DNA of 64,000 nt, from assembly GCA_040954595.2 (NCBI GenBank), contig CM082598.2, forward strand, positions 5,657,097 through 5,721,096, written 5' to 3'. The DNA is from Balanoglossus misakiensis (taxonomy: Eukaryota; Animalia; Hemichordata). Under the pieces are notes generated by a model, which did not search any database, had not been told where the DNA came from, and worked only from the letters and a program-made list of their open reading frames with translations. Position 1 is the stretch's first letter, and every line of letters starts with the position of its first letter. Below, one piece after another: positions 1 through 64,000 of the stretch. The position numbers and the translations under genes were made by a program.

Positions 1-1139
1 GAACCTTACAATCCTCTACAAAACAAAACAAACAATATTTTCGTAAGACAAAAAAAACAGTGAGTAGGGATATACAGTGTTCTCCCAGGATCAATTAAAG
101 CATGGTGGCCACCACTCTTTAATTTAGAGAAGACAATAGAACGTAATTAACATGATGATTGACTTTATTGTTATGCAAATTAGCCACTACTCTTTCCCAA
201 CATCCTGGGGAAAACACTGATATAAACTGTTCCACCCACCTACATACATACATACATACATATACTAGTATACATACACATACATAGTTACATACATATA
301 CAAAGTATAAGGTTCGACTGGTCCAATACAAAGTGCTCAATACAAAATTAGAGCACACACATACAGACAGACAGAGCATTGAGTTTGACTGATTCACTGG
401 TTATTCAGCTCAAGCAAAGAAATGTAACACTCACCCATGATGTTTCACAATCAGGTTTTTGGTGAGAATTTCTGAATCACCTTCACTAGTCTCTGGTCTT
501 CATACATGTACTTTAACCTTTTCAGTCAGAAAAAAAAACTGTTGTCAATGATCAATCATCATCCTTCTTCAATAAAGTTTAGATATTAGTTTCAGTTCAA
601 GTTGCCAAGGTCCCAAGTCTTCTACCGATTGTCCCAGGCTTTTGGGGGCTGATAATAAAAGCTGATGCATGATGAATGTAGGGGAGCATTTGTTTTTAAA
701 GGAAGAGGGGGGGGGGGGATTTACGACCCCATGTTACCAGTGTTTTTGCTAAGGTTGGGGAACATTTGGTAAAATGGATTTGGAAACCCCGGTAACATTT
801 CTACAACCCCCTAATATAACTACATTGATACAACCAGGGGAACCCCGGTAAAATGACCGGGGAACTCCGGTAGATTTTACCTAGGTGCCTACAAATTGTA
901 CACAGTAGCACGGGGGTTGTGCGTTGTACACAACTCCCGTGACACTGTGCAATAGTACATCGCTGATATGTACCCGCAGTATGTACGGAAAAGCACCATC
1001 GACATTAGCCCAGGTCTGCGTGCTCTTCCCGGCGTTACATACGCGTCCTACTTCGACAGTGTCTGTGGTTGTTCGTAGTACTCACCATTTCTCGATTTCG
1101 GACAGATACTGTAGTGCATGCACCATGTAAACACGACCG

Positions 1140-2350
1140 GTGATAGACGAACCATGTACACAGTCAGCGTGATCGCTGCGCTGACCTCTGACCCATGACC
1201 ATTCACGTGACGCACACTCAGGGCACTGTCTTGGTTACCCAGACCCCCTTGCTTCTTCCGCTGCACTCTTTTAATTTCTGGAGCGCAGCGGAAGAAACAG
1301 AGGGGTCTGGGTAACCAAACTGGTTATCTGAGGTATACAAGAAACTTGTGTAAACAAGAGACATGTTCAAAGATCTTTGAAAACACAGATGAGAGCGAAA
1401 TAGGTCGATAACACAAGTCGCACTAGATTTCATGAAGTATTTGTAACTAATAGGCCTAACTGTACACTCTGCAATTGCTGAATTTTTACAAAAAGAAAGA
1501 AAAAAATAATCATCGAACTGACTTTGTTATATAACGCTTTGTGTAAATTTGTACTTTAGAGTTGAGTCGATATATGCCGAATTGATGCAGAATCTAACGG
1601 GAAATGGGATGGGAGTACCTCAGGCTACCATTACTACTGTAAGACGCTTTATTTTCGCGATATCCAGAGAGGCCACTGTTTCAATATTCGCGTTCTCTTA
1701 TTTCATTCACTGCATCGTTATCTTCAAAAAAGTTGACAGACGAACCATGTACACAGTCAGCGTGATCGCAGCGCTGACCTCTGACCCATGACCATTCACG
1801 TGACGCACACTCAGGGCACTGTCTTGGTTACCCAGACCCCCTTGCTTCTTCCGCTGCACTCTTTTAATTTCTGGAGCGCAGCGGAAAAAGCAGAGGGGTC
1901 TGGGTAACCAAACTGGTTATCTGAGATATACAAGAAACTTTCGATATGAGTAAACAAGAGACATGTTCAAAGATCTTTGAAAACACAGCTGAGAGCGAAA
2001 TAGGTCGATAACACAAGTCGCACTAGATTTCATGAAGTATTTGTAACTAATAGGCCTAACTGTACACTCTGCAATTGCTGAATTTTTACAAAAAGAAAGA
2101 AAAAATCATCGAACTGACTTTGTTATATAACGCTTGGTGTAAATTGGTACTTTGGAGTAGAGTTGATATGCCGAATTGATGCAGAATCTAACGGGAAATG
2201 GGATGGGGTGGGAGAACCTCAGGCTACCATGACTACTGTAAGGCACTTTATTTTCGCGAATTGAAATTTTCGCTATATCGAGAGAGGCCACTGTTTCGCG
2301 AGTATTAATATTCGTGTTCTCGTATTTCATTCACTGCATCGTTATCTTTA
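1140..2350 (+). repeat. ~600-bp direct tandem duplication containing a ~90-bp hairpin related to the termini of the 49241 MITE
   Basis: 1145-1735 repeats at 1738-2350; TTGGTTACCCAGACCCC...GGGGTCTGGGTAACCAA. Confidence 0.85.
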
Positions 2351-3224
2351 AAAAAAATTACGCAACTTTTTATTTTCACGCTATTATGTCTCTCGCGTAT
2401 TTCGCGAAAATTTATTGTGTTTTACAGCATATACAAAGGAGTGGATTTCAGCTCCTAAAGTCAGGGGTTCCAACACATTTCAGTTCGTTCTACACTAAAG
2501 GAGTTCGTTCCAGAGTGGGGTCCAGCCTGGACTACAGGCCTTGTCCAGTATATCCACGCCCGATCCTTTTTGAAATAAAGTCATATCATTGGCGTTAAAA
2601 CCTACTCCACCCGTGTTTCCGTCTCTTCATCAACCGACATCCCGACCAGACTCTACGCATGTGTCCCACCAATTATTGGGAGACATGGCGCAGGCGTGAA
2701 ATGTGAGGAATAGGCCTACATGAGAAGAGGCCCAACAGGAGTCGGCCAATAGGAGTAATCGGACAGTTCTTGAACTTCTGTATGCATTGTTACTGAGGAA
2801 ATACTTGCCATTTGGGGACAATTTTCTCCCCAAAATCGGCATGATCGGTACATAATGTTACACACACACTGTGTGCGTGCATCCGAGCTAACTCGGTGTG
2901 AAAAATTGTTGATTCTTCAGTAGATATTTTTTCATTATCTACGGTATAATAAATTGCTATCAAATACAAGTTTTAAATATTTCCATACAAAATTCATGTT
3001 TCCGAATAAAACTTTTGCAGAGTTCGTCTATTAAAATATGAAAAGACGTTTTACTTTTACAGTTTTACTTCCCAGTACTAGTCTGTTCCCCCTGTCAATT
3101 TCTACTGATGTTTCAATACGCTGATGCGATTTACTGTGGAGACAAAACGTGAAAAAATCGGTGTGAAAAATGGAATTCGACATTTCCATCTTTTGTGGGG
3201 TCGGCAGTATAATCTAATCATGGC

Positions 3225-4481
3225 CACACCCGTCTACTGTTTGCTGTGACATAAATTCAACACCCGGCGTGCCCAGTACATTCCACCACGACTGTTTTCT
3301 CGGTCGTTTTCCCGGGCGGTGATGTGACTCTGCCGGCCCGCCAAGGGCTCGGAGAACATCACGGGGGTGGCAACGTACGTGATAGCCGATGTCACAGCAA
3401 ACTGTACAGTTTATGAACAACTGTGTCTGCAAGTTGAGAACGACGTGGAGTGTGACGATGCCCGGCAGAAGATTGTGTGCCCCCTGACCACTCCGGAAAC
3501 CATCACCACCCCTAGTGAGTTGTATCCTTTTTGAACAAAAATCGAGCTTGTGGTCTTGTTTGAGATTATTTTTTTTAAATGACGCTGAAAAAATATAACT
3601 TGATGCGAAATTGTGGTTTGTTTGGAACGTCAACTCTGATGCGTACATCAAGACACGATTTTCTTTTCTATATATAAAGAAAGCTGATATATTCCATACA
3701 GTGTAACGTAAGGAACATCCAGAATTATTCAGGTTGAAAATGGACAATTGCGCATGCGTTATATGATTTCGGATTTTAATTCATCTGTCAATCATAGTAA
3801 TCTGTTTGCACTGCGCATGTGTTGAGATGCAGCACGTTTTTTGAAGAGGGGTCAATGAATAGATGACTTTCCACTCGTTGTGAGATCTCACGTGACTTGG
3901 TTCATTACCGTGGCAACGGGTTGCTAGCTAAGTTATACAAGTTAAGCTTTGTATGAAACTAGAATAGCTGCAGAGTACAGTTGAACAAAAATTGTAACTT
4001 TTGAGCCGTTTAACATGTTGTAACCTGTTTCACGTGAAAATGTTCTTTCATACATGATATCTACCCACGCGAGATCTCGTAGGGTCTCGTGGAGTTCGAA
4101 AATGGTCTATTGTGGTTAATGTACTGGGTGACCTGAAGTCCCTCGGCCCACTATATCCTCGTGCACTCCACCTATTCCTCGATAATATAAACCCTTTACA
4201 AATAAGTCTAGAAATTGTAGACAGCATCACGTTAACGGCTCAGCTAGTCTTTTATGAATGCGTATTGGTAAAGTGACCCCCCCCCCCCTCTAAAGGTCAA
4301 TTCGTGCCCAGGTGTTTGTTTTCTTACTTTGGCGTGACGATGACATATTATTCCTGTTCTTTTATTTCCTTTAGAACCAAGCAGCGCTGGCACTGCGCAT
4401 GTGCATATTGGTGCTATTGTTGCCATGGTGATATCACTTCTGGTGGTTGGCATCAACGGTAACGTGAAGTGGACGATGTAA
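3225..4481 (+). pseudogene. Possible remnant of a cell-surface protein gene: Cys-containing exon plus hydrophobic-tail exon
   Basis: 3352-3514 reads ENITGVATYVIADVTANCTVYEQLCLQVENDVECDD..TTPETITTP with a phase-1 GTGAGT donor. It is compatible with an acceptor at 4376 giving PSSAGTAHVHIGAIVAMVISLLVVGINGNVKWTM*. The frame is broken upstream of ~3325. Confidence 0.3.
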
Positions 4482-5863
4482 CAAACAAGCGTCTACAGTT
4501 TTGGATTGAAATTTATATAATTAGGTGTTTCACAAATCTTCAATATTTCTTTATACACACAATCCAGAAAACCTGAACCGCACATAAGTATTGTAATATA
4601 ATTGCTGTACCAAAAACAATGTTACCCAAGCGAACTCTCTCATTTTCGTACCCATGGACGATTGTTCAAAAACGTCACGGAGAAAAGAACGACATATTTG
4701 TGTACTCTTTTTATGGAACCCGATTAAATGGGTGTGGCACCTGTTTAATATATCACTTGTTCAAATTGCAACATACAGCCAGAATCAGGCGTTGATAAGA
4801 TGTCCATGCATATATATATCAGTAAGCTTATTTAGATGGACCAATCTAAAATGGAAAGTAAAATCATGAATATAATGCAAACATTGGCAGCTCTGGGCTT
4901 TTTGTCCAAATTTTCGTTCAGAGAATAGTCGTTTGTTCATGGCTCTACATCGATGCCGGTTCTGGCGTTTTCTGTTTGATTGACACAACTAGTCCGCCCC
5001 CCCCCCCGGGGGCAGTTGTGTTATGGATAGGATAGGGTCAGTCGGTTTGAATAGACCCCCCCCCCCCCTAGGCTATAGGTTAGAGCTGGGAGAGGACACT
5101 CTACCGACCGAACCCAACCCCTCTACAATTATTGCCGCTAATCGGATTCAAATCAAATGCAAGGATTAGTCAGTCCATCCTCTCCTCTTTGTCTCGTACT
5201 TTTCGTCAGCCGCGGTTAGGAAAGCGAAATTTAGATAGAGGACACACGACGAACTCGGTACGAGGGAAAAAAAACAATCACAAAACTATAGGCTATACCG
5301 CTGCGTAACATCTACATAAATGCCCAGTTTTCGTTATTACAGTGACTGTATTTCGATATATATATATTTCGTTTACATAAACAGATATTTCGCCAGATTT
5401 GTACACGTTTTCTCTACCTTGAAACATTTCTTTTCACAGTAAGGCTATCGATTGTATGCAAAATCAGAATTGTCAATGAAGGTTGTTTGTGTGTGATTGT
5501 TTTTATGGCAATAAAGACTACTTTAGTGATTGTACGTTTGAAGGCTGTGTACGTTTTATAGTGTGGTTGAATAGTAGTAGTAATAGCTAAATTCGGAGCC
5601 CCTGCCACAAGATGTTTGAGATTTCGGTCTCAGCGAGCATCAATCGATGGAACTTTGGATATCATAAAGGACAAAATTGCGAGGTGGATAAAACGGGGAA
5701 AACCAAGACAGTTTGCTTATTACAGTCGCATCGATGACCCATATTAGGAGTTGCTTATTAGCATAAAAATTAACATATCATTAATATGTAGAACACGATC
5801 TGACCAATGACGTGACGCGCCCGGAAAGCCGCGCCTCTCACCCATTTCCCCTCCCTTTGTTAA

Positions 5864-6276
5864 GGATGTACGTTCAGTAAAATTGAAAGTATTGTCATTT
5901 TTTTTAATTGTGGATTTTTGGATTCTCCTTTGTATGTATAATGAAAATCCGTAATAAAATATAGGGGTCACCGCGCTTGTTTTTGAAATACAGAGCCATG
6001 AATTTAGCCGATAATAGAAGAAAACTGATGACTCAGCATTTTTCACCAATGGTTTGTCTATGGGCAAAATTTTTGACGCAATTTATCTCAAAATAGAGCG
6101 CGGTGACCCCTATATTTTATTTGACCAATGAATTTATATTTGCTGGATTGAGCTATGTGTAAAATTTCGTGAAAATGACAATAGTAGAAGTTTGTTTTCT
6201 AGCAATTTTCAATGTAATCCTATGGGAAAAAGACCGGGCGCGCACTGTTTCTGGTTTATGTTCTGCGCGTACATCC
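5864..6276. mobile_element. Non-autonomous DNA transposon with TTAA flanks (Kolobok-like)
   Basis: TTAA-GGATGTACG...CGTACATCC-TTAA. Confidence 0.6.
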
Positions 6277-7034
6277 TTAAGAAAATCACGACCTTTTCTT
6301 TTCAAATGTAAATTTTGGGGTCAAATACGCCGTTTGGGGATATCCCGTCAATTAAAAACAAGAAAGTACGAGTCAAACTTGCTACCGGGTCAATAAGAAA
6401 CTTTACTTTAGGCTACTGCTTTGAGTACTGGACCTATACTCTTGATGTGACTTTTACGCTTTGATGGTACAGATTTACTCTTTTGACTTTAAGCTCTGGA
6501 ACTGCCCCGCATGTATTGAATTTGTGTACTCTTCCAGAACAAAACTGTGGCCTTAGGCCTACGTCTTGGCAATTTATTGGTAGGCCTACATGTTTTGATT
6601 CTAGAACAGTTCACCATTATATACGCATTGAAGTTGTGCACTCTAAGTCATCCTGGAACAATAAAACTGAATTTTGTCTGGTACAAAAGAGTGTTGTTGT
6701 ATTGTTGAATGGTGTATGATGTCATAAACAATAAATCACCAAGATATTAGGTCACTCAGAGGTCACTGTACAGGTATACCGCAGACATTACTGACTTCAC
6801 CGCTGGCGGCGCCCTAAAACATCCATTTCAAGCGATTTTGTGCTATTTTCGTTTCGCCACATTAGAACTTCTTCCATTTTCTTCAGAACTATGATCAACG
6901 AAAAACTAACGAGACTGAGCTGTAAGAGCAAATATGGTGTCCTATATTATTTTCTCATATGACCACAGAAGAATGCACGTGAGCTATCAATGTCGTCCGA
7001 TGACACTTTGTAGTTCCTATCCATGTACTACAAA

Positions 7035-7373
7035 TCGCGCCATTGGCTAACATTCGCGCGTGTTGATCAAGAAATGTTTATTATCCAATCAACGCTTGTT
7101 TTACATAACACTTCCGGATTAGCAGTGTGGGATGGATTTTGGAAGGATAGAAATCAGCCAGGATGTGCCTATCCTACATTTTCGTAGTTTTTGATAAAAA
7201 ATCAGCACAATACACCCGTGCGCTGGATATCACTTAACACCAGGAATTATTTGTGTGCCTTTATTGACATTTTTGGGACTTGGACTTGTGACACGCCACA
7301 CCACACTTGGATTTGTTGGATGGAGAAGATTCGCTGGATTTCTACAACTAAAAGAACCTAGAACAGAAAGCAG
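7035..7373 (+). promoter_or_regulatory. Putative ROCO promoter and non-coding first exon (duplicate at ~37020-37358)
   Basis: ATTGG and CCAAT boxes, ETS-type ACTTCCGG at ~7110, strong donor CAG/GTAAG at 7373. Assignment to the ROCO gene is inferred. Confidence 0.4.
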
Positions 7374-8562
7374 GTAAGATTCTCTGGACTGGCTGGGACA
7401 ACTGGCCTTTTACCTGCGCTGTAATTGCACGTGCGCCCACCAAAACTTTCTAAAACTTGGAAGTTAATGTAGAGTAAGATTCTGACGTGAAACTGTCGTC
7501 GGTTGCTCAACTAATATTGGCGGAATCTTGCAAAATGTAAGTCAAACGACTCTTCTGTACATTTTTGTCTCACTGTGCACGTGACCACCACAGCACGTCT
7601 AGAAAACTGAGCTTGCAATCGACTTAAAAAGGAAATACAAAATCCCTGTAAGGTGTAATTATAGTGTGTTGTCTAATGTACTAGAATGTTGTTCAAATAA
7701 AACTGAAGACGCGTTGCGTTCACTGTTAAAACTGACAGTGAAACGTGCATCTGTTTGTCGCAAAAGTTTACTCAAAATTTGCATGAAATATACAAACAAG
7801 AAAACAAACCTGCGTAGTGGGCGCGGGCCTAGCCTAGCAACGCGTTATCAAACGGCGATTTCGCTGCATTAAAATATCAAAACTTACCGAAATGTAGCGG
7901 AAAGGGCTTGATATATATGTATTCTAAGATACGGTGCGTGAAAATTTTAAGTTTCGAAAGGCAAACTTCGCGTAACGGCAAGTTTTCGGCGGCAAATGAT
8001 TGTACTGGTCAATTTCCTAAACGGTGAAGTCAATCTCAAAGTCAACGAATGTGTAGTGACGGTTTTCGCATTGGACGTATGAACCCGGAGTGACGATTTC
8101 AATCCACCGGATGCGTGAAAGTGTTTTTTTACGAGAACAGCTGTTGTTTCCATCTAATCTTCTTTCCACTTGATTAATGATTTTAAGAGAGGATGAGGGC
8201 GATCTTTGTACTTATAATATAAGGGTGTTTTAGCAGTGTTGGCCACAGATGCTTTCATTATAAATTGTATGCTTGGATCAACAGTAAATGTTATCAGGGT
8301 TACCTAGACATTTTGCCAGATTTCTCCTTGATATAGCAATGCATTTCTAATAGATGTATAGCAGAAATTAATGTTCCTAAATTATAGTGTTCCAAAACTA
8401 AGCAAAAACATTGAAATTATATTTCAGAGGCCGGCAACTGCATGGTAAACTGTAGTGATGTTAATAAATCCTTTAACAAATGAAAGAGACATGCAGCAAC
8501 GATTGCAAGCAACAAGACATGCTCTCTCAAGACAAGACTGGCACACTTTCCCTAAAAGGTAA

Positions 8563-9368
8563 GGCTGCATTCACAAACACCTCTGGAGGGGGGGGCAGGA
8601 GAATTGAGGGGGGGGATTTGAAAAAATTGAGGGTATGTGAGGGGGGGGATTTGAAATAATTTAGGGACTGAAAGGGGGGGACTTGAAAACTTTAACGACT
8701 AAATATTTATTTTGAGTCCACAAAAATGCAGTTTCGCGCCCTTTATTTTACAACATTTTCTAATGTGGGAAGGGGACACCCCCTCCCACACCCACCCCCT
8801 CCAATCATCAACACCTTTCAATCATTGACTGGTTTATCTAGTGTCCCAGGTCAGGGGACTTGCCCCACCCCATGATAACTTTGAGCCCCGACGGTTAAAT
8901 TTGTCCTCCCCAACATACCGGTAGTTGAGTTAATTTGCTTTTGCCGGGTTCATTAAAATGCAGCTTTGAGCTCTGTATTTTAGAAAATTTTCTTACGTGG
9001 GAGGGGGACACCCCCTCCCAAACCCACCCCCTTCAATTCTCGGTTTACAAAGTCTCCCAACACAGAATACAAATATATGTACTTAAAAAATAAAAACTAT
9101 GTTCAGTTTTAATACCCACTGATGAGGGGAAACATCAGTTTCAAATGCTTTTCATGGGAGCGCTGTTTTTCTTTTTACAAGATAGATAGGTGATGTGTTT
9201 TGCTCTGTGAAAGAAAATGGGAGGGGGGGGGGGATTTCAAAATTTTGGCAGTTCGGAAGGGGGGGATTTGAAAATATTGGCAGTTCGGAAGGGGGGCATG
9301 TGAAAATTAGCGGTAAAAAAAATTGAATTCTCCCGCCCCCCCCTCCAGAGGTGTTTGTGAATGCAGCC
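8563..9368. mobile_element. PIF/Harbinger-type MITE
   Basis: TIR GGCTGCATTCACAAACACCTCTGGAGGGGG, TAA target duplication, empty site at ~38552 in unit 2. Confidence 0.85.
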
Positions 9369-9892
9369 TAAAAACGGACTTTTTTTGTTACCCTTTGATC
9401 TCACTACAACAAGATTACAGTAAGGGAATCCAAAACATACTTTGGAATACATAAATTAAGATTTATCATTGTTATTAATAAGGTTAAGTGAATGACATTG
9501 TTTTGGATGTCTATGTGCACCTGTATTTATGTTCCCCCCCCCCCCCCCCCCCCCCCGCCCAATATATTTAAACAAAGTGGCCACATGAGGGCAGTATTCA
9601 CTCCAAGATTTACTGTACACTGTTTTCTTTGACCAATAGTAACTGTTAGTTGTGCACCATACTTCTGTAATTCATATGAATAAAGAATAATGCATGAATT
9701 TTGCCAGAGAAGAATATTGTGATACACAGTCACTATGAGTCATTTTAGGCCACACTGACAATTGAACAACTGTGGAAATTAATTGCTCTACCAAACACAG
9801 TTATCACAAGCCATTTTCACTGATTCTAGGCCACATTGGCAAGCTACTAGTAATGACTATTAAAATTATTTTCAATTTTCTTTTGTTCACAG

Positions 9893-10118
9893 GGTTGTGA
9901 TCATATGCTAATCTGGAGGAGTTTTTGCTTCAGTAAACTCCGGCAAAGTTGTGGTGTTGTGAAGTTACCCTGGGATTTATTCACTTCTCAGTGATGCCAC
10001 TGTCTGATTCTGTATGTTTGAAAATCTGGCTGGTGAACCAGAACTTAAAGCTGTCCTGATCTGTTTAGTGTGTGAAGATCTGGAATGGAGTCTGGTTGTC
10101 TACAGGAAAGTTATAAAA
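9893..10118 (+). other. Putative 5'UTR exon of the ROCO genes (copies at 39103-39321 and 58697-58923)
   Basis: ttcacag acceptor and AAA/GTAAGT donor are conserved in all three units; frame-breaking indels between copies argue that it is non-coding. Confidence 0.45.
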
Positions 10119-10848
10119 GTAAGTCCAAGCTATTTACTGTAGATGAGTTTAATTTGTAGGTATACACACGCAAGCCTGCACGCTCGCTCGCTCGCTCGCT
10201 CACTCACTCACTCACTCACTCACTCATTCATTCAATCATTCATTCATTCATTCATTCAATCAATCATTCATTCATTCATTCATACACATATGTGGCAAAT
10301 AAAAGCTGTAAAGATCAAAATGACAGTTATTGATTGTCGGTTAAAACCAACACTGTTGCCATGGAACAACAAAACTATCGGCACACACATGAAATTTGGG
10401 GGGAAAAACAATTTAGATTTATTCAAATTTTGAAAGATTGGTCTGGACTGGTAATGGCACTCGGTAGCGGTACAGAATGCACTATTGGCCTATCCCCGAT
10501 TCTTGACTGGATAGCGCTTGGAGTGCGAGAGTAAGCTGTGACCTCGAATGACCCCTCCAAGGGTAGTTTCCTGTCTTGATTCTACCACTGGCGGTGCTGT
10601 GCTGCAGAACAGCATACGAGTCAATCACTTTTAGTATGCAGATAATGTCTCTGAACATAATTTTAAAGTCACTCACAGGACCCGAACTGTAACCAAGCAA
10701 ACAAACATTTAGGAAATGTGAAGTATAGTAAGACAAAGAAAAAGACTGAATTAATAAGATAACATTATGAAAATGCAAAGCCCCCCCTAAAACAACAACA
10801 ACAACAAACAAACAAACAAACAAAACAACAACAAACAACCCCCCCCCC

Positions 10849-10896
<48 letters not shown>

Positions 10897-11019
10897 AACA
10901 ACAACAACTTCATGCCCTATGAAATTGAAAGACCAGTGAAAATTTAGTGGTATATACATGTAAATTTTAATATTGATTCACAACAAGTCTTACTTTTGGT
11001 CACGTCAACTTTTATATGC

Positions 11020-11830
11020 ACATTAATCAAATGTACGGCTTTGGTCCAAAAAACAAACATGTTCCAACACATCTTGCTTATTTTTAAGTCACCGCATTTG
11101 TGTGTTACCAGGAGGCAATGGTATGCTAATAGTCAGAGTATTGTGGCCAAAGTGGAATGTACCTGTTCTCCTTGATAAGGGCTCCACAGCCAAATTAAAT
11201 TCTCAAGCTGTTTTCTAGCCGAACATGCTCGTTAAATAATAAAATGCATGGCTTGGTTCAAAACAAATTTGTTCCAACACATCTGGCCTAACTATAACTG
11301 TCGTTATATTTCTGTGTTACCAAGAGGCAATGGTATGCTTAGTCAGAGTATTGTGGTCAAAGTGGAACGTAGTACCTGTTCTCCTTGATAGGGGCTCCAC
11401 AGCCAAATAAAATTCTCAAGCTGTTTTCTAGCCGAACGTGAAAATTAAGCCATAAAACATTGATCAGAAAAAGAAAGTTCTCCAGGTAAAACAACGCTTG
11501 AAAAAAAGTCTTAGATTTAGTGTGTTTATTTGTGTCCATGGCATACAGAAAGTTTGCAACCTGAGTTTGAATTAAATGTGCAGCTCCTCAGAATAAACTC
11601 CCCAATCGTAATCATTAATCATCGTGTTACCACTACTTACTGGAGTTTTTATTATATGCTCATTAAATAATAAAATGCATGGCTTGGTCCAAAACAAACT
11701 TGTTCCAACACATCTTGCTTAACTTTCGGTCACCGCATTTGTGTGTTACCAGGAGGCAATGGTATCCTTGGTCAGTGTATTTCGGCCAAAGTGGAACGTA
11801 CCTGTCCTCTCTGATAAAGGCTCCACAGCT
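11020..11830 (+). repeat. Three diverged ~200-bp direct repeats
   Basis: Recurrent (g)gcttggtccaaaacaaa...gttccaacacatct...gggctccacagc. Confidence 0.7.
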
Positions 11831-12498
11831 TGAGAGTGAGAGAGAGAGAAACAGTATAAATTTCAACTTGTTAACATTCTTATACCGAGGAAGGAGTACA
11901 CGTCTACTTGAGAATTTGCATTGAGATTTTATTTTAAAATCTGGTTGTACTTATTAGTACCTGGTTTGATGGAGTAGAAAATTTTCACCAGAAAAGGACG
12001 TACAGTACGCTGGTAAAACAGTGATGGTGGAGTTGATAATGTTTATCAAGCAAACACAGTAACACTATAATGATTATTGTTTTTCTAGTTTATCATGGTA
12101 TTTTAGATGTCATTTTTTCAAATAAGATTTCTCTGTATTCACTTATTTTTTCATGCTACATTCCATTAATTTATTGTGTGTATCGTCAAAATTTTTAGGG
12201 CCGCGTGCAAAAAATTCCTCAGGCTGCAAAATTGGGTCTATTGGAACACTTTATGTGACATATCCCACCATGATTTTGATGAATAGCCGATCATATATTC
12301 TGACTTTCTTTGTAGTGTATAAGCAGTGTATTTACTTACAGTGTTTTTATGACTTTTTTACAGTCACTCAAGTCTCTCTTCAAAATCACATGATTATAGC
12401 CAGAAGACGCCGTCTCAGAACCAAGTAACAGTTGTTGGACTCGAGACCACCGCAAAAGTTGGTGGGTTTTAGAGCTTTTGGTGTGTTTCAGCTGCATG

Positions 12499-15400
12499 AT
12501 GGGCAATTTTTGTTGTAAGAAAACCAGGGCTTCCCAGAAATATGAAGAGCCACAGGTAAGTGCTTAGTGACCAGTTGAACTGAAGTTATGGGCATCTGCC
12601 TTAATTGCTGCTATTTGTCTGTCTGCAAGAGGAAAATGGTAAAGTGCACTAACAAGATTGCATGTCAGTATACTGAAATTATGCATGATTCCAGTGCATT
12701 GAAGCATTTGATGGACAAAATGCCGTCAAGTACATGTACCGTATGTCATATCAACACAGCTAAATTGTGACTGTGAAAGCTAATTGACAAATTGTCGATG
12801 CACTACAACACTTTTAATGCAGTGAAGTGCAGTTTTATAAATCCAACAGTCGCAAAACTTGCCATTTACATGGCAAAATGTTTGTGTTAATATTAACTAA
12901 ACTGTTTTGACATCTGTGAGTGAGTGAGAGTGTTAGAGGGTGATGGAGTCAGTTGTCGAGTTGATCACTGAAAATGTAATGCAAACGGTAATGTGTGGAA
13001 ACAAATGCACTTCATCAGATCGAGAAACGTAGTACATCACGGTAATTGTTCATCATGACCAATGATTTTATTGACCAGAATATGTGCTGGACACTTCACA
13101 TACTTCACAAAACCCAAACTTAAGGTGGCATTGCATGAAAACTTGTGATTTTTGCCAAATTTTACTTTTTTACATAAATCGGTAGGCCTAAGGGACCGTT
13201 CAGTTTTTACGGCAGGGGGGGGGGGCTGGCAAGTTTGTGTCATCGGTTCTCAAAATCAGGCCGACCCCCCCTTCACCCAGGACCAAAAAATGATGACCCC
13301 CCCTTTGACAGACCCAAAAATATGATGACCCCCCCCCCCCCCCCCCACGCCGAAAACATTCGCCGTCCTGATCCTATGTACACTGTATGCAATAAAGGGA
13401 ATGAGGCTCCTGACACCCCAATTATAAAATTCTTAAAGTATTATTGAAGTATATAATAGTACCGGTATATCGTTGCAATAAAGAAATTTATAATATACCT
13501 CATGCTAATACTGTGCCGTGATTCGCCAGAATCCGTCACGTGATAGGAAAATAGAATCGACTATGAACCGCTAGGGAATTAGCAGAAAAAATATAAACCG
13601 GTCACGTGACCAGCGTGAGTGCGCAGACTCGGTCACGTCAATCAGTGTCGCGTTGTCTGACACAATGGCCACCGCGGAAGATGTCGTCTGCCAACCTCAA
13701 GAGAAAATTGCAAGATTTTCCCAGCTGTTAGCATGAGGTTTATTATAAAACACCTATAGCCTGGCCTATATTCGGGCCATAGCAGCCGTTTTTACCCCCT
13801 CGTGACTGTGAGTTACCAGAATCATATGCTATTTCCCTCAGCCTGCGGCCTCGGGAAATAGCATATGATTCTGGTAACTCACAGCCCCTCGGGTGTAATA
13901 AACGGCCGCTATGGCCCTCATGGCCAGGCAATAGGTGTTCACTATGAACAAATTAAAATGACAAGTCAATACAATAGTTGATAGAATCGGTAAAACAAGA
14001 AAAGTGCCGGGGGTGGGTGTGGGAGGGGGTGTCCCCCTCCCACATAAGAAAATTTTGTAAAATACGGTGCTCAAAGTAGCAATTAAATGAACTCAAAAGC
14101 AAATTAACTCAATGTTAGGTAGGACAAATTTTAATTTTGCCACTCCACTAAGTAAGCATCGGGGGTGGGGTGGCAAGAAGTCTTCCCTGGTAAACTAGAC
14201 AAACCAGTGACGAAATGCAATGTGGCGAAGAATGGAGGGGGTGGAAGAAAATTTTGTAAAATATGTAGCGCAAAGTTACATTTTAATGAACTCAAAAGCA
14301 AATTATCTCAATGTTTGGGAGGACCAATTTTACTTTTTGCCACTCCACTCAAAGTTAGAAGATTTGGCGTCATCTTCGTCATGACATCATTTATAAAACT
14401 TCTCGTACATAGAAGATGCAGCGCGAAACTATCAGTTATGCAAAATGGTTTAAACAATTATTCTCCTTTATGCATTCACTTTGTTAAATATTATCATCGG
14501 TGGGGTAAGGGGTTAGGGTGGCAAGCACTCTGCCCCGGTACAAAAAATGAAATGTGGCGGAGAATGTAGGGGGTGGGTGTGGGAGGGGGTTAGAAAATTT
14601 TGTAAAATAAAGGGCGCGAAACTGCAATTTTGCGGACTCAAAAGCAAAAGTTCGGTGGCAAAAGTATGTGACCCCCCCCCTAAATGTGTAAAAAAAACAG
14701 ATGACCCCCCCCCCCCCCTTGTGGACTTCAAAATTTAAGTGACCCCCCCCCCTGGATTTTGCCGCCCCCCCCCTAAGGCCGTAAAAACTGAACGGTCCCT
14801 AATACTGACCCACACCCTGACTAATACGTCTTGGCGGAAATGGTGCATAATCACCCCAAAATAGCACTTTTCTGAATGAGTTCACAGCTTAACAAATAGG
14901 TGTCAACAATGCAAATAGCCGTTTTTCTCGGTTTGCATTTTCGCTGCTCATGACAACTTCGGACTAAAATAGCTTCGCCCTACGTTGGCCGAATTTGCTC
15001 AAATTTTGACAGGGAATTGTGTATGACCCATCCAACAAAACGCTAGTTTTGTTTGTCGATAAAGTGTCCCTGGCGGGAATAAACTCTGATTCAATACAAC
15101 TCACCGTGAATTTGATCAAATTTTACTAAAAATCTAACTTTCAAACGCTGTTACTCCTCAATGGAAGCAGATAACGCAAAACAAAATTACCGTTTTTTTG
15201 CATGTGTACTCTAGTTTCGAATGACATATTAAGATGCATGATGCATGGTCAACTTTTTTACCTAATTTAAATTTAATGACGTAATATCAAAAAAAAATTT
15301 TTTTCACCCAAAATCGCCACCATTTCCGGGGATCAATAATATTTGCAATTCAAACAAAAGTTCAAAAACTCAGCTTCCAGAATATATATGGTTTATGGGG

Positions 15401-18400
15401 GTTTTAACGTTGTCTTTGAAAAAGTCTCGACGGTTTCATGCAACGCCACCTTAATGGAATGTTGTTCAATGACATAAGGGACAGTTCAGTTTTTACGGCC
15501 GGGGGGGAGGGGGGGGCCGGCAAAATCCAGGGGGGGGGGTCACTCAAATTTTGAAGTCCAAAAGGGGGGGGGGGTCATCTGTTTTTTTTAAACGTTTAGG
15601 GGGGGGGGTCACATACTTTTGCCACCGAACTTTTGCTTTTGAGTCCACAAAATTGCAGTTTCGCGCCCTTTATTTTACAAAATTTTCTAATGTGGGAGGG
15701 GGACACACCCACCCCCTTCATTCTCCGCCACATTTCATTTTTTTGCTGGTTTGTCTAGTGTACCAGGGCAGAGTGCTTGCCACCCCAACCCCCACCGATG
15801 ATTATATTTAACAAAGAAAATACATAAAGGAGAATAATCGTTTAAACCATTTCGCATAACTGATAGATTCGCGCTGCATCTTTTATATACTAGAAGTTTT
15901 ATAAATGATGTCATGACCAAACATTGAGATAATTTGCTTTTGCGTTCATTAAAATGCAACTTTGCGCTACATATTTTACAAAATTTTCACCCCTCTATTC
16001 TTCGCCACATTACATTTATTCGCTGGTTTGTCTAGTGTACCAGGGCAGACTTCTTGCCACCCCACTCCCGATGCTTACTTTGAGTGGAGTGGCAAAATTA
16101 AAATCTGTCCTACCTAACATTGAGTTAATTTGCTTTTGAGTTCATTAAAATGCAACTTTGAGCACCGTATTTTCCAAAATTTTCTTATGTGCGAGGGGGA
16201 TACCCCCTCCCACACCCACCCCTGCCACTTTTCTTGTTTTACCAATTCTACTTTCTAGCAACTTTTGTATAGACTTGTCATTTTAATTTGTTCCTAGATT
16301 TCTTGATTGCAACGATATACTATATACTTCAATTACTATTAAGAAATTTATAATTGAGGTGTGAGGAGCCTCATTCCCTTTATTGCATACTGTGTACATA
16401 GGATCAGGACGGCGAATGTTTTCAGCAGGGGGGGGGGGGGTCATCATATTTTTGGGTCTGTCAAAGGGGGGGGGTCATCATTTTTTGGTGCTGGGTGAAG
16501 GGGGGGTCGGCCTGATTTTGAGAACCGATGACACAAACTTGCCCGAGACGCGCAGTACATTGTGCAGCGCAGGTATTGTCCGAGACGCGCAGCGTCGAGG
16601 ACAATACCGGAGCGTACGATGTACGAGGACATAAATCCCGGTATTTTGTGAATAACCTTATTATTATACACCTTTTCCGGACGTCCTTGATGAACGATAA
16701 AGAATAAATAGGCCGCTATCGGACTTTCTAGTTTTCAGACGCCCCCATGATGTAATTTGCATATCGAACGCGCCTTCACCTCGCGCATCAGGTGATGCTA
16801 GTGTCGAGCTGCCGATGTCTCGCGCGCGACGTTCTACGCTGCAGCGATGAACGCGCTCGCCTGTTCGTTCACACATTCCTTCGACTGAAATTTCATCGAG
16901 GATTTTGACTTATTTCGCATTTTGGGCCACCAATAATTTTGTTTAATAACGACTGTGTACTTTTTATATAATTTTTTGTGAGAGTAGGGTGCAATATCAT
17001 CATTGTTTACATCAGACAGCTGTGAGGTCAAAGGTCAAATATGCGTCCAATAACCCTGTGGGTTATGGGACTCCGCGTCCTCATTTGAATAATTATTGGA
17101 CGGTGATACCGCGAATTATTGTATTACAGAACTCCATACGTTACAGCAGTAGGTGTATAATAATATTAGTTATAGTGAGGTTATTTGTGATTCCATTGCA
17201 CTATTTTTAATCAAAATACTTTTGGTGTGTTTTGGGGATATTTCAGGTACACCCAACAGACAGTGAATCTAATGAGGGAACAGCGGCTTCACAGGAATAT
17301 AAAGAACCAGAGGTTAGTGACCGTTGAACTGAAGTTATGGGCAGCTAGGTTGTGCTAGAGGAAATATTGTCTGTCTGATTGAGAGGAAAACTTTAAATTG
17401 TAACACTAAAGTATGTGTTTCAGAATAATTAATGTCTTTCAGTATGCTGAGATTATTTATCATTCTATTGCATTCTGTTTGTGAAGAGTCATCATGGCCT
17501 TACTTTACCCATTGTATGATGTCAACTTTTTTATCCACGGTGATATCACAGTTTAATTTTTTTGATTCACTTATTCATCAATGAAGATCTTAATGTTTTC
17601 CTATATAATAACTGCTGTTTATGATTTCATATTGAGAATATTTGATAAAACAAGTGTTGCCTGTTGATTGTTACAGGTTCTCATCAATGCTGCAGGGGAT
17701 GGTGACATTGCAAAGATCCAGTCGCTAATAGCTCGTGGATATGATGTCAATGCAAGGGGGAAATTATCCCTGGACGACCTGTTTGCCGTAAGTGTTTATA
17801 TTTGCCTTTTGTACCACAATAACATAAATAAATGGTGTCTTGTATCAAACATAATTAATGGAAAAAGGGCGGCGAGGGAGAGACTTTGTCCCTTTAACTG
17901 CATATCTATGACTGCACCTCACTGTAATGAATTCCTAGAGGTTTATAGTTAAATGTCAAGTGCTTGACTCATATGCAAATTTTTAGTATCAGATTTGTGA
18001 TGTCATTTTTAGGTCCCATTGGTATAGGCATATATACCATGGGACCTTATGGGATCGGTTGCGTCTGTATGTATGTATGGATGGATGTATGGATGTATGT
18101 CTGTATGTCCGTCCACATCAAAAACTTGAAAACCGCTGCGCGTATCACCTCAATATTTGGTGTGTAGGTGCAGGCAGGGCTGTAGATGGGAGTTTGTCCA
18201 AACGAAGTTGCCAGGCCCAAAAATATGCAAATTAGCTGGAAAAATGTGAAATTTATCAAAACTCTGAAAGTCAACAACTACTCGTCAGATTGCTTTAAAA
18301 ATTGGTATGCATGTACCATATGTCAACCTCACATCGACCTGTAAGTGTTAAGTTAATATCATCGATGTTTTATTTTTTATGATTTTTTTAGTCTTTTTAT

Positions 18401-21400
18401 TAAATTTATACCTTTACTTATACCTCTATGGTTAAGCTATGTCCACATCTTATTGTGGAATTCTGGTCTGTGCAATAGTCCTGTACAGTGACTGTCTATT
18501 GGTCAGTGAGCACAATGGGGCCAAAATAAAGGCAAAATTTTGGGCTCACCTGTAACACCTGCTTAACACATTAATTATGTGCATACCCAATTCCGGGCTA
18601 ACTAATAGGGCTAGAGGTTTCGTTCTTGTGGGACATGGACCAGTATAGGGTCAAAATTTCTTGCCCAAATTTTGGGTGACCTCAGGTGACCTTTGACCTA
18701 CTTTCCTATATCTGGGCATCCAGAGCAGGTACAGACTTGGCGTTTGGAGGGTTGGGACTAAAATTGAAAAGCCAAAATATTGGTCACCTGTGACACCTGC
18801 ATATCTCATTTATTATGTGCATACCTAATTCCAGGCTAACCAATAGGGCTATAGGTTTGGTTTTTCTTGAACCTGGACCAGTATAGGGTCAACATTTCTT
18901 GCCCAAGTTTTGCATGACCTCAGGTGACCTTTGACCTACTTTATCATATCTTGGCATCCAGAGCAGGTACAGACTTTGCGTTTGGAGGGTTGGGACTAAA
19001 ATTGAAAAGCCAAAATTGGGGGTCACCTGTGACACCTGCATATCTCATTAATTATGTGCATACCTAATTCCAGGCTAACCAATAGGACTATAGGTTTGTT
19101 TTTTGTTGAACATGGACCAGTATAGGGTCAACATTTCTTGCCCAAATTTTGCATAACCTCAGGTGACCTTTGACCTACTTTTCCATATCTTGGCATCCAG
19201 AGCAGATATGCTTATTGCTATGTTGCTATGTGCTATGTTGGCTTGGGCCCGATATTGCTGCTTGCAGATCTGCTTGCAATGTCACCTGTAATTTTTATTC
19301 TGGTGTGTCACTGTTTTTGCATAATCCTCAAATGGGACCACAGTGTCCTTGACGTTATTTTTATTCTTCGTTCCAGGATTTCACAGCATTGCATGCAGCG
19401 TCCTTGATAGGTGGATTGGATACTATGAGTGTGTTGATTTCCCATGGTTCAGATGTCAATGCTAGGACTGAGGTACATGAACTAACAAGTTATTACTTCA
19501 TTATGGACAAAAAAATGACTTCATGTGTATTTATGTCTTTATGACCACAGTGATCTCTGGATAATTCTTTTATTGACATCATATGAACATTACAAAACAT
19601 TAATTTTGTTTTTTAGCTGAATAATCACTTTTGTTGGAATACCTTCATTGTGTCTAACTTCTACAGGTTAATGATAATCAACATTTATTTGTTTGTTTAA
19701 GGAAATTTCACCTTATATTTCAATTTTTGTGACATTGTTCTCATGCTCCTCCTTCATTACTTACAGAATGGAGACACACCTTTGCACTATGCAGCACAGT
19801 ATGGTGATGAAGGCCGTGTCAGATTGTTATTGGAACACAAAGCTGATGCTAACATACAAAACAAGGTAGATACCAACCTGATTTCTACAGGTTTATTCTA
19901 ATCTGATCGACATACAAATATTTGTTTGTGTGTTTGTTTGTTTGTTTGTTTTGTTTAAAGGAAACCTCACGTTACATTTGAATGTTTGTGACATTGTTCT
20001 CATGCTCCTCCTTCATTACTTACAGGGTGGAGACACACCTTTGCACGATGCAGCACAGTATGGTGATGAAGGCCGTGTCAGATTGTTATTGGAACACAAA
20101 GCTGATGCTAACATTCAAAACAAGGTAAATACCAACCTGACTTCTACAGGTTTATTCTAATCTGATCGACATACAAACATTTGTTTGTGTCTTTGTTTGT
20201 TTGTTTTGTTTAAAGGAAACCTCACGTTACATTTGAATGTTTGTGACATTGTTCTCATGCTCCTCCTTCATTACTTACAGAATGGAGACACACCTTTGCA
20301 CTATGCAGCACAGTATGGTGATGAAGGCCGTGTCAGATTGTTATTGGAACACAAAGCTGATGCTAACATTCAAAACAAGGTAAATACCAACCTGACTTCT
20401 ACAGGTTTATTCTAATCTGATCGACATACAAACATTTGTTTGTGTCTTTGTTTGTTTGTTTTGTTTAAGGAAATTTCACCTTATATTTCAATTTTTGTGA
20501 CATTGTTCTCATGCTCCTCCTTCATTACTTACAGAATGGAGACACACCTTTGCACTATGCAGCACAGTATGGTGATGAAGGCCGTGTCAGATTGTTATTG
20601 GAACACAAAGCTGATGCTAACATACAAAACAAGGTAAATACCAACCTGACTTCTACAGGTTTATTCTAATCTGATCGACATACAAACATTTGTTTGTGTC
20701 TTTGTTTGTTTGTTTTGTTTAAAGGAAACCTCACGTTACATTTGAATGTTTGTGACATTGTTCTCATGCTCCTCCTTCATTACTTACAGGGTGGAGACAC
20801 ACCTTTGCACGATGCAGCACAGTATGGTGATGAAGGCCGTGTCAGATTGTTATTGGAACACAAAGCTGATGCTAACATACAAAACAAGGTAAATACCAAC
20901 CTGACTTCTACAGGTTTATTCTAATCTGATCGACATACAAACATTTGTTTGTGTGTTTGTTTGTTTGTTTTGTTTAAAGGAAACCTCACGTTACATTTGA
21001 ATTTTTGTGACATTGTTCTCATGCTCCTCCTTTCATTACTTACAGGATGGAAACACACCTTTGCACTGTGTAGCAGGGTCTGGTGATGAAGGCCGTGTCA
21101 GATTGTTATTGAAACACAAAGCTGATGCTAACATTCAAAACACGGTAAATACCAACCTGACTTCTACAGGTTTATTCTAATCAACATACAAACATTTGTT
21201 TGTTTTTTTGGTTATTTGTATGTTTAAGGAGACCTCACATTACATTTCAATTTTTGTGACATTGTTCTCATGCTCCTCCTTCATTACTTACAGAATGGAA
21301 ACACACCTTTGCACTTTGCAGCAAGGGATGGTGATGAAGGCCGTGTCAGATTGTTATTGGAACACAAAGCTGATGCTAACATACAAAACAAGGTAAATAC

Positions 21401-24400
21401 CAACCTGACTTCTACAGGTTTATTCTAATCAACATACAAACATTTGTTTGTTTTTTTGGTTATTTGTATGTTTAAGGAGACCTCACAGTACATTTCAATT
21501 GTTGTGACATTGTTCTCATGCTCCTCCTTCATTACTTACAGGGTGGAGACACACCTTTGCACTATGCAGCATGGTTTGGTGATGAAGGCCGTGTCAGATT
21601 GTTATTGAAACACAAAGCTGATGCTAACATACAAAACAAGGTAAATACCAACCTGACATCTACAGGTTTATTCTAATCAACATACAAAACTTGTTTGTTT
21701 GTTTTGTTTACTTATTTAAGGAGACCTCACCTTGCATTTCAATTGTTGTGACATTGTTCTCATGCTCCTCCTTCATTACTTACAGAATGGAGACACCCCT
21801 TTGCATTATGCAGCAAAGGATGATGAGGAAGGCCGTGTCAGATTGTTATTGGAACACAAAGCTGATGTGACTATACAAAACAAGGTAAATACCTATACAG
21901 CCACAAATAATTGTCTGTTTGTTTGTTTATTTTTATCTCTTTATTATTTTAACATAGCGAAACTCTTCCTGAAATTGATGCTAATATACTGTAGAAATTG
22001 TTATTGGAACTCAAATCAAACTATTGATGTACCGGTATTTATAGTCAGTTTCATTCTACATTTCATGTTTGTTTTGAAGACATGTAGGGATCGTTATTGT
22101 AAAGAAGATATGGTGACAGTTTTAGATTACTCTTTCAGTTCATCTTTCAACAAACTGAAACTTATAAAGCCTATTTAGAGGAGATACCAACCACTATGGT
22201 TTCCTCATTTTGGAGTTTTGTTTTGCGTCCTTTGCAACCACTACCACCACCATTGTAGGTTGGTACTGCAGGTATGTTTTGCGGCACTGTTTATACGCAC
22301 CTATAGTCCCGATCTTGCTGTATCTCCTACATGAAGTACTTCCTTTTGTTGTTTTGCACAGGATGGCGACACAGCACTCCACATGGCAGCAATGAGCGCC
22401 ACTAGGTGGGATTATGGAAAAGTTGTGAAACTGTTGTTGCAATATGGAGCTGATCTTGACTGCAAAAATAAGGTACAATCTTCTTTTGCTTATTTCAATA
22501 TTTTATTCCATTAAACTGACACCATACGTTCGGATTAAGGTGGCATTGCATGAAAACTTGTGATTTTTGCCAAATTTTACTTTTTTACATAAATCGGTAG
22601 GCCTAATACTGACCCACATCCTGACTAATACGTCTTGGCGGAAATGGTGCATAATCACCCCAAAATAGCACTTTTCTGAATGAGTTCACAGCTTAACAAA
22701 TAGGTGTCAACAATGCAAATAGCCGTTTTTCTCGGTTTGCATTTTCGCTGCTCATGACAACTTCGGACTAAAATAGCTTCGCCCTACGTTGGCCGAATTT
22801 GCTCAAATTTTGACAGGGAATTGTGTATGACCCATCCAACAAAACGCTAGTTTTGTTTGTCGATAAAGTGGCGCTGGCGGGAATAAACTCTGATTCAATA
22901 CAACTCACCGTGAATTTGATCAAATTTTACTAAAAATCTAACTTTCAAACGCTGTTACTCCTCAATGGAAGCAGATAACGCAAAACAAAATTACCGTTTT
23001 TTTGCATGTGTACTCTAGTTTCGAATGACATATTAAGATGCATGATGCATGGTCAACTTTTTTACCTAATTTAAATTTAATGACATAATATCAAAAAAAA
23101 AATTTTTTCACCCAAAACCGCCACCATTTCCGGGGATCAATAATATTTGCAACTCAAACAAATGTTCAAAAACTCAGCTTCCAGAATATATATGGTTTAT
23201 GGGGGTTTTAACATTGTCTTTGATGAGAAATAGGCCTCTGAAAAAGTCTCGACGGTTTCATGCAATGCCACCTTAACTCCCATTTTTAAAGTTGAATCTT
23301 CACAACCATTGAATTTGAAATTCAATTTGTATGACTGTACAATTTTATCAGAATGTTTCAACAAAACACTCATAAAACAGTATGAAGTTGATGCAATTAT
23401 AATGTTCAGCAAATAGTACTTTCCCAATCCATTGTTTTTGTTGTTGATAAATTGGACTTTGGGCATTGGACTCTCTCACAGTCCCCCTCGCCGCCTATGC
23501 ATATACTTATGGTCTGGTTGCATGTGTGTCGCTACACCATGGTTCTTCTCCTTTGCTAAACGGTTGAGGGCGCGTTAGTGTACAACTACAACATGGAAAG
23601 AACCTAGTAGCAAACCGTGGGCTGTGAGAGAGTCAATACGATATTACGGTATATACAAATATTCTCGGGCATAGCATTTTGAGAGATGTAGGGTCATGTT
23701 CCTAAGAATCCTTTGACTCGACATGACGATGCCAATCCTAACACTGACTTTCTTATGGTTTTTGATCGGCTTTCTGAAATTTTTAGTTATGATGAATTAC
23801 AATGATACCCTTTATCTTACTTTTGATCTCTCATAATATACACGAATGTTCATTTCTCTTGTAGTTGTCTACATACTAGAAATGTGATGGAATCATTGAC
23901 AATTATGAAAGTTTCAATGTCACAGAAGCTGTCGGCTAATCTATTAAATGATTTCTGTTTTAAAGTATTATCTTATCAATATCAACATCTTATAAACTGA
24001 TAGTTACTTCTTTTATCCCAATAAAACTTAGACCGGAAAGACACCACTAGATGTCACTGGAAGTTACAGCTCAGCTGTTAAGGATGTGTTGTTGGATTAC
24101 ATTAGGGTGAGTGTAATTCTTCAAATTTGAGTAATACATAACCTGACGTGCAAATTCTTAATATGTATCCTGAATTAAGAGTGTCCGTAAATATCAATGT
24201 TAGTAATAATTTACTACTTAATTCATGTATTTTCATGATTTCTTTTATTCAACATACAAGAAACGAGATGAGTTCAATGACCTGATGAAGGAATCAGGTG
24301 TGGAATGCGACACTTTTAAGTTGTTCTTCGCTGGAGATGGTGGAGTTGGTAAGACTACACTGTTGAAGTCACTTCAGAGGGTATGTTTGTATTTATTTTT

Positions 24401-27400
24401 TGTGTAACAGTTCTAGTATGCCATAACATCATAATACATTCACATTGTATGTATAGTGCATATTAGGAAACTACTGGCAGAATGCCACAGGTAACTTTGG
24501 ATAATTAAAACATACGCATTGTTGATGAAATTTTGTGTACTAGGTATACAGTGAAATTGTTTTTCTTTCTTTTTTCCTTATCAAAGACTCAAGAAATAAC
24601 CCTGGGATCTGAAGAAAGTGAACATATTCCCACACCTGGTATTGATGTCCAAAGTGTTCATATTCCTGATGTAGGAAATGTCAGTGTTTGGGATTTTGCC
24701 GGCCAGGCTGAGTATTACGTCACTCATAACATGTTTCTGGGAGCACCCAATGCTGTCTCCATATTGGTGTTCAAAGCTACAGACGAGAATGGTCAACTCA
24801 ACACCTTTGAAGGTGTGTTCCCACAGGTAAGAATCTTCACAATAAATTAACTAAACATGCTTGAGACTGGAAATCCAATGAATGTATTTCATCATTTTCC
24901 ATATCAAAGACAGAAGAAACTGACCATTCCCGAAATATCACACTTTCCTTGAATTATAATCTCATATTCATGATCCCTTTAAATTTGCCTCAAAATAAAT
25001 ATAATATTTGTATAATTTATACAAATATTCTCATTTGTAGATTTTGTTTTGGTTGCGGTTTCTGAAAGGAACAACCCACATGGATAGGTATTCATTCGAT
25101 GAGCCCGGTGAAGGATACAAGAAACCAGTGGTGATATTGGTTGCAAGTCGAGCTGATCAGTTGAAGAGAATCGATATGGCTCTAGGTTGGTGTTGTCAGC
25201 TCAATCACATGCATATACTGTACAATTTCAAGCTTATTATTTAACATGTACTGGTAGGTAACATGTGTTGATTAGGGAGAAGAACATGTATAGTTTTTGG
25301 ACATGTCAAAGTTTGAAAAATAACAGCTATTATAATGTCCATTTTAAGCACTAGCTAGCTGTCATTAAGGAAAAGATTCACAGCTGAACTTTATGCCTTT
25401 GACTACTTTTCTACTTTTTTGTAATTTCACAGCTCGTCATATGCTAGACGAAGTTCTGACAAGAGCACAGGAAATGTTTCAAGATTATTTGGACATACCA
25501 AGCACCATATTTCTGGTGAATTGCCGTGATTCTACAGACGGAAACATGAAGAAATTCCGCTCCTGTTTACATCAGAAAAAGGTAACAATTGTTTGCTGTA
25601 TTCAATATTGCCTCTGAATTGTTCTACCTTTCTAAACACACAAACACACTATTCACTTCAGTTACCGTACAATTACAAGATTCAGTTTCATACCTTCACC
25701 TTGAAAAAAATGCAAAGACTCAAAGTGTTGGCAACATATTACCAATGTCTGTTTGATGACTCTTGCTTAAGCACCACTTGCAAATGATTAGGTTACATAT
25801 TTATCCAATTTTAGGAGCCACCAAAATGTGAACTGTTTCAAAATGTAACATAACATAGTCACATTTAACAAATATGTGATTACCTCCTTGTGTTTAATTC
25901 ATCACTTGTGAGACTAGCTTGACAAGTTATGCTGTTATTTAATTTTTCTTGTTGTAATTTTTAGACAGTAAAAACACTTCCAAGCGTGTGTGCCAAGATA
26001 ATGGAAAAGAAGAGGGAATTATATGATGACTTCCCAGCTCTTTATTGGATAGAATATGTGGCAAGAATCAAAGAAATATACCCCACGATTGACGAAAGTT
26101 TCTTACAAAAAGCCACCAACTATCTGCATAACATCGGCCAGGTCAGTAACAAGAAACAACATGTTGCTCATCCATTCTCTTTCAGTGCAGATACTAGGCA
26201 GAGTGAATGTGATATTTCCATCAGTTACAAACTATTTTTCTCTTCAAAAATCTGCAAAGGCAAATTTTATAATGTATTATTGTCTCACTGTATGATTGTA
26301 ATTGTTTGTGGTTTTGGATCCCCAATATTTCTTTAATCATAATAATATCACAAAATTACCAAAGATTATGTTAAGGTGACTTTAAGATTAAACTATTCAA
26401 CTTGGCTACCTGTAAATTGGCTTGTTGTGAGATTTTGAGGATGAACTAAACACATATGCATGTCAAAAATTTGTCCGATGATAATTGTTTAAACAATAAT
26501 GTATGCCCCAATATGCAATAATTGACAAAAGCACATATTATGGAGTAAATGCAATGATTTCTTTTGGCTAGGGTTGATATATCAATGAGCAGGATCATTA
26601 TGGTATTGGCATCAAATGGTTTAGATAATTCATTATCAGTGGCATACTGTAGTCCCCACTGAAGCAATAGAAATGAAATTATTGAAGTTCTAAATACAGT
26701 TGTTGTGTAATTCAGTATTTAAGGATTGTGCCTTGCATACATTCATGTATCAAAATATTTCTTTTCTTGTGTTCAGCTTTTGTATGTGAAGAAGTCATCT
26801 TCGGAAAGAGAAGATGTCGTGGTATTGGATCCAAACTGGTTGTGTTACAGGATATTTGGACCAATGTTGGCCACCCCTTTATTTGCACAGTTCTGTTCCA
26901 GATTCAAGAGAGATTGCTTTCAGACGATGGATCAGATAGAAGATGTACTTGGTGACCGTGTAAACAGCAAACTTCTGATTGACCTTCTGGAAGATTTTGA
27001 GCTTCTCTGTCATGCACATGGCCTCACAAAGACTGGAGAGAAACTTTTCGTCATACCAGGGCTTCAAGACGATGATATGCCTGAAGGTCATTGGGAGAAG
27101 AGCGAGGTGAAGACAATTTACCTTGGAAGACGATTCGAATGCCACGATAAAACAGATTCCTTTACGGCAGGCTTTTTCCCAAGATTACAGACCCGTCTAT
27201 ATAAGCGTTTCACCAACCTTGGCCATCCACCCAGTGGCTTATGGAGAAATGGTATCAAAGTGTGTCATGAAGTTGAAGGTCTTGTCTTTATGACCAATGG
27301 CAGAAGGGCAGTCAATGTCTGCGTACGAGTTAAAGACAAGAAGTCGATAGGTGAGGGCTACAAACTTCTTGAGATGGTTTCCAAAGAAGTACATGATGTC

Positions 27401-28261
27401 TTCTCGATCGCCTGTCCAGGCAACAGGATGAATCAGCTTATCCTGAGTGCAGATTCTCTTGCAAACCACAGCAATGTAGAAAAAATACCATTTTACACTC
27501 TTGATGACGTGCTACGTGCAGAAGACATGGGAAAGAAAGTGTACAACAAAGAAGTCGGTGAAGCAGAAGATGTTTGTGACCTCCTTTGTCAAGGTCATGA
27601 CACAACAATCTTACGACATAAATGGAAAAGATGTGATATCAAATGGATGCTAGAAGAAACCAGAAGAAACCTGACAAGGAGAATGCAGTCTCATCGTGAT
27701 CCTTCTCTGAGCTATGGCAGCATGGCAGATTTCATGGGCATTAAGCTCCAGGATATCAAGGGATTTGAATCAATGGCGGGTCAGGCAGACAGACCAGTTA
27801 CAGAGTATCTCTTTGAAGAGTGGTGTCGTATATGCGCAGAAAAGAAACGACTTCAACGGGAAAAAGACACCACAGAACTCCAGACCACTTCTCATGACAC
27901 ACATGATGTTGATAGTGGTTTGGCAACGATGTCACCGTCATCACAACAACCAGACTCAAGCGTCCAATTCCGACGAGGAAAAGACACCACTACAGCTGCA
28001 GGTGCCAGAGCCATCTCACCTGACATAGAGACCTCCGAAGGTCGTTCAGCAAAAATGTCACACTCATCAACATCATCCCCCCAACAAGATTCTGATGAAG
28101 AAGTGAATGCTCAGAAAACAAGACGGAAGTATCCACATTTAAAGGGACCTGTCTTCGAAAGCAACTTCGAGAATCTGCTGGCAATATTCAGCACCATGGG
28201 AAGAGAGGACATGATCGGATTGATTGAAGAGATGTTCGAGAAATTGGAAGAACGCAGATAG
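12499..28261 (+). CDS. Ankyrin-Roc-COR-death domain ROCO protein, DAPK1-like without kinase, copy 1 (spliced, ~1240 aa if all exons are used)
   Basis: GT-AG exons in continuous frame: 12499-12555 (MGNFCCKK..), 17247-17312, 17677-17787, 19377-19472, nine ANK exons 19767-21884, 22362-22472, 24032-24106, 24261-24380 (P-loop GDGGVGKT), 24587-24826 (PTPGID, WDFAGQ), 25041-25185 (VILVASRAD), 25433-25581, 25965-26141, 26777-28261 (COR motifs VVLDPNWLC and GFFPRLQ, then a death-domain-like tail). The paralogs have the same exon structure. Confidence 0.85.
13124..15450. mobile_element. ~735-bp TTAA-flanked element (Kolobok-like) interrupted by a nested insertion
   Basis: TIR GGTGGCATTGCATGAAA; uninterrupted copies at 22539-23272 and 59919-60652. 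Confidence 0.85.
13192..14799. mobile_element. PIF/Harbinger-type non-autonomous element carrying two further MITEs (~13489-13747, ~13749-13940)
   Basis: TIR GGGACCGTTCAGTTTTTACGGC, TAA TSD. The host site ggcctaatactg is intact in the other copies of the host element. Confidence 0.85.
15478..16542. mobile_element. Inverted, one-end-truncated copy of the same Harbinger-type element
   Basis: Reverse-complement match to 13227-14799 without the nested MITEs; the second TIR is missing. Confidence 0.75.
18011..19356. mobile_element. Helentron/DINE-1-like non-autonomous element in a ROCO intron
   Basis: Absent from the same intron in copies 2 and 3. Inserted in a T-run, subterminal IR GGTCCCATT/AATGGGACC, 5' (GTAT/GGAT)n tract, three ~240-bp internal tandem repeats. 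Confidence 0.6.
19740..21890 (+). repeat. Tandem array of nine ~250-bp exon+intron units, each with one 33-aa ankyrin exon
   Basis: Exon starts 19767, 20026, 20281, 20535, 20790, 21046, 21294, 21542, 21786. Shared acceptor cattacttacag; donor gtaaatacc (gtagatacc in unit 1); variable (TTTG)n tract in the introns. Confidence 0.95.
22539..23272. mobile_element. TTAA-flanked ~735-bp element (Kolobok-like)
   Basis: TIRs GGTGGCATTGCATGAAA, TTAA on both sides, single TTAA at the empty site ~48278. Confidence 0.85.
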
Positions 28262-29005
28262 ACTGTCAAAAGAAGAGCAGATAAATTCTGAAAACCAGAA
28301 TTTGATTCCTTCAAATCCCACCCAGTAAACTAAAAACATGTGTGTTCAATGGCTATAGAAATGTCAGGGGTAACTGAAACATGAATCTGATATGGAAATA
28401 TTATAGCCATGCACCCCTATGCGACAGTTCAGACCAGATTTCTGATAGTGCAGACACTTAAATGGTAGGAAATGGTAAACTAATTTGACTAAAAATGCAA
28501 AATAGCATTTTGGACAGCGGTACAATCAGAGGAAAAAATATGTAGGACAAGCAATCATTCATTAGGTCAATGTGTATAACTTTATTGACATCAAAACCAT
28601 GTCAAACAAGTCTGAAGAGATCAAAATGTATACTTGATGCTCTCAGGGTGAATGGAAATCTTGGGAGTCATCTATTCTGCTAAGGTCAGTGTAATGTACA
28701 AGTAAATATTGCAAATGTGTCTCTATTTCTATAGTAAATGTTTTGTGGCAGTATTTACACATTACCCTTTTCAATGTACATGTACGCTCAAGTCAACTTG
28801 TCATTTTTCACAAATGTCATATTTTTTCCTAAAATTTTGAACAAGATCTTAAGATAATGGAAAATTGTGTCCTCTTGGTCTAGAATTAAAGGAAAAAATA
28901 ACGGAAAATGTGTCAAAATGATGAAAATTTTACACCACATTTTGACAGGAAAAATGTGTCATTCAAAGGGTTAACAGCTTTGGATTTGAGTAAAGCTATA
29001 GATGG

Positions 29006-31230
29006 CTAGCTACTTTCAGTCTTTTTTCTTGTGGTGCTTTGTACAGAACTTGGAAGCTGTTTCGCTGGGGTTGCTGTGTTGACATTGTCTTTTTGGTGGA
29101 TTTTGGTGTGACGGTTCAAGTTGCTGGAATCACTGAAAGTTTTTCCACAGTAATGACACTGGTAAGGTCTTTCCTTGGAGTGAGTTCTCCGATGGGTGAT
29201 TAGGCGATTGTTACAAGTGAATCTTTTACCGCACTCTTTGCATGCATAGGGTTTTGTGTTTGTGTGAATCCAGCTATGCTTTTGAAGAGACTGAGGTCTA
29301 GCGAATGCCTTGTCGCAGTCTGTGCAATTGTAGGGTTTGGTGTTTGAGTGCGTCACGCGGTGCTGCTGCAGGATCTGACTGGTGACGTAGCGCTTGCCGC
29401 AGTCGCTGCATTTGTGCGGTCGCTGGCCGGTGTGCTGCAGTAGGTGCACTTTCAGGGAAGACATTCGGTTGAACGCTTTTCCGCAGGCTTCGCACGGGAA
29501 CGGACGTTCCTTTGAGTGCGTCCCGTAGTGCTGTTGCAGGGTGTTCTTCTTGCGGAACGTTTTACCGCATTCTTCGCAGGCGTACGGCCGTTCTGTCGTG
29601 TGCGTTGCAGCATGCCGCTGCAGCTTGCCTTTTGTGTAGAACCTCTTGCCGCAGTCTTTGCACTCGTGTGCTCTCTTGCCGGTGTGGAAGCTCTGGTGTC
29701 CCTTGAGCGTGTAGCTATGTCGGAACCTCTTGCCGCAGTCTTTGCATTCGTGTGCTCTCTTGCTGGTGTGGAAGCTCTGGTGTCCCTTGAGCGTGTAGCT
29801 ATGTCGGAACCGCTTGCCGCAGTCTTTACACTCGTGTGCTCTCTTGCCGGTGTGGAAGCTCTGGTGTCCCTTGAGCGTGTAGCTATGTCGGAACCGCTTA
29901 CCGCAGTCTTTGCATTCGTGTGCTCTCTTGCTGGTGTGGAAGCTCTGGTGTCCCTTGAGCGTGTAGCTATGTCGGAACCGCTTACCGCAGTCTTTACACT
30001 CGTGTGCTCTCTTGCCGGTGTGGAAGCTCTGGTGTCCCTTGAGCGTGTAGCTGTGTCGGAACCGCTTACCGCAGTCTTTACACTCGTGTGCTCTCTTGCC
30101 GGTGTGGAAGCTCTGGTGTCCCTTGAGCGTGTAGCTATGTCGGAACCGCTTACCGCAGTCTTTACACTCGTGTGCTCTCTTGCCTGTGTGGAAGCTCTGG
30201 TGTCCCTTGAGCGTGTAGCTATGTCGGAACCGCTTACCGCAGTCTTTACACTCGTGTGCTCTCTTGCCGGTGTGGAAGCTCTGGTGTCCCTTGAGCGTGT
30301 AGCTATGTCAGAACCGCTTACCGCAGTACGTGCATTGGAACCGTTTCTCGTTTGAGTGAACCGACAGATGCGACTTGAGTCCCTGTTTTGTGAAGAAGGC
30401 GTTACCGCACTCCTCACATTGATGTCGTCTCTCTCTGTTGATCGAGTGAATCTCCTGGTGAGCCTTGAGTGTGTAATGCCTCGTGAATGTTTTACCGCAC
30501 ACTTTGCATTGATTCCTGTCTCTGTCGACGAGAACATTGTCAGTCTCGAGTTGTGGGATTGAATCGCCTGTATCCTTGGAAACGTGACCATGCAGAGCAA
30601 GACAATGGACGATGAGATGAATATCTGTTGAAACAACAAAAAGTATTGGTCGTTAGAAAACAAATGGAAATACTGGGACTGTAAATATACTTGTAACAAT
30701 GTTTAACCCTCTCACCACCATGGTTAGGTCCAAACCCGGTGATTTCTAAGGTAAGGATAGACCTCTGCACAAGGAAATGGGGGTGATAGGGCAACTTCTT
30801 ACAGGCTGTGTGGAATTTACATATGCAGCTATCTGTCTGTCATGGAGAGTTTAGGAAAGTCTTGTATTGACTGACATGGTACATACCATTTTGTGACAGA
30901 TTTTCTTGTTGAAATCTCTGTTTGAATTCCTGAGTACACCTTTCAATGACTTCACCAAACACAGTCAGATGATCATACACATTTTCAAATGTCTTCTCGT
31001 GTTCTGGAATTAGAAATAATATATAATGTTAAAACTGAGAACATGTATATTCATACTTGACACCATTTTAGGTGAGCTAGCTCTCAACTTTCCACAGTAA
31101 CTTTTGCTTATTTTGCAGAGGAGTGGCATTGCTTACCCACATTGTTGCCAGGGGCAACGAGCGAGGTGACGCTGACGTCACACGAATTTGCAGCACTACT
31201 CAAAGCAATCGGGAAAGGTTCGGAATTCAT
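29006..31230 (-). pseudogene. C2H2 zinc-finger paralog (~17 fingers, 8 repeat fingers) with an in-frame nonsense codon
   Basis: Same exon model (31230-31137, 31003-30887, 30624-29006). CGA>TGA at 30310-30308 in the third finger; the equivalent codon is Arg in the other repeats. Confidence 0.7.
29660..30340 (-). repeat. 84-bp zinc-finger minisatellite, 8 units
   Basis: 84-bp period from 29721 to 30309. Confidence 0.95.
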
Positions 31231-31384
31231 CCTGACAATTTCCAAACGGATAAACACCGTCTTCTTCACCGTAATATAGACACTGGGCAACACTGGTATT
31301 CGACTGGGACACTGGTGACTGCTGTCCTGTCAATCGAGGTCAGATTCAGATTCGAGCTCGTGCTCTACTCTTCTGCTCATTAGA

Positions 31385-31560
31385 CGCGCAAAGGAATCCT
31401 CGGTAAATTGACCCCAAAAATGTAGTCCATGAACATTTTTGGGTATGGGAATGCTATATTTCCATCAATGTCAGGAAAGAGTGACTATAGCTACAAAATT
31501 AATGCATTAAATGCGATGTATTATGCGCATCCGAACCGAACTTCCGGTGCTCTGAATCTG
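31385..31560. promoter_or_regulatory. Putative bidirectional promoter between divergent ZNF genes
   Basis: Short spacer between two divergent first exons, with ACTTCCGG (ETS-type) at ~31540 and TGCGCAT at ~31524. Confidence 0.35.
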
Positions 31561-31633
31561 ATTCTGAATTTGACTCAAATTGACTTCTTACTGTTGTTTC
31601 TGTGTGCATTGCGTTACGACCAGACCTCTACCT

Positions 31634-33017
31634 ATGAAATTGAACCTCTTGATGGGATGGGATGAGTTCTCAACTTTTCCAATTGCTGTGTTGGGCGCTA
31701 CACATTCTAAGAATGTCAACATAAGCGTGAACTCTATCTCCGCTTCTGACACTAGCGGTTCGGGTAAGTACAGTCTCGCGGCAGGGGTATAAAGTACATT
31801 AGCTCTGCGTACAGGTCTGTGTTGTTCCCGGCGTTACACGGCCTCCACCCACAGCCCTGCAAGGCGCCATAGAAAAAACTGGTGCTTCTGCGGTCCGGAT
31901 CCGGACCGCAGCTTTTTCGGCCGAAATTCGATTTTATCGAAGCAAAATCCTTTCCCTGTCTACTTCTGCCCCCTAACCGACTCCAAATATGATGCGATTA
32001 ACTTGTCCTAACGTCCGAACCACTCGCGTTTGATTCATTTTTGTGTGTTTACATGTTGAGATCGCCATATTAAATATAAGGCTTACAGCGAGTTTATCTC
32101 CATGGGTAAACAAAAAAGTTTTAGAAAGCGAGCGGCTCGGACGTTAGGACAAGTTAATCGCATCATATTTGGAGTCGGTTAGGAGGCAGAAGTAGACAGG
32201 GAAAGGATTTTGCTTCGATAAAATCGAATTTCGGCCGAAAAAGCTGCGGTCCGGATCCGGACCGCAGAAGCACCAGTTTTTTCTATGGCGCCTTGCAGGG
32301 CTGTTGGTGGAGGCCGTGTAACGCCGGGAACAACACAGACCTGTACGCAGAGCTAAAAGTACATGTACTTAGCTCTGGACCCTGTCAAAATAAACACACG
32401 GCAGAAGTAGTCGCAAGCTATCCAGCCAGGTCAAAATGCCCAGAAATTAGTTGTCCATATTCAAGTTGTCAATGCCAGGGGAGTGTGGTTTGACAAGGCA
32501 TATTTTTAAATTCTGAAATTATGCAATAATGATGGTTGTTATCCTGAACGTGCTGAGAGATTTGTAGGGAATGTGTTAAGAAAACGGTCTCTTTCAATTT
32601 TTCCCATTAATGTATACAATCACCTTTAATTTACATTGTCCATATATGGTTGAAAGTACATGTCTAAGTCACTCTACAAAAGTCTGTGATTGGCTAGATT
32701 ACTCCTTTCCATGGCAACTGTGGCTTAATTTGCATAGGTGACCTTGTATCTGGTATATTTTAATTACAGGATTCCGCAAACAGCCAGAATGTTTCATCCA
32801 TGATGATTTATCTCCTGAAGAGATCAACAAATTTGGTGAAATCTTTGACAGAGCAAATGAAGAACTATTTGAATGCAAAGACTGTGGTAAACGTTTCACC
32901 CATAGCGACGCTCTACAGAAACACATGTATTGTTTTCAAAAGAATTTGAGTGCCTGTTGCATTTTTGTTGTTACATGTATTATCATTATTGACATTAAAT
33001 CAGTACTTGTAATTTAA
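31634..33017 (+). pseudogene. Truncated or diverged zinc-finger gene, head-to-head with the - strand ZNF
   Basis: Exon 31634-31763 (..FPIAVLGATHSKNVNISVNS.., phase-1 GTAAGT donor) splices in frame to 32770 (..FGEIFDRANEELFECKDCGKRFTHSDALQKH). Only one finger, lacking the final His. Confidence 0.5.
31800..32355. mobile_element. Foldback MITE with ~220-bp TIRs and 9-bp TSD (Mutator-like)
   Basis: TAGCTCTGCGTACAGG...CCTGTACGCAGAGCTA flanked by AAAGTACAT on both sides. Confidence 0.9.
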
Positions 33018-35018
33018 AACAGTTTATAACTTTTTTTCAATTAATATTATTGACTGACAACTAGTAGTTTATTTGTCATGAATGCCAGAATATATTTTTG
33101 TTTGACGTTTTGGGGGAAAGGTTAGAAATTTACAAACCTGGTAGTATTAACCCATTCATCAATATGGTTCAGTCCAAATCTGTTGTTTTCTGCTTGGAGG
33201 TTGGACCTGCAAAGAGGGAACTGGGGGTCAAAGGGTGAAAATATATCATCTTAGTTTGAGTGAGCATGTTCTTGTAAATTTCGAGTTGGGATTACAAAGT
33301 CTTTCACTCTGAATATTACTACAGTACTGTAACATTCATCAGCATTCCAAGACAACAATAATGAAATTGTATGTATTTTTGTACTTTGCTGTATATGTAA
33401 ACATCCACACATTCTGTTGTGTATTGAAGTCCATAAAGGCATTGTTCACATAAAATATACACATTCTCAGAAGTCATTTTTCATGTTACATTAGGGACGG
33501 TCCCTTAAGAACAAATTTTAGGTCCTGTACACCAAATTAAAAAGCTTGACTCATACTGATTGAAATCTAACACAAATCTCACTTAAAGAGATAACACACG
33601 AATTATCTGATTAAAAAAGTTTATTGCAAATGGAAGATGGAAGAAACTGCAACTGGGTAATTTAAATTCAAGTGTGGGTTTTATTAAAGTGTCTCATATG
33701 ACACAGTTGTGAACGATAAAAGTTGGTGAAAATTTTAACTGCTACAATGCACATCATTGAAAAATTTCCTGGTACATTTATTACTGCAATTTATTCTTCT
33801 TTCAGACAAAAAAAAAGTTCACAAACTTTTGTCAATGCAAACATGAACTGCAATGGTTCCAATAAGAACGCCCTCAAGCAGTAAAAATTGTTTGACTTGT
33901 AACTAAGGGACCGTGTGTACTCGAGGCCAGCCGGAAGTCAAATGAACGCTTAGTCATGTTGGAACTCCCGTGATGCTTTGCGCGTGACACACACCACCTT
34001 CTTTCATTGTATAGAACATGTTGTTTTTTTTAATTGAATAACTCTTAAGTAGGCTGGTTATATTCATGAAATGGTTTCACTTGAAAAAGAGAGATGGATG
34101 CAATGCACTCTGTTTCCCGACCGTGTGTGGAAGGGACTGTGACCGGACTCATCACAAAAATGTCAACAGTCGACTACCTATGGGCTTCATTATGTGTAGG
34201 GAACGCGTAGGCCCATAACCCGACGCTACCCGAAACCACAAGCTCAGTCCCAAATTCGAAACTCACCTCATTACCAAAAACACGCTCAAGGCAAGCATGC
34301 ACGCAAAAAGTATTGCAATTATTTATTAAGACAAAAAACCACCGAAAACACAAAAAGTATTGAGATTTAAAAATCGCCAAGCGACTAGTGGGCTAGTCTA
34401 CTAATACCTGTACACTCTGCAATTGCTGAATTTTTACAAAAAGAAAGAAACAATAATCGAACTGACTTTGATATATAACGCTTTGTGTAAATTGGTACTT
34501 TGGAGTAGAGTTGATATGCCAAATTAATGCAGAATCTAACGGGAAATGGGATGGGAGTACCTCAGGCTACCATGACTACTGTAAAACACTTTATTTTCGC
34601 GATATCCAGAGAGGCCACTGTTTCGCGAGTTTTAATATTCTTGTTCTCTTATTTCATTCACTGCATCGTTATCTTTAAAAAAAATTACGCAACTTTTTAT
34701 TTTCACGCTATTATGTCTCTCGCGTATTTCGCGAAAATTTATTATGTTTTACAGCATATACAAAGGAGAGGATTTCAGCTCCTAAAGTCACGGGGTTCCA
34801 ACACATTTCAGTTCATTCTACACTAAAGGAGTTCGTTCCAGAGTGGGGTCCAGCCTGGACTACAGGCCTTGTCCAGTATATCCACGGCTGATCCTTTTTG
34901 AAATAAAGTCATATCATTGGCGTTAAAACCTACTCTACCCGTGTTTCCGTCTCTTCATCAACCGGACTCTACGAATGTAGGCCTATCCCACCAAATTATT
35001 GGGAGACATGGCACAGGC

Positions 35019-35207
35019 TAGCTCTGCGTGGCAGGGCTGTGTTGTTACGGCGATCCCAAAAATGTTGAGTGAGTGAAGGCATGGATGGATGAATGCGTGA
35101 GTGAAGGAATGGATGGATGGATGGTTGAGTGAGTGAAGGAATGGATGACAGAGTGAAGGAAATGTGGAGGGCTCGCCGTAACAACACAGCCCTGCCACGC
35201 AGAGCTA
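35019..35207. mobile_element. Short Mutator-like MITE with the same TAGCTCTGCGT termini
   Basis: ~35-bp TIRs, degenerate 9-bp TSD, empty site ggcgcaggc at ~2687. Confidence 0.8.
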
Positions 35208-35315
35208 GACGCAGGCGTGTGAAATGTGAGGAATAGGCCTACATGAGAAGAGGCCCATCAGGAGTCGGCCAATAGGAGTAATCGGACAGTTCTTGAACTT
35301 CTGTATGCATTGTTA

Positions 35316-36523
35316 GGGAGCCGTCATTATTTATGGCCTGGGGGGGGGGGGGTCGGAGGAATTACACTAGAAACTCCAAAATTTTGAGAAACCCCCCCCT
35401 GCCAAGCATGCAGATTTTGAGAAACCCCCCTTCCAACACAGAAATTTCGACTGCCCCCCCCCCTAAAACCGAAACAACTACATATCAATACATGTATCTG
35501 TATAAATCACTATTACAGTAGTGTAGTAAAAGACCTTTCAACTCCAGGTTCACCCTGCTACATTGTAGGTGATCATCAGTTGCATCATGATGGATTGAAA
35601 AGGGTGAAACAACAAAACAATCTCAAAGTCACAACTAAATAATGATTACCGTAAAAGCTCACCCATAACCAGTAACCATCAAGTAGCATTGTGTAATTTG
35701 GACAGGCATCGTTAAAAGTCAAAATGATTATCAAACTTTGTTGGTGAAAATATATTTCTGTGAATTAACAACAGTTCAGGTAGTTCAGTCCTATGTGCTA
35801 ATATAGGTATCTGCTGGGAGCATTCCGCCATGATCCGGCTGTCCTTCCCCCTCTTGTAACAACTGTTGGAAATGACTGTACAGGTACTATATCGTCACCA
35901 CTGTCATCTTCACGTTTATTCTGTTAAATTATTTATATGTTTTATATTTAACCTTTATGAAACATTCTATATCAAAGAATCATTTATGTGCTTAGAATGC
36001 ATTTTTTGAGATTTTTTATTTTATTTATGTTATCAAAACATTATTTCTGCAATATTGTGTTTATCCATAGACTCAAGAGATTACCAAACGTGTGACAAAG
36101 AGGTCAGAGAAAAAAAGACAAAGAAAACAAAAACTTACATTTGCTTGAATATACATGTAGTATGCATTTTTCAGTATTTTAATAAATAATAATAATATTT
36201 ATTTCTTAAAAAATAATAAGGAGTAATGTTTTTTATGCATGATCAGGCAAGCATGCCAATCCTTTATCAGCAAATTTTGGGAAAAATACTTTGATAGTGC
36301 AGTGTGGACACTCTGGAGGTCGCGGAGCGCTGCAGCACTTGCACAGCACACAACTAAATCTTTCAGTTGAAAAACTTTGATACATTTCCCAAAAATGAGT
36401 GACCCCCCCTCTTCATCTACAATTTTTGAGAAACCCCCCCTGCAGCCTTCCAATTTTTGAGAACCCCCCCCCCCTTGATTCCTCCGACCCCCCCCCCCCA
36501 GGCCATAAATAATGACGGCTCCC
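35316..36523. mobile_element. PIF/Harbinger-type MITE
   Basis: TIR GGGAGCCGTCATTATTTATGGCCTGGGGG, TTA on both sides. Confidence 0.85.
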
Positions 36524-39392
36524 TTAGGCCTACGTCTTGGCAATTTATTGGTAGGCCTACATGTTTTGATTCTAGAACAGTTCACCATTATATACGCATT
36601 GAAGTTGTGCACTCTAAGTCATCCTGGAACAATAAAATTGAATTTTGTCTGGTACAAAAGAGTGTTGTTGTATTGTTGAATGGTGTATGATGTCATAACA
36701 ATAAATCACCAAGATATTAGGTCACTCAGAGGTCACTGTACAGGTATACCGCAGAAAATGACCGCAGACATTACTGACTTCACCGCTGGCGGCGCCCTAA
36801 AACATCCATTTCAAGCGATTTTGTGCTATTTTCGTTTCGCCACATTAGAACTTCTTCCATTTTCTTCACAACTATGATCAACGAAAAACTAACGAGATTG
36901 AACTGTAAGAGCAAATATGGTGCCCTCTATTATTTTCTCATATGACCACAGAAGAATGCACGTGAGCTATCAATGTCGTCCGATGCCACTTTGTAGTTCC
37001 TATCCATGTACTACAAATCGCGCCATTGGCTAACATTCGCGCGTGTTGATCAAGAAATGTTTATTATCCAATCAACGCTTGTGTTACATAACACTTCCGG
37101 ATTAGCAGTGTGGGATGGATTTTGGAAGGATAGAAATCAGCCAGGATGTGTCTATCCTACATTTTCGTAGTTTTTGATAAAAAAAATCAGCACAATACAC
37201 CCGCGCGCTGGATATCACTTAACACCAGGAATTATTTGTGTGCCTTTATTGACATTTTTGGGACTTGGACTTGTGACACGCCACACCACACATGGATTTG
37301 TTGGATGGAGAAGATTCGCTGGATTTCTACAACTAAAAGAACCTAGAACAGAAAGCAGGTAAGATTCTCTGGACTGGTTGGGACAACTGGCCTTTTACCT
37401 GCGCTGTAATTGCACGTGCGCCCACCAAAACTTTCTAAAACTTGGAAGTTAATGTAGACATGGACGTAAAAAGAGTCCATGATGTAGACTAAGATTCTGA
37501 CGTGAAACTGTCGTCGGTTGCTCAACTAATATTGGCGGAATCTTGCAAAATGTAAGTCAAACGACTCTTCTGTACATTTTTGTCTCATCGCTCACGTGAC
37601 CACCACAACACATCTAGAAAACTGAGCTTGCAATCGACTTAAAAAGGAAATACAAAATCCCTGTAAGGTGTAATTATAGTGTGTTGTCTAATGTACTAGA
37701 ATGTTGTTCAAATAAAACTGAAGACGCGTTGCGTTCACTGTTAAAACTGACAGAGAAACGTGCGTCTGTTTGTCGCAAAAGTTTACTCAAAATTTGCATG
37801 AAATATACAAACAAGAAAACAAACCTGCGTAGTGGGCGCGGGCCTAGCCTAGCAACGCGTTATCAAACGGCGATTTCGCTGCATTAAAATATCAAAACTT
37901 ACCGAAATGTAGCGGAAAGGGCTTGATATATATGTATTCTAAGATACGGTGCGTGAAAATTTAAAGTTTCGAAAGGCAAACTTCGCGTAACGGCAAGTTT
38001 TCGGTGGCAAATGATTGTACTGGTCAATTTCCTAAACGGTGAAGTCAATCTCAAAGTCAACGAATGTGTAGTGACGGTTTTTTCGCATTGGACGTATGAA
38101 CCCGGAGTGACGATTTCAATCCACCGGATGCGTGAAAGTGTTTTTTTACGAGAACAGCTGTTGTTTCCATCTAACCTTCTTTCCACTTGATTAATGATTT
38201 TAAGAGAGGATGAGGGCGATCTTTGTACTTATAATATAAGATGCTTTCATTATAAATTGTATGCTTGGATCAACAGTAAATGTTATCAGGGTTACCTAGA
38301 CATTTTGCCAGATTTCTCCTTGATATAGCAATGCATTTCTAATAGATGTATAGCAGAAATTAATGTTCCTAAATTATTGTGTTCCCAAACTAAGCAAAAA
38401 CATTGAAATTATATTTCAGAGGCCGGCAACTGCATGGTAAACTGTAGTGATATTAATAAATCCTTTAACAAATGAAAGAGACATGCAGCAACGATTGCAA
38501 GCAACAAGACATGCTCTCTCAAGACAAGACTGGCACACTTTCCCTAAAAGGTAAAAACGAACTTTTTTTGTTATCCTTTGATCTCACTACCACAAGATTA
38601 CATTAAGGGAATTCAAAACATACTTTTGAATACATAGTTTTTATATTAAGATTTATCATAAGGTTTAAGTGAATGACATTGTTTTGGATGTCTATGTGCG
38701 CCTGTATTCATGTCCCCTCCCCCCCCCCCCCGCCCAATATATTTGAACAAAGTGGCCACATGAGGGCAGTATTCACTCCAAGATTTACTGTACACTGTTT
38801 TCTTTGACCAACAGTAACTGTCAGTTGTTCACCATACTTCTGTAAATCCACACTGTTAAATCATTCATATGAATAAAGAATAATGCATGAATTTTGCCAG
38901 AGAAGAATATTGTGATACACAGTCACTATGAGTCATTTTAGGCCACACTGACAATTGAACAACTGTGGAAATTAATTGCTCTACCAAACACAGTTATCGC
39001 AAGCCATTTTCGATGATTCTAGGCCACATTGGCAAGCTACCAGTAATGACTATTAAAATTATTTTCAACTGTGATTTCAATACATATTTCTTTTGTTCAC
39101 AGGGTTGAGATGCTATCTGGAGCAGTTTTTGCTTCAGTAAACTCCGGCAAAGTTGTGGTGTTGTGAAGTTACCCTGGGATTTAAACCACTTCTCAGTGAT
39201 GCCACTGTCTGATTCTGCATGTTTTGAAAATCTGGCTGAACCAGAACTTAAAGCTGTCCTGATCTGTTTAGTGTGTGAAGATCTGGAATGGAGTCTGGTT
39301 GTCTGCAGGACATATATGAAAGTAAGTCAAGTCTCTTTGAGTTTAATTTGTATCTACACACACACACGCACACCCACATGTATGCACGCACG

Positions 39393-39852
39393 CTCACTCA
39401 CTCACTCACTCACTCACACACTCACTCACTCACTCTCTCACTCTCTCACTCACTCACTCACTCACTCTCACTCACTCACTCACTCACTCACTCACTCTCA
39501 CTCACTCACTCACTCACTCACTCACTCACTCACTCACTCACTCTCACTCACTCACTCACTCTCTCTCTCACTCACTCACTCACTCACTCTCACTCACTCT
39601 CTCACTCACTCACTCACTCACTCTCACTCACTCACTCACTCACTCTCTCTCTCACTCACTCACTCACTCTCACTCACTCTCTCACTCACTCACTCACTCT
39701 CACTCACTCACTCACTCACTCACTCACTCACTCACTCACTCACTCTCACTCACTCACTCACTCTCTCTCTCACTCACTCACTCACTCACTCTCACTCACT
39801 CACTCACTCATTCATTCATTCATTCATTCATTCATTCATTCATTCATTCATT
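39393..39852. repeat. (CACT/CT)n-(CATT)n microsatellite
   Basis: Seen directly; ~100-bp equivalent at 10181-10282; absent in unit 3. Confidence 0.95.
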
Positions 39853-40822
39853 TAAAAACAAACTTTGTGGCCTAGGGTCTTGTGGATGAATAGTTGAAAG
39901 ACTGGTGATATCTTTTGGCAAGCCGTCTCTCAGACCTTTTCTCTCAAACCACAGGTATATTTGCTTAAGCATCCAGAGTCATGTGTGGGCGATCTGACAA
40001 TGGGATTTTTATATGTTTTGTAATACCGTATCCTTATCACACTGAGGACCAGTTATATTTGTTTCAATGAAGTGATAAACATGTATTTTTGGTCAGTTTG
40101 TCAGACTTGTTTTGACAATTTCATGCTAGTGTCAATGAACCTCATTTCAGGACAGTGTTTTATATGTTTTAAAATCTATAACATTGAAATCTAACCATAA
40201 ACACTTGAAGACATGCGTCATGCTTTGATTTATTGATGTTCGTGCACCTATGTCATAAATATTAAGTTGGCAAATACCCAATGTTTGTCTACGTGCAACA
40301 AATCCTACCACCTCCTCATGGCCTAAAAAATCCAGTGTGAGTTTGTAGTTGCTTGAGCCTCCAAATTTAGGGAAGATGGCAAAAAAAGTCAAATTTCTCA
40401 TTTTATTCTACAGTGCGAGGGAGGAAAATGCTACAGGGCTGATTGATCATACTCCTTTGAATATTAAATATCAATATCTCAGAAGTGATTTTTTAATTAG
40501 AGGTTGTAAACAGCTAGCGAGTTTTTGGTACATGTATAAGACTTCAAAGGTGAAAAGTAGCATATTTGGTGGGAAATAATCACCAAGCGAAACATTTACG
40601 TATTTCTGATTTCCCCAAATTATGAAGGGATGTATAATGGTTGCTTGGTGCTATCACACCTGTCTGAAATTGGGCGTACTTTATTGAAATAAAAATTGTC
40701 CATGTTAAATTTATTGCATTCCATGACACCTGATAATATGCTATTAACCAAAATATTTTGTATAAAACTCCTTGCAATTCAAAAATGAATATTTTGTCTC
40801 AAATTAATGAAGCCTTGCCACC

Positions 40823-40944
40823 CAATCTGATTAAAATCAGATGTAGGGAACGGCGACGTGGTTTTTTTATGCTGTCGCCTCACACTAGGCGACTGCATAA
40901 AAAAACCAAGTCGCCGTTCCCTACATCTGATTTTAATCAGATTG
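40823..40944. mobile_element. Hairpin MITE with ~10-bp TSD
   Basis: CAATCTGATTAAAATCAGATGTAGGGAACGGCGAC inverted repeat; flanks ccttgccacc / ccttgcaacc. Confidence 0.75.
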
Positions 40945-41709
40945 CCTTGCAACCATAATCCCTGTACCATGAAATGAAATACCTAATCTTGATTGACAAG
41001 TCTTTGGATTTATCATTTAGCTACCAGAGTCATGTATTTGCGGCCTGACACAGGGGTTTTCATTTATTGACAGACGTCTACAGCTTTCAAGATAACTGAT
41101 ACTTATTTATGGTCATTTTTCTTCTAATCTTAAAAAGTGGACAGAGTGTCTTGTGTAAATATTTAACCATTTATAAATGCCAGTGCTTAGTGACATACAG
41201 TTTGCCTACGTGCAGGAGATCAACCTAGCTAGTATCACTGAAGCACAATGAATGAGAGAGTGGGGGAGGGAGAGAGAGAGGGAGGGAGGGAGAGAGATGG
41301 GAGGGGGGAGGGAGGGAGGGAGAGAGAGTACCCTACTAGTTTATATTCTTAGTAACGAGGAAGTAAGACACTACTTGAGACTGTGCATTTTATGGTCTAC
41401 ATACCGGCACAAAGAATTGTTGCTACACATTCCTTTGTGTACTCTTAGAAATTTTAAGTTTTATTTTACAATCTGGTTGTACAAATACCTGGTTTAATGG
41501 AGTATAAAATATTAACCAGTAAAAGAAAGTACACTTACTTAGACTTGATGTACTGCACCTTAGGGATGTCTGGAACATGGAACTCGGAAGAGAAATTCTA
41601 CAGGGTGCCAATGCTATGTTATAATTAATTAATTAGTGTTAATTAATTAATTATGAATGAAACTGTTATGACGAATATCATTGGGTTGGTTTCAGTAGAC
41701 AACTTATAC

Positions 41710-41781
41710 CAGGATTCGTACGCTCCTGGAAACTCCTGGAATCTCCTGGAATTTTGAATTGCTCTAGGTGTATGAACCCTG
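41710..41781. mobile_element. 72-bp internal-deletion derivative of the CAGGGTTC element
   Basis: Left and right ends of 48913-50568 fused at the CCTGGAA repeats. Confidence 0.75.
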
Positions 41782-42268
41782 TATATGTTCTCAAATGCAT
41801 AGAAAGTTTGGTGGAGTTGGTAATGTTTATCAAGCAAACACAGTAACACTGTATTTATTTATTTATTTATTGTTATTTTTCTAGTTGAAGTTTATCATGA
41901 TATTTTATATTTTTTTTTTACAATTACGAAATCTGGGTATACAATATTTTATTTTGTGCTGCATGCGGTAAATTTGTTGAGTGTATTGTGAAAATATTTA
42001 GGGCTGTGTGCAAAAAATTCCTCGGGCTGTGACATATCTCATCATGATTTTGATTAATAGCTGATTGTATATTCTGACGTCCGTTGTAGTGTATAGGGCA
42101 GTGTATTTACTTATAGTTACTTTATAACTTTTTACACCCCCTCCAGTCTTCAAGATCACATGATTATGACCAGAAGACACCATCTTAGAACGAAGTAAAA
42201 GTTGTTGGACTCGAGACCAGTGCAAAAGTTGGTGGGTTTTAAAGCTTTTGGTGTGTTTCAGCTGCATG

Positions 42269-45200
42269 ATGGGCAATTTTTGTTGTAAGAAAACCAGGGC
42301 TTCCCAGAAATATGAAGAGCCACAGGTAAGTGCTAGTGACCAGTTGAACTGAAGTTATGGGCATATGCTTTGCTGCTATTTGTCTGTCTGCAAGAGGAAA
42401 ATGGTAAAGAGCACTAACAAGATTGTCAGTACACTAAGATTATTCATGATTCCATTGCATTGAAGCATAAGATTATTCATGATTCCATTGCATTGAAGCA
42501 TTTGATGGACAAAATGCCGTAAAGTACGTGTATGTCATATCAACACAGCTAAATTGTGATTGTAAAAACTAATTGACAAATTGTCGATGCACTACAACAC
42601 TTTAAATGTAGTGAAGTGCAGTTTTATAAATCCAACAGTCGCAAAACTTGCCATTTACATGGCAAAATGTTTGTGTTAATATTAAACTGTTTTGACATCT
42701 GTGAGTGAGTGAGAGTGTTAGAGGGTGATGGAGTCACTTGTCGAGTTGATCACTGAAAATGTAATGCAAACGGTAATGTGTGGCAACAAATGCACTACAT
42801 CAGATTGAGAAACGACTATTATATTATACCAGTATATTGATGGTGTAAATCACGCTATTTGATTGGTCGAGACACGACACGTGACCGTGATATATTAGCC
42901 ATATACCACAGTCATATATCATAGTCAAAGAAAATGCCTTTTTAAAATGTTTTATGCAAAGTTTCAATATACTGGCATAATATAATAGCAATAAAACACC
43001 CCCAGCCATGGTATACCACTCGATTTTGACCAGTTCAACTCCATATACGCACTCGCTATCGCTCGTGCGTATATGTCGTGAACTGGTCAAAATCTCGTGG
43101 TATACCATGGCTGGGGGTGTTTTATTGCTTAAGTACATCACAGTAATTGTTCATCATGACCATGATTTTATTGACCAGAATGTGTGCTGGACACTTCACA
43201 TACTTCACAAAACCCAAACTTTTGTGGAATGTTGTTCAATGGCATAAGTGGGTGCTAGTCTTTTAAGCTTTTGGTGTGTTTTGGGGATATTTCAGGTGCA
43301 CTTAACAGAGAGTGAATCTGGTGCAGGAACAACCGCTTCGCAGGAAAATAATGATCCACTGGTAAGTGACTTTTGAACTAAAGTTAGTCAGCTGGTTGCG
43401 CTAGTGATAAATAGTCTGATCAAGAGGAAGTTTTTAACATCAGATTGTAACATTAACAGGTGTTTCAGAATAATATCAGTATAGTGAGATTATTCATGAT
43501 GCTATTGTACTGTTTTTGATGGACAAAATGCTTTGTGTTTTGGGGATATTTCAGGTACACCCAACAGACAGTGAATCTGATGAGGGAACAACGGCTTTGC
43601 AGGAATATAAAGACCCACAGGTAAGTGACTTTAGGTGTTTCAGAATAATATAAGTATAGTGAGATTATTCATGATGCTATTGTACTGTTTTTGATTGACA
43701 AAATACTTTGTGTTTTGGGGATATTTCAGGTACACCCAACAGACAGTGAATCTGATGAGGGAACAACGGCTTTGCAGGAATATAAAGACCCACAGGTAAG
43801 TGACTTTAGGTGTTTCAGAATAATATAAGTATAGTGAGATTATTCATGATGCTATTGTAATGTTTTTGATGGACAAAATACTTTGTGTTTTGGGAATATT
43901 TCAGGTACACTTAACAGAGAGTGAATCTGATGAGGGAACAATGACTTCGCTGGAAAATAATGATCCACTGGTAAGTGACTTTTGAACTGAAGTTAGTCAG
44001 CTGGTTGCGCTAGTGATAAATAGTCTGATCAAGAGGAAGTTTTTAACATCAGATTGTAACATTAACAGGTGTTTCAGAATAATATCAGTATAGTGAGATT
44101 ATTCATGATGCTATTGTAATGTTTTTGATGGACAAAATACTTTGTGTTTTGGGGATATTTCAGGTACACCCAACAGACAGTGAATCTAATGAGGGAACAG
44201 CGGCTTCGCAGGAATATAAAGACCCAGAGGTTAGTGACCGTTGAACTGAAGTTATGGGCAGCTAGATTGCGCTAGAGGAAATATTGTCTGTCTGATTGAG
44301 AGGAAAACTTTAAATTGTAACACTCAAGTATGTGTTTAAGCAATAAAACACCCCCAGCCATGGTATACCACGAGATTTTGACCAGTTCACGACATATACG
44401 CACGAGCGATAGCGAGTGCGTATATGGAGTTGAACTGGTCAAAATCGAGTGGTATACCATGGCTGGGGGTGTTTTATTGCTATTATATTATGCCAGTATA
44501 TTGAAACTTTGCATAAAACATTTTAAACAGGCATTTTCTTTGACTATGATATATGACTGTGGTATATGGCTAATATATCACGGTCACGTGTCGTGTCTCG
44601 ACCAATCAAATAGCGTGATTTACACCATCAATATACTGGTATAATATAATTCAGAATAATGTCTTTCAGTATGCTGAGATTATTTATCATTCCATTGCAT
44701 TCTGTTTGTGAAGAGTAATCATGGCCTTACTTTACCCATTGTATGATGTCATCTTTTTTTTCCCACAGTGATATCACAGTTTTATTTTTTGGATTCACTT
44801 ATTCATCAATGAAGATCTCAATGTTTTCCTATGATATAACTGCTGTTTATGATTTCATATTGAGAATATTTTGATAAAACAAGTGTTGCGTTACAGCTTC
44901 TCATCAATGCCGCAAGGGATGGTGACATTGTAAAGATCCAGTCGCTGATAGCTGATGGATATGATGTCAATGCAAGTGGTGAATTATACATGGACAATTG
45001 CCTGATCCCTGTAAGTGTTCATTTTGGCCTTTTGTACAACAACAATAACACACGAGGATATAAACTACACATATGAAACAGCAAAGAATTTGAATTCTAA
45101 AATCAAAATTTTCAAGACTATCTCTGCATCATTTTCGGCCCATTATTGTACTCACCATCGTCAAACAAAGATTTATTTTAACTGCATATCTATGACTACA

Positions 45201-48200
45201 GCTCACTGTAGTGAAATTCCTGGAGGTTAATAGTCAAATGTCAAGTGCTTGACACATATGCAAATTTTTAGTATCAGATTTGTGATGTCATTTTTATTCT
45301 TCATTCCAGGATTTAACAGCATTGCATGCAGCGTCCTTGAAAGGTGGATTGGATACTATGAGTGTGTTGATTTCCCATGGTTCAGATGTCAATGCTAAGA
45401 CTGGGGTACATGAACTAACAAGTTATTACTTCATTATGGACAAAAAAATGACTTCATGTGTATATTTATGTCTTTATGACCACAGTGATCTCTGGATAAT
45501 TCTTTTATTGACATCATATGAACATTACAAAACATTAATTTTGATTTTAGCTGAATAATCACTTTTGTGGGAATACCTTCATTGTGTCTAACTTCTACAG
45601 GTTAATGCTAATCAACATTTATTTGTTTGTTTAAGGAAATTTCACCTTATATTTCAATTTTTGTGACATTGTTCTCTTGCACCTCCTTCATTACTTACAG
45701 GATGGAGAAACACCTTTGCACTCTGCAGCAAGGGATGGTGATGAAGGCCGTGTCAGATTGTTATTGGAACACAAAGCTGATGCTAACATACAAAACAAGG
45801 TAAATACCAACCTGACTTCTGCAGGTTTATTCTAATCTGATCGACATACAAACATTTGTTTGTGTGTTTGTTTTGTTTAAAGGAAATCTCACATTACATT
45901 TGAATTTTTGTGACATTGTTCTCATGCTCCTCCTTTCATTACTTACAGGATGGAGACACACTTTTGCACTTTGCAGCAAGGAATGGTGATGAAGGCCGTG
46001 TCAGATTGTTATTGGGACACAAAGCTGATGCTAACATTCAAAACAAGGTAAATTCCACCATGACTTCTACAGGTTAATTCTAATCAACATACAAACATTT
46101 TTGTTTGTTTGTTTGTTTGTTTGTTTGTTTAAAGGAAACCTCACAGTACATTTCAATTGTTGTGACATTGTTCTCATGCTCCTCCTTCATTACTTACAGG
46201 ATGGAGACACCCCTTTGCACATTGCAGCAGCAAGGGATGGTGATGAAGGCCGTGTCAGATTGTTATTGGGACACAAAGCTGATGCTAACATACAAAACAA
46301 GGTAAACACCAACCTGACTTCTACAGGTTAATTCTAATCAACATACAAACATTTTTGTTTGTTTGTTTGTTTGTTTGTTTGTTTGTTTGTTTAAAGGAAA
46401 CCTCACAGTACATTTGAATTTTTGTGACATTGTTCTCATGCTCCTCCTTTCATTACTTACAGGATGGAGACACACCTTTGCACTTTGCAGCAAGGTATGG
46501 TGATGAAGGCCGTGTCAAATTGTTATTGGAACACAAAGCTGATGCTAACATACAAAACAAGGTAAATACCAACATGACTTCTACAGGTTTATTCTTATCA
46601 ACATACAAACATTTGTTTGTTTGTTTTGTTTACTTATTTAAGGAGACCTCACAGTACCTTTCAATTTTTGTGACATTGTTCTCATGCTCCTCCTTCATTA
46701 CTTACAGAATGGAAACACACCTTTGCACTTTGCTGCAAGGTATGGTGATGAAGGCCGTGTCAGATTGTTATTGGAACACAAAGCTGATGTAACCATACAA
46801 AACAAGGTAAATACCAACATGACTTCTACAGGTTTATTCTTATCAACATACAAACATTTGTTTGTTTGTTTTGTTTACTTATTTAAGGAGACCTCACAGT
46901 ACATTTCAATTTTTGTGACATTGTTCTCATGCTCCTCCTTCATTACTTACAGAATGAAGAATCACCTTTGCACTATGCAGCAAGAGGGTATGGTGATGAA
47001 GGCCGTGTCAGATTGTTATTGGAACACAAAGCTGATGCTAATATACAAAACAAGGTAAATACCAACCTGACTTCTACAGGTTTATTCTAATCTGATCGAC
47101 ATACAAATATTTGTTTGTGTGTTTGTTTGTTTGTTTGTTTTTTTTAAAGGAAACCTCACGTTACATTTGAATTTTTGTGACATTGTTCTCATGCTCCTCC
47201 TTTCATTACTTACAGGATGGAGACACACCTTTGCAATTTGCAGCAAGAGGGTATGGTGATGAAGGCCGTGTCAAATTGTTATTGGAACACAAAGCTGATG
47301 CTAACATACAAAACAAGGTAAATACCAACATGACTTCTACAGGTTTATTCTAATCAACATACAAACATTTGTTTGTTTGTTTTGTTTACTTATTTAAGGA
47401 GACCTCACAGTACATTTCAATTTTTGTGACATTGTTCTCATGCTCCTCCTTCATTACTTACAGGGTGGAGACACACCTTTGCACTATGCAGCAAGGAATG
47501 GTGAGGAGGGCGATGTCAGATTGTTATTGGAACACAAAGCTGATGTTAACATACAAAACAAGGTAAAAACCTATACTGAATGATACAAATACATGACTGT
47601 TTGTTTGTTTATTTTAATCTCTTTATTTTTTTAATGTAGGTAAACTCTTCATGAAATTGATGCTAATATAGTGTAGAAATCTTTCATTACTAAAAGTATG
47701 GACACCTTTACAATGTGCAGCAATGAATACCATGTCAGATTGTTATTGAAACTCAAATCAAACTTTGGATGTACCGGTATTCATAGTCAGTTTCATTCTA
47801 CATATGTTTTTTTATTGAAGACATTTATGTAGAAATCGTTATTGTAAAGAAGATATGGTGACAGTTTTAGATTACTCTTTCAGTTCATCTTTCAACAAAC
47901 TGAAACTAAAAGCCTATTTAGAGGAGATACCAACCACTATGGTTTCCTCATTTTGGAGTTTTGTTTTGCGTCCTTTGCAACCACTACCACCACCATTGTA
48001 GGTTGGTACTGCAGGTATGTTTTGCGGCTCTGTTTATACGCACCTATAGTCCCGATCTTGCTGTATCTCCTACATGAAGTACTTGCTTTTGTTGTTTTGC
48101 ACAGGATGGCGACACAGCACTCCACATGGCAGCAATGGGCGCCACTTGGAGGAATTTTCGAAAAGTTGTGATACTGTTGTTGCAATATGGAGCTGATCTT

Positions 48201-51200
48201 GACTGCATAAATAAGGTACAATCTTCTATTGCTTATTTCAATATTTTATTCTGTTACACTGACACCATACGTTCTGATTAACTCGACCCGTTTTTAAAGT
48301 TGAATCTTCACAACCATTGAATTTGAAATTCAGTTTGTATGACTGTACAATTTTGAATTATCAGTTGGTAATACCAGCAGTTATTAATTATAGTATTAGC
48401 TTATCAATATCAACATCATAATTGATAGTTACTTCTATCCCAATAAAATTTAGACTCGAGAGACACCACTTAATGTCGCTGCAAATAGGTCTGTTAAGAA
48501 TGTGCTGTTGGATTACATTAGGGTGAGTAAAATTTTTCTTTTGTCATGAATTTGAATAATTTATAACCTGAAATCTTATGTACCCTGCATTAAGAGTGTC
48601 CATAAATATCAATGTAAGTAATAATTTGTTACATGTATTTTCTGATTTCTTTATTTAACAAGAAACGAGATGAGTTCAGTGACCTGATGAAGGAATCAGG
48701 TATGGAATGTGACACTTTTAAGTTGTTCTTCGCTGGAGATGGTGGAGTTGGTAAGACTACACTGTTGAAGTCACTTCAGAAGGTATGTTTGTATTTATTT
48801 TTTGTGTAACAGTTCTAGTAAGCCAAAACATCATAATACATTCACATTGTATGTATAGTGCATATTAGGCAACTACTGACAGAATGCCACAGGTGAACTT
48901 TGGATAATTAAACAGGGTTCGTACGCTCCTGGAAACTCCTGGAATCTCCTGGAATTTGAAACCCCTCCTGGAAACTCCTGAAATCTCCTGGAAATTCAAA
49001 ATTTCTCCTTGAAACTCCTGGAAAACCGCGAGTCACGATCGCATTTCACCAGATCGTGAAACAGTACGCGTTGCCCATTTCACTCAGCGCACCAGTTATC
49101 TTTAGACAGGCGTCCTATAAATAGTATCATTGACGTAGTAACGCACAAATTGCAACAACTAACGCAACTCAGCGTTCCGGTCGCAACAATATATCTAAAA
49201 CTTGACAAAAGATGTAGCAACTTTTGTTAGAGGTCATGCCTAGTCTCGGTTACCCAGACGCCTTTGCTTCTTCCGATGCTCTCCAGAAAAGGGTCTGGGG
49301 AAATGCTATTGAAAGCTTTGTAAAACAAAATGGCCGATGTCAGGATTTTGATCATCGCCTGATTGGCTGAGCTGTCAGTATGACCCAGGTCACTGCAATA
49401 GTTTCGACAATCGTCTACCAAAGATATTTCATATAATTTCTCCAACAATGCTAACAGAGGACGCCTTTTGCATTTCGCATCAACCAACAAGTACCGGTCT
49501 CTTGATATGAAGATACGACAAATAATCGCACATTCTTTACTATCAATCACGTGATCTGGCAATGCGTCCCATGGCGCAGTCATTTCCAGATGACGGGCAA
49601 GCAATATTTCGGCATCCAGTAAAAGTTTTTCCGAGTATGTTTTTACTTTAGAACCGCCAAACACATAACATGTATCGGGTATGTTGCCTCATCAGCCTCA
49701 TTGCATTTCGTCTGCACAGTCTTTGTCTGCACCACGTAAGTCCACGTTGCTGAAGTTGCCCGTCATCTGGAAAGTTGAATGCGAACGTAACTGCCACCTG
49801 AACGCGTCTGACGTCATTTGATAGCGAAGAATTGTCGAGAGTCAGTGACCTGGGTCATACTGACAGCTCAGCCAATCAGGCGATGATCAAAATCCTGACA
49901 TCGGCCATTTTGTTTTACACAGCTTTCAATAGCATTTCCCCAGACCCTTTTCTGGAGAGCATCGGAAGAAGCAAAGGCGTCTGGGTAACCGAGACTAAGG
50001 TCATGCCATGTGTCCGCGCGTCTGCAGAATACTTGTGCAGACGGCCGCGGCAGACACCCGTGAAATCGATATTCAAGGTCAATTAGTGATTTCAAAAAGA
50101 AGCAAAAAAGGCAGACGTTTTTTGTGTTTTTTTTTCAGCAGCAAAACAGTAATTTCCATCGGTAATTTGTCGATTTTATCACGACAAAATTCATTGCTTT
50201 AGGGACTGTTCTGTTTTTACGGCCGGGGCGGTAAACTCCCGGGGAGGGGGGTGGGGAGGTCACTTAAATTTTAGCCAAATATGTTAAATGATTTGGGAAC
50301 CCAGGAGATCTCTTGGTGAAAATTGTTTTACTAGGCCTTCATGGGGAGGTCATTGAAATTTGTACTATCACAGTCAAAAATCTTTAAATGATTTGTTAAA
50401 CTAGAATAACAAGTGCATGTGAATGTAACAGTAGTAGTAAATTTGCACAATTTTGTTGCATAAAACATCCTGGAAAATGGCATTTTTACCACAAAAACTC
50501 CTGGAAAATTACTGGAAATCTCCTGGAAACTCCTGGAATTTTGAATTGCTCTAGGTGTATGAACCCTGTTAAAACATGCATTGTTGATGAAATTTCGACA
50601 TTTTGTGTAGGTATATAGTGAAATTTTTTTCTTTCACTTTTCCTTATCAAAGACTAAAGAAATAACCCTGGGATCTGAAGAAAGTGAACACATTCCCACA
50701 CCTGGTATTGATGTCCAAAGTGTTCATATTCCTGATGTAGGAAATGTCAGTGTTTGGGATTTTGCCGGCCAGGCTGAGTATTACGTCACTCATAACATGT
50801 TTCTGGGAGCACCCAATGCTGTCTCCATATTGGTGTTCAAAGCTACAGACGAGAATGGTAAACTCAACACCTTTGAACGTGTGTTCCCACAGGTAAGAAT
50901 CTTCACAGTAAATTTATTAATATTAAACATGCTTGAGACTGGAAATCCAATGAATGTATTTCATCATTTTCCATATCCAAGACAGAAGAAACTGACCATT
51001 CCCGAAATATCACACTTTCCTTGAATTATAATCTCATATTCATGATCCCTTTAAATTTGCCTCAAAATAAATATAATATTTGTATAATTTATACAAATAT
51101 TCTCATTTGTAGATTTTGTTTTGGTTGCGGTTTCTGAAAGGAACAACCCACATGGACAGGTATTCATTCGATGAGCCCGGTGAAGGATACAAGAAACCAG

Positions 51201-54200
51201 TGGTGATATTGGTTGCAAGTCGAGCTGATCAGTTGAAGAGAATAGATATGGCTCTAGGTTGGTGTTGTCAGCTCAATCACATGCATATACTGTACAATTT
51301 CAAGCTTACCCGGTATAATATAACATGTACTGGTATGTAACATGTGTTGATTTGTGTATAGTTGTTGGATATGTCAAAGTTTGAAAAAAACATCTATTAT
51401 AATGTCCATTTTAAGCACTAGCTAGCTGTCATTAAGAAAAAGATTCACAGCTGAACTTTATGCCTTACTTTCTACTTTTCTACTTTTTTGTAATTTCACA
51501 GCTCGTCATATGCTGGACGAAGTTCTGACAAGAGCACAGGAAATGTTTCAAGATTATTTAGACATAGTGAGTGACATATTTCTGGTGAATTGCCGTGATT
51601 CTAAAGACAGAATAATGAAGAAACTCCGCTCCTGTTTACATCAGAAAAAGGTAACACATTGAATTGTCTGAATTGTTCTACCTTACAATTACAAGATTCA
51701 GTTTCATAATTCCTCCTTGAAAAAATGCAAAGACTCAAAGTGTTGGCAACATATTACCAATGTATGTTTAATGACCCTTGCTGAAGCACCACTTGCAAAT
51801 GATTGGGTTACATATTTATCCAATTTTAGGAGCCACCAATATATGGTAACATAACATAGTCACATTTGACTAATATGTGATTACCTCCGTGTGTTTTATC
51901 CATTACTTGTAAGACTTACTTGACAAATTATGCTTGTTATTAAATTTTAGACAGTAAAAACACTTCCAAGTGTGTGTGCCAAGATAATGGAAAAGAAGTG
52001 GGCCTTGTACCGGTACAAAGGAAAGTTCCCTGCACTTTATTGGAAAACATATATGACAAGAATCAAAGAAATATACCCCACGGTTGATGAAAGTTTCTTA
52101 CGTAAAGCCACCAACTATCTGCATGACATCGGAGAGGTCAGTAACAAGAAAGAACATGTTGCTCATCCATTCTCTTTCAGTACAGATACTAGGCTGAGTG
52201 AATGTGATATTTCCATCAGTCTCAAATTATTTTCTCTTCACTAATCTGCAGTGGCAAATTTTATAATATTATTGTCTCATGTGTGCTTCATGCAGATTTT
52301 CATGTATCAAAATATTTCTTTTCTTGTGTACAGCTTTTGTTTGTGAAGAAGTCATCTTCGGAAAGAGAAGATGTCGTGGTATTGGATCCAAACTGGTTGT
52401 GTTACAGGATATTTGGACCAATGTTGGCCACCCCTTTATTTGCAGAATTCAGTTCCAGATTCAAGAGAGATTGCTTTCAGACGATGGATCAGATAGAAGA
52501 TGTTCTTGGTGAAGGTGTAAACAGCAAACTTCTCATCGACCTTCTGGAAGATTTTGAGCTTCTCTGTCATGCACATGGCCTCACAAATACTGGAGAGAAA
52601 CTTTTCGTCATACCAGGGCTTCAAGACGATGATATGCCTGAAGGTCATTGGGAGAAGAGCGAGGTGAAGACAATTTACCTTGGAAGACGATTCGAATGCC
52701 ACGATAAAACAGATTCCTTTACGGCAGGCTTTTTCCCAAGATTACAGACCCGTCTATATAAGCGTTTCACCAACCTTGGCCAACCGCCCAGTGGCTTATG
52801 GAGAAATGGTATCAAAGTGTGTCATGAAGTTGAAGGTCTTGTCTTTATGACCAATGGCAGAAGGGCAGTCAATGTCTGTGTACGAGTTAAAGACAAGAAG
52901 TCGATTGGTGAGGGCTACAAACTTCTTGAGATGGTTTCCAAAGAAATACATGATGTCTTCTCGATCGCCTGTCCAGGCAACAGGATGAATCAGCTTATCC
53001 TGAGTGCAGATTCTCTTGCAAACCACAGCAATGTAGAAAAAATACCATTTTACACTCTTGATGACGTACTACGTGCAGAAGACATGGGAAAGAAAGTGTA
53101 CAACAAAGAAGTCGGTGAAGCAGAAGATGTTTGTGACCTGCTTTGTCAAGGTCATGACACAACGATCTTACGACATAAGTGGAAACGCTGTGATATCAAA
53201 TGGATGCTTGAAGAAACCAGAAAAACACTGACCATGAGAATGGATATTGCAACTATAGAGCCTGAGCAGCACTACGCCTTCATGGCCGAACATATGGGAA
53301 TCGTCTACCAGGATGTCAGGGCACTTGAAGAGATTGCGGGTCGGGCAGGCAAACCAGTTACAGAGTATCTCTTTCAAGAGTGGTGTCGTAGATGGGTAGG
53401 GACAAGACGTCTTCAATGGGAAAAAGACACAGAACTCCTGACCACTTCTCATGACACACAAAATGTTGATAGTGGTTTGGCAACGATGTCACCGTCATCA
53501 CAACAACCAGACTCAAGCGTCCAATTCCGACGAGGAAAAGACACCACTACAGCTGCAGAATTCCTGACCACTTCTCATGACACACATGGTGTTGATAGTT
53601 GTTTTGCAACGATGTCAGCATCATCTGAACAACCAGACCCAAGCGTCCAATTCCGACGAGGAAAAGACACCACTACAGCTGCAGAATTCCCGGCCACTTC
53701 TCATGACACACATGATGTTGATAGTGGTTTGGCAACGATGTCACCGTCATCACAACAACCAGACTCAAGCGTCCAATTCCGACGAGGAAAAGACACCACT
53801 ACAGCTGCAGAATTCCCGACCACTTCTCATGACACACATGATGTTGATAGTGGTTTGGCAACGATGTCACCGTCATCACAACAACCAGACTCAAGCGTCC
53901 AATTCCGACGAGGAAAAGACACCACTACAGCTGCAGAATTCCTGACCACTTCTCATGACACACATGGTGTTGATAGTTGTTTTGCAACGATGTCAGCATC
54001 ATCTGAACAACCAGACCCAAGCGTCCAATTCCGACGAGGAAAAGACACCACTACAGCTGCAGAATTCCGGACCACTTCTCATGACACACATGATGTTGAT
54101 AGTGGTTTGGCAACGATGTCACCGTCATCACAACAACCAGACTCAAGCGTCCAATTCCGACGAGGAAAAGACACCACTACAGCTGCAGGTGCCAGAGCCA

Positions 54201-54445
54201 TCTCACCTGACATAGAGACCTCCGAAGGTCGTTCAGCAAAAATGTCACACTCATCAACATTGTCACCCCAACAAGATTCTGATGAAGTGGAGGCTCAGAA
54301 AACAAGACGGAAGTATCCACATTTAAAGGGACCTGTCTTCGAAAGCAACTTTGAGAATCTGTTGGCAATATTCAGCACCATGGGAAGAGACGATATGGTC
54401 GGATTGATTGAAGAGATGTTCGAGACATTGGAAGAACGCAGATAG
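42269..54445 (+). CDS. Ankyrin-Roc-COR-death domain ROCO protein, copy 2 (spliced, ~1510 aa if all exons are used)
   Basis: Exons 42269-42325; five 66-nt exons starting at 43296, 43555, 43730, 43905, 44164; 44897-45010; 45310-45405; eight ANK exons 45701-47562; 48105-48215; 48454-48522; 48663-48782 (GDGGVGKT); 50653-50892 (WDFAGQ); 51113-51257; 51502-51650; 51951-52136; 52334-54445. No internal stop seen. Confidence 0.85.
42818..43131. mobile_element. ~310-bp interspersed element with an internal ~140-bp hairpin
   Basis: Absent at the equivalent site in copy 1 (~13028); near-identical inverted copy at 44336-44650. Confidence 0.8.
43270..44235 (+). repeat. Five tandem 66-nt phase-0 exons encoding an acidic 22-aa linker (VHPTDSESDEGTTALQEYKDPQ-like)
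   Basis: Acceptor atatttcag and donor gtaagtgac/gttagtgac in each unit; two intron length variants. Confidence 0.85.
44336..44650. mobile_element. Inverted second copy of the ~310-bp hairpin element
   Basis: Reverse complement of 42818-43131; absent from copies 1 and 3 (tgtgtttcagaataat). Confidence 0.8.
45670..47570 (+). repeat. Tandem array of eight ankyrin exon+intron units
   Basis: Exon starts 45701, 45949, 46200, 46463, 46708, 46953, 47216, 47464. Three exons are 102 nt, the rest 99 nt. Confidence 0.95.
48913..50568. mobile_element. Unclassified TIR element (CAGGGTTC termini, 5-bp TTAAA duplication) in a Roc intron
   Basis: Empty site ataattaaaacat at ~24502; subterminal CCTGGAAA repeats at both ends. 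Confidence 0.8.
49241..49997. mobile_element. Nested Mutator-like MITE with ~150-bp TIRs and 10-bp TSD
   Basis: TAGTCTCGGTTACCCAGACG...CGTCTGGGTAACCGAGACTA, AGGTCATGCC on both sides. Confidence 0.9.
53441..54188 (+). repeat. Coding minisatellite, 6 x 126 bp (42 aa, Ser/Thr-rich), in the last ROCO exon
   Basis: Units start at 53441, 53567, 53693, 53819, 53945, 54071. Copy 1 has a single unit (~27883-28000). Confidence 0.95.
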
Positions 54446-55184
54446 ACTGTCAAAAGATGAGCAGATAAATTGTGAAAACCAGAATTTGATTCCTTCTAAT
54501 CCCACCCAGTAAACTAAAACCATGTGTTTTCAATGGCTATAGAAATGTCAGGGGTAACTGAAACATGAATCTGATATGGAAATATTATAGCCATGCACCC
54601 CTATGCGACAGTTCAGACCAGCTTTCTGATAGTGCAGACACCTAAATGGTAGGAAATGGTAAACTAATTCGTCTAAAAATGCAAAATAGCATTTTGGACA
54701 GCGGTACAATCAGAGGAAAAAATATGTAGGACAAGCAATCATTCATTAGGTCAATGTGTATAACTTTATTGACATCAAAACCATGTCAAACAAGTCTGAA
54801 GAGATCAAAATGTTTACTCGATGCTCTCAGGGTGAATGGAAATCTTGGGAGTCATCTATTCTGCTAAGGTCAGTGTAATGTACAGGTAAATATTGCAAAT
54901 ATGTCTCTATTTCTGGTAAATGTGTTGTTGCAGTATTTACACATTACCTTTTCAATGTACACTCAAAGTCAACTTGTCATTTTTCACAAATGTCATATTT
55001 TTTCCTAAAATTTTGAACAAGATCTTTAGATAGTGGAAAATTGTGTCCTCTTGGTCTAGAATTAAAGGAAAAAATAACGGAAAATGTGTCAAAATGATGA
55101 AAATGTTGCACCACATTTTGACAGGAAAATATGGCATCCAAAGGGTTACCAGCTTTGGATTTGAGTAAAGCTATAGATGGCTAG

Positions 55185-58100
55185 CTACAGTCTTTTTTTC
55201 TCTTGGTGCTTTGTACAGAACTTGGAAGCTGTTTCACTCATTGCTGTGTTGACATTGTCTTTTTGGTGGATTTTGGTGTGACGGTTCAAGTTGCTGGAAT
55301 CACTGAAAGTTTTTCCACAGTAATGACACTGGTAAGGTCTTTCCTTGGCGTGAGTTCTCAGATGGGTGATTAGGCGATTGTTACAAGTGAATCCTTTACC
55401 GCACTCTTTGCATGCATAGGGTTTTGTGTTTGTGTGAATCCAGCTATGCTTTTGAAGAGACTGAGGTCTGGCGAATGCCTTGTCGCAGTCTGTGCATATG
55501 TAGGGTTTGGTGTTTGAGTGCGTCACGCGATGCTGCTGCAGGATCTGACTGGTGACGTAGCGCTTGCCGCAGTCGCTGCATTCGTACAGACGCTGGCCGG
55601 TGTGCTGCAGTAAGTGCACTTTCAGGGAAGACATTCGGTTGAACGCTTTTCCGCAGGCTTCACACACAAACGGACGTTCCTTTGAGTGCGTCCCGTAGTG
55701 CTGTTGCAGGGTGTTCTTCTTGCGGAACGTTTTACCGCATTCTTCGCAGGCGTACGGCCGTTCTGTCGTGTGCGTTGCAGCATGCCGCTGCAGCTTGCCT
55801 TTCGTGTAGAACCTCTTGCCGCAGTCTTTACACTCGTGTGCTCTCTTGCCGGTGTGGAAGCTTTGGTGTCCCTTGAGCGTGTAGCTATGTCGGAACCGCT
55901 TGCCGCAGTCTTTACACTCGTGTGCCCTCTTGCCTGTGTGGAAGCTCTGGTGTCCCTTGAGCGTGTAGCTGTGTCGGAACCGCTTGCCGCAGTCTTTACA
56001 CTCGTGTGCCCTCTTGCCGGTGTGGAAGCTCTGGTGTCCCTTGAGCGTGTAGCTATGTCGGAACCGCTTGCCGCAGTCTTTACACTCGTGTGCTCTCTTG
56101 CCTGTGTGCAAGCTCTGGTGTCCCTTGAGCGTGTAGCTGTGTCGGAACCGCTTACCGCAGTCTTTACACTCGTGTGCTCTCTTGCCGGTGTGGAAGCTCT
56201 GGTGTCCCTTGAGCGTGTAGCTGTGTCGGAACCGCTTACCGCAGTCTTTACACTCGTGTGCTCTCTTGCCGGTGTGGAAGCTCTGGTGTCCCTTGAGCGT
56301 GTAGCTGTGTCGGAACCGCTTACCGCAGTCTTTACACTCGTGTGCCCTCTTGCCGGTGTGGAAGCTCTGGTGTCCCTTGAGCGTGTAGCTGTGTCGGAAC
56401 CGCTTACCGCAGTCTTTACACTCGTGTGCCCTCTTGCCGGTGTGGAAGCTTTGGTGTCCCTTGAGCGTGTAGCTGTGCCGGAACCGCTTACCGCAGTCTT
56501 TACACTCGTGTGCTCTCTTGCCGGTGTGGAAGCTTTGGTGTCCCTTGAGCGTGTAGCTGTGTCGGAACCGCTTACCGCAGTCTTTACACTCGTGTGCTCT
56601 CTTGCCTGTGTGGAAGCTCTGGTGTCCCTTGAGCGTGTAGCTGTGTCGGAACCGCTTACCGCAGTCTTTACACTCGTGTGCCCTCTTGCCGGTGTGGAAG
56701 CTCTGGTGTCCCTTGAGCGTGTAGCTGTGTCGGAACCGCTTACCGCAGTCTTTACACTCGTGTGCTCTCTTGCCTGTGTGGAAGCTCTGGTGTCCCTTGA
56801 GCGTGTAGCTATGTCGGAACCGCTTGCCGCAGTCTTTGCATTCGTGTGCTCTCTTGCCGGTGTGGAAGCTCTGGTGTCCCTTGAGCGTGTAGCTATGTCG
56901 GAACCGCTTGCCGCAGTCTTTACACTCGTGGGCTCTCTTGCCTGTGTGGAAGCTCTGGTGTCCCTTGAGCGTGTAGCTATGTCGGAACCGCTTGCCGCAG
57001 TCTTTACACTCGTGTGCTCTCTTGCCTGTGTGGAAGCTCTGGTGTCCCTTGAGCGTGTAGCTATGTCGGAACCGCTTTCCGCAGTCTTTGCATTCGTGTG
57101 CTCTCTTGCCGGTGTGGAAGCTCTGGTGTCCCTTGAGCGTGTAGCTATGTCGGAACCGCTTGCCGCAGTCTTTACACTCGTGTGCTCTCTTGCCTGTGTG
57201 GAAGCTCTGGTGTCCCTTGAGCGTGTAGCTATGTCGGAACCGCTTGCCGCAGTCTTTGCATTCGTGTGCTCTCTTGCCGGTGTGGAAGCTCTGGTGTCCC
57301 TTGAGCGTGTAGCTATGTCGGAACCGCTTGCCGCAGTCTTTACACTCGTGTGCTCTCTTGCCTGTGTGGAAGCTCTGGTGTCCCTTGAGCGTGTAGCTAT
57401 GTCGGAACCGCTTTCCGCAGTCTTTGCATTCGTGTGCTCTCTTGCCGGTGTGGAAGCTCTGGTGTCCCTTGAGCGTGTAGCTATGTCGGAACCGCTTGCC
57501 GCAGTCTTTACACTCGTGGGCTCTCTTGCCTGTGTGGAAGCTCTGGTGTCCCTTGAGCGTGTAGCTATGTCGGAACCGCTTGCCGCAGTCTTTACACTCG
57601 TGTGCTCTCTTGCCTGTGTGGAAGCTCTGGTGTCCCTTGAGCGTGTAGCTATGTCGGAACCGCTTTCCGCAGTACGTGCATTGGAACTGTTTCTCGATTG
57701 AGTGGACCGACAGATGCGACTTGAGTCCCTGTTTTGTGAAGAAGGCGTTACCGCACTCCTCACATTGATGCCGTCTCTCTCTGTTGTTCGAGTGAATCTC
57801 CTGGTGAGCCTTGAGTGTGTAATGCCTCGTGAATGTTTTACCGCACACTTTGCATTGATTCCTGTCTCTGTCGACGAGAACATTGTCAGTCTCGAGTTGT
57901 AGGATTGAATCACCTGTATCCTTGGAAACGTGACCATGCAGAGCAAGACAGTGGACGATGAGATGAATATCTGTTGAAACAACAAGAAGTATTGGTCGTT
58001 AGAAAACAAATGGAAATACTGGGACTGTAAATATACTTGTAACAATGTTTAACCCTCTCACCACCATGGTTAGGTCCAAACCCAGTGATTTCTAAGGTAA

Positions 58101-58598
58101 GGATAGACCTCTGCACAAGGAAATGGGGGTGATAGGGCGACTTCTTACAGGCTGTGTGGAATTTACATATGCATTAATTGACCTGTCTACAGCTACATTG
58201 TATCTGTCTGTCATGGAGAGTTTAGGAAAGTCTTGTATTGACTGACATACATACCATTTTGTGACAGATTTTCTTCTTGAAATCTCTGTTTGAATTCCTG
58301 AGTACACCTTTCAATGACTTCACCAAACACAGTCAGATGATCATACACATTTTCAAATGTCTTCTCGTGTTCTGGAATTAGAAATAATATATAATGTTAA
58401 AACTGAGAACATTTATATTCATACTTGACACCATTTTAGGTGAGCAAGCTCTCAACTTTCCACAGTAACTTTGGTTTATTTTGCAGAGGCGTGGCATTGC
58501 TTACCCACATTGTTGCCAGGGGCAACGAGCGAGGTGACGCTGACGTCACACGAATTTGCAGCACTACTCAAAGCAATCGGGAAAGGTTCGGAATTCAT
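55185..58598 (-). CDS. C2H2 zinc-finger protein, ~31 fingers including 22 near-identical 28-aa fingers (~998 aa model)
   Basis: Open ORF 57848-55185 of CxxC-x12-HxxxH fingers. It extends in frame to an acceptor at 57970, with putative phase-1 upstream exons 58371-58255 and 58598-58505. The upstream exons are less certain. No KRAB, SET or BTB domain recognised. Confidence 0.85.
55830..57690 (-). repeat. 84-bp zinc-finger minisatellite, 22 units
   Basis: The motif (c)ggaac recurs every 84 bp from 55891 to 57655. Confidence 0.95.
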
Positions 58599-59918
58599 CC
58601 TGACAATTTTCAATGATTCACATTGGCAAGCTACCAGTAATGACTATTAAAATTATTTTCAACTGTGATTTTATTATATTTTTCTTTTGTTCACAGGGTT
58701 GAGATTCTAATCTGGAGGAGTTTTTGCTTCAGTAAACTCCAGCAAAATTGACTTATGGTGTTGTGAAGTTACCCTGTGGATTTATTCACTTCTCAGTGAT
58801 GCCACTGTCTGATTCTGCATGTTTGAAAATCTGGCTGTTGAACCAGAACTTAAAGCTGTCTTGATCTGTTTAGTGTCTGAAGATCTGGAATGGAGTCTGG
58901 TTGTCTGCAGGACATATATGAAAGTAAGTCCAAGCTATTTACTGTAGATGAGTTTAATTTGTAAGTTCCTCAGATGCAAAATGGAAATTAGTTCCATGAA
59001 TGCTGTCTCTGTGTGACATCCTACATTTGACAAGTAGATGCAGATTGTTGGGTGTTTTTAGTGTATAGAACAGCTATACAGTATTTCCTAATATCAGTTA
59101 CTTATTGACTTTTTTAACAGATCCAGTCTTCAATATCACATGATCAGGCAGACAACGCCATAAGGAACCAAGCAAGCAAGCAAGCAACAACTGGACTCAA
59201 GACCTGTGCAAAGAGACGTGAGTGAGTGAGTGGGTGCTCATATATTAGAAGGTGAGTCAATCAGCCTTGTCAAGTAATGAGTTGATCGCTGAGTGGGGTA
59301 AAAAATGCAAATAAGTATGACATCGAATTCTCTACATCAGATACATAACTTGTGAAACATACGTCACAGAAGTTGTTCGTCATGACTAGTCTATTGAACA
59401 GAATGTGTAACTGTGTCCTGGATGTATGTGTCAAACTTACTGTTCACAAATTTAAGTTTTCTGGTTTTTGGGAATAATCTTTGGGATGTTCCAGCTGTAC
59501 ATTGTTTTTCCTTAGAGCAAACTAAAACTGTCTACATTTGTATAGACATGTTCCACTTGAAGTGGCGGTACCTGATCAACCGTACCTTGTTGCCTCTTGG
59601 TACCAAACAAATAAAAACCAAGCAACAAAAAACTTCAAATTAAGTTTAAGCTCCCTCCTACCTTAGTGTAGCTTTGCATGTGCCAGTTAGCTGCAGTTAC
59701 TATTAGCAACAATGTTGTTTTGCAATATGACTTTTCAGTTAAGCATGATTTGTTAAGTTAGTTTAATGAAGTACTGGTAGGTAGTGGGTGCACATTAATC
59801 AATGATGCGTGGCCGCTTTGGTCCAAAACAAACATGGTCACCCCATTTGTGTGCAAATTACCAAGAGACAATGGTATGCTTGGTCTGGGTACAATGTTGT
59901 TTGCAATGTCTTATGTTA

Positions 59919-60652
59919 AGGTGGCATTGCATGAAAACTTGTGATTTTTGCCAAATTTTACTTTTTTACATAAATCGGTAGGCCTAATACTGACCCACAC
60001 CCTGACTAATACGTCTTGGCGGAAATGGTGCATAATCACCCCAAAATAGCACTTTTCTGAATGAGTTCACAGCTTAACAAATAGGTGTCAACAATGCAAA
60101 TGGCCGTTTTTCTCAGTTTGCATTTTCGCTGCTCTTGACAACTTCAGACGAAGATAGCTTCGCTCTGCGTTGGCCGAATTTGTTCAAATTTTAACTGGCG
60201 ATTGTGTATGACCCATCCAACAAAACGGTATTTTTGTTAGTCGATAAAGTTTCCCTGCCGGGAATAAACTCTGATTCAATACAACTCACCGTGAATTTGA
60301 TCAAATTTTACTAAAATCTAACTTTCAAAGGCTGTTACTCCTCAATGGAAGCAGATAACGCAAAACAAAATTACCGTTTTTTTGCACGTGCACTCTAGTT
60401 TCGAATGACATATTAAGATGCATGATGTATGGTCAACTTTTTTACCTATTTTAAATTTCATGAAATAATATCAAAAAATGGGTTTTTTCACCCAAAATCG
60501 CCATAATTTCCGGGGATCAATAATATTTGCTACTCAAATAAAAGTTCACAAACTCAGCTTCCAGAATATATATGGTTTATGGGGGTTTTAACGTTGTCTT
60601 TGATGAGAAATAGGCCTCTGAAAAAGTCTCGACGGTTTCATGCAATGCCACC
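59919..60652. mobile_element. Third copy of the ~735-bp TTAA element
   Basis: Same TIRs and internal sequence as 22539-23272, slightly more diverged. Confidence 0.85.
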
Positions 60653-60952
60653 TTAGGATAGATGACTACTCAAAAGTTAGAACATTGTCCTGTCACCACC
60701 CTCCTGTAGCTGATCAATGTAAAATTTGAATGTCATGGGTTATTCAACAGGGGGTGAGCGATCGCATCACCGTGACTGTCCCTTGCTGGTTGCATTTTGC
60801 GAGTCTTTGATAGAAAGTTGTCTGTTTGGTCTTGTGTTTGAAGTTTTTGAGACAGAGTCCTTAGATGGATTAACATTACATTGATGATCACAATCAGTGA
60901 CATAAGATAAAGTTGGTGGGTTTTACAGCTTTTGGTGTGTTTCAGCTGCATG

Positions 60953-63900
60953 ATGGGCAATTTTTGTTGTAAGAAAACCAGGCCTTCCCGGAAATATGAA
61001 GACCCAGGGGTAAGTGACCTTGTTGAACTGAAGTTGCTGCTGTAGTGAAAAAGTAGTCTGTCTGTGAGAGGAAAATGTTAACATTAATTGTCATGGCATT
61101 AACAAGATTATGTATGACAGTGAACTAATTGTGAAATGTACATGTACATCACAGTATTAGTTTATAGCTACAATGATTGTAGCGGGTGCTGCTAGATTGA
61201 CTGGTGTGTTTGCAGCCCTACCGCGCTACAAGGCCCTATGGGTAAATACCCAATCAACTTTCTGCAGTGGATCTGTTGTCAACTCAGTTACAGGGTTGAA
61301 CACTGACACCTGGTAAACTTTGAAAACGGCAAGGTCGAATCCCCCAAATAAACACCTCTGACACCCACATTTTCCTGATTTTATTAAAATGCTGATAAAT
61401 CCACTGATTCTTAGTTCAAACTTTATTTGAGCATATCCGCTACAATCATTGCAGCTATTGTTCATCATGACCACAAGTTTATCGACGTACAAAACCCAAA
61501 CCTTTGTGGAATGTTGTTGTTCTAATGGCATTTAAGTGGTTACCAGGGTTTTAAGCTTTTGGTGTGTTTTGGGGATATTTCAGGTACACCAAACAGACAG
61601 TGAATCTGATGAGGAAACAACGGCTTTGCAGGAATATAATGACCCACAGGTAAGTGACTTTAGGTGTTTCAGAATAATATAAGTATAGTGAGATTATTCA
61701 TGATGCTATTGTACTGTTTTTGATGGACAAAATACTTTGTGTTTTGGGGATATTTCAGGTACACCCAACAGACAGTGAATCTGATGAGGGAACAACGGCT
61801 TTGCAGGAATATAATAACTCACAGGTAAGTGACTATTGAACAGAACTCAAGTTGTGGGCAGCTAGCTTGCGTTAGAGGAAATATTGTCTGTCTGATTGAG
61901 AGGAAAACTTTAAATTGTAACACTCAAGTATGTGTTTCAGAATAATGTCTTTCAGTATGCTGAGATTATTTATCATTCTATTGCATTCTGTTTGTGAAGA
62001 CTAATCATGGCCTTACTTTACCCATTGTATGATGTCATCTTTTTTTATCCACAGTGATATCACAGTTTAATTTTTTGGATTCACTTATTCATCAATGAAG
62101 ATCTCAATGTTTTCCTATAATATAACTGCTGTTTATGATTTCATATTGAGAATATTTTGATAAAACAAGTGTTGCCTATTGATTGTTACAGGTTCTCATC
62201 AATGCTGCAGGGGATGGTGACATTGCAAAAATCCAGTCGCTGATAGCTGATGGATATGATGTCAATGCAAGGGGTAAATTATACGTGGAGTATCACCTGA
62301 TTGCCGTAAGTGTTTATATTTGCCTTTTGTACCACAATAACATAAATAAATGGTGTCTTGTATCAAACATAATTAATGGAAAAAGGGCGGCGAGGGAGAG
62401 ACTTTGTCCCTTTAACCGCATATCTATGACTGCAGCTCACTGTAATGAATTCCTAGAGGTTTATAGTTAAATGTCAAGTGCTTGACACATATGCAAATTT
62501 TTAGTATCAGATTTGTGATGTCATTTTTATTCTTCGTTCCAGGATTTAACAGCATTGCATGCAGCGTCCTTGAAAGGTGGATTGGATACTATGAGTGTGT
62601 TGATTTCCCATGGTTCAGATGTCAATGCTAAGACTGAGGTACATGAACTAACAAGTTATTACTTCATTATGGACAAAAATGGCTTCATGTGTATTTATGT
62701 ATTTATGACCACAGTGAACTCTGGATAATTCTTTGATTGACATCATATGAACATTACAAAACATTAATTTTGTTTTTAGCTGAATAATCACTTTTGTGGG
62801 AATACCTTCATTGTGTCTAACTTCTACTGGTTTATGCTTATCAACATTTATTTGTTTGTTAAAGGAAATTTCACCTTATATTTCAATTTTTGTGACATTG
62901 TTCTCATGCTCCTCCTTCATTACTTACAGGATGGAAACACACCTTTGCACTCTGCAGCACAGTATGGTGATGAAGGCCGTGTCAGATTGTTATTGGAACA
63001 CAAAGCTGATGCTAACATACAAAACAAGGTAAATACCAACCTGACTTCTACAGGTTTATTCTAATCTGATCGACATACCGGTACAAACATTTGTTTGTGT
63101 CTTTGTTTGTTTGTTTTGTTTAAAGGAAACCTCACGTTACATTTGAATTTTTGTGACATTGTTCTCATGCTCCTCCTTTCATTACTTACAGTGGGGAAAC
63201 ACACCTTTGCACTTTGCAGCAGTGGATAGTGATGAAGGCCGTGTCAGATTGTTATTGGAACACAAAGCTGATGCTAACATTCAAAACATGGTAAAATACC
63301 AACCTGACTTCTACAGGTTAATTCTAACCAACATACAAACATTTTGTTTGTTTGTTTGTTTAAAGGAAAGCTCACAGTACATTTCAATTTTTGTGACATT
63401 GTTCTCATGCTCCTCCTTCATTACTTACAGGATGGAGGCACACCTTTGCACTTTGCAGCCATGTATGTTGATGAAGGCCGTGTCAAATTGTTATTGGAAC
63501 ACAAAGCTGATGTGACCATACAAAACAAGGTAAATACCAACATGACTTCTACAGGTTAATTCTAACCAACATACAAACATTTTGTTTGTTTGTTTGTTTG
63601 TTTGTTTGTTTGTTTGTTTGTTTAAAGGAAACCTCACAGTACATTTCAATTTTTGTGACATTGTTCTAATGCTCCTCCTTCATTACTTACAGGATGGAAA
63701 CACACCTTTGCACTATGCAGCAAGGTATGGTGATGAAGGCCTTGTCAAATTGTTATTGGAACACAAAGCTGATGCTAACATACAAAACGAGGTAAATACC
63801 AACATGACTTCTACAGGTTTATTCTAATCAACATACAAACATTTGTTTGTTTGTTTTGTTTACTTATTTCAGGAGACCTCACAGTACATTTCAATTGTTG

Positions 63901-64000
63901 TGACATTGTTCTCATGCTCCTCCTTCATTACTTACAGAATGGAGACACACCTTTGCACTCTGCAGCAAGGTATGGTGATGAAGGCCTTGTCAAATTGTTA
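60953..64000 (+). CDS. Ankyrin-ROCO paralog, copy 3, 5' part (runs off the window)
   Basis: Exons 60953-61009 (MGNFCCKKTRPSRKYEDPG), 61584-61649, 61759-61824, 62192-62305, 62543-62638, then ANK exons at 62930, 63192, 63431, 63693 and 63938 (partial). Roc-COR is not in the window. Confidence 0.75.
61164..61458. mobile_element. MITE
   Basis: TIR ATAGCTACAATGATTGTAGCGG / CCGCTACAATCATTGCAGCTAT; absent from the equivalent intron position of copies 1 and 2. Confidence 0.6.
62900..64000 (+). repeat. Tandem array of at least five ankyrin exon+intron units (cut by the window end)
   Basis: Exon starts 62930, 63192, 63431, 63693, 63938. Confidence 0.95.

Follow-up and report, generated by a model that had tools for sequence, protein, structure and literature searches.

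A tandemly triplicated, kinase-free ROCO gene in the hemichordate Balanoglossus misakiensis, a candidate membrane-tethered innate-immune sensor

The presence of tandem genes that place an ankyrin (ANK) array ahead of a Roc-COR module and a death-domain-like tail in the Balanoglossus misakiensis genome raises the question as to whether such genes are parts of a DAPK1-type kinase or encode receptors of another kind. In order to address this we analysed a 64,000-nucleotide stretch (GCA_040954595.2, contig CM082598.2, positions 5,657,097 to 5,721,096 of the forward strand), referred to here as the window. The analysis points, on balance and with reasonable probability, to a ROCO gene that is intact, lacks a kinase and is present in three tandem copies, and that is likely to act as a membrane-tethered innate-immune sensor. 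A first-pass annotation of the DNA had proposed a kinase-less, DAPK-like ROCO laid out like an NLR; its multicopy, kinase-free and death-fold elements stand, the last as a prediction, whereas the DAPK-like label does not and the likeness to NLRs is one of analogy.

Gene structure and the absence of a kinase

The first of the three gene copies, all of which lie on the forward strand, runs from the ATG at 12499 to the stop codon at 28259-28261 as originally annotated, and its 21 exons form a single stop-free frame of 1240 amino acids with GT-AG at all 20 introns, 19 of them in phase 0. The start exon (12492..12555) holds two consecutive ATGs, the second of which (12499) has the better Kozak context and gives the protein start MGNFCCKK. 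Because this exon has its own splice acceptor it is not the first exon, so that its annotated coordinates hold but its placing as first exon does not. Upstream lies a conserved AG..GT segment (9893..10118; homologues at 39103-39321 and 58697-58923), presumably used as a 5' untranslated exon. Its lengths of 226, 219 and 227 nt are unequal modulo 3 and there are 5-6 stops per copy in the frame joining the ATG; this conserved exon is probably non-coding. In 3/3 copies the protein start fits a PROSITE-type motif for myristoylation and palmitoylation and the N-terminus is therefore predicted from its sequence to be doubly acylated. An MG start was seen in 8/151 related proteins, none a close hemichordate relative. 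Translation from the upstream ATG would block acylation.

The start exon is followed by an acidic 66-nt, phase-0 spacer exon (17247..17312), present in 1, 5 and 2 copies in genes 1, 2 and 3 and encoding a variable stalk, by two unique N-terminal ankyrin exons (17677-17787 and 19377-19472, together 17677..19472) and by the ankyrin array (19767..21884), in which nine 99-nt phase-0 exons encode one repeat each in exon-plus-intron units of ~250 bp. The last ankyrin exon (22362-22472) and a capping exon (24032-24106) complete this region (22362..24106). The junction between these two exons is bridged by a contig from run X3 (loose end 24030) and the junction 26141/26777 is likewise spanned; X3 is catalogued as 'DNA?', its contigs may derive from other paralogues or a retrocopy, and the support covers these two junctions.

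Copy 2 (42269..54445) has an intact 1509-aa frame with 5 spacer exons, 8 array exons and six 42-aa repeats in its death-domain insert, and copy 3 (60953..64000) is represented by its 5' part, the window ending inside the ankyrin array. The 42-aa repeat occurs once in copy 1 as against six times in copy 2. A C2H2 zinc-finger gene (29009..30652, reverse strand) is co-duplicated with the ROCO gene, with a second copy at 55188-57998, the two encoding 17 and 31 fingers. DNA runs from a single sample also yielded many diverged contigs, with 655 and 507 aligned. The tandem family proposed at first pass is thus real: far from being single-copy and conserved, the gene is multicopy and fast-changing.

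A DAPK1 kinase domain searched by tblastn against the 64-kb window gave only two matches, both at E 7.8, and four kinase-motif patterns gave no match in its six frames. For copies 2 and 3 the kinase-free stretch lies fully inside the window, back to the preceding zinc-finger gene. The claim that the gene is kinase-less is therefore borne out in the DNA by the empty scans and the frame-broken upstream exon. It is barely credible that kinase exons lie farther upstream and that we see the 3' end of a DAPK1-type kinase gene, or that the tandem arrangement arose in the assembly as an artefact. The splice acceptor on the start exon and a copy 1 promoter region that probably lies outside the window would suit hidden kinase exons, as would the absence of a kinase from several database models of DAPK1 orthologues, which also means that database architecture alone proves little. 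Against them stand the kinase-free intervals of copies 2 and 3, the broken frame upstream and the tree below, and an artefact is hard to reconcile with three copies that differ in exon number, in insertions and locally by up to 30%.

Of the characterised relatives DAPK1 is the nearest, with 26% identity over 936 aa to a nematode protein. We calculated a Roc-COR tree of 33 rows (LG+F+G4, ultrafast bootstrap; unrooted and without LRRK or MFHAS1 as outgroup); of 54 chosen rows 2 had been dropped earlier as they had no recognisable P-loop, and 19 of the 52 others were dropped as long branches or redundant. In this tree 11 DAPK1 rows from nematode, arthropod, mollusc, echinoderm, amphioxus and vertebrate split off at UFBoot 100 and the window copies fall among 9 hemichordate rows, also at UFBoot 100; a quick tree of all 52 rows gave the same separation from DAPK1. 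Judged by these phylogenies the ROCO gene is not a DAPK1 orthologue and belongs to a separate lineage beside DAPK1, its hemichordate clade being nested in a kinase-less lineage common to echinoderms and amphioxus. Like DAPK1 (kinase-CaM-ANK-Roc-COR-DD) the protein has ankyrins before Roc and a death domain after COR, but it has neither kinase nor CaM segment, is multicopy and fast-evolving, and its death domain is split by an insert. The description 'kinase-less DAPK-like' is hence apt for the missing kinase and the order ANK-Roc-COR-DD, and misleading as to descent, the lineage lying beside DAPK1 rather than inside it.

Variable ends flank a conserved Roc-COR core

Roc is encoded by four exons (24261-24380, 24587-24826, 25041-25185 and 25433-25581; 24261..25581), with a putative 24-nt in-frame microexon possible at 24467-24490, and COR by the exon 25965-26141 and the start of the last exon, from position 26777 on (25965..27658). 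The features that mark ROCO proteins, a Roc domain with G1-G3 motifs and a COR directly after it, are present: we observed the P-loop GDGGVGKT, switch I TPGID, switch II WDFAGQ and a G4 of ASRAD. In single-exon searches Pfam Roc scored E 2e-06 (28.5 bits against a cut-off of 27) and Pfam COR-B E 1e-06 (29.1 bits, above its cut-off), with COR-A below cut-off (E 0.074). The last exon gave no match against the PDB by phmmer, and its predicted model matched Roc-COR and COR structures of C. tepidum in Foldseek at E 2e-09 to 7e-09. Motifs, Pfam and Foldseek together uphold the original identification of Roc and COR. The G4 had been called atypical; we rejected this as a special trait, the SRAD-type motif being ordinary for the lineage (8/19 relatives), and variability of Roc G4-G5 is already known (PMC6337361).

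The tail (27659..28261) consists of helices 1-4 (~27659-27844), a Ser/Thr-rich disordered insert (~27845-28147), helices 5-6 (~28148-28258) and the stop codon. Its predicted model, with pLDDT ~90 outside the insert, is a six-helix death fold interrupted by that disordered segment, and in a VIA structure search of 48,161 chains each of the top 13 matches was a death domain, the alignments spanning residues ~17-226. MyD88 DD (Z 11.0, rmsd 2.6, 98 aligned) and IRAK2 DD (Z 10.9, rmsd 1.9, 93 aligned) were among them, at Z scores (11) under the caution level of ~13 set for helical bundles. Foldseek returned four matches for the tail at E 3-9, none under E 3, all of them death folds or entries containing a death domain; Pfam Death had no match in the tail, and a profile built from its alignment gave weak matches only (MyD88 E 0.025). 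Insert-free short relatives, colinear with the window tail, pass Pfam Death in 4/4 cases. The model thus predicts that the tail forms a death domain, which the disordered insert divides in two. The death-domain-like tail of the first reading survives as a predicted death fold, which the structural matches favour, with the qualification that the domain is interrupted and that Pfam is silent.

Between copies 1 and 2 most of Roc-COR is ~97% identical (pN 0.013-0.015), with pN/pS ~0.2 in the main COR block, whereas pN rises to 0.146 in the last ankyrin plus cap and to 0.30 in death helices 1-4, where 32/62 residues differ. A conserved Roc-COR core thus lies between variable ends in the sequences compared. 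In the death helices pS is as high as pN (0.30), and selection and a conversion tract derived from a distant paralogue would explain their divergence equally well.

Such variable ends may be read in another way, namely that the gene is a guard, a decoy or a self/non-self gene whose ends serve as baits or compatibility determinants in place of binding microbes directly, diversifying under pathogen attack or to stop cross-activation among paralogues and alleles, like fungal het loci. We regard this as rather unlikely. Enteropneusts are solitary, and an effector acting through conserved adaptors could diverge by conversion too. It does however account for variability at both ends around a homogenised Roc-COR, including the divergent death helices, and contig loose ends at 27614-27792 reveal further variants in that region; allorecognition genes also occur among fungal NLRs with comparable repeats, according to the available text of Ament-Velasquez and Saupe 2026 (PMC13449251).

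Positive selection on the ankyrin binding face

Near-identical array exons number nine in copy 1, eight in copy 2 and at least four in copy 3, where the window ends, so that the variable ankyrin array noted at first pass is confirmed. All 21 are 99 or 102 nt long and in phase 0, and the repeats of copy 1 share a mean of 85% amino acid identity. Our own implementation of the M1a/M2a comparison, applied to these 21 paralogous repeats from one genome, gave 2dlnL of 29.6 and 24.0 on two trees, with omega of 5.6-5.9 in ~17% of array codons and a posterior above 0.96 for positive selection at codons 1, 3, 8, 11 and 12. Null simulations did not reach 24 in any of 26 runs with three unrelated conversion tracts or 14 without, the maximum being 9.3.

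All five codons fall within the nine concave, partner-binding ankyrin positions listed in the available part of PMC8781854 (chance 5e-4), and a set of DARPin positions gave the same result. A tree-free count gave 26 amino-acid changes over 21.7 concave sites against 15 over 55.2 elsewhere; tested against silent changes, the concave count has a binomial p of 0.014. No single codon fell under the Bonferroni bound (best 0.002 x 33), and over the whole array pN/pS is just 1.15. The 21 exons carry 17 distinct five-site patterns. Units at the array ends cluster by position and those in the middle intermix across genes, and repeats have been gained and lost among the array copies. Together these comparisons show positive selection on codons of the ankyrin binding face, which gives the idea of a repeat sensor stronger support than the first-pass annotation could offer. 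With a fast-evolving binding face, a Roc-COR module and a predicted death domain, the protein is therefore likely to be a fast-evolving immune sensor.

Units are gained and lost also in the adjacent zinc-finger array, among the stalk exons and in the insert of the death domain, and repeat instability is therefore general at the locus. This could suggest neutral churn, in which an unstable segmental duplication with relaxed surface codons yields diversity without a selected function, as the counts of zinc fingers (17 vs 31), stalk exons (1/5/2) and insert repeats (1 vs 6) would allow; positions 3 and 12 are, moreover, tolerant in human ankyrins (PMC8781854, available part). Relaxation caps omega at 1, however, and the observed value is ~6, the frames of both complete copies are still open, and the main COR block is constrained, which makes this explanation quite improbable.

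Possible function and parallels in other receptor systems

In the favoured reading as an immune sensor, the predicted lipid anchor and the variable stalk would hold the ankyrin array at the membrane, where the array would bind a foreign or pathogen-modified ligand. Roco proteins bind and hydrolyse GTP and pass through a nucleotide-dependent monomer/dimer cycle (PMC6337361, available part), and ligand binding would, as in other Roco proteins, shift the nucleotide and monomer/dimer state of Roc-COR, which would free or cluster the death domain and so recruit death-domain partners for cell death or NF-kB signalling. New specificities would arise mainly as the 250-bp units cross over unequally and convert one another.

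The same domains could also serve a non-immune scaffold, a membrane-anchored ANK-Roc-COR-DD adaptor with a role in trafficking, in the cytoskeleton or in cell death during development, which might also modulate DAPK1 by way of contacts of Roc-COR. No characterised relative is closer than DAPK1, and Roco functions include the cytoskeleton and vesicle traffic (PMC4104024, as far as available), but selection on the binding face, turnover of repeats and expansions that switch tails are unexpected for a fixed host partner and we consider such a scaffold unlikely.

The proposed analogy to NLRs is upheld in respect of a diversifying repeat sensor with selection on its binding face, and fails in respect of domain order and NTPase. 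NLRs have the effector at the N-terminus and the repeat sensor at the C-terminus, the reverse of the order here, and a STAND ATPase of the NACHT/NB-ARC type is absent, the NTPase being the Roc G-domain; the likeness is thus one of analogy only.

Brown-algal LRR-ROCO genes were reportedly put forward as candidate immune receptors by Zambounis et al. in 2012 (PMC3341825, as cited in PMC4104024). The idea of ROCOs as immune receptors is in print for algal and bacterial proteins (PMC11378527, PMC8195603; available parts). The algal genes (Teng et al. 2024, PMC11378527) share a Roc-COR behind an array of one exon per repeat with symmetric exons, exon shuffling, gene clusters and a few positively selected concave-face codons. 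Their repeats are LRRs of 72 nt in phase 2 as opposed to ankyrins of 99 nt in phase 0, and they have no death domain, in the text available, and demonstrated alternative splicing, whereas ours is an animal gene whose product has a predicted lipid anchor. Near-identical ankyrins, variation in repeat number and a death-related effector are features of the fungal NLRs with HIC ankyrin repeats (Dyrka et al. 2014, PMC4986451), together with selection at five positions of the inner helix and hairpin and exchange of repeats between genes (PMC4986451; PMC13449251); these NLRs differ in their STAND ATPase and effector-NTPase-sensor order as against a Roc-COR GTPase and sensor-switch-effector order here. 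Kinase-less animal ROCOs with CARD, death and TPR domains are described in an expansion in Trichoplax (Civiero et al. 2014, PMC4104024), where the available text describes no ankyrin cassette array or selection analysis.

These parallels point to a convergence of brown algae, fungi and deuterostome animals on near-identical repeats with few hypervariable binding-face codons. What sets the state of the Roc-COR switch is a question shared with LRRK2 and DAPK1, and a ROCO that lacks a kinase, has a modular sensor open to exchange and has a death domain as its one output would offer a minimal system for the coupling of ligand, switch and output, its array being replaceable by ankyrins of known specificity. 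The results also suggest that hemichordates, echinoderms and amphioxus possess a receptor family that has expanded repeatedly and been overlooked, its members bearing the name of a kinase in error. A bolder proposal, possible but doubtful at present, is that invertebrate deuterostomes have a third kind of intracellular innate receptor, a Roc-COR-switched parallel to NLRs that draws numerous binding surfaces in each animal from a DARPin-like library of germline-shuffled and splice-skipped phase-0 ankyrin cassettes, with membrane anchoring by dual acylation and signalling via exchangeable death-fold tails, forming a sister lineage of DAPK1 from the deuterostome ancestor that is hidden as 'DAPK1-like'.

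Among the literature searched, including the available parts of PMC2575513 and PMC11175523, we found no description of an animal ANK-Roc-COR lineage; the amphioxus immune-repertoire paper of 2008 and Marin's ROCO phylogenies may cover the family, and figure 2 of PMC11378527 gives ~40 animal ROCO architectures. Bacterial AP-GTPase counter-invader systems (Kaur et al. 2021, PMC8195603, available text) combine a repeat sensor, Roc-COR and an exchangeable GT4, caspase or TIR effector, and differ in being prokaryotic, in their LRR sensor and in having a predicted role. The relatives of our gene form a deuterostome lineage that has no kinase and in which the effector tail is exchangeable, Death, CARD, caspase or GT4 tails being attached to a common ANK-Roc-COR core, the GT4 and caspase tails in amphioxus and sea-star proteins. 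Database proteins named 'death-associated protein kinase 1-like' from Ptychodera, Saccoglossus, Glandiceps, Branchiostoma and echinoderms belong to this lineage and share the core; their names are automatic, and they differ in shorter death-domain inserts and in that no MGxxCC start was seen. The relatives show lineage-specific expansions, and the closest P. flava protein is 53% identical over the last exon.

Gene model, tandem unit and termini

The region 12499-28261 resolves into 21 exons, all with GT-AG ends and with 19 of the 20 introns in phase 0, which join into an uninterrupted protein of 1240 aa (copy 1). This opens with a short segment starting MGNFCCKK, one 22-aa acidic spacer and two unique ankyrins and continues with nine near-identical ankyrins (19767-21884), to which a final ankyrin and a cap are added; Roc and COR come next, and the C-terminal tail is helical. 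The ANK, Roc and COR gene proposed by the first-pass annotation is upheld by this open model and by Pfam, in which Roc and COR-B exceed the cut-off on single exons; a structural model of the final exon, with a mean pLDDT of 80.8, has the C. tepidum COR as a match (E 2e-09). Its tandem multiplication is borne out by a second copy that is intact and encodes 1509 aa (42269-54445, + strand) and by a third whose 5' part falls within the window (60953 onward, + strand). Each complete copy has an opposite-strand C2H2 zinc-finger gene after it, which makes the pair of ROCO and zinc-finger genes the unit of duplication. We counted 17 fingers in the first (29009-30652, - strand) and 31 in the second (55188-57998, - strand). 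Near-identical fingers account for 7 and 21 of these, respectively, and the zinc-finger array therefore expands quickly too with its fingers staying uniform.

The tail, earlier described as death-domain-like, retains that description as a predicted fold. Pfam Death does not match the window protein and Foldseek alone gave no significant match for the tail, but in a structure comparison against 48,161 chains the top 13 were all death domains and the list was almost entirely death-fold. The Z scores, 11.0 for MyD88 (rmsd 2.6, 98 aligned), 10.9 for IRAK2 and 10.7 for Pelle/Tube, lie below the caution level set for helical bundles. In the tail model confident helices flank a disordered stretch, and four short relatives that lack this insert score above the Death cut-off, their alignment with the window tail being colinear. 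Helices 4 and 5 are separated by 112 aa in copy 1, whose insert has one 42-aa Ser/Thr-rich unit, and by 320 aa in copy 2, whose insert has six.

All three copies open with two successive ATGs, the second in better context and followed in each by GNFCCKK, which fits the myristoylation pattern; its two cysteines could be palmitoylation sites. None of the close relatives shown has such a start, so the anchor is lineage-specific or the relatives' models are incomplete. Spacer exons number 1, 5 and 2 in copies 1, 2 and 3 and form a stalk whose length varies by copy. The start exon (12492-12555) and the spacer exon at 17247-17312 are alike in the context of the acceptor, at the 3' end and in the intron that follows, and the stalk exons thus seem derived from the start exon's unit.

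The last exon is present in five sequencing runs, none of them recorded as RNA. Across 23900-28400, runs X1 and X2 gave 655 and 507 contigs with every identity band represented, as expected from many diverged copies, these contig numbers not being a copy number. A contig of X3, a run of the same sample listed as 'DNA?', joins 26134 to 26775 across five intervening letters, corresponding to the junction predicted for the two COR exons but in a variant sequence, and a loose X3 end at 24030 is similar to the terminus of the ankyrin exon before it. We read X3 as spliced transcripts from family members rather than specifically from copy 1, while a retrocopy could also yield the junction contig.

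Kinase search and phylogenetic placement

With the DAPK1 kinase domain as query the best match in the whole 64-kb window had E 7.8, and none of four kinase motifs was found in its six frames. The start exon does carry a splice acceptor, and upstream of it an AG..GT segment conserved in the three copies (226, 219 and 227 nt) has five to six stops in the frame leading into the ATG; upstream of copies 2 and 3 the window contains all the sequence as far as the zinc-finger gene before each. In the DNA of the window the proposed lack of a kinase exon is thus confirmed, and a hidden kinase or an artefact is scarcely credible. Among 40 relatives, picked mainly from 150 listed matches with top rank and length favoured, one had an N-terminal kinase, a nematode DAPK1. 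The kinase is also missing from several database models of DAPK1 orthologues, which makes database architecture alone weak evidence. There are many such DAPK1-orthologue-like models (database proteins P0269, P0274, P0280, P0230 and others from echinoderms, ticks and spiders), and they are either truncated or natural kinase-less forms.

Ptychodera, Glandiceps and Saccoglossus supply the closest proteins, which makes an enteropneust hemichordate the likely source of the DNA. Named matches comprise six clusters in P. flava, six in S. kowalevskii and two in G. talaboti, which together with the window copies establish a multicopy family; no vertebrate members occur among the named matches, a minority of the 150. 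In an unrooted Roc-COR tree of 33 rows, the 11 rows of DAPK1, spanning nematodes to vertebrates, lie on one side of a branch with UFBoot 100, and the gene is not a DAPK1 orthologue. The window copies fall among nine hemichordate rows (100), next to which are five rows, four named echinoderm (94 for the union), and beyond these five more, four named amphioxus; a quick tree of 52 rows gave the same main groups. The DAPK likeness first proposed is therefore retained in the ANK-Roc-COR core but the copies have their own branch, and with the tree unrooted they are a lineage beside DAPK1 rather than a DAPK1 demonstrated to have lost its kinase. The G4 motif, singled out as atypical, is ordinary within the lineage, judged by the relatives compared and by PMC6337361.

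In members from amphioxus and echinoderms the ANK-Roc-COR core is followed by a Death, CARD, caspase or GT4 tail. Tails in the related proteins P0021, P0024, P0019, P0074 and P0112 include a GT4 conflict glycosyltransferase, CARD plus caspase, death plus caspase and a chitobiase/Fn3-like form. Copies 1 and 2 share a nearly constant core between variable ends: Roc up to G4 differs at 6 of 168 residues and the main COR block at 8 of 294. Divergence is greater in the G5 exon (6 of 50), the first COR exon (12 of 59), the last ankyrin with its cap (16 of 60) and death helices 1-4 (32 of 62). In these helices pN = pS = 0.30, a pattern compatible with a conversion tract copied from a distant paralogue, with selection, or with the two together.

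Ankyrin turnover, selection and a putative sensor

The array displays both repeat turnover and selection. Each ankyrin is one phase-0 exon of 99 or 102 nt in a unit of ~250 bp, repeated nine times in copy 1, eight in copy 2 and at least four in copy 3. The first and last units cluster by position across genes and the middle units intermingle, and the first five units of copy 1 look like a recent block duplication. Distinct proteins are encoded by 18 of 21 array exons, with 17 of 21 distinct five-site patterns. Codons 1, 3, 8, 11 and 12 are the most variable, with pN of 0.27-0.43, as against 0.08 for pS and 0.086 for the intron upstream. A codon-model test, run with our own code on paralogous repeats of one genome, gave 2dlnL of 29.6 and 24.0 on two trees, with omega near 6 at these five codons. 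Null datasets with and without conversion tracts reached at most 9.3 (0 of 40 reached 24).

Repeat numbering (G2, TPLH 4-7, G13) follows PMC9611651, and PMC8781854 places concave partner-binding positions at 1, 2, 3, 7, 8, 11, 12, 32 and 33, a set that holds all five selected codons (chance 5e-4). With this set a tree-free minimum count gave 26 amino-acid changes on 21.7 concave-set sites versus 15 on 55.2 elsewhere, and binomial p 0.014 for concave-set versus silent changes. No single codon passes Bonferroni in the tree-free test. Set beside the null datasets, neutral churn of the repeats is very unlikely.

The gene product is a ROCO, and on its demonstrated architecture we favour, with some confidence, an acylated, membrane-tethered sensor with an ankyrin-driven Roc-COR switch and death-domain output. 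The predicted acylation would tether the N-terminus to the membrane, and we infer a ligand that, bound to the concave ankyrin face, would alter the nucleotide and oligomer state of Roc-COR; the C. tepidum Roco is a monomer when GTP-bound and a dimer when empty (PMC6337361). Coupled to this switch, the predicted death fold would be clustered or released and recruit death-domain partners, and unequal crossing-over and conversion among the ~250-bp units would renew specificity. A decoy or compatibility gene is unlikely, and a non-immune scaffold, set beside the selected array, is decidedly unlikely.

The first-pass analogy with NLRs holds for the manner of evolution but not for the product. The receptor concept is already published for algal, fungal, bacterial and animal (placozoan, Aplysia) systems. 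Brown-algal LRR-ROCOs encode each repeat in a single exon and show selection at concave sites, both as here (PMC11378527), fungal NLRs have near-identical ankyrins and five selected positions as here (PMC4986451, PMC13449251), bacterial repeat-Roc-COR-effector systems are comparable in concept (PMC8195603) and placozoan ROCOs carry death-fold domains (PMC4104024). Aplysia ROCOs carry a TIR or death domain. In the literature outside subscription papers (the 2008 amphioxus immune survey being one of the latter) we came upon neither an account of the animal ANK-Roc-COR lineage nor any animal ROCO whose ankyrin cassettes are under selection.

Intergenic, intronic and mobile sequence

In the interval separating the zinc-finger gene from the ROCO copy that follows, a CRE-like TGACGTCA element lies in a conserved stretch (about 31170-31260 and 58510-58610), possibly a bidirectional promoter common to both genes; unit 3 lacks about 7.8 kb found after this stretch in unit 2. 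A ~620-bp element, probably a young transposon, occurs at 14798-15419, 22602-23223 and 59983-60603 with 94-98% identity and differing insertion places in copies 1 and 3. Two inverted, 99% identical copies of a 321-bp element (42818-43138 and 44330-44650) flank the five spacer exons of copy 2. Introns are enlarged in one copy only at 13178-16950 and 48900-50570, by repeats in nested inverted and direct arrangement and by an insertion of 1.7 kb, all likely mobile elements. A candidate 24-nt in-frame microexon lies between the P-loop and switch I exons (24467-24490 and 48869-48892); a joint in X1/X2 omits this region in some DNA copies, and inclusion of the microexon would nearly regain the spacing of the P. 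flava relative P0158.

Follow-up and report, generated by a model that had tools for sequence, protein, structure and literature searches.

Tandem ankyrin–ROC–COR genes with evidence of positive selection at binding-face codons in the hemichordate Balanoglossus misakiensis

The closest described systems come from brown algae and fungi. According to the available portions of PMC3341825 and PMC11378527, the repeats of brown-algal LRR-ROCO genes are reassorted by intra- and intergenic recombination, with diversifying selection on the concave face, and splice variants of these ROCOs are reported (PMC11378527). Fungal NLRs contain near-identical ANK repeats with five positively selected sites in the inner helix and beta-hairpin (PMC4986451, in the text accessible). 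The accessible parts of PMC4986451 and PMC13449251 also describe concerted evolution, repeat exchange between paralogs (for WD40 and TPR repeats) and repeat-number polymorphism shown by PCR, and fungal NLRs with homogenised repeats have been characterised via allorecognition (PMC13449251). The logic of diversifying repeats is therefore already published for brown-algal LRR-ROCOs and fungal ANK-NLRs. Literature searches, with subscription papers mostly outside their scope, turned up no account of animal ANK-ROCO genes that diversify in this way. The preliminary description of this locus overlooked that fungal NLRs already offer a published case of ANK arrays that are both homogenised and hypervariable and are joined to a signalling NTPase (PMC4986451, as far as available), which lowers the novelty.

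The window analysed here, a 64-kb stretch of Balanoglossus misakiensis DNA, contains three tandem paralogs (A, B and C), all on the + strand and with open frames, with the domain order acylation-like start, ANK, ROC, COR, death domain (C as far as its ANK array, where the window ends). Paralog A (an open gene model of 1241 aa) begins with a putative start exon at 12496..12555 (MMGNFCCKK..., phase-0 GT donor); an exon of the same sequence precedes B (42266-42325) and a near-identical one precedes C (60950-61009). The residues of the start appear myristoylation/palmitoylation-like, MG starts are rare among long relatives (7 of 85), and the exon could be entered in phase 1 from an upstream coding exon. 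Downstream in A, the block 17247..19472 comprises one acidic linker exon of 66 nt (17247-17312) and a pair of divergent N-terminal ANK exons (17677-17787 and 19377-19472). It is followed by a cassette array of nine phase-0 ANK exons of 99 nt each (19767..21884; exon-plus-intron unit ~250 bp), capping ANK exons (22362-22472 and 24032-24106), ROC GTPase exons with intact P-loop GxxxxGKT and DxxG (24261-24380, 24587-24826, 25041-25185 and 25433-25581), the first part of COR (25965-26141), and a last exon encoding COR and then the death-domain fold (26777..28261, stop at 28261). This fold, at ~27629-28237, is interrupted by a disordered S/T-rich insert. Paralog B (1510 aa, open) contains five acidic linker exons of 66 nt each (43296-44229), two N-terminal ANK exons (44897-45010 and 45310-45405), eight phase-0 cassette exons (45701..47562; five of 99 nt and three of 102 nt), and capping ANK, ROC, COR and death-domain exons (48105..54445), with six copies of a 126-bp unit as its death-domain insert (53430-54188). 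Paralog C contains two linker exons (61584-61649 and 61759-61824), two N-terminal ANK exons (62192-62305 and 62543-62638), and an array of four complete ANK exons plus one cut by the window end (62930..64000). Single-copy introns diverge by 1.1-7.7% between copies, and the duplicated block also carries four other tandem arrays (units of 84, 126, 175 and 238 bp). ROCO copies A and B each adjoin a zinc-finger gene with a copy-variable array.

The three paralogs together contain 21 complete ankyrin cassette exons and one cut exon, with one repeat per exon, as the preliminary description had stated in counting 22; the cut exon was excluded from all counts. All 21 are in phase 0 with AG/GT ends, and the Pfam Ank model matches the cassette repeat (E 4.7e-11). 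Eighteen exons are 99 nt long, while three (46200, 46953 and 47216) are 102 nt long, with one codon inserted where helix 1 ends, a feature absent from the earlier account. The cassette introns (140-163 nt) are near-identical, as had been claimed (pi 0.060 in 19 introns, 128 gap-free columns), and also carry a variable TTTG run; the splice sites are likewise near-identical. Face assignments follow consensus numbering and the accessible text of PMC4308713. The residues listed earlier for exon positions 1, 3, 8, 11-12 and 33 match the sequence, with position 33 being K in 18 of 21 exons plus three singletons. Helix 2, described as nearly fixed, is mostly so, with exceptions at exon positions 19 (R/K) and 23 (K/G), which vary in 4 of 21 exons each. 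Twenty of the 21 cassettes are distinct at the DNA level, and they carry 18 distinct face words, which is a small repertoire; most face residues are found in more than one paralog.

Variation at the binding face was examined at six pre-chosen codons, those of the classical DARPin set. At these codons piN was 0.25, compared to a piS of 0.074, an intron pi of 0.060 and a non-face piN of 0.041, calculated on an alignment in which the wrong codon had been removed from the three 102-nt exons; the count tests and codon models rest on a corrected alignment (one codon dropped in one 102-nt exon, codon 11 masked in two). A tree-free minimum-mutation count gave 19 changes at 15.3 face sites versus 11 at 21.5 synonymous sites (p=0.013) and versus 29 at 97 sites of intron core (p=7e-6); with position 10 added, the face count was 24 at 17.6 sites (p=0.004). 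Codons 8, 11 and 12 had 15 changes at positions 1-2 and none at position 3. Codon models gave an omega of 4.2-5.5 at the six codons, an M2a versus M1a LR of 16-46, and a posterior of at least 0.95 for exon codons 1, 3, 8, 11 and 12 in all four fits, with significance inflated by a recombining alignment of 33 codons analysed with the author's own implementation. Whole-exon omega was ~1.0-1.5, and constraint on the scaffold was weak (omega 0.60-0.64). The six codons carried 19 extra amino acids, a number reached by 0 of 1000 neutral simulations in each of four settings (maximum 16), and the face-site pattern was present in each paralog separately. Variation per site was lower in introns (0.30) than at synonymous exon sites (0.51), and the introns may be a lenient neutral baseline. 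As controls from the same duplicated block, 28 zinc fingers had a piN of 0.003 and a piS of 0.172, and seven tail repeats had a piN of 0.070 and a piS of 0.061. Non-cassette ANK exons compared between A and B had 8/0 and 4/0 non-synonymous/synonymous differences, the former in the first capping ANK exon of A (22362-22472), and COR was almost identical.

The diversification of the face proposed in the preliminary description is supported in the window's cassettes by piN/piS, mutation counts, codon models and simulations, with elevated dN/dS and face variation exceeding that of introns. The consensus positions with support for positive selection are 3, 5, 10, 13 and 14; position 2, which had been named with these as hypervariable, corresponds to exon position 33 and lies outside the selected class in the codon models. 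Selection on the death domain was also considered; the tract diverging between A and B (last-exon aa 301-325) has a pN of 0.42 and a pS of 0.53 and is therefore a replaced tract, not one under selection.

Gain, loss and conversion of cassettes, as suggested earlier, are supported by the structure of the arrays. The number and order of units vary among paralogs, one decayed cassette remnant lies on the same strand 3' of the last B cassette (47690..47770, +; 72.7% over 66 nt), and a more eroded trace lies in A near 21960-22030. The recombination test, which left out 2 of 21 units (those with no cassette intron), gave an Rm of 7 among cassette units, with 0.11 of near site pairs (35 pairs) and 0.47 of far site pairs (123 pairs) incompatible, and 22 of 91 intron-only pairs incompatible. 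The cassettes are mosaic, with breakpoints inside the exon-plus-intron unit, in both exons and introns; unequal crossing-over or conversion therefore fits better than exon-bounded shuffling. Units 1-2 and 4-5 of paralog A diverge by only 0.9%, and cassette distances are equal within and between paralogs (0.055-0.065). One of the B cassettes (46953) differs by 2.2% from a cassette of A, in arrays whose cassette order is not collinear, although shared ancestry before the duplication is also compatible with this. No separate donor cassettes and no inverted or intact minus-strand cassettes were found in the window, where the sole minus-strand match was a 35-nt simple repeat.

The genes are supported as ankyrin ROCO GTPases, in agreement with the original identification, with GTPase activity predicted from motifs. 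Exon 24587-24826 by itself reached 29.4 bits with Pfam Roc (cut-off 27), the P-loop and DxxG motifs are present in A and B, and Pfam COR-B (29.1 bits) lies directly after ROC; NB-ARC/NACHT scores on the P-loop exon were below cut-off. A fold search with COR matched 3dpu (Foldseek E 1.4e-8), and structure comparison gave a VIA Z of 14.8 (rmsd 3.0, 230 aligned). The last exon had no matches to the PDB by sequence, while fold search returned COR and a death domain. The predicted model of the latter resembles the MyD88 DD (Z 12.8, rmsd 2.5, 98 aligned), with death-fold chains occupying the top ranks, which points to a C-terminal death-domain fold; Pfam Death did not match the window's own death-domain sequence and is present in 14 of 20 aligned members. 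No kinase was found in the window, where tblastn with nine relatives, including the kinase-bearing P0139, matched only in ANK-ROC-COR spans. A DAPK1-type N-terminal kinase with calmodulin-regulated domain was likewise not found, and the putative start exon lies directly upstream.

The closest named relatives are hemichordate "DAPK1-like" models, whose database names are automatic and whose identity over COR is 41-50%. In a quick tree (45 rows, midpoint root, no outgroup), the window falls in a 31-row group (SH-aLRT 98) and the DAPK-named rows fall in another (96). Homogenised arrays varying at the same sites were found in 6 of 35 related proteins with at least two ANK repeats, from acorn worms, amphioxus and a brittle star, and were missing in the other 29; the array consensuses are mutually identical at only 8-19 of 33 positions. 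The relatives' array profile left out P0005 and some terminal repeats, and used 8/9 and 6/6 repeats of P0001, 16/19 of P0013, 5/7 of P0023, 23/24 of P0032 and 9/9 of P0050. This protein-only pattern does not show selection, because ordinary ankyrins are also most variable at positions 2, 3, 5, 10 and 13 (PMC4308713, in the accessible text). Between the RefSeq isoforms P0166 and P0167 of an amphioxus relative, the difference is exactly 99 aa, or three whole repeats; three of the four isoform pairs compared differ elsewhere, and all isoforms are predicted models. The relatives support a wider animal family of such genes, with lineage-specific expansion in several marine phyla.

The best explanation, to which we assign a probability of roughly 60%, is that the locus comprises three tandem ANK-ROC-COR-death-domain genes with five binding-face codons under positive selection, whose products likely serve as kinase-less sensors inside the cell and take part in a germline arms race against foreign ligands, probably those of pathogens; by analogy, an immune role is probable. 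The unit of ~250 bp is tandemly repeated in phase 0, and its gain or loss therefore preserves the frame. Unequal crossing-over and short conversion tracts would homogenise the scaffold and introns, the same exchanges would bring face residues into new combinations, both inside one array and among arrays, and new face variants would be retained by selection. [quoted passage not shown] The death domain would then bring in an adaptor that leads to cell death or NF-kB-type signalling, and the acylation-like N-terminus may place this at a membrane.

There are several potential alternatives. The selection tests are silent on ligand identity, and the partner could be a fast-evolving self or selfish one (allorecognition, germline conflict, transposon proteins) instead of a pathogen. 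The fungal precedents known through allorecognition (PMC13449251, in the text available) and the zinc-finger genes with copy-variable arrays adjoining A and B make this conceivable, but it is on the whole unlikely, as a death-domain effector and expansion in several marine phyla fit innate sensors and no signal peptide or surface domain was seen by eye in the gene models. Diversity that is mainly somatic, through Dscam-like combinatorial exon skipping or cassette rearrangement, is considerably less probable. Any subset of phase-0 cassettes with near-identical splice sites would be in frame, the amphioxus isoforms differ by three repeats, and brown-algal ROCOs have reported splice variants (PMC11378527, where accessible); however, each gene has only 4-9 cassettes, the window holds no separate donor or inverted copies, the isoforms are predictions that mostly differ elsewhere, and germline turnover already explains the pattern.

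Neutral minisatellite turnover, with relaxed constraint at surface residues only, draws on the further tandem arrays in the block, the whole-exon omega of ~1.0-1.5 and the natural tolerance of surface positions. We consider it very improbable, since relaxation caps omega at 1 while the face codons exceed every neutral baseline, and adjacent arrays have omega values either well below 1 or close to it. Explanations by local hypermutation or by CpG decay were rejected as well, the hottest codons having invariant third positions and not being CpG sites. Least probable is an assembly artefact in which haplotypes were concatenated as paralogs or repeat units mis-assembled. The low divergence of single-copy introns could be reached by alleles of a highly heterozygous animal; against this, nearly every exon has a DNA sequence of its own, no frame is interrupted, the changes lie in the first and second positions of codons, most face residues appear in more than one paralog, and the three copies differ in their insertions and show a death-domain tract that was replaced. 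Even if the copies were alleles falsely placed in tandem, this would still imply strong array polymorphism.

Beyond the sensor reading of this locus, a tentative and rather doubtful extension is that these genes belong to a class of innate receptors so far unrecognised in animals. Its members would be ANK-ROC-COR-death-domain GTPases that lack a kinase, may be anchored in a membrane and evolved a natural DARPin-like repertoire repeatedly and independently in acorn worms, amphioxus and brittle stars; germline conversion below exon size would reshuffle the cassettes, and exon skipping would combine them further within each animal. Numerous "DAPK1-like" genes of invertebrate deuterostomes are uncharacterised; should they encode diversifying sensors, ROCO GTPases would join NLRs and TLRs as a variable animal recognition family, and the brown-algal and fungal pattern would have arisen independently a third time. 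The short length of the arrays (2 kb) makes direct long-read testing of germline versus somatic change and of exon skipping feasible, and the naturally randomised positions 3, 5, 10, 13 and 14, with the helix-1 insertions, are relevant to binder design.

Compared to DAPK1 and the RefSeq "DAPK1-like" models from hemichordates, amphioxus and echinoderms (P0001-P0009, P0013, P0021, P0023, P0032, P0050, P0156), the genes share the ANK-ROC-COR-death domain order, but no kinase was found here and the quick midpoint-rooted tree places them in a separate group from DAPK-named rows. The designed library ANK-N5C randomises positions 2, 3, 5, 10, 13 and 33 as one binding surface (PMC4308713, as accessible) and resembles the cassettes in its fixed scaffold and variation at consensus positions 3, 5, 10 and 13; such libraries are artificial, however, and the cassettes here show no variation at consensus position 33 and very little at consensus position 2. 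Fungal NLRs, as far as the available text describes them, likewise combine high internal repeat conservation with positively selected face sites, but are STAND ATPases (NACHT/NB-ARC) with C-terminal repeats and an N-terminal effector, whereas here a ROC-COR GTPase has N-terminal repeats and a C-terminal death domain. The brown-algal LRR-ROCOs, in the accessible parts of PMC3341825 and PMC11378527, share a ROC-COR protein with one repeat per symmetric-phase exon, recent paralogs near-identical outside the repeat domain, diversifying selection on the concave face, recombination and a proposed immune role. No counterpart was found in the window to the intact repeat exons that those genes carry on the opposite strand of their introns, and their repeats are LRRs, whereas the genes described here have ankyrin repeats, an animal host, a C-terminal death-domain fold, and near-identical introns that form part of a compact tandem unit.

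Three ankyrin (ANK) exon arrays were located on the plus strand by six-frame scan and splice-site parse, at 19767-21884 in paralog A (9 exons), 45701-47562 in paralog B (8 exons) and 62930-64000 in paralog C (4 complete exons and one cut by the window end). This bears out the 22 phase-0 ankyrin exons in three paralogs of the preliminary description (21 complete, one cut), whose lists of variable residues were also correct on recheck. All 21 complete exons (cassettes) are in phase 0, with a length of 99 nt in 18 and 102 nt in 3; Pfam Ank matches one cassette exon alone (E 4.7e-11), and the tandem unit is exon plus intron, ~250 bp. GT-AG splicing gave open models of 1241 aa (21 exons) for A and 1510 aa (24 exons) for B, with C cut at 287 aa. 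The domain order is start exon, acidic linkers, two divergent ANK exons, cassette array, capping ANK exons, ROC with intact motifs, COR, and a death-domain fold.

The putative start exon reads MMGNFCCKK in all three copies, and its second methionine, with two cysteines after it, fits an N-myristoylation pattern; this exon is probably the gene start, or may instead be entered from a further coding exon. The acidic 66-nt linker exons, also in phase 0, number one in A (17247-17312), five in B (43296-44229) and two in C (61584-61824), and resemble the start exon in their flanks and 3' end. Among the paralogs, the first ANK exon has a hairpin end (17760-17787, 44980-45010, 62275-62305) that differs sharply in sequence and length. 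The death-domain fold is interrupted by a disordered insert, and its predicted model (pLDDT 86.5) compares with the MyD88 death domain at Z 12.8 and rmsd 2.5; Pfam Death matches 14 of 20 aligned members and had no match in the window's own sequence. No kinase was found within the window. A 42-aa S/T/D-rich unit, with six copies in B (53430-54188) and one in A (about 27870-28000), sits in the predicted loop splitting this domain and has piN close to piS. The first half of the domain (about 27600-27900 in A, 53160-53440 in B) diverges strongly amid near-identical COR (pN 0.42 and pS 0.53 over 25 codons), and by eye that of B is nearer the Glandiceps relative than that of A. This tract looks as if it had been replaced from a remote paralog, with a possible effect on which adaptor is chosen.

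Taking TPLH to be ankyrin consensus positions 6-9, exon positions 1, 3, 8, 11, 12 and 33 correspond to consensus 3, 5, 10, 13, 14 and 2. According to the report of a designed ankyrin library, positions 2, 3, 5, 10, 13 and 33 were randomised and share one beta-turn/helix 1 surface in its crystal structure (PMC4308713). By consensus numbering, the variable cassette positions lie on a putative binding face.

Selection on the cassette face codons is well supported. At six codons picked beforehand, the classical DARPin set, piN was 0.25, compared to a piS of 0.074 and an intron pi of 0.060; outside the face piN was 0.041. Tree-free minimum-mutation counts gave 19 changes over 15.3 face sites, against 11 over 21.5 synonymous sites (p=0.013) or 29 over 97 intron-core columns (p=7e-6), with p=0.004 when position 10 was added. 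In codons 8, 11 and 12 all 15 changes fall at the first two positions and the third is unchanged, which disfavours a mutational hot spot. In codon models (in-house code; two trees by two frequency models), a class of test inflated by recombination, site-model dN/dS on the window's cassettes was above 1 at the six codons (omega 4.2-5.5), as the preliminary description anticipated; M2a versus M1a gave LR 16-46, and the posterior was at least 0.95 for codons 1, 3, 8, 11 and 12. Position 33 (consensus 2), also proposed as diversifying, fell under 0.5. In each of four settings, none of 1000 neutral runs, simulated with block-wise free genealogies, got as high as the observed count. The excess is present in each paralog by itself. 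Counting against selection is the scaffold omega of 0.60-0.64; the tests rest on 33 codons, and homogenisation in the introns may exceed the neutral level. As controls, 28 neighbouring zinc fingers had piN 0.003 and piS 0.172, and seven tail repeats 0.070 and 0.061. Between A and B, the non-cassette ANK exons flanking the array carry replacement changes only (8/0 and 4/0), and most of COR is identical. We regard the feature as real and infer its function.

The control fingers are encoded on the minus strand of the duplicated block by a convergent C2H2 gene (29009-30702 and 55188-58048), whose 84-bp finger array has about 8 versus 22 copies. Since the protein sequence is the same in 25 of 28 fingers despite a piS of 0.17, the array changes in copy number under strict purifying selection, which sets it apart from PRDM9-type arrays. 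A lone single zinc-finger-like frame (32742-33014, plus strand) is perhaps a fragment of another such gene. Mobile-element-like insertions, not the same across paralogs, include one of ~740 bp in three places (14798-15454, 22535-23275, 59916-60655), a 321-bp inverted pair (42818-43138, 44330-44650) and, in a ROC intron of B, one of ~1.6 kb that carries short repeats at each end (48900-50560). Found in A only, a non-coding tandem repeat with a 238-bp unit and 2.8 copies (18528-19205) lies in an intron.

Site-pair compatibility was scored over 23 informative sites in 19 units. Of the 253 pairs, 97 were incompatible (Rm 7), and the incompatible fraction grows with distance, being 0.11 for near pairs and 0.47 for far ones. 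Incompatibility also affects 22 of the 91 pairs confined to introns, so breakpoints fall inside both exons and introns. The gain and conversion proposed earlier fit these mosaic units, but shuffling bounded by exons does not; turnover looks like unequal crossing-over and conversion acting on a minisatellite-like unit. A recent block duplication in A is marked by units 1-2 and 4-5, which are 0.9% apart. Cassette distances are equal within and between paralogs (0.055-0.065), single-copy introns differ between paralogs by 1.1-7.7%, and cassette order is not collinear, a pattern that would fit either cassette exchange among paralogs or rapid rearrangement once they had duplicated. Behind the B array lies one decayed cassette, and no inverted cassette copies were found in the window.

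Among named sequences the best matches are gene models from hemichordates (Ptychodera 50%, Glandiceps 46-47%, Saccoglossus 41-42%), pointing to an acorn worm as the likely source of the window. A quick tree was built from 45 rows of ROC-COR sequence. In it, A and B fall in a 15-row group (SH-aLRT 99) whose 10 named members are all hemichordate, nested in a 31-row group (SH-aLRT 98). The larger group also includes subgroups of amphioxus rows (6 of 10 named) and of echinoderm rows (5 of 6 named), and DAPK-named rows lie outside it. At least two ANK repeats occur in 35 of 153 scanned proteins, and at least three near-identical ones in six of these, from Glandiceps, Ptychodera (2), Branchiostoma (2) and Amphiura. 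The six repeat profiles made, at protein level only, show heterozygosity of 0.51-0.80 at positions 3, 5, 10, 13 and 14 versus 0.08-0.42 elsewhere, a contrast limited by the fact that ordinary ankyrins too vary most at these positions. Between one array consensus and another just 8-19 of 33 residues agree, and homogenisation therefore arose separately. In the Glandiceps model P0001, the homogenised array (residues 39-533) alternates two repeat types, so that what is duplicated is often a pair of 66 aa and not one repeat. One pair of predicted amphioxus isoforms is distinguished by exactly three repeats, a weak hint of exon skipping.

At the level of sequence, the cassettes are modular, in frame and mosaic in turnover, with five face codons under selection. 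The concave ankyrin face would bind a changing ligand and, in line with known family biology, ROC-COR would act as a switch and the death domain would relay the signal. An immune role is plausible by analogy, because bacterial proteins of the LRR-AP-GTPase-COR type, which have variable effectors, are described as proposed counter-invader systems (PMC8195603) and TIR proteins carrying ROC-COR are reported in Aplysia (PMC9334734). Our literature search, incomplete in coverage, turned up no article about an animal ANK-ROCO that diversifies. Exons spanning whole repeat units are reportedly common (PMC3995336). Brown-algal ROCOs are reported to combine one LRR per exon with recombination and concave-face selection (PMC3341825, PMC11378527), and Podospora ANK-NLRs to combine conserved repeats and repeat-number polymorphism with five selected binding-face sites (PMC4986451), conserved-repeat arrays of this kind being reported in animal NLRs too (PMC13449251). 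The window genes work like the brown-algal ROCOs and the Podospora ANK-NLRs, yet belong to neither.
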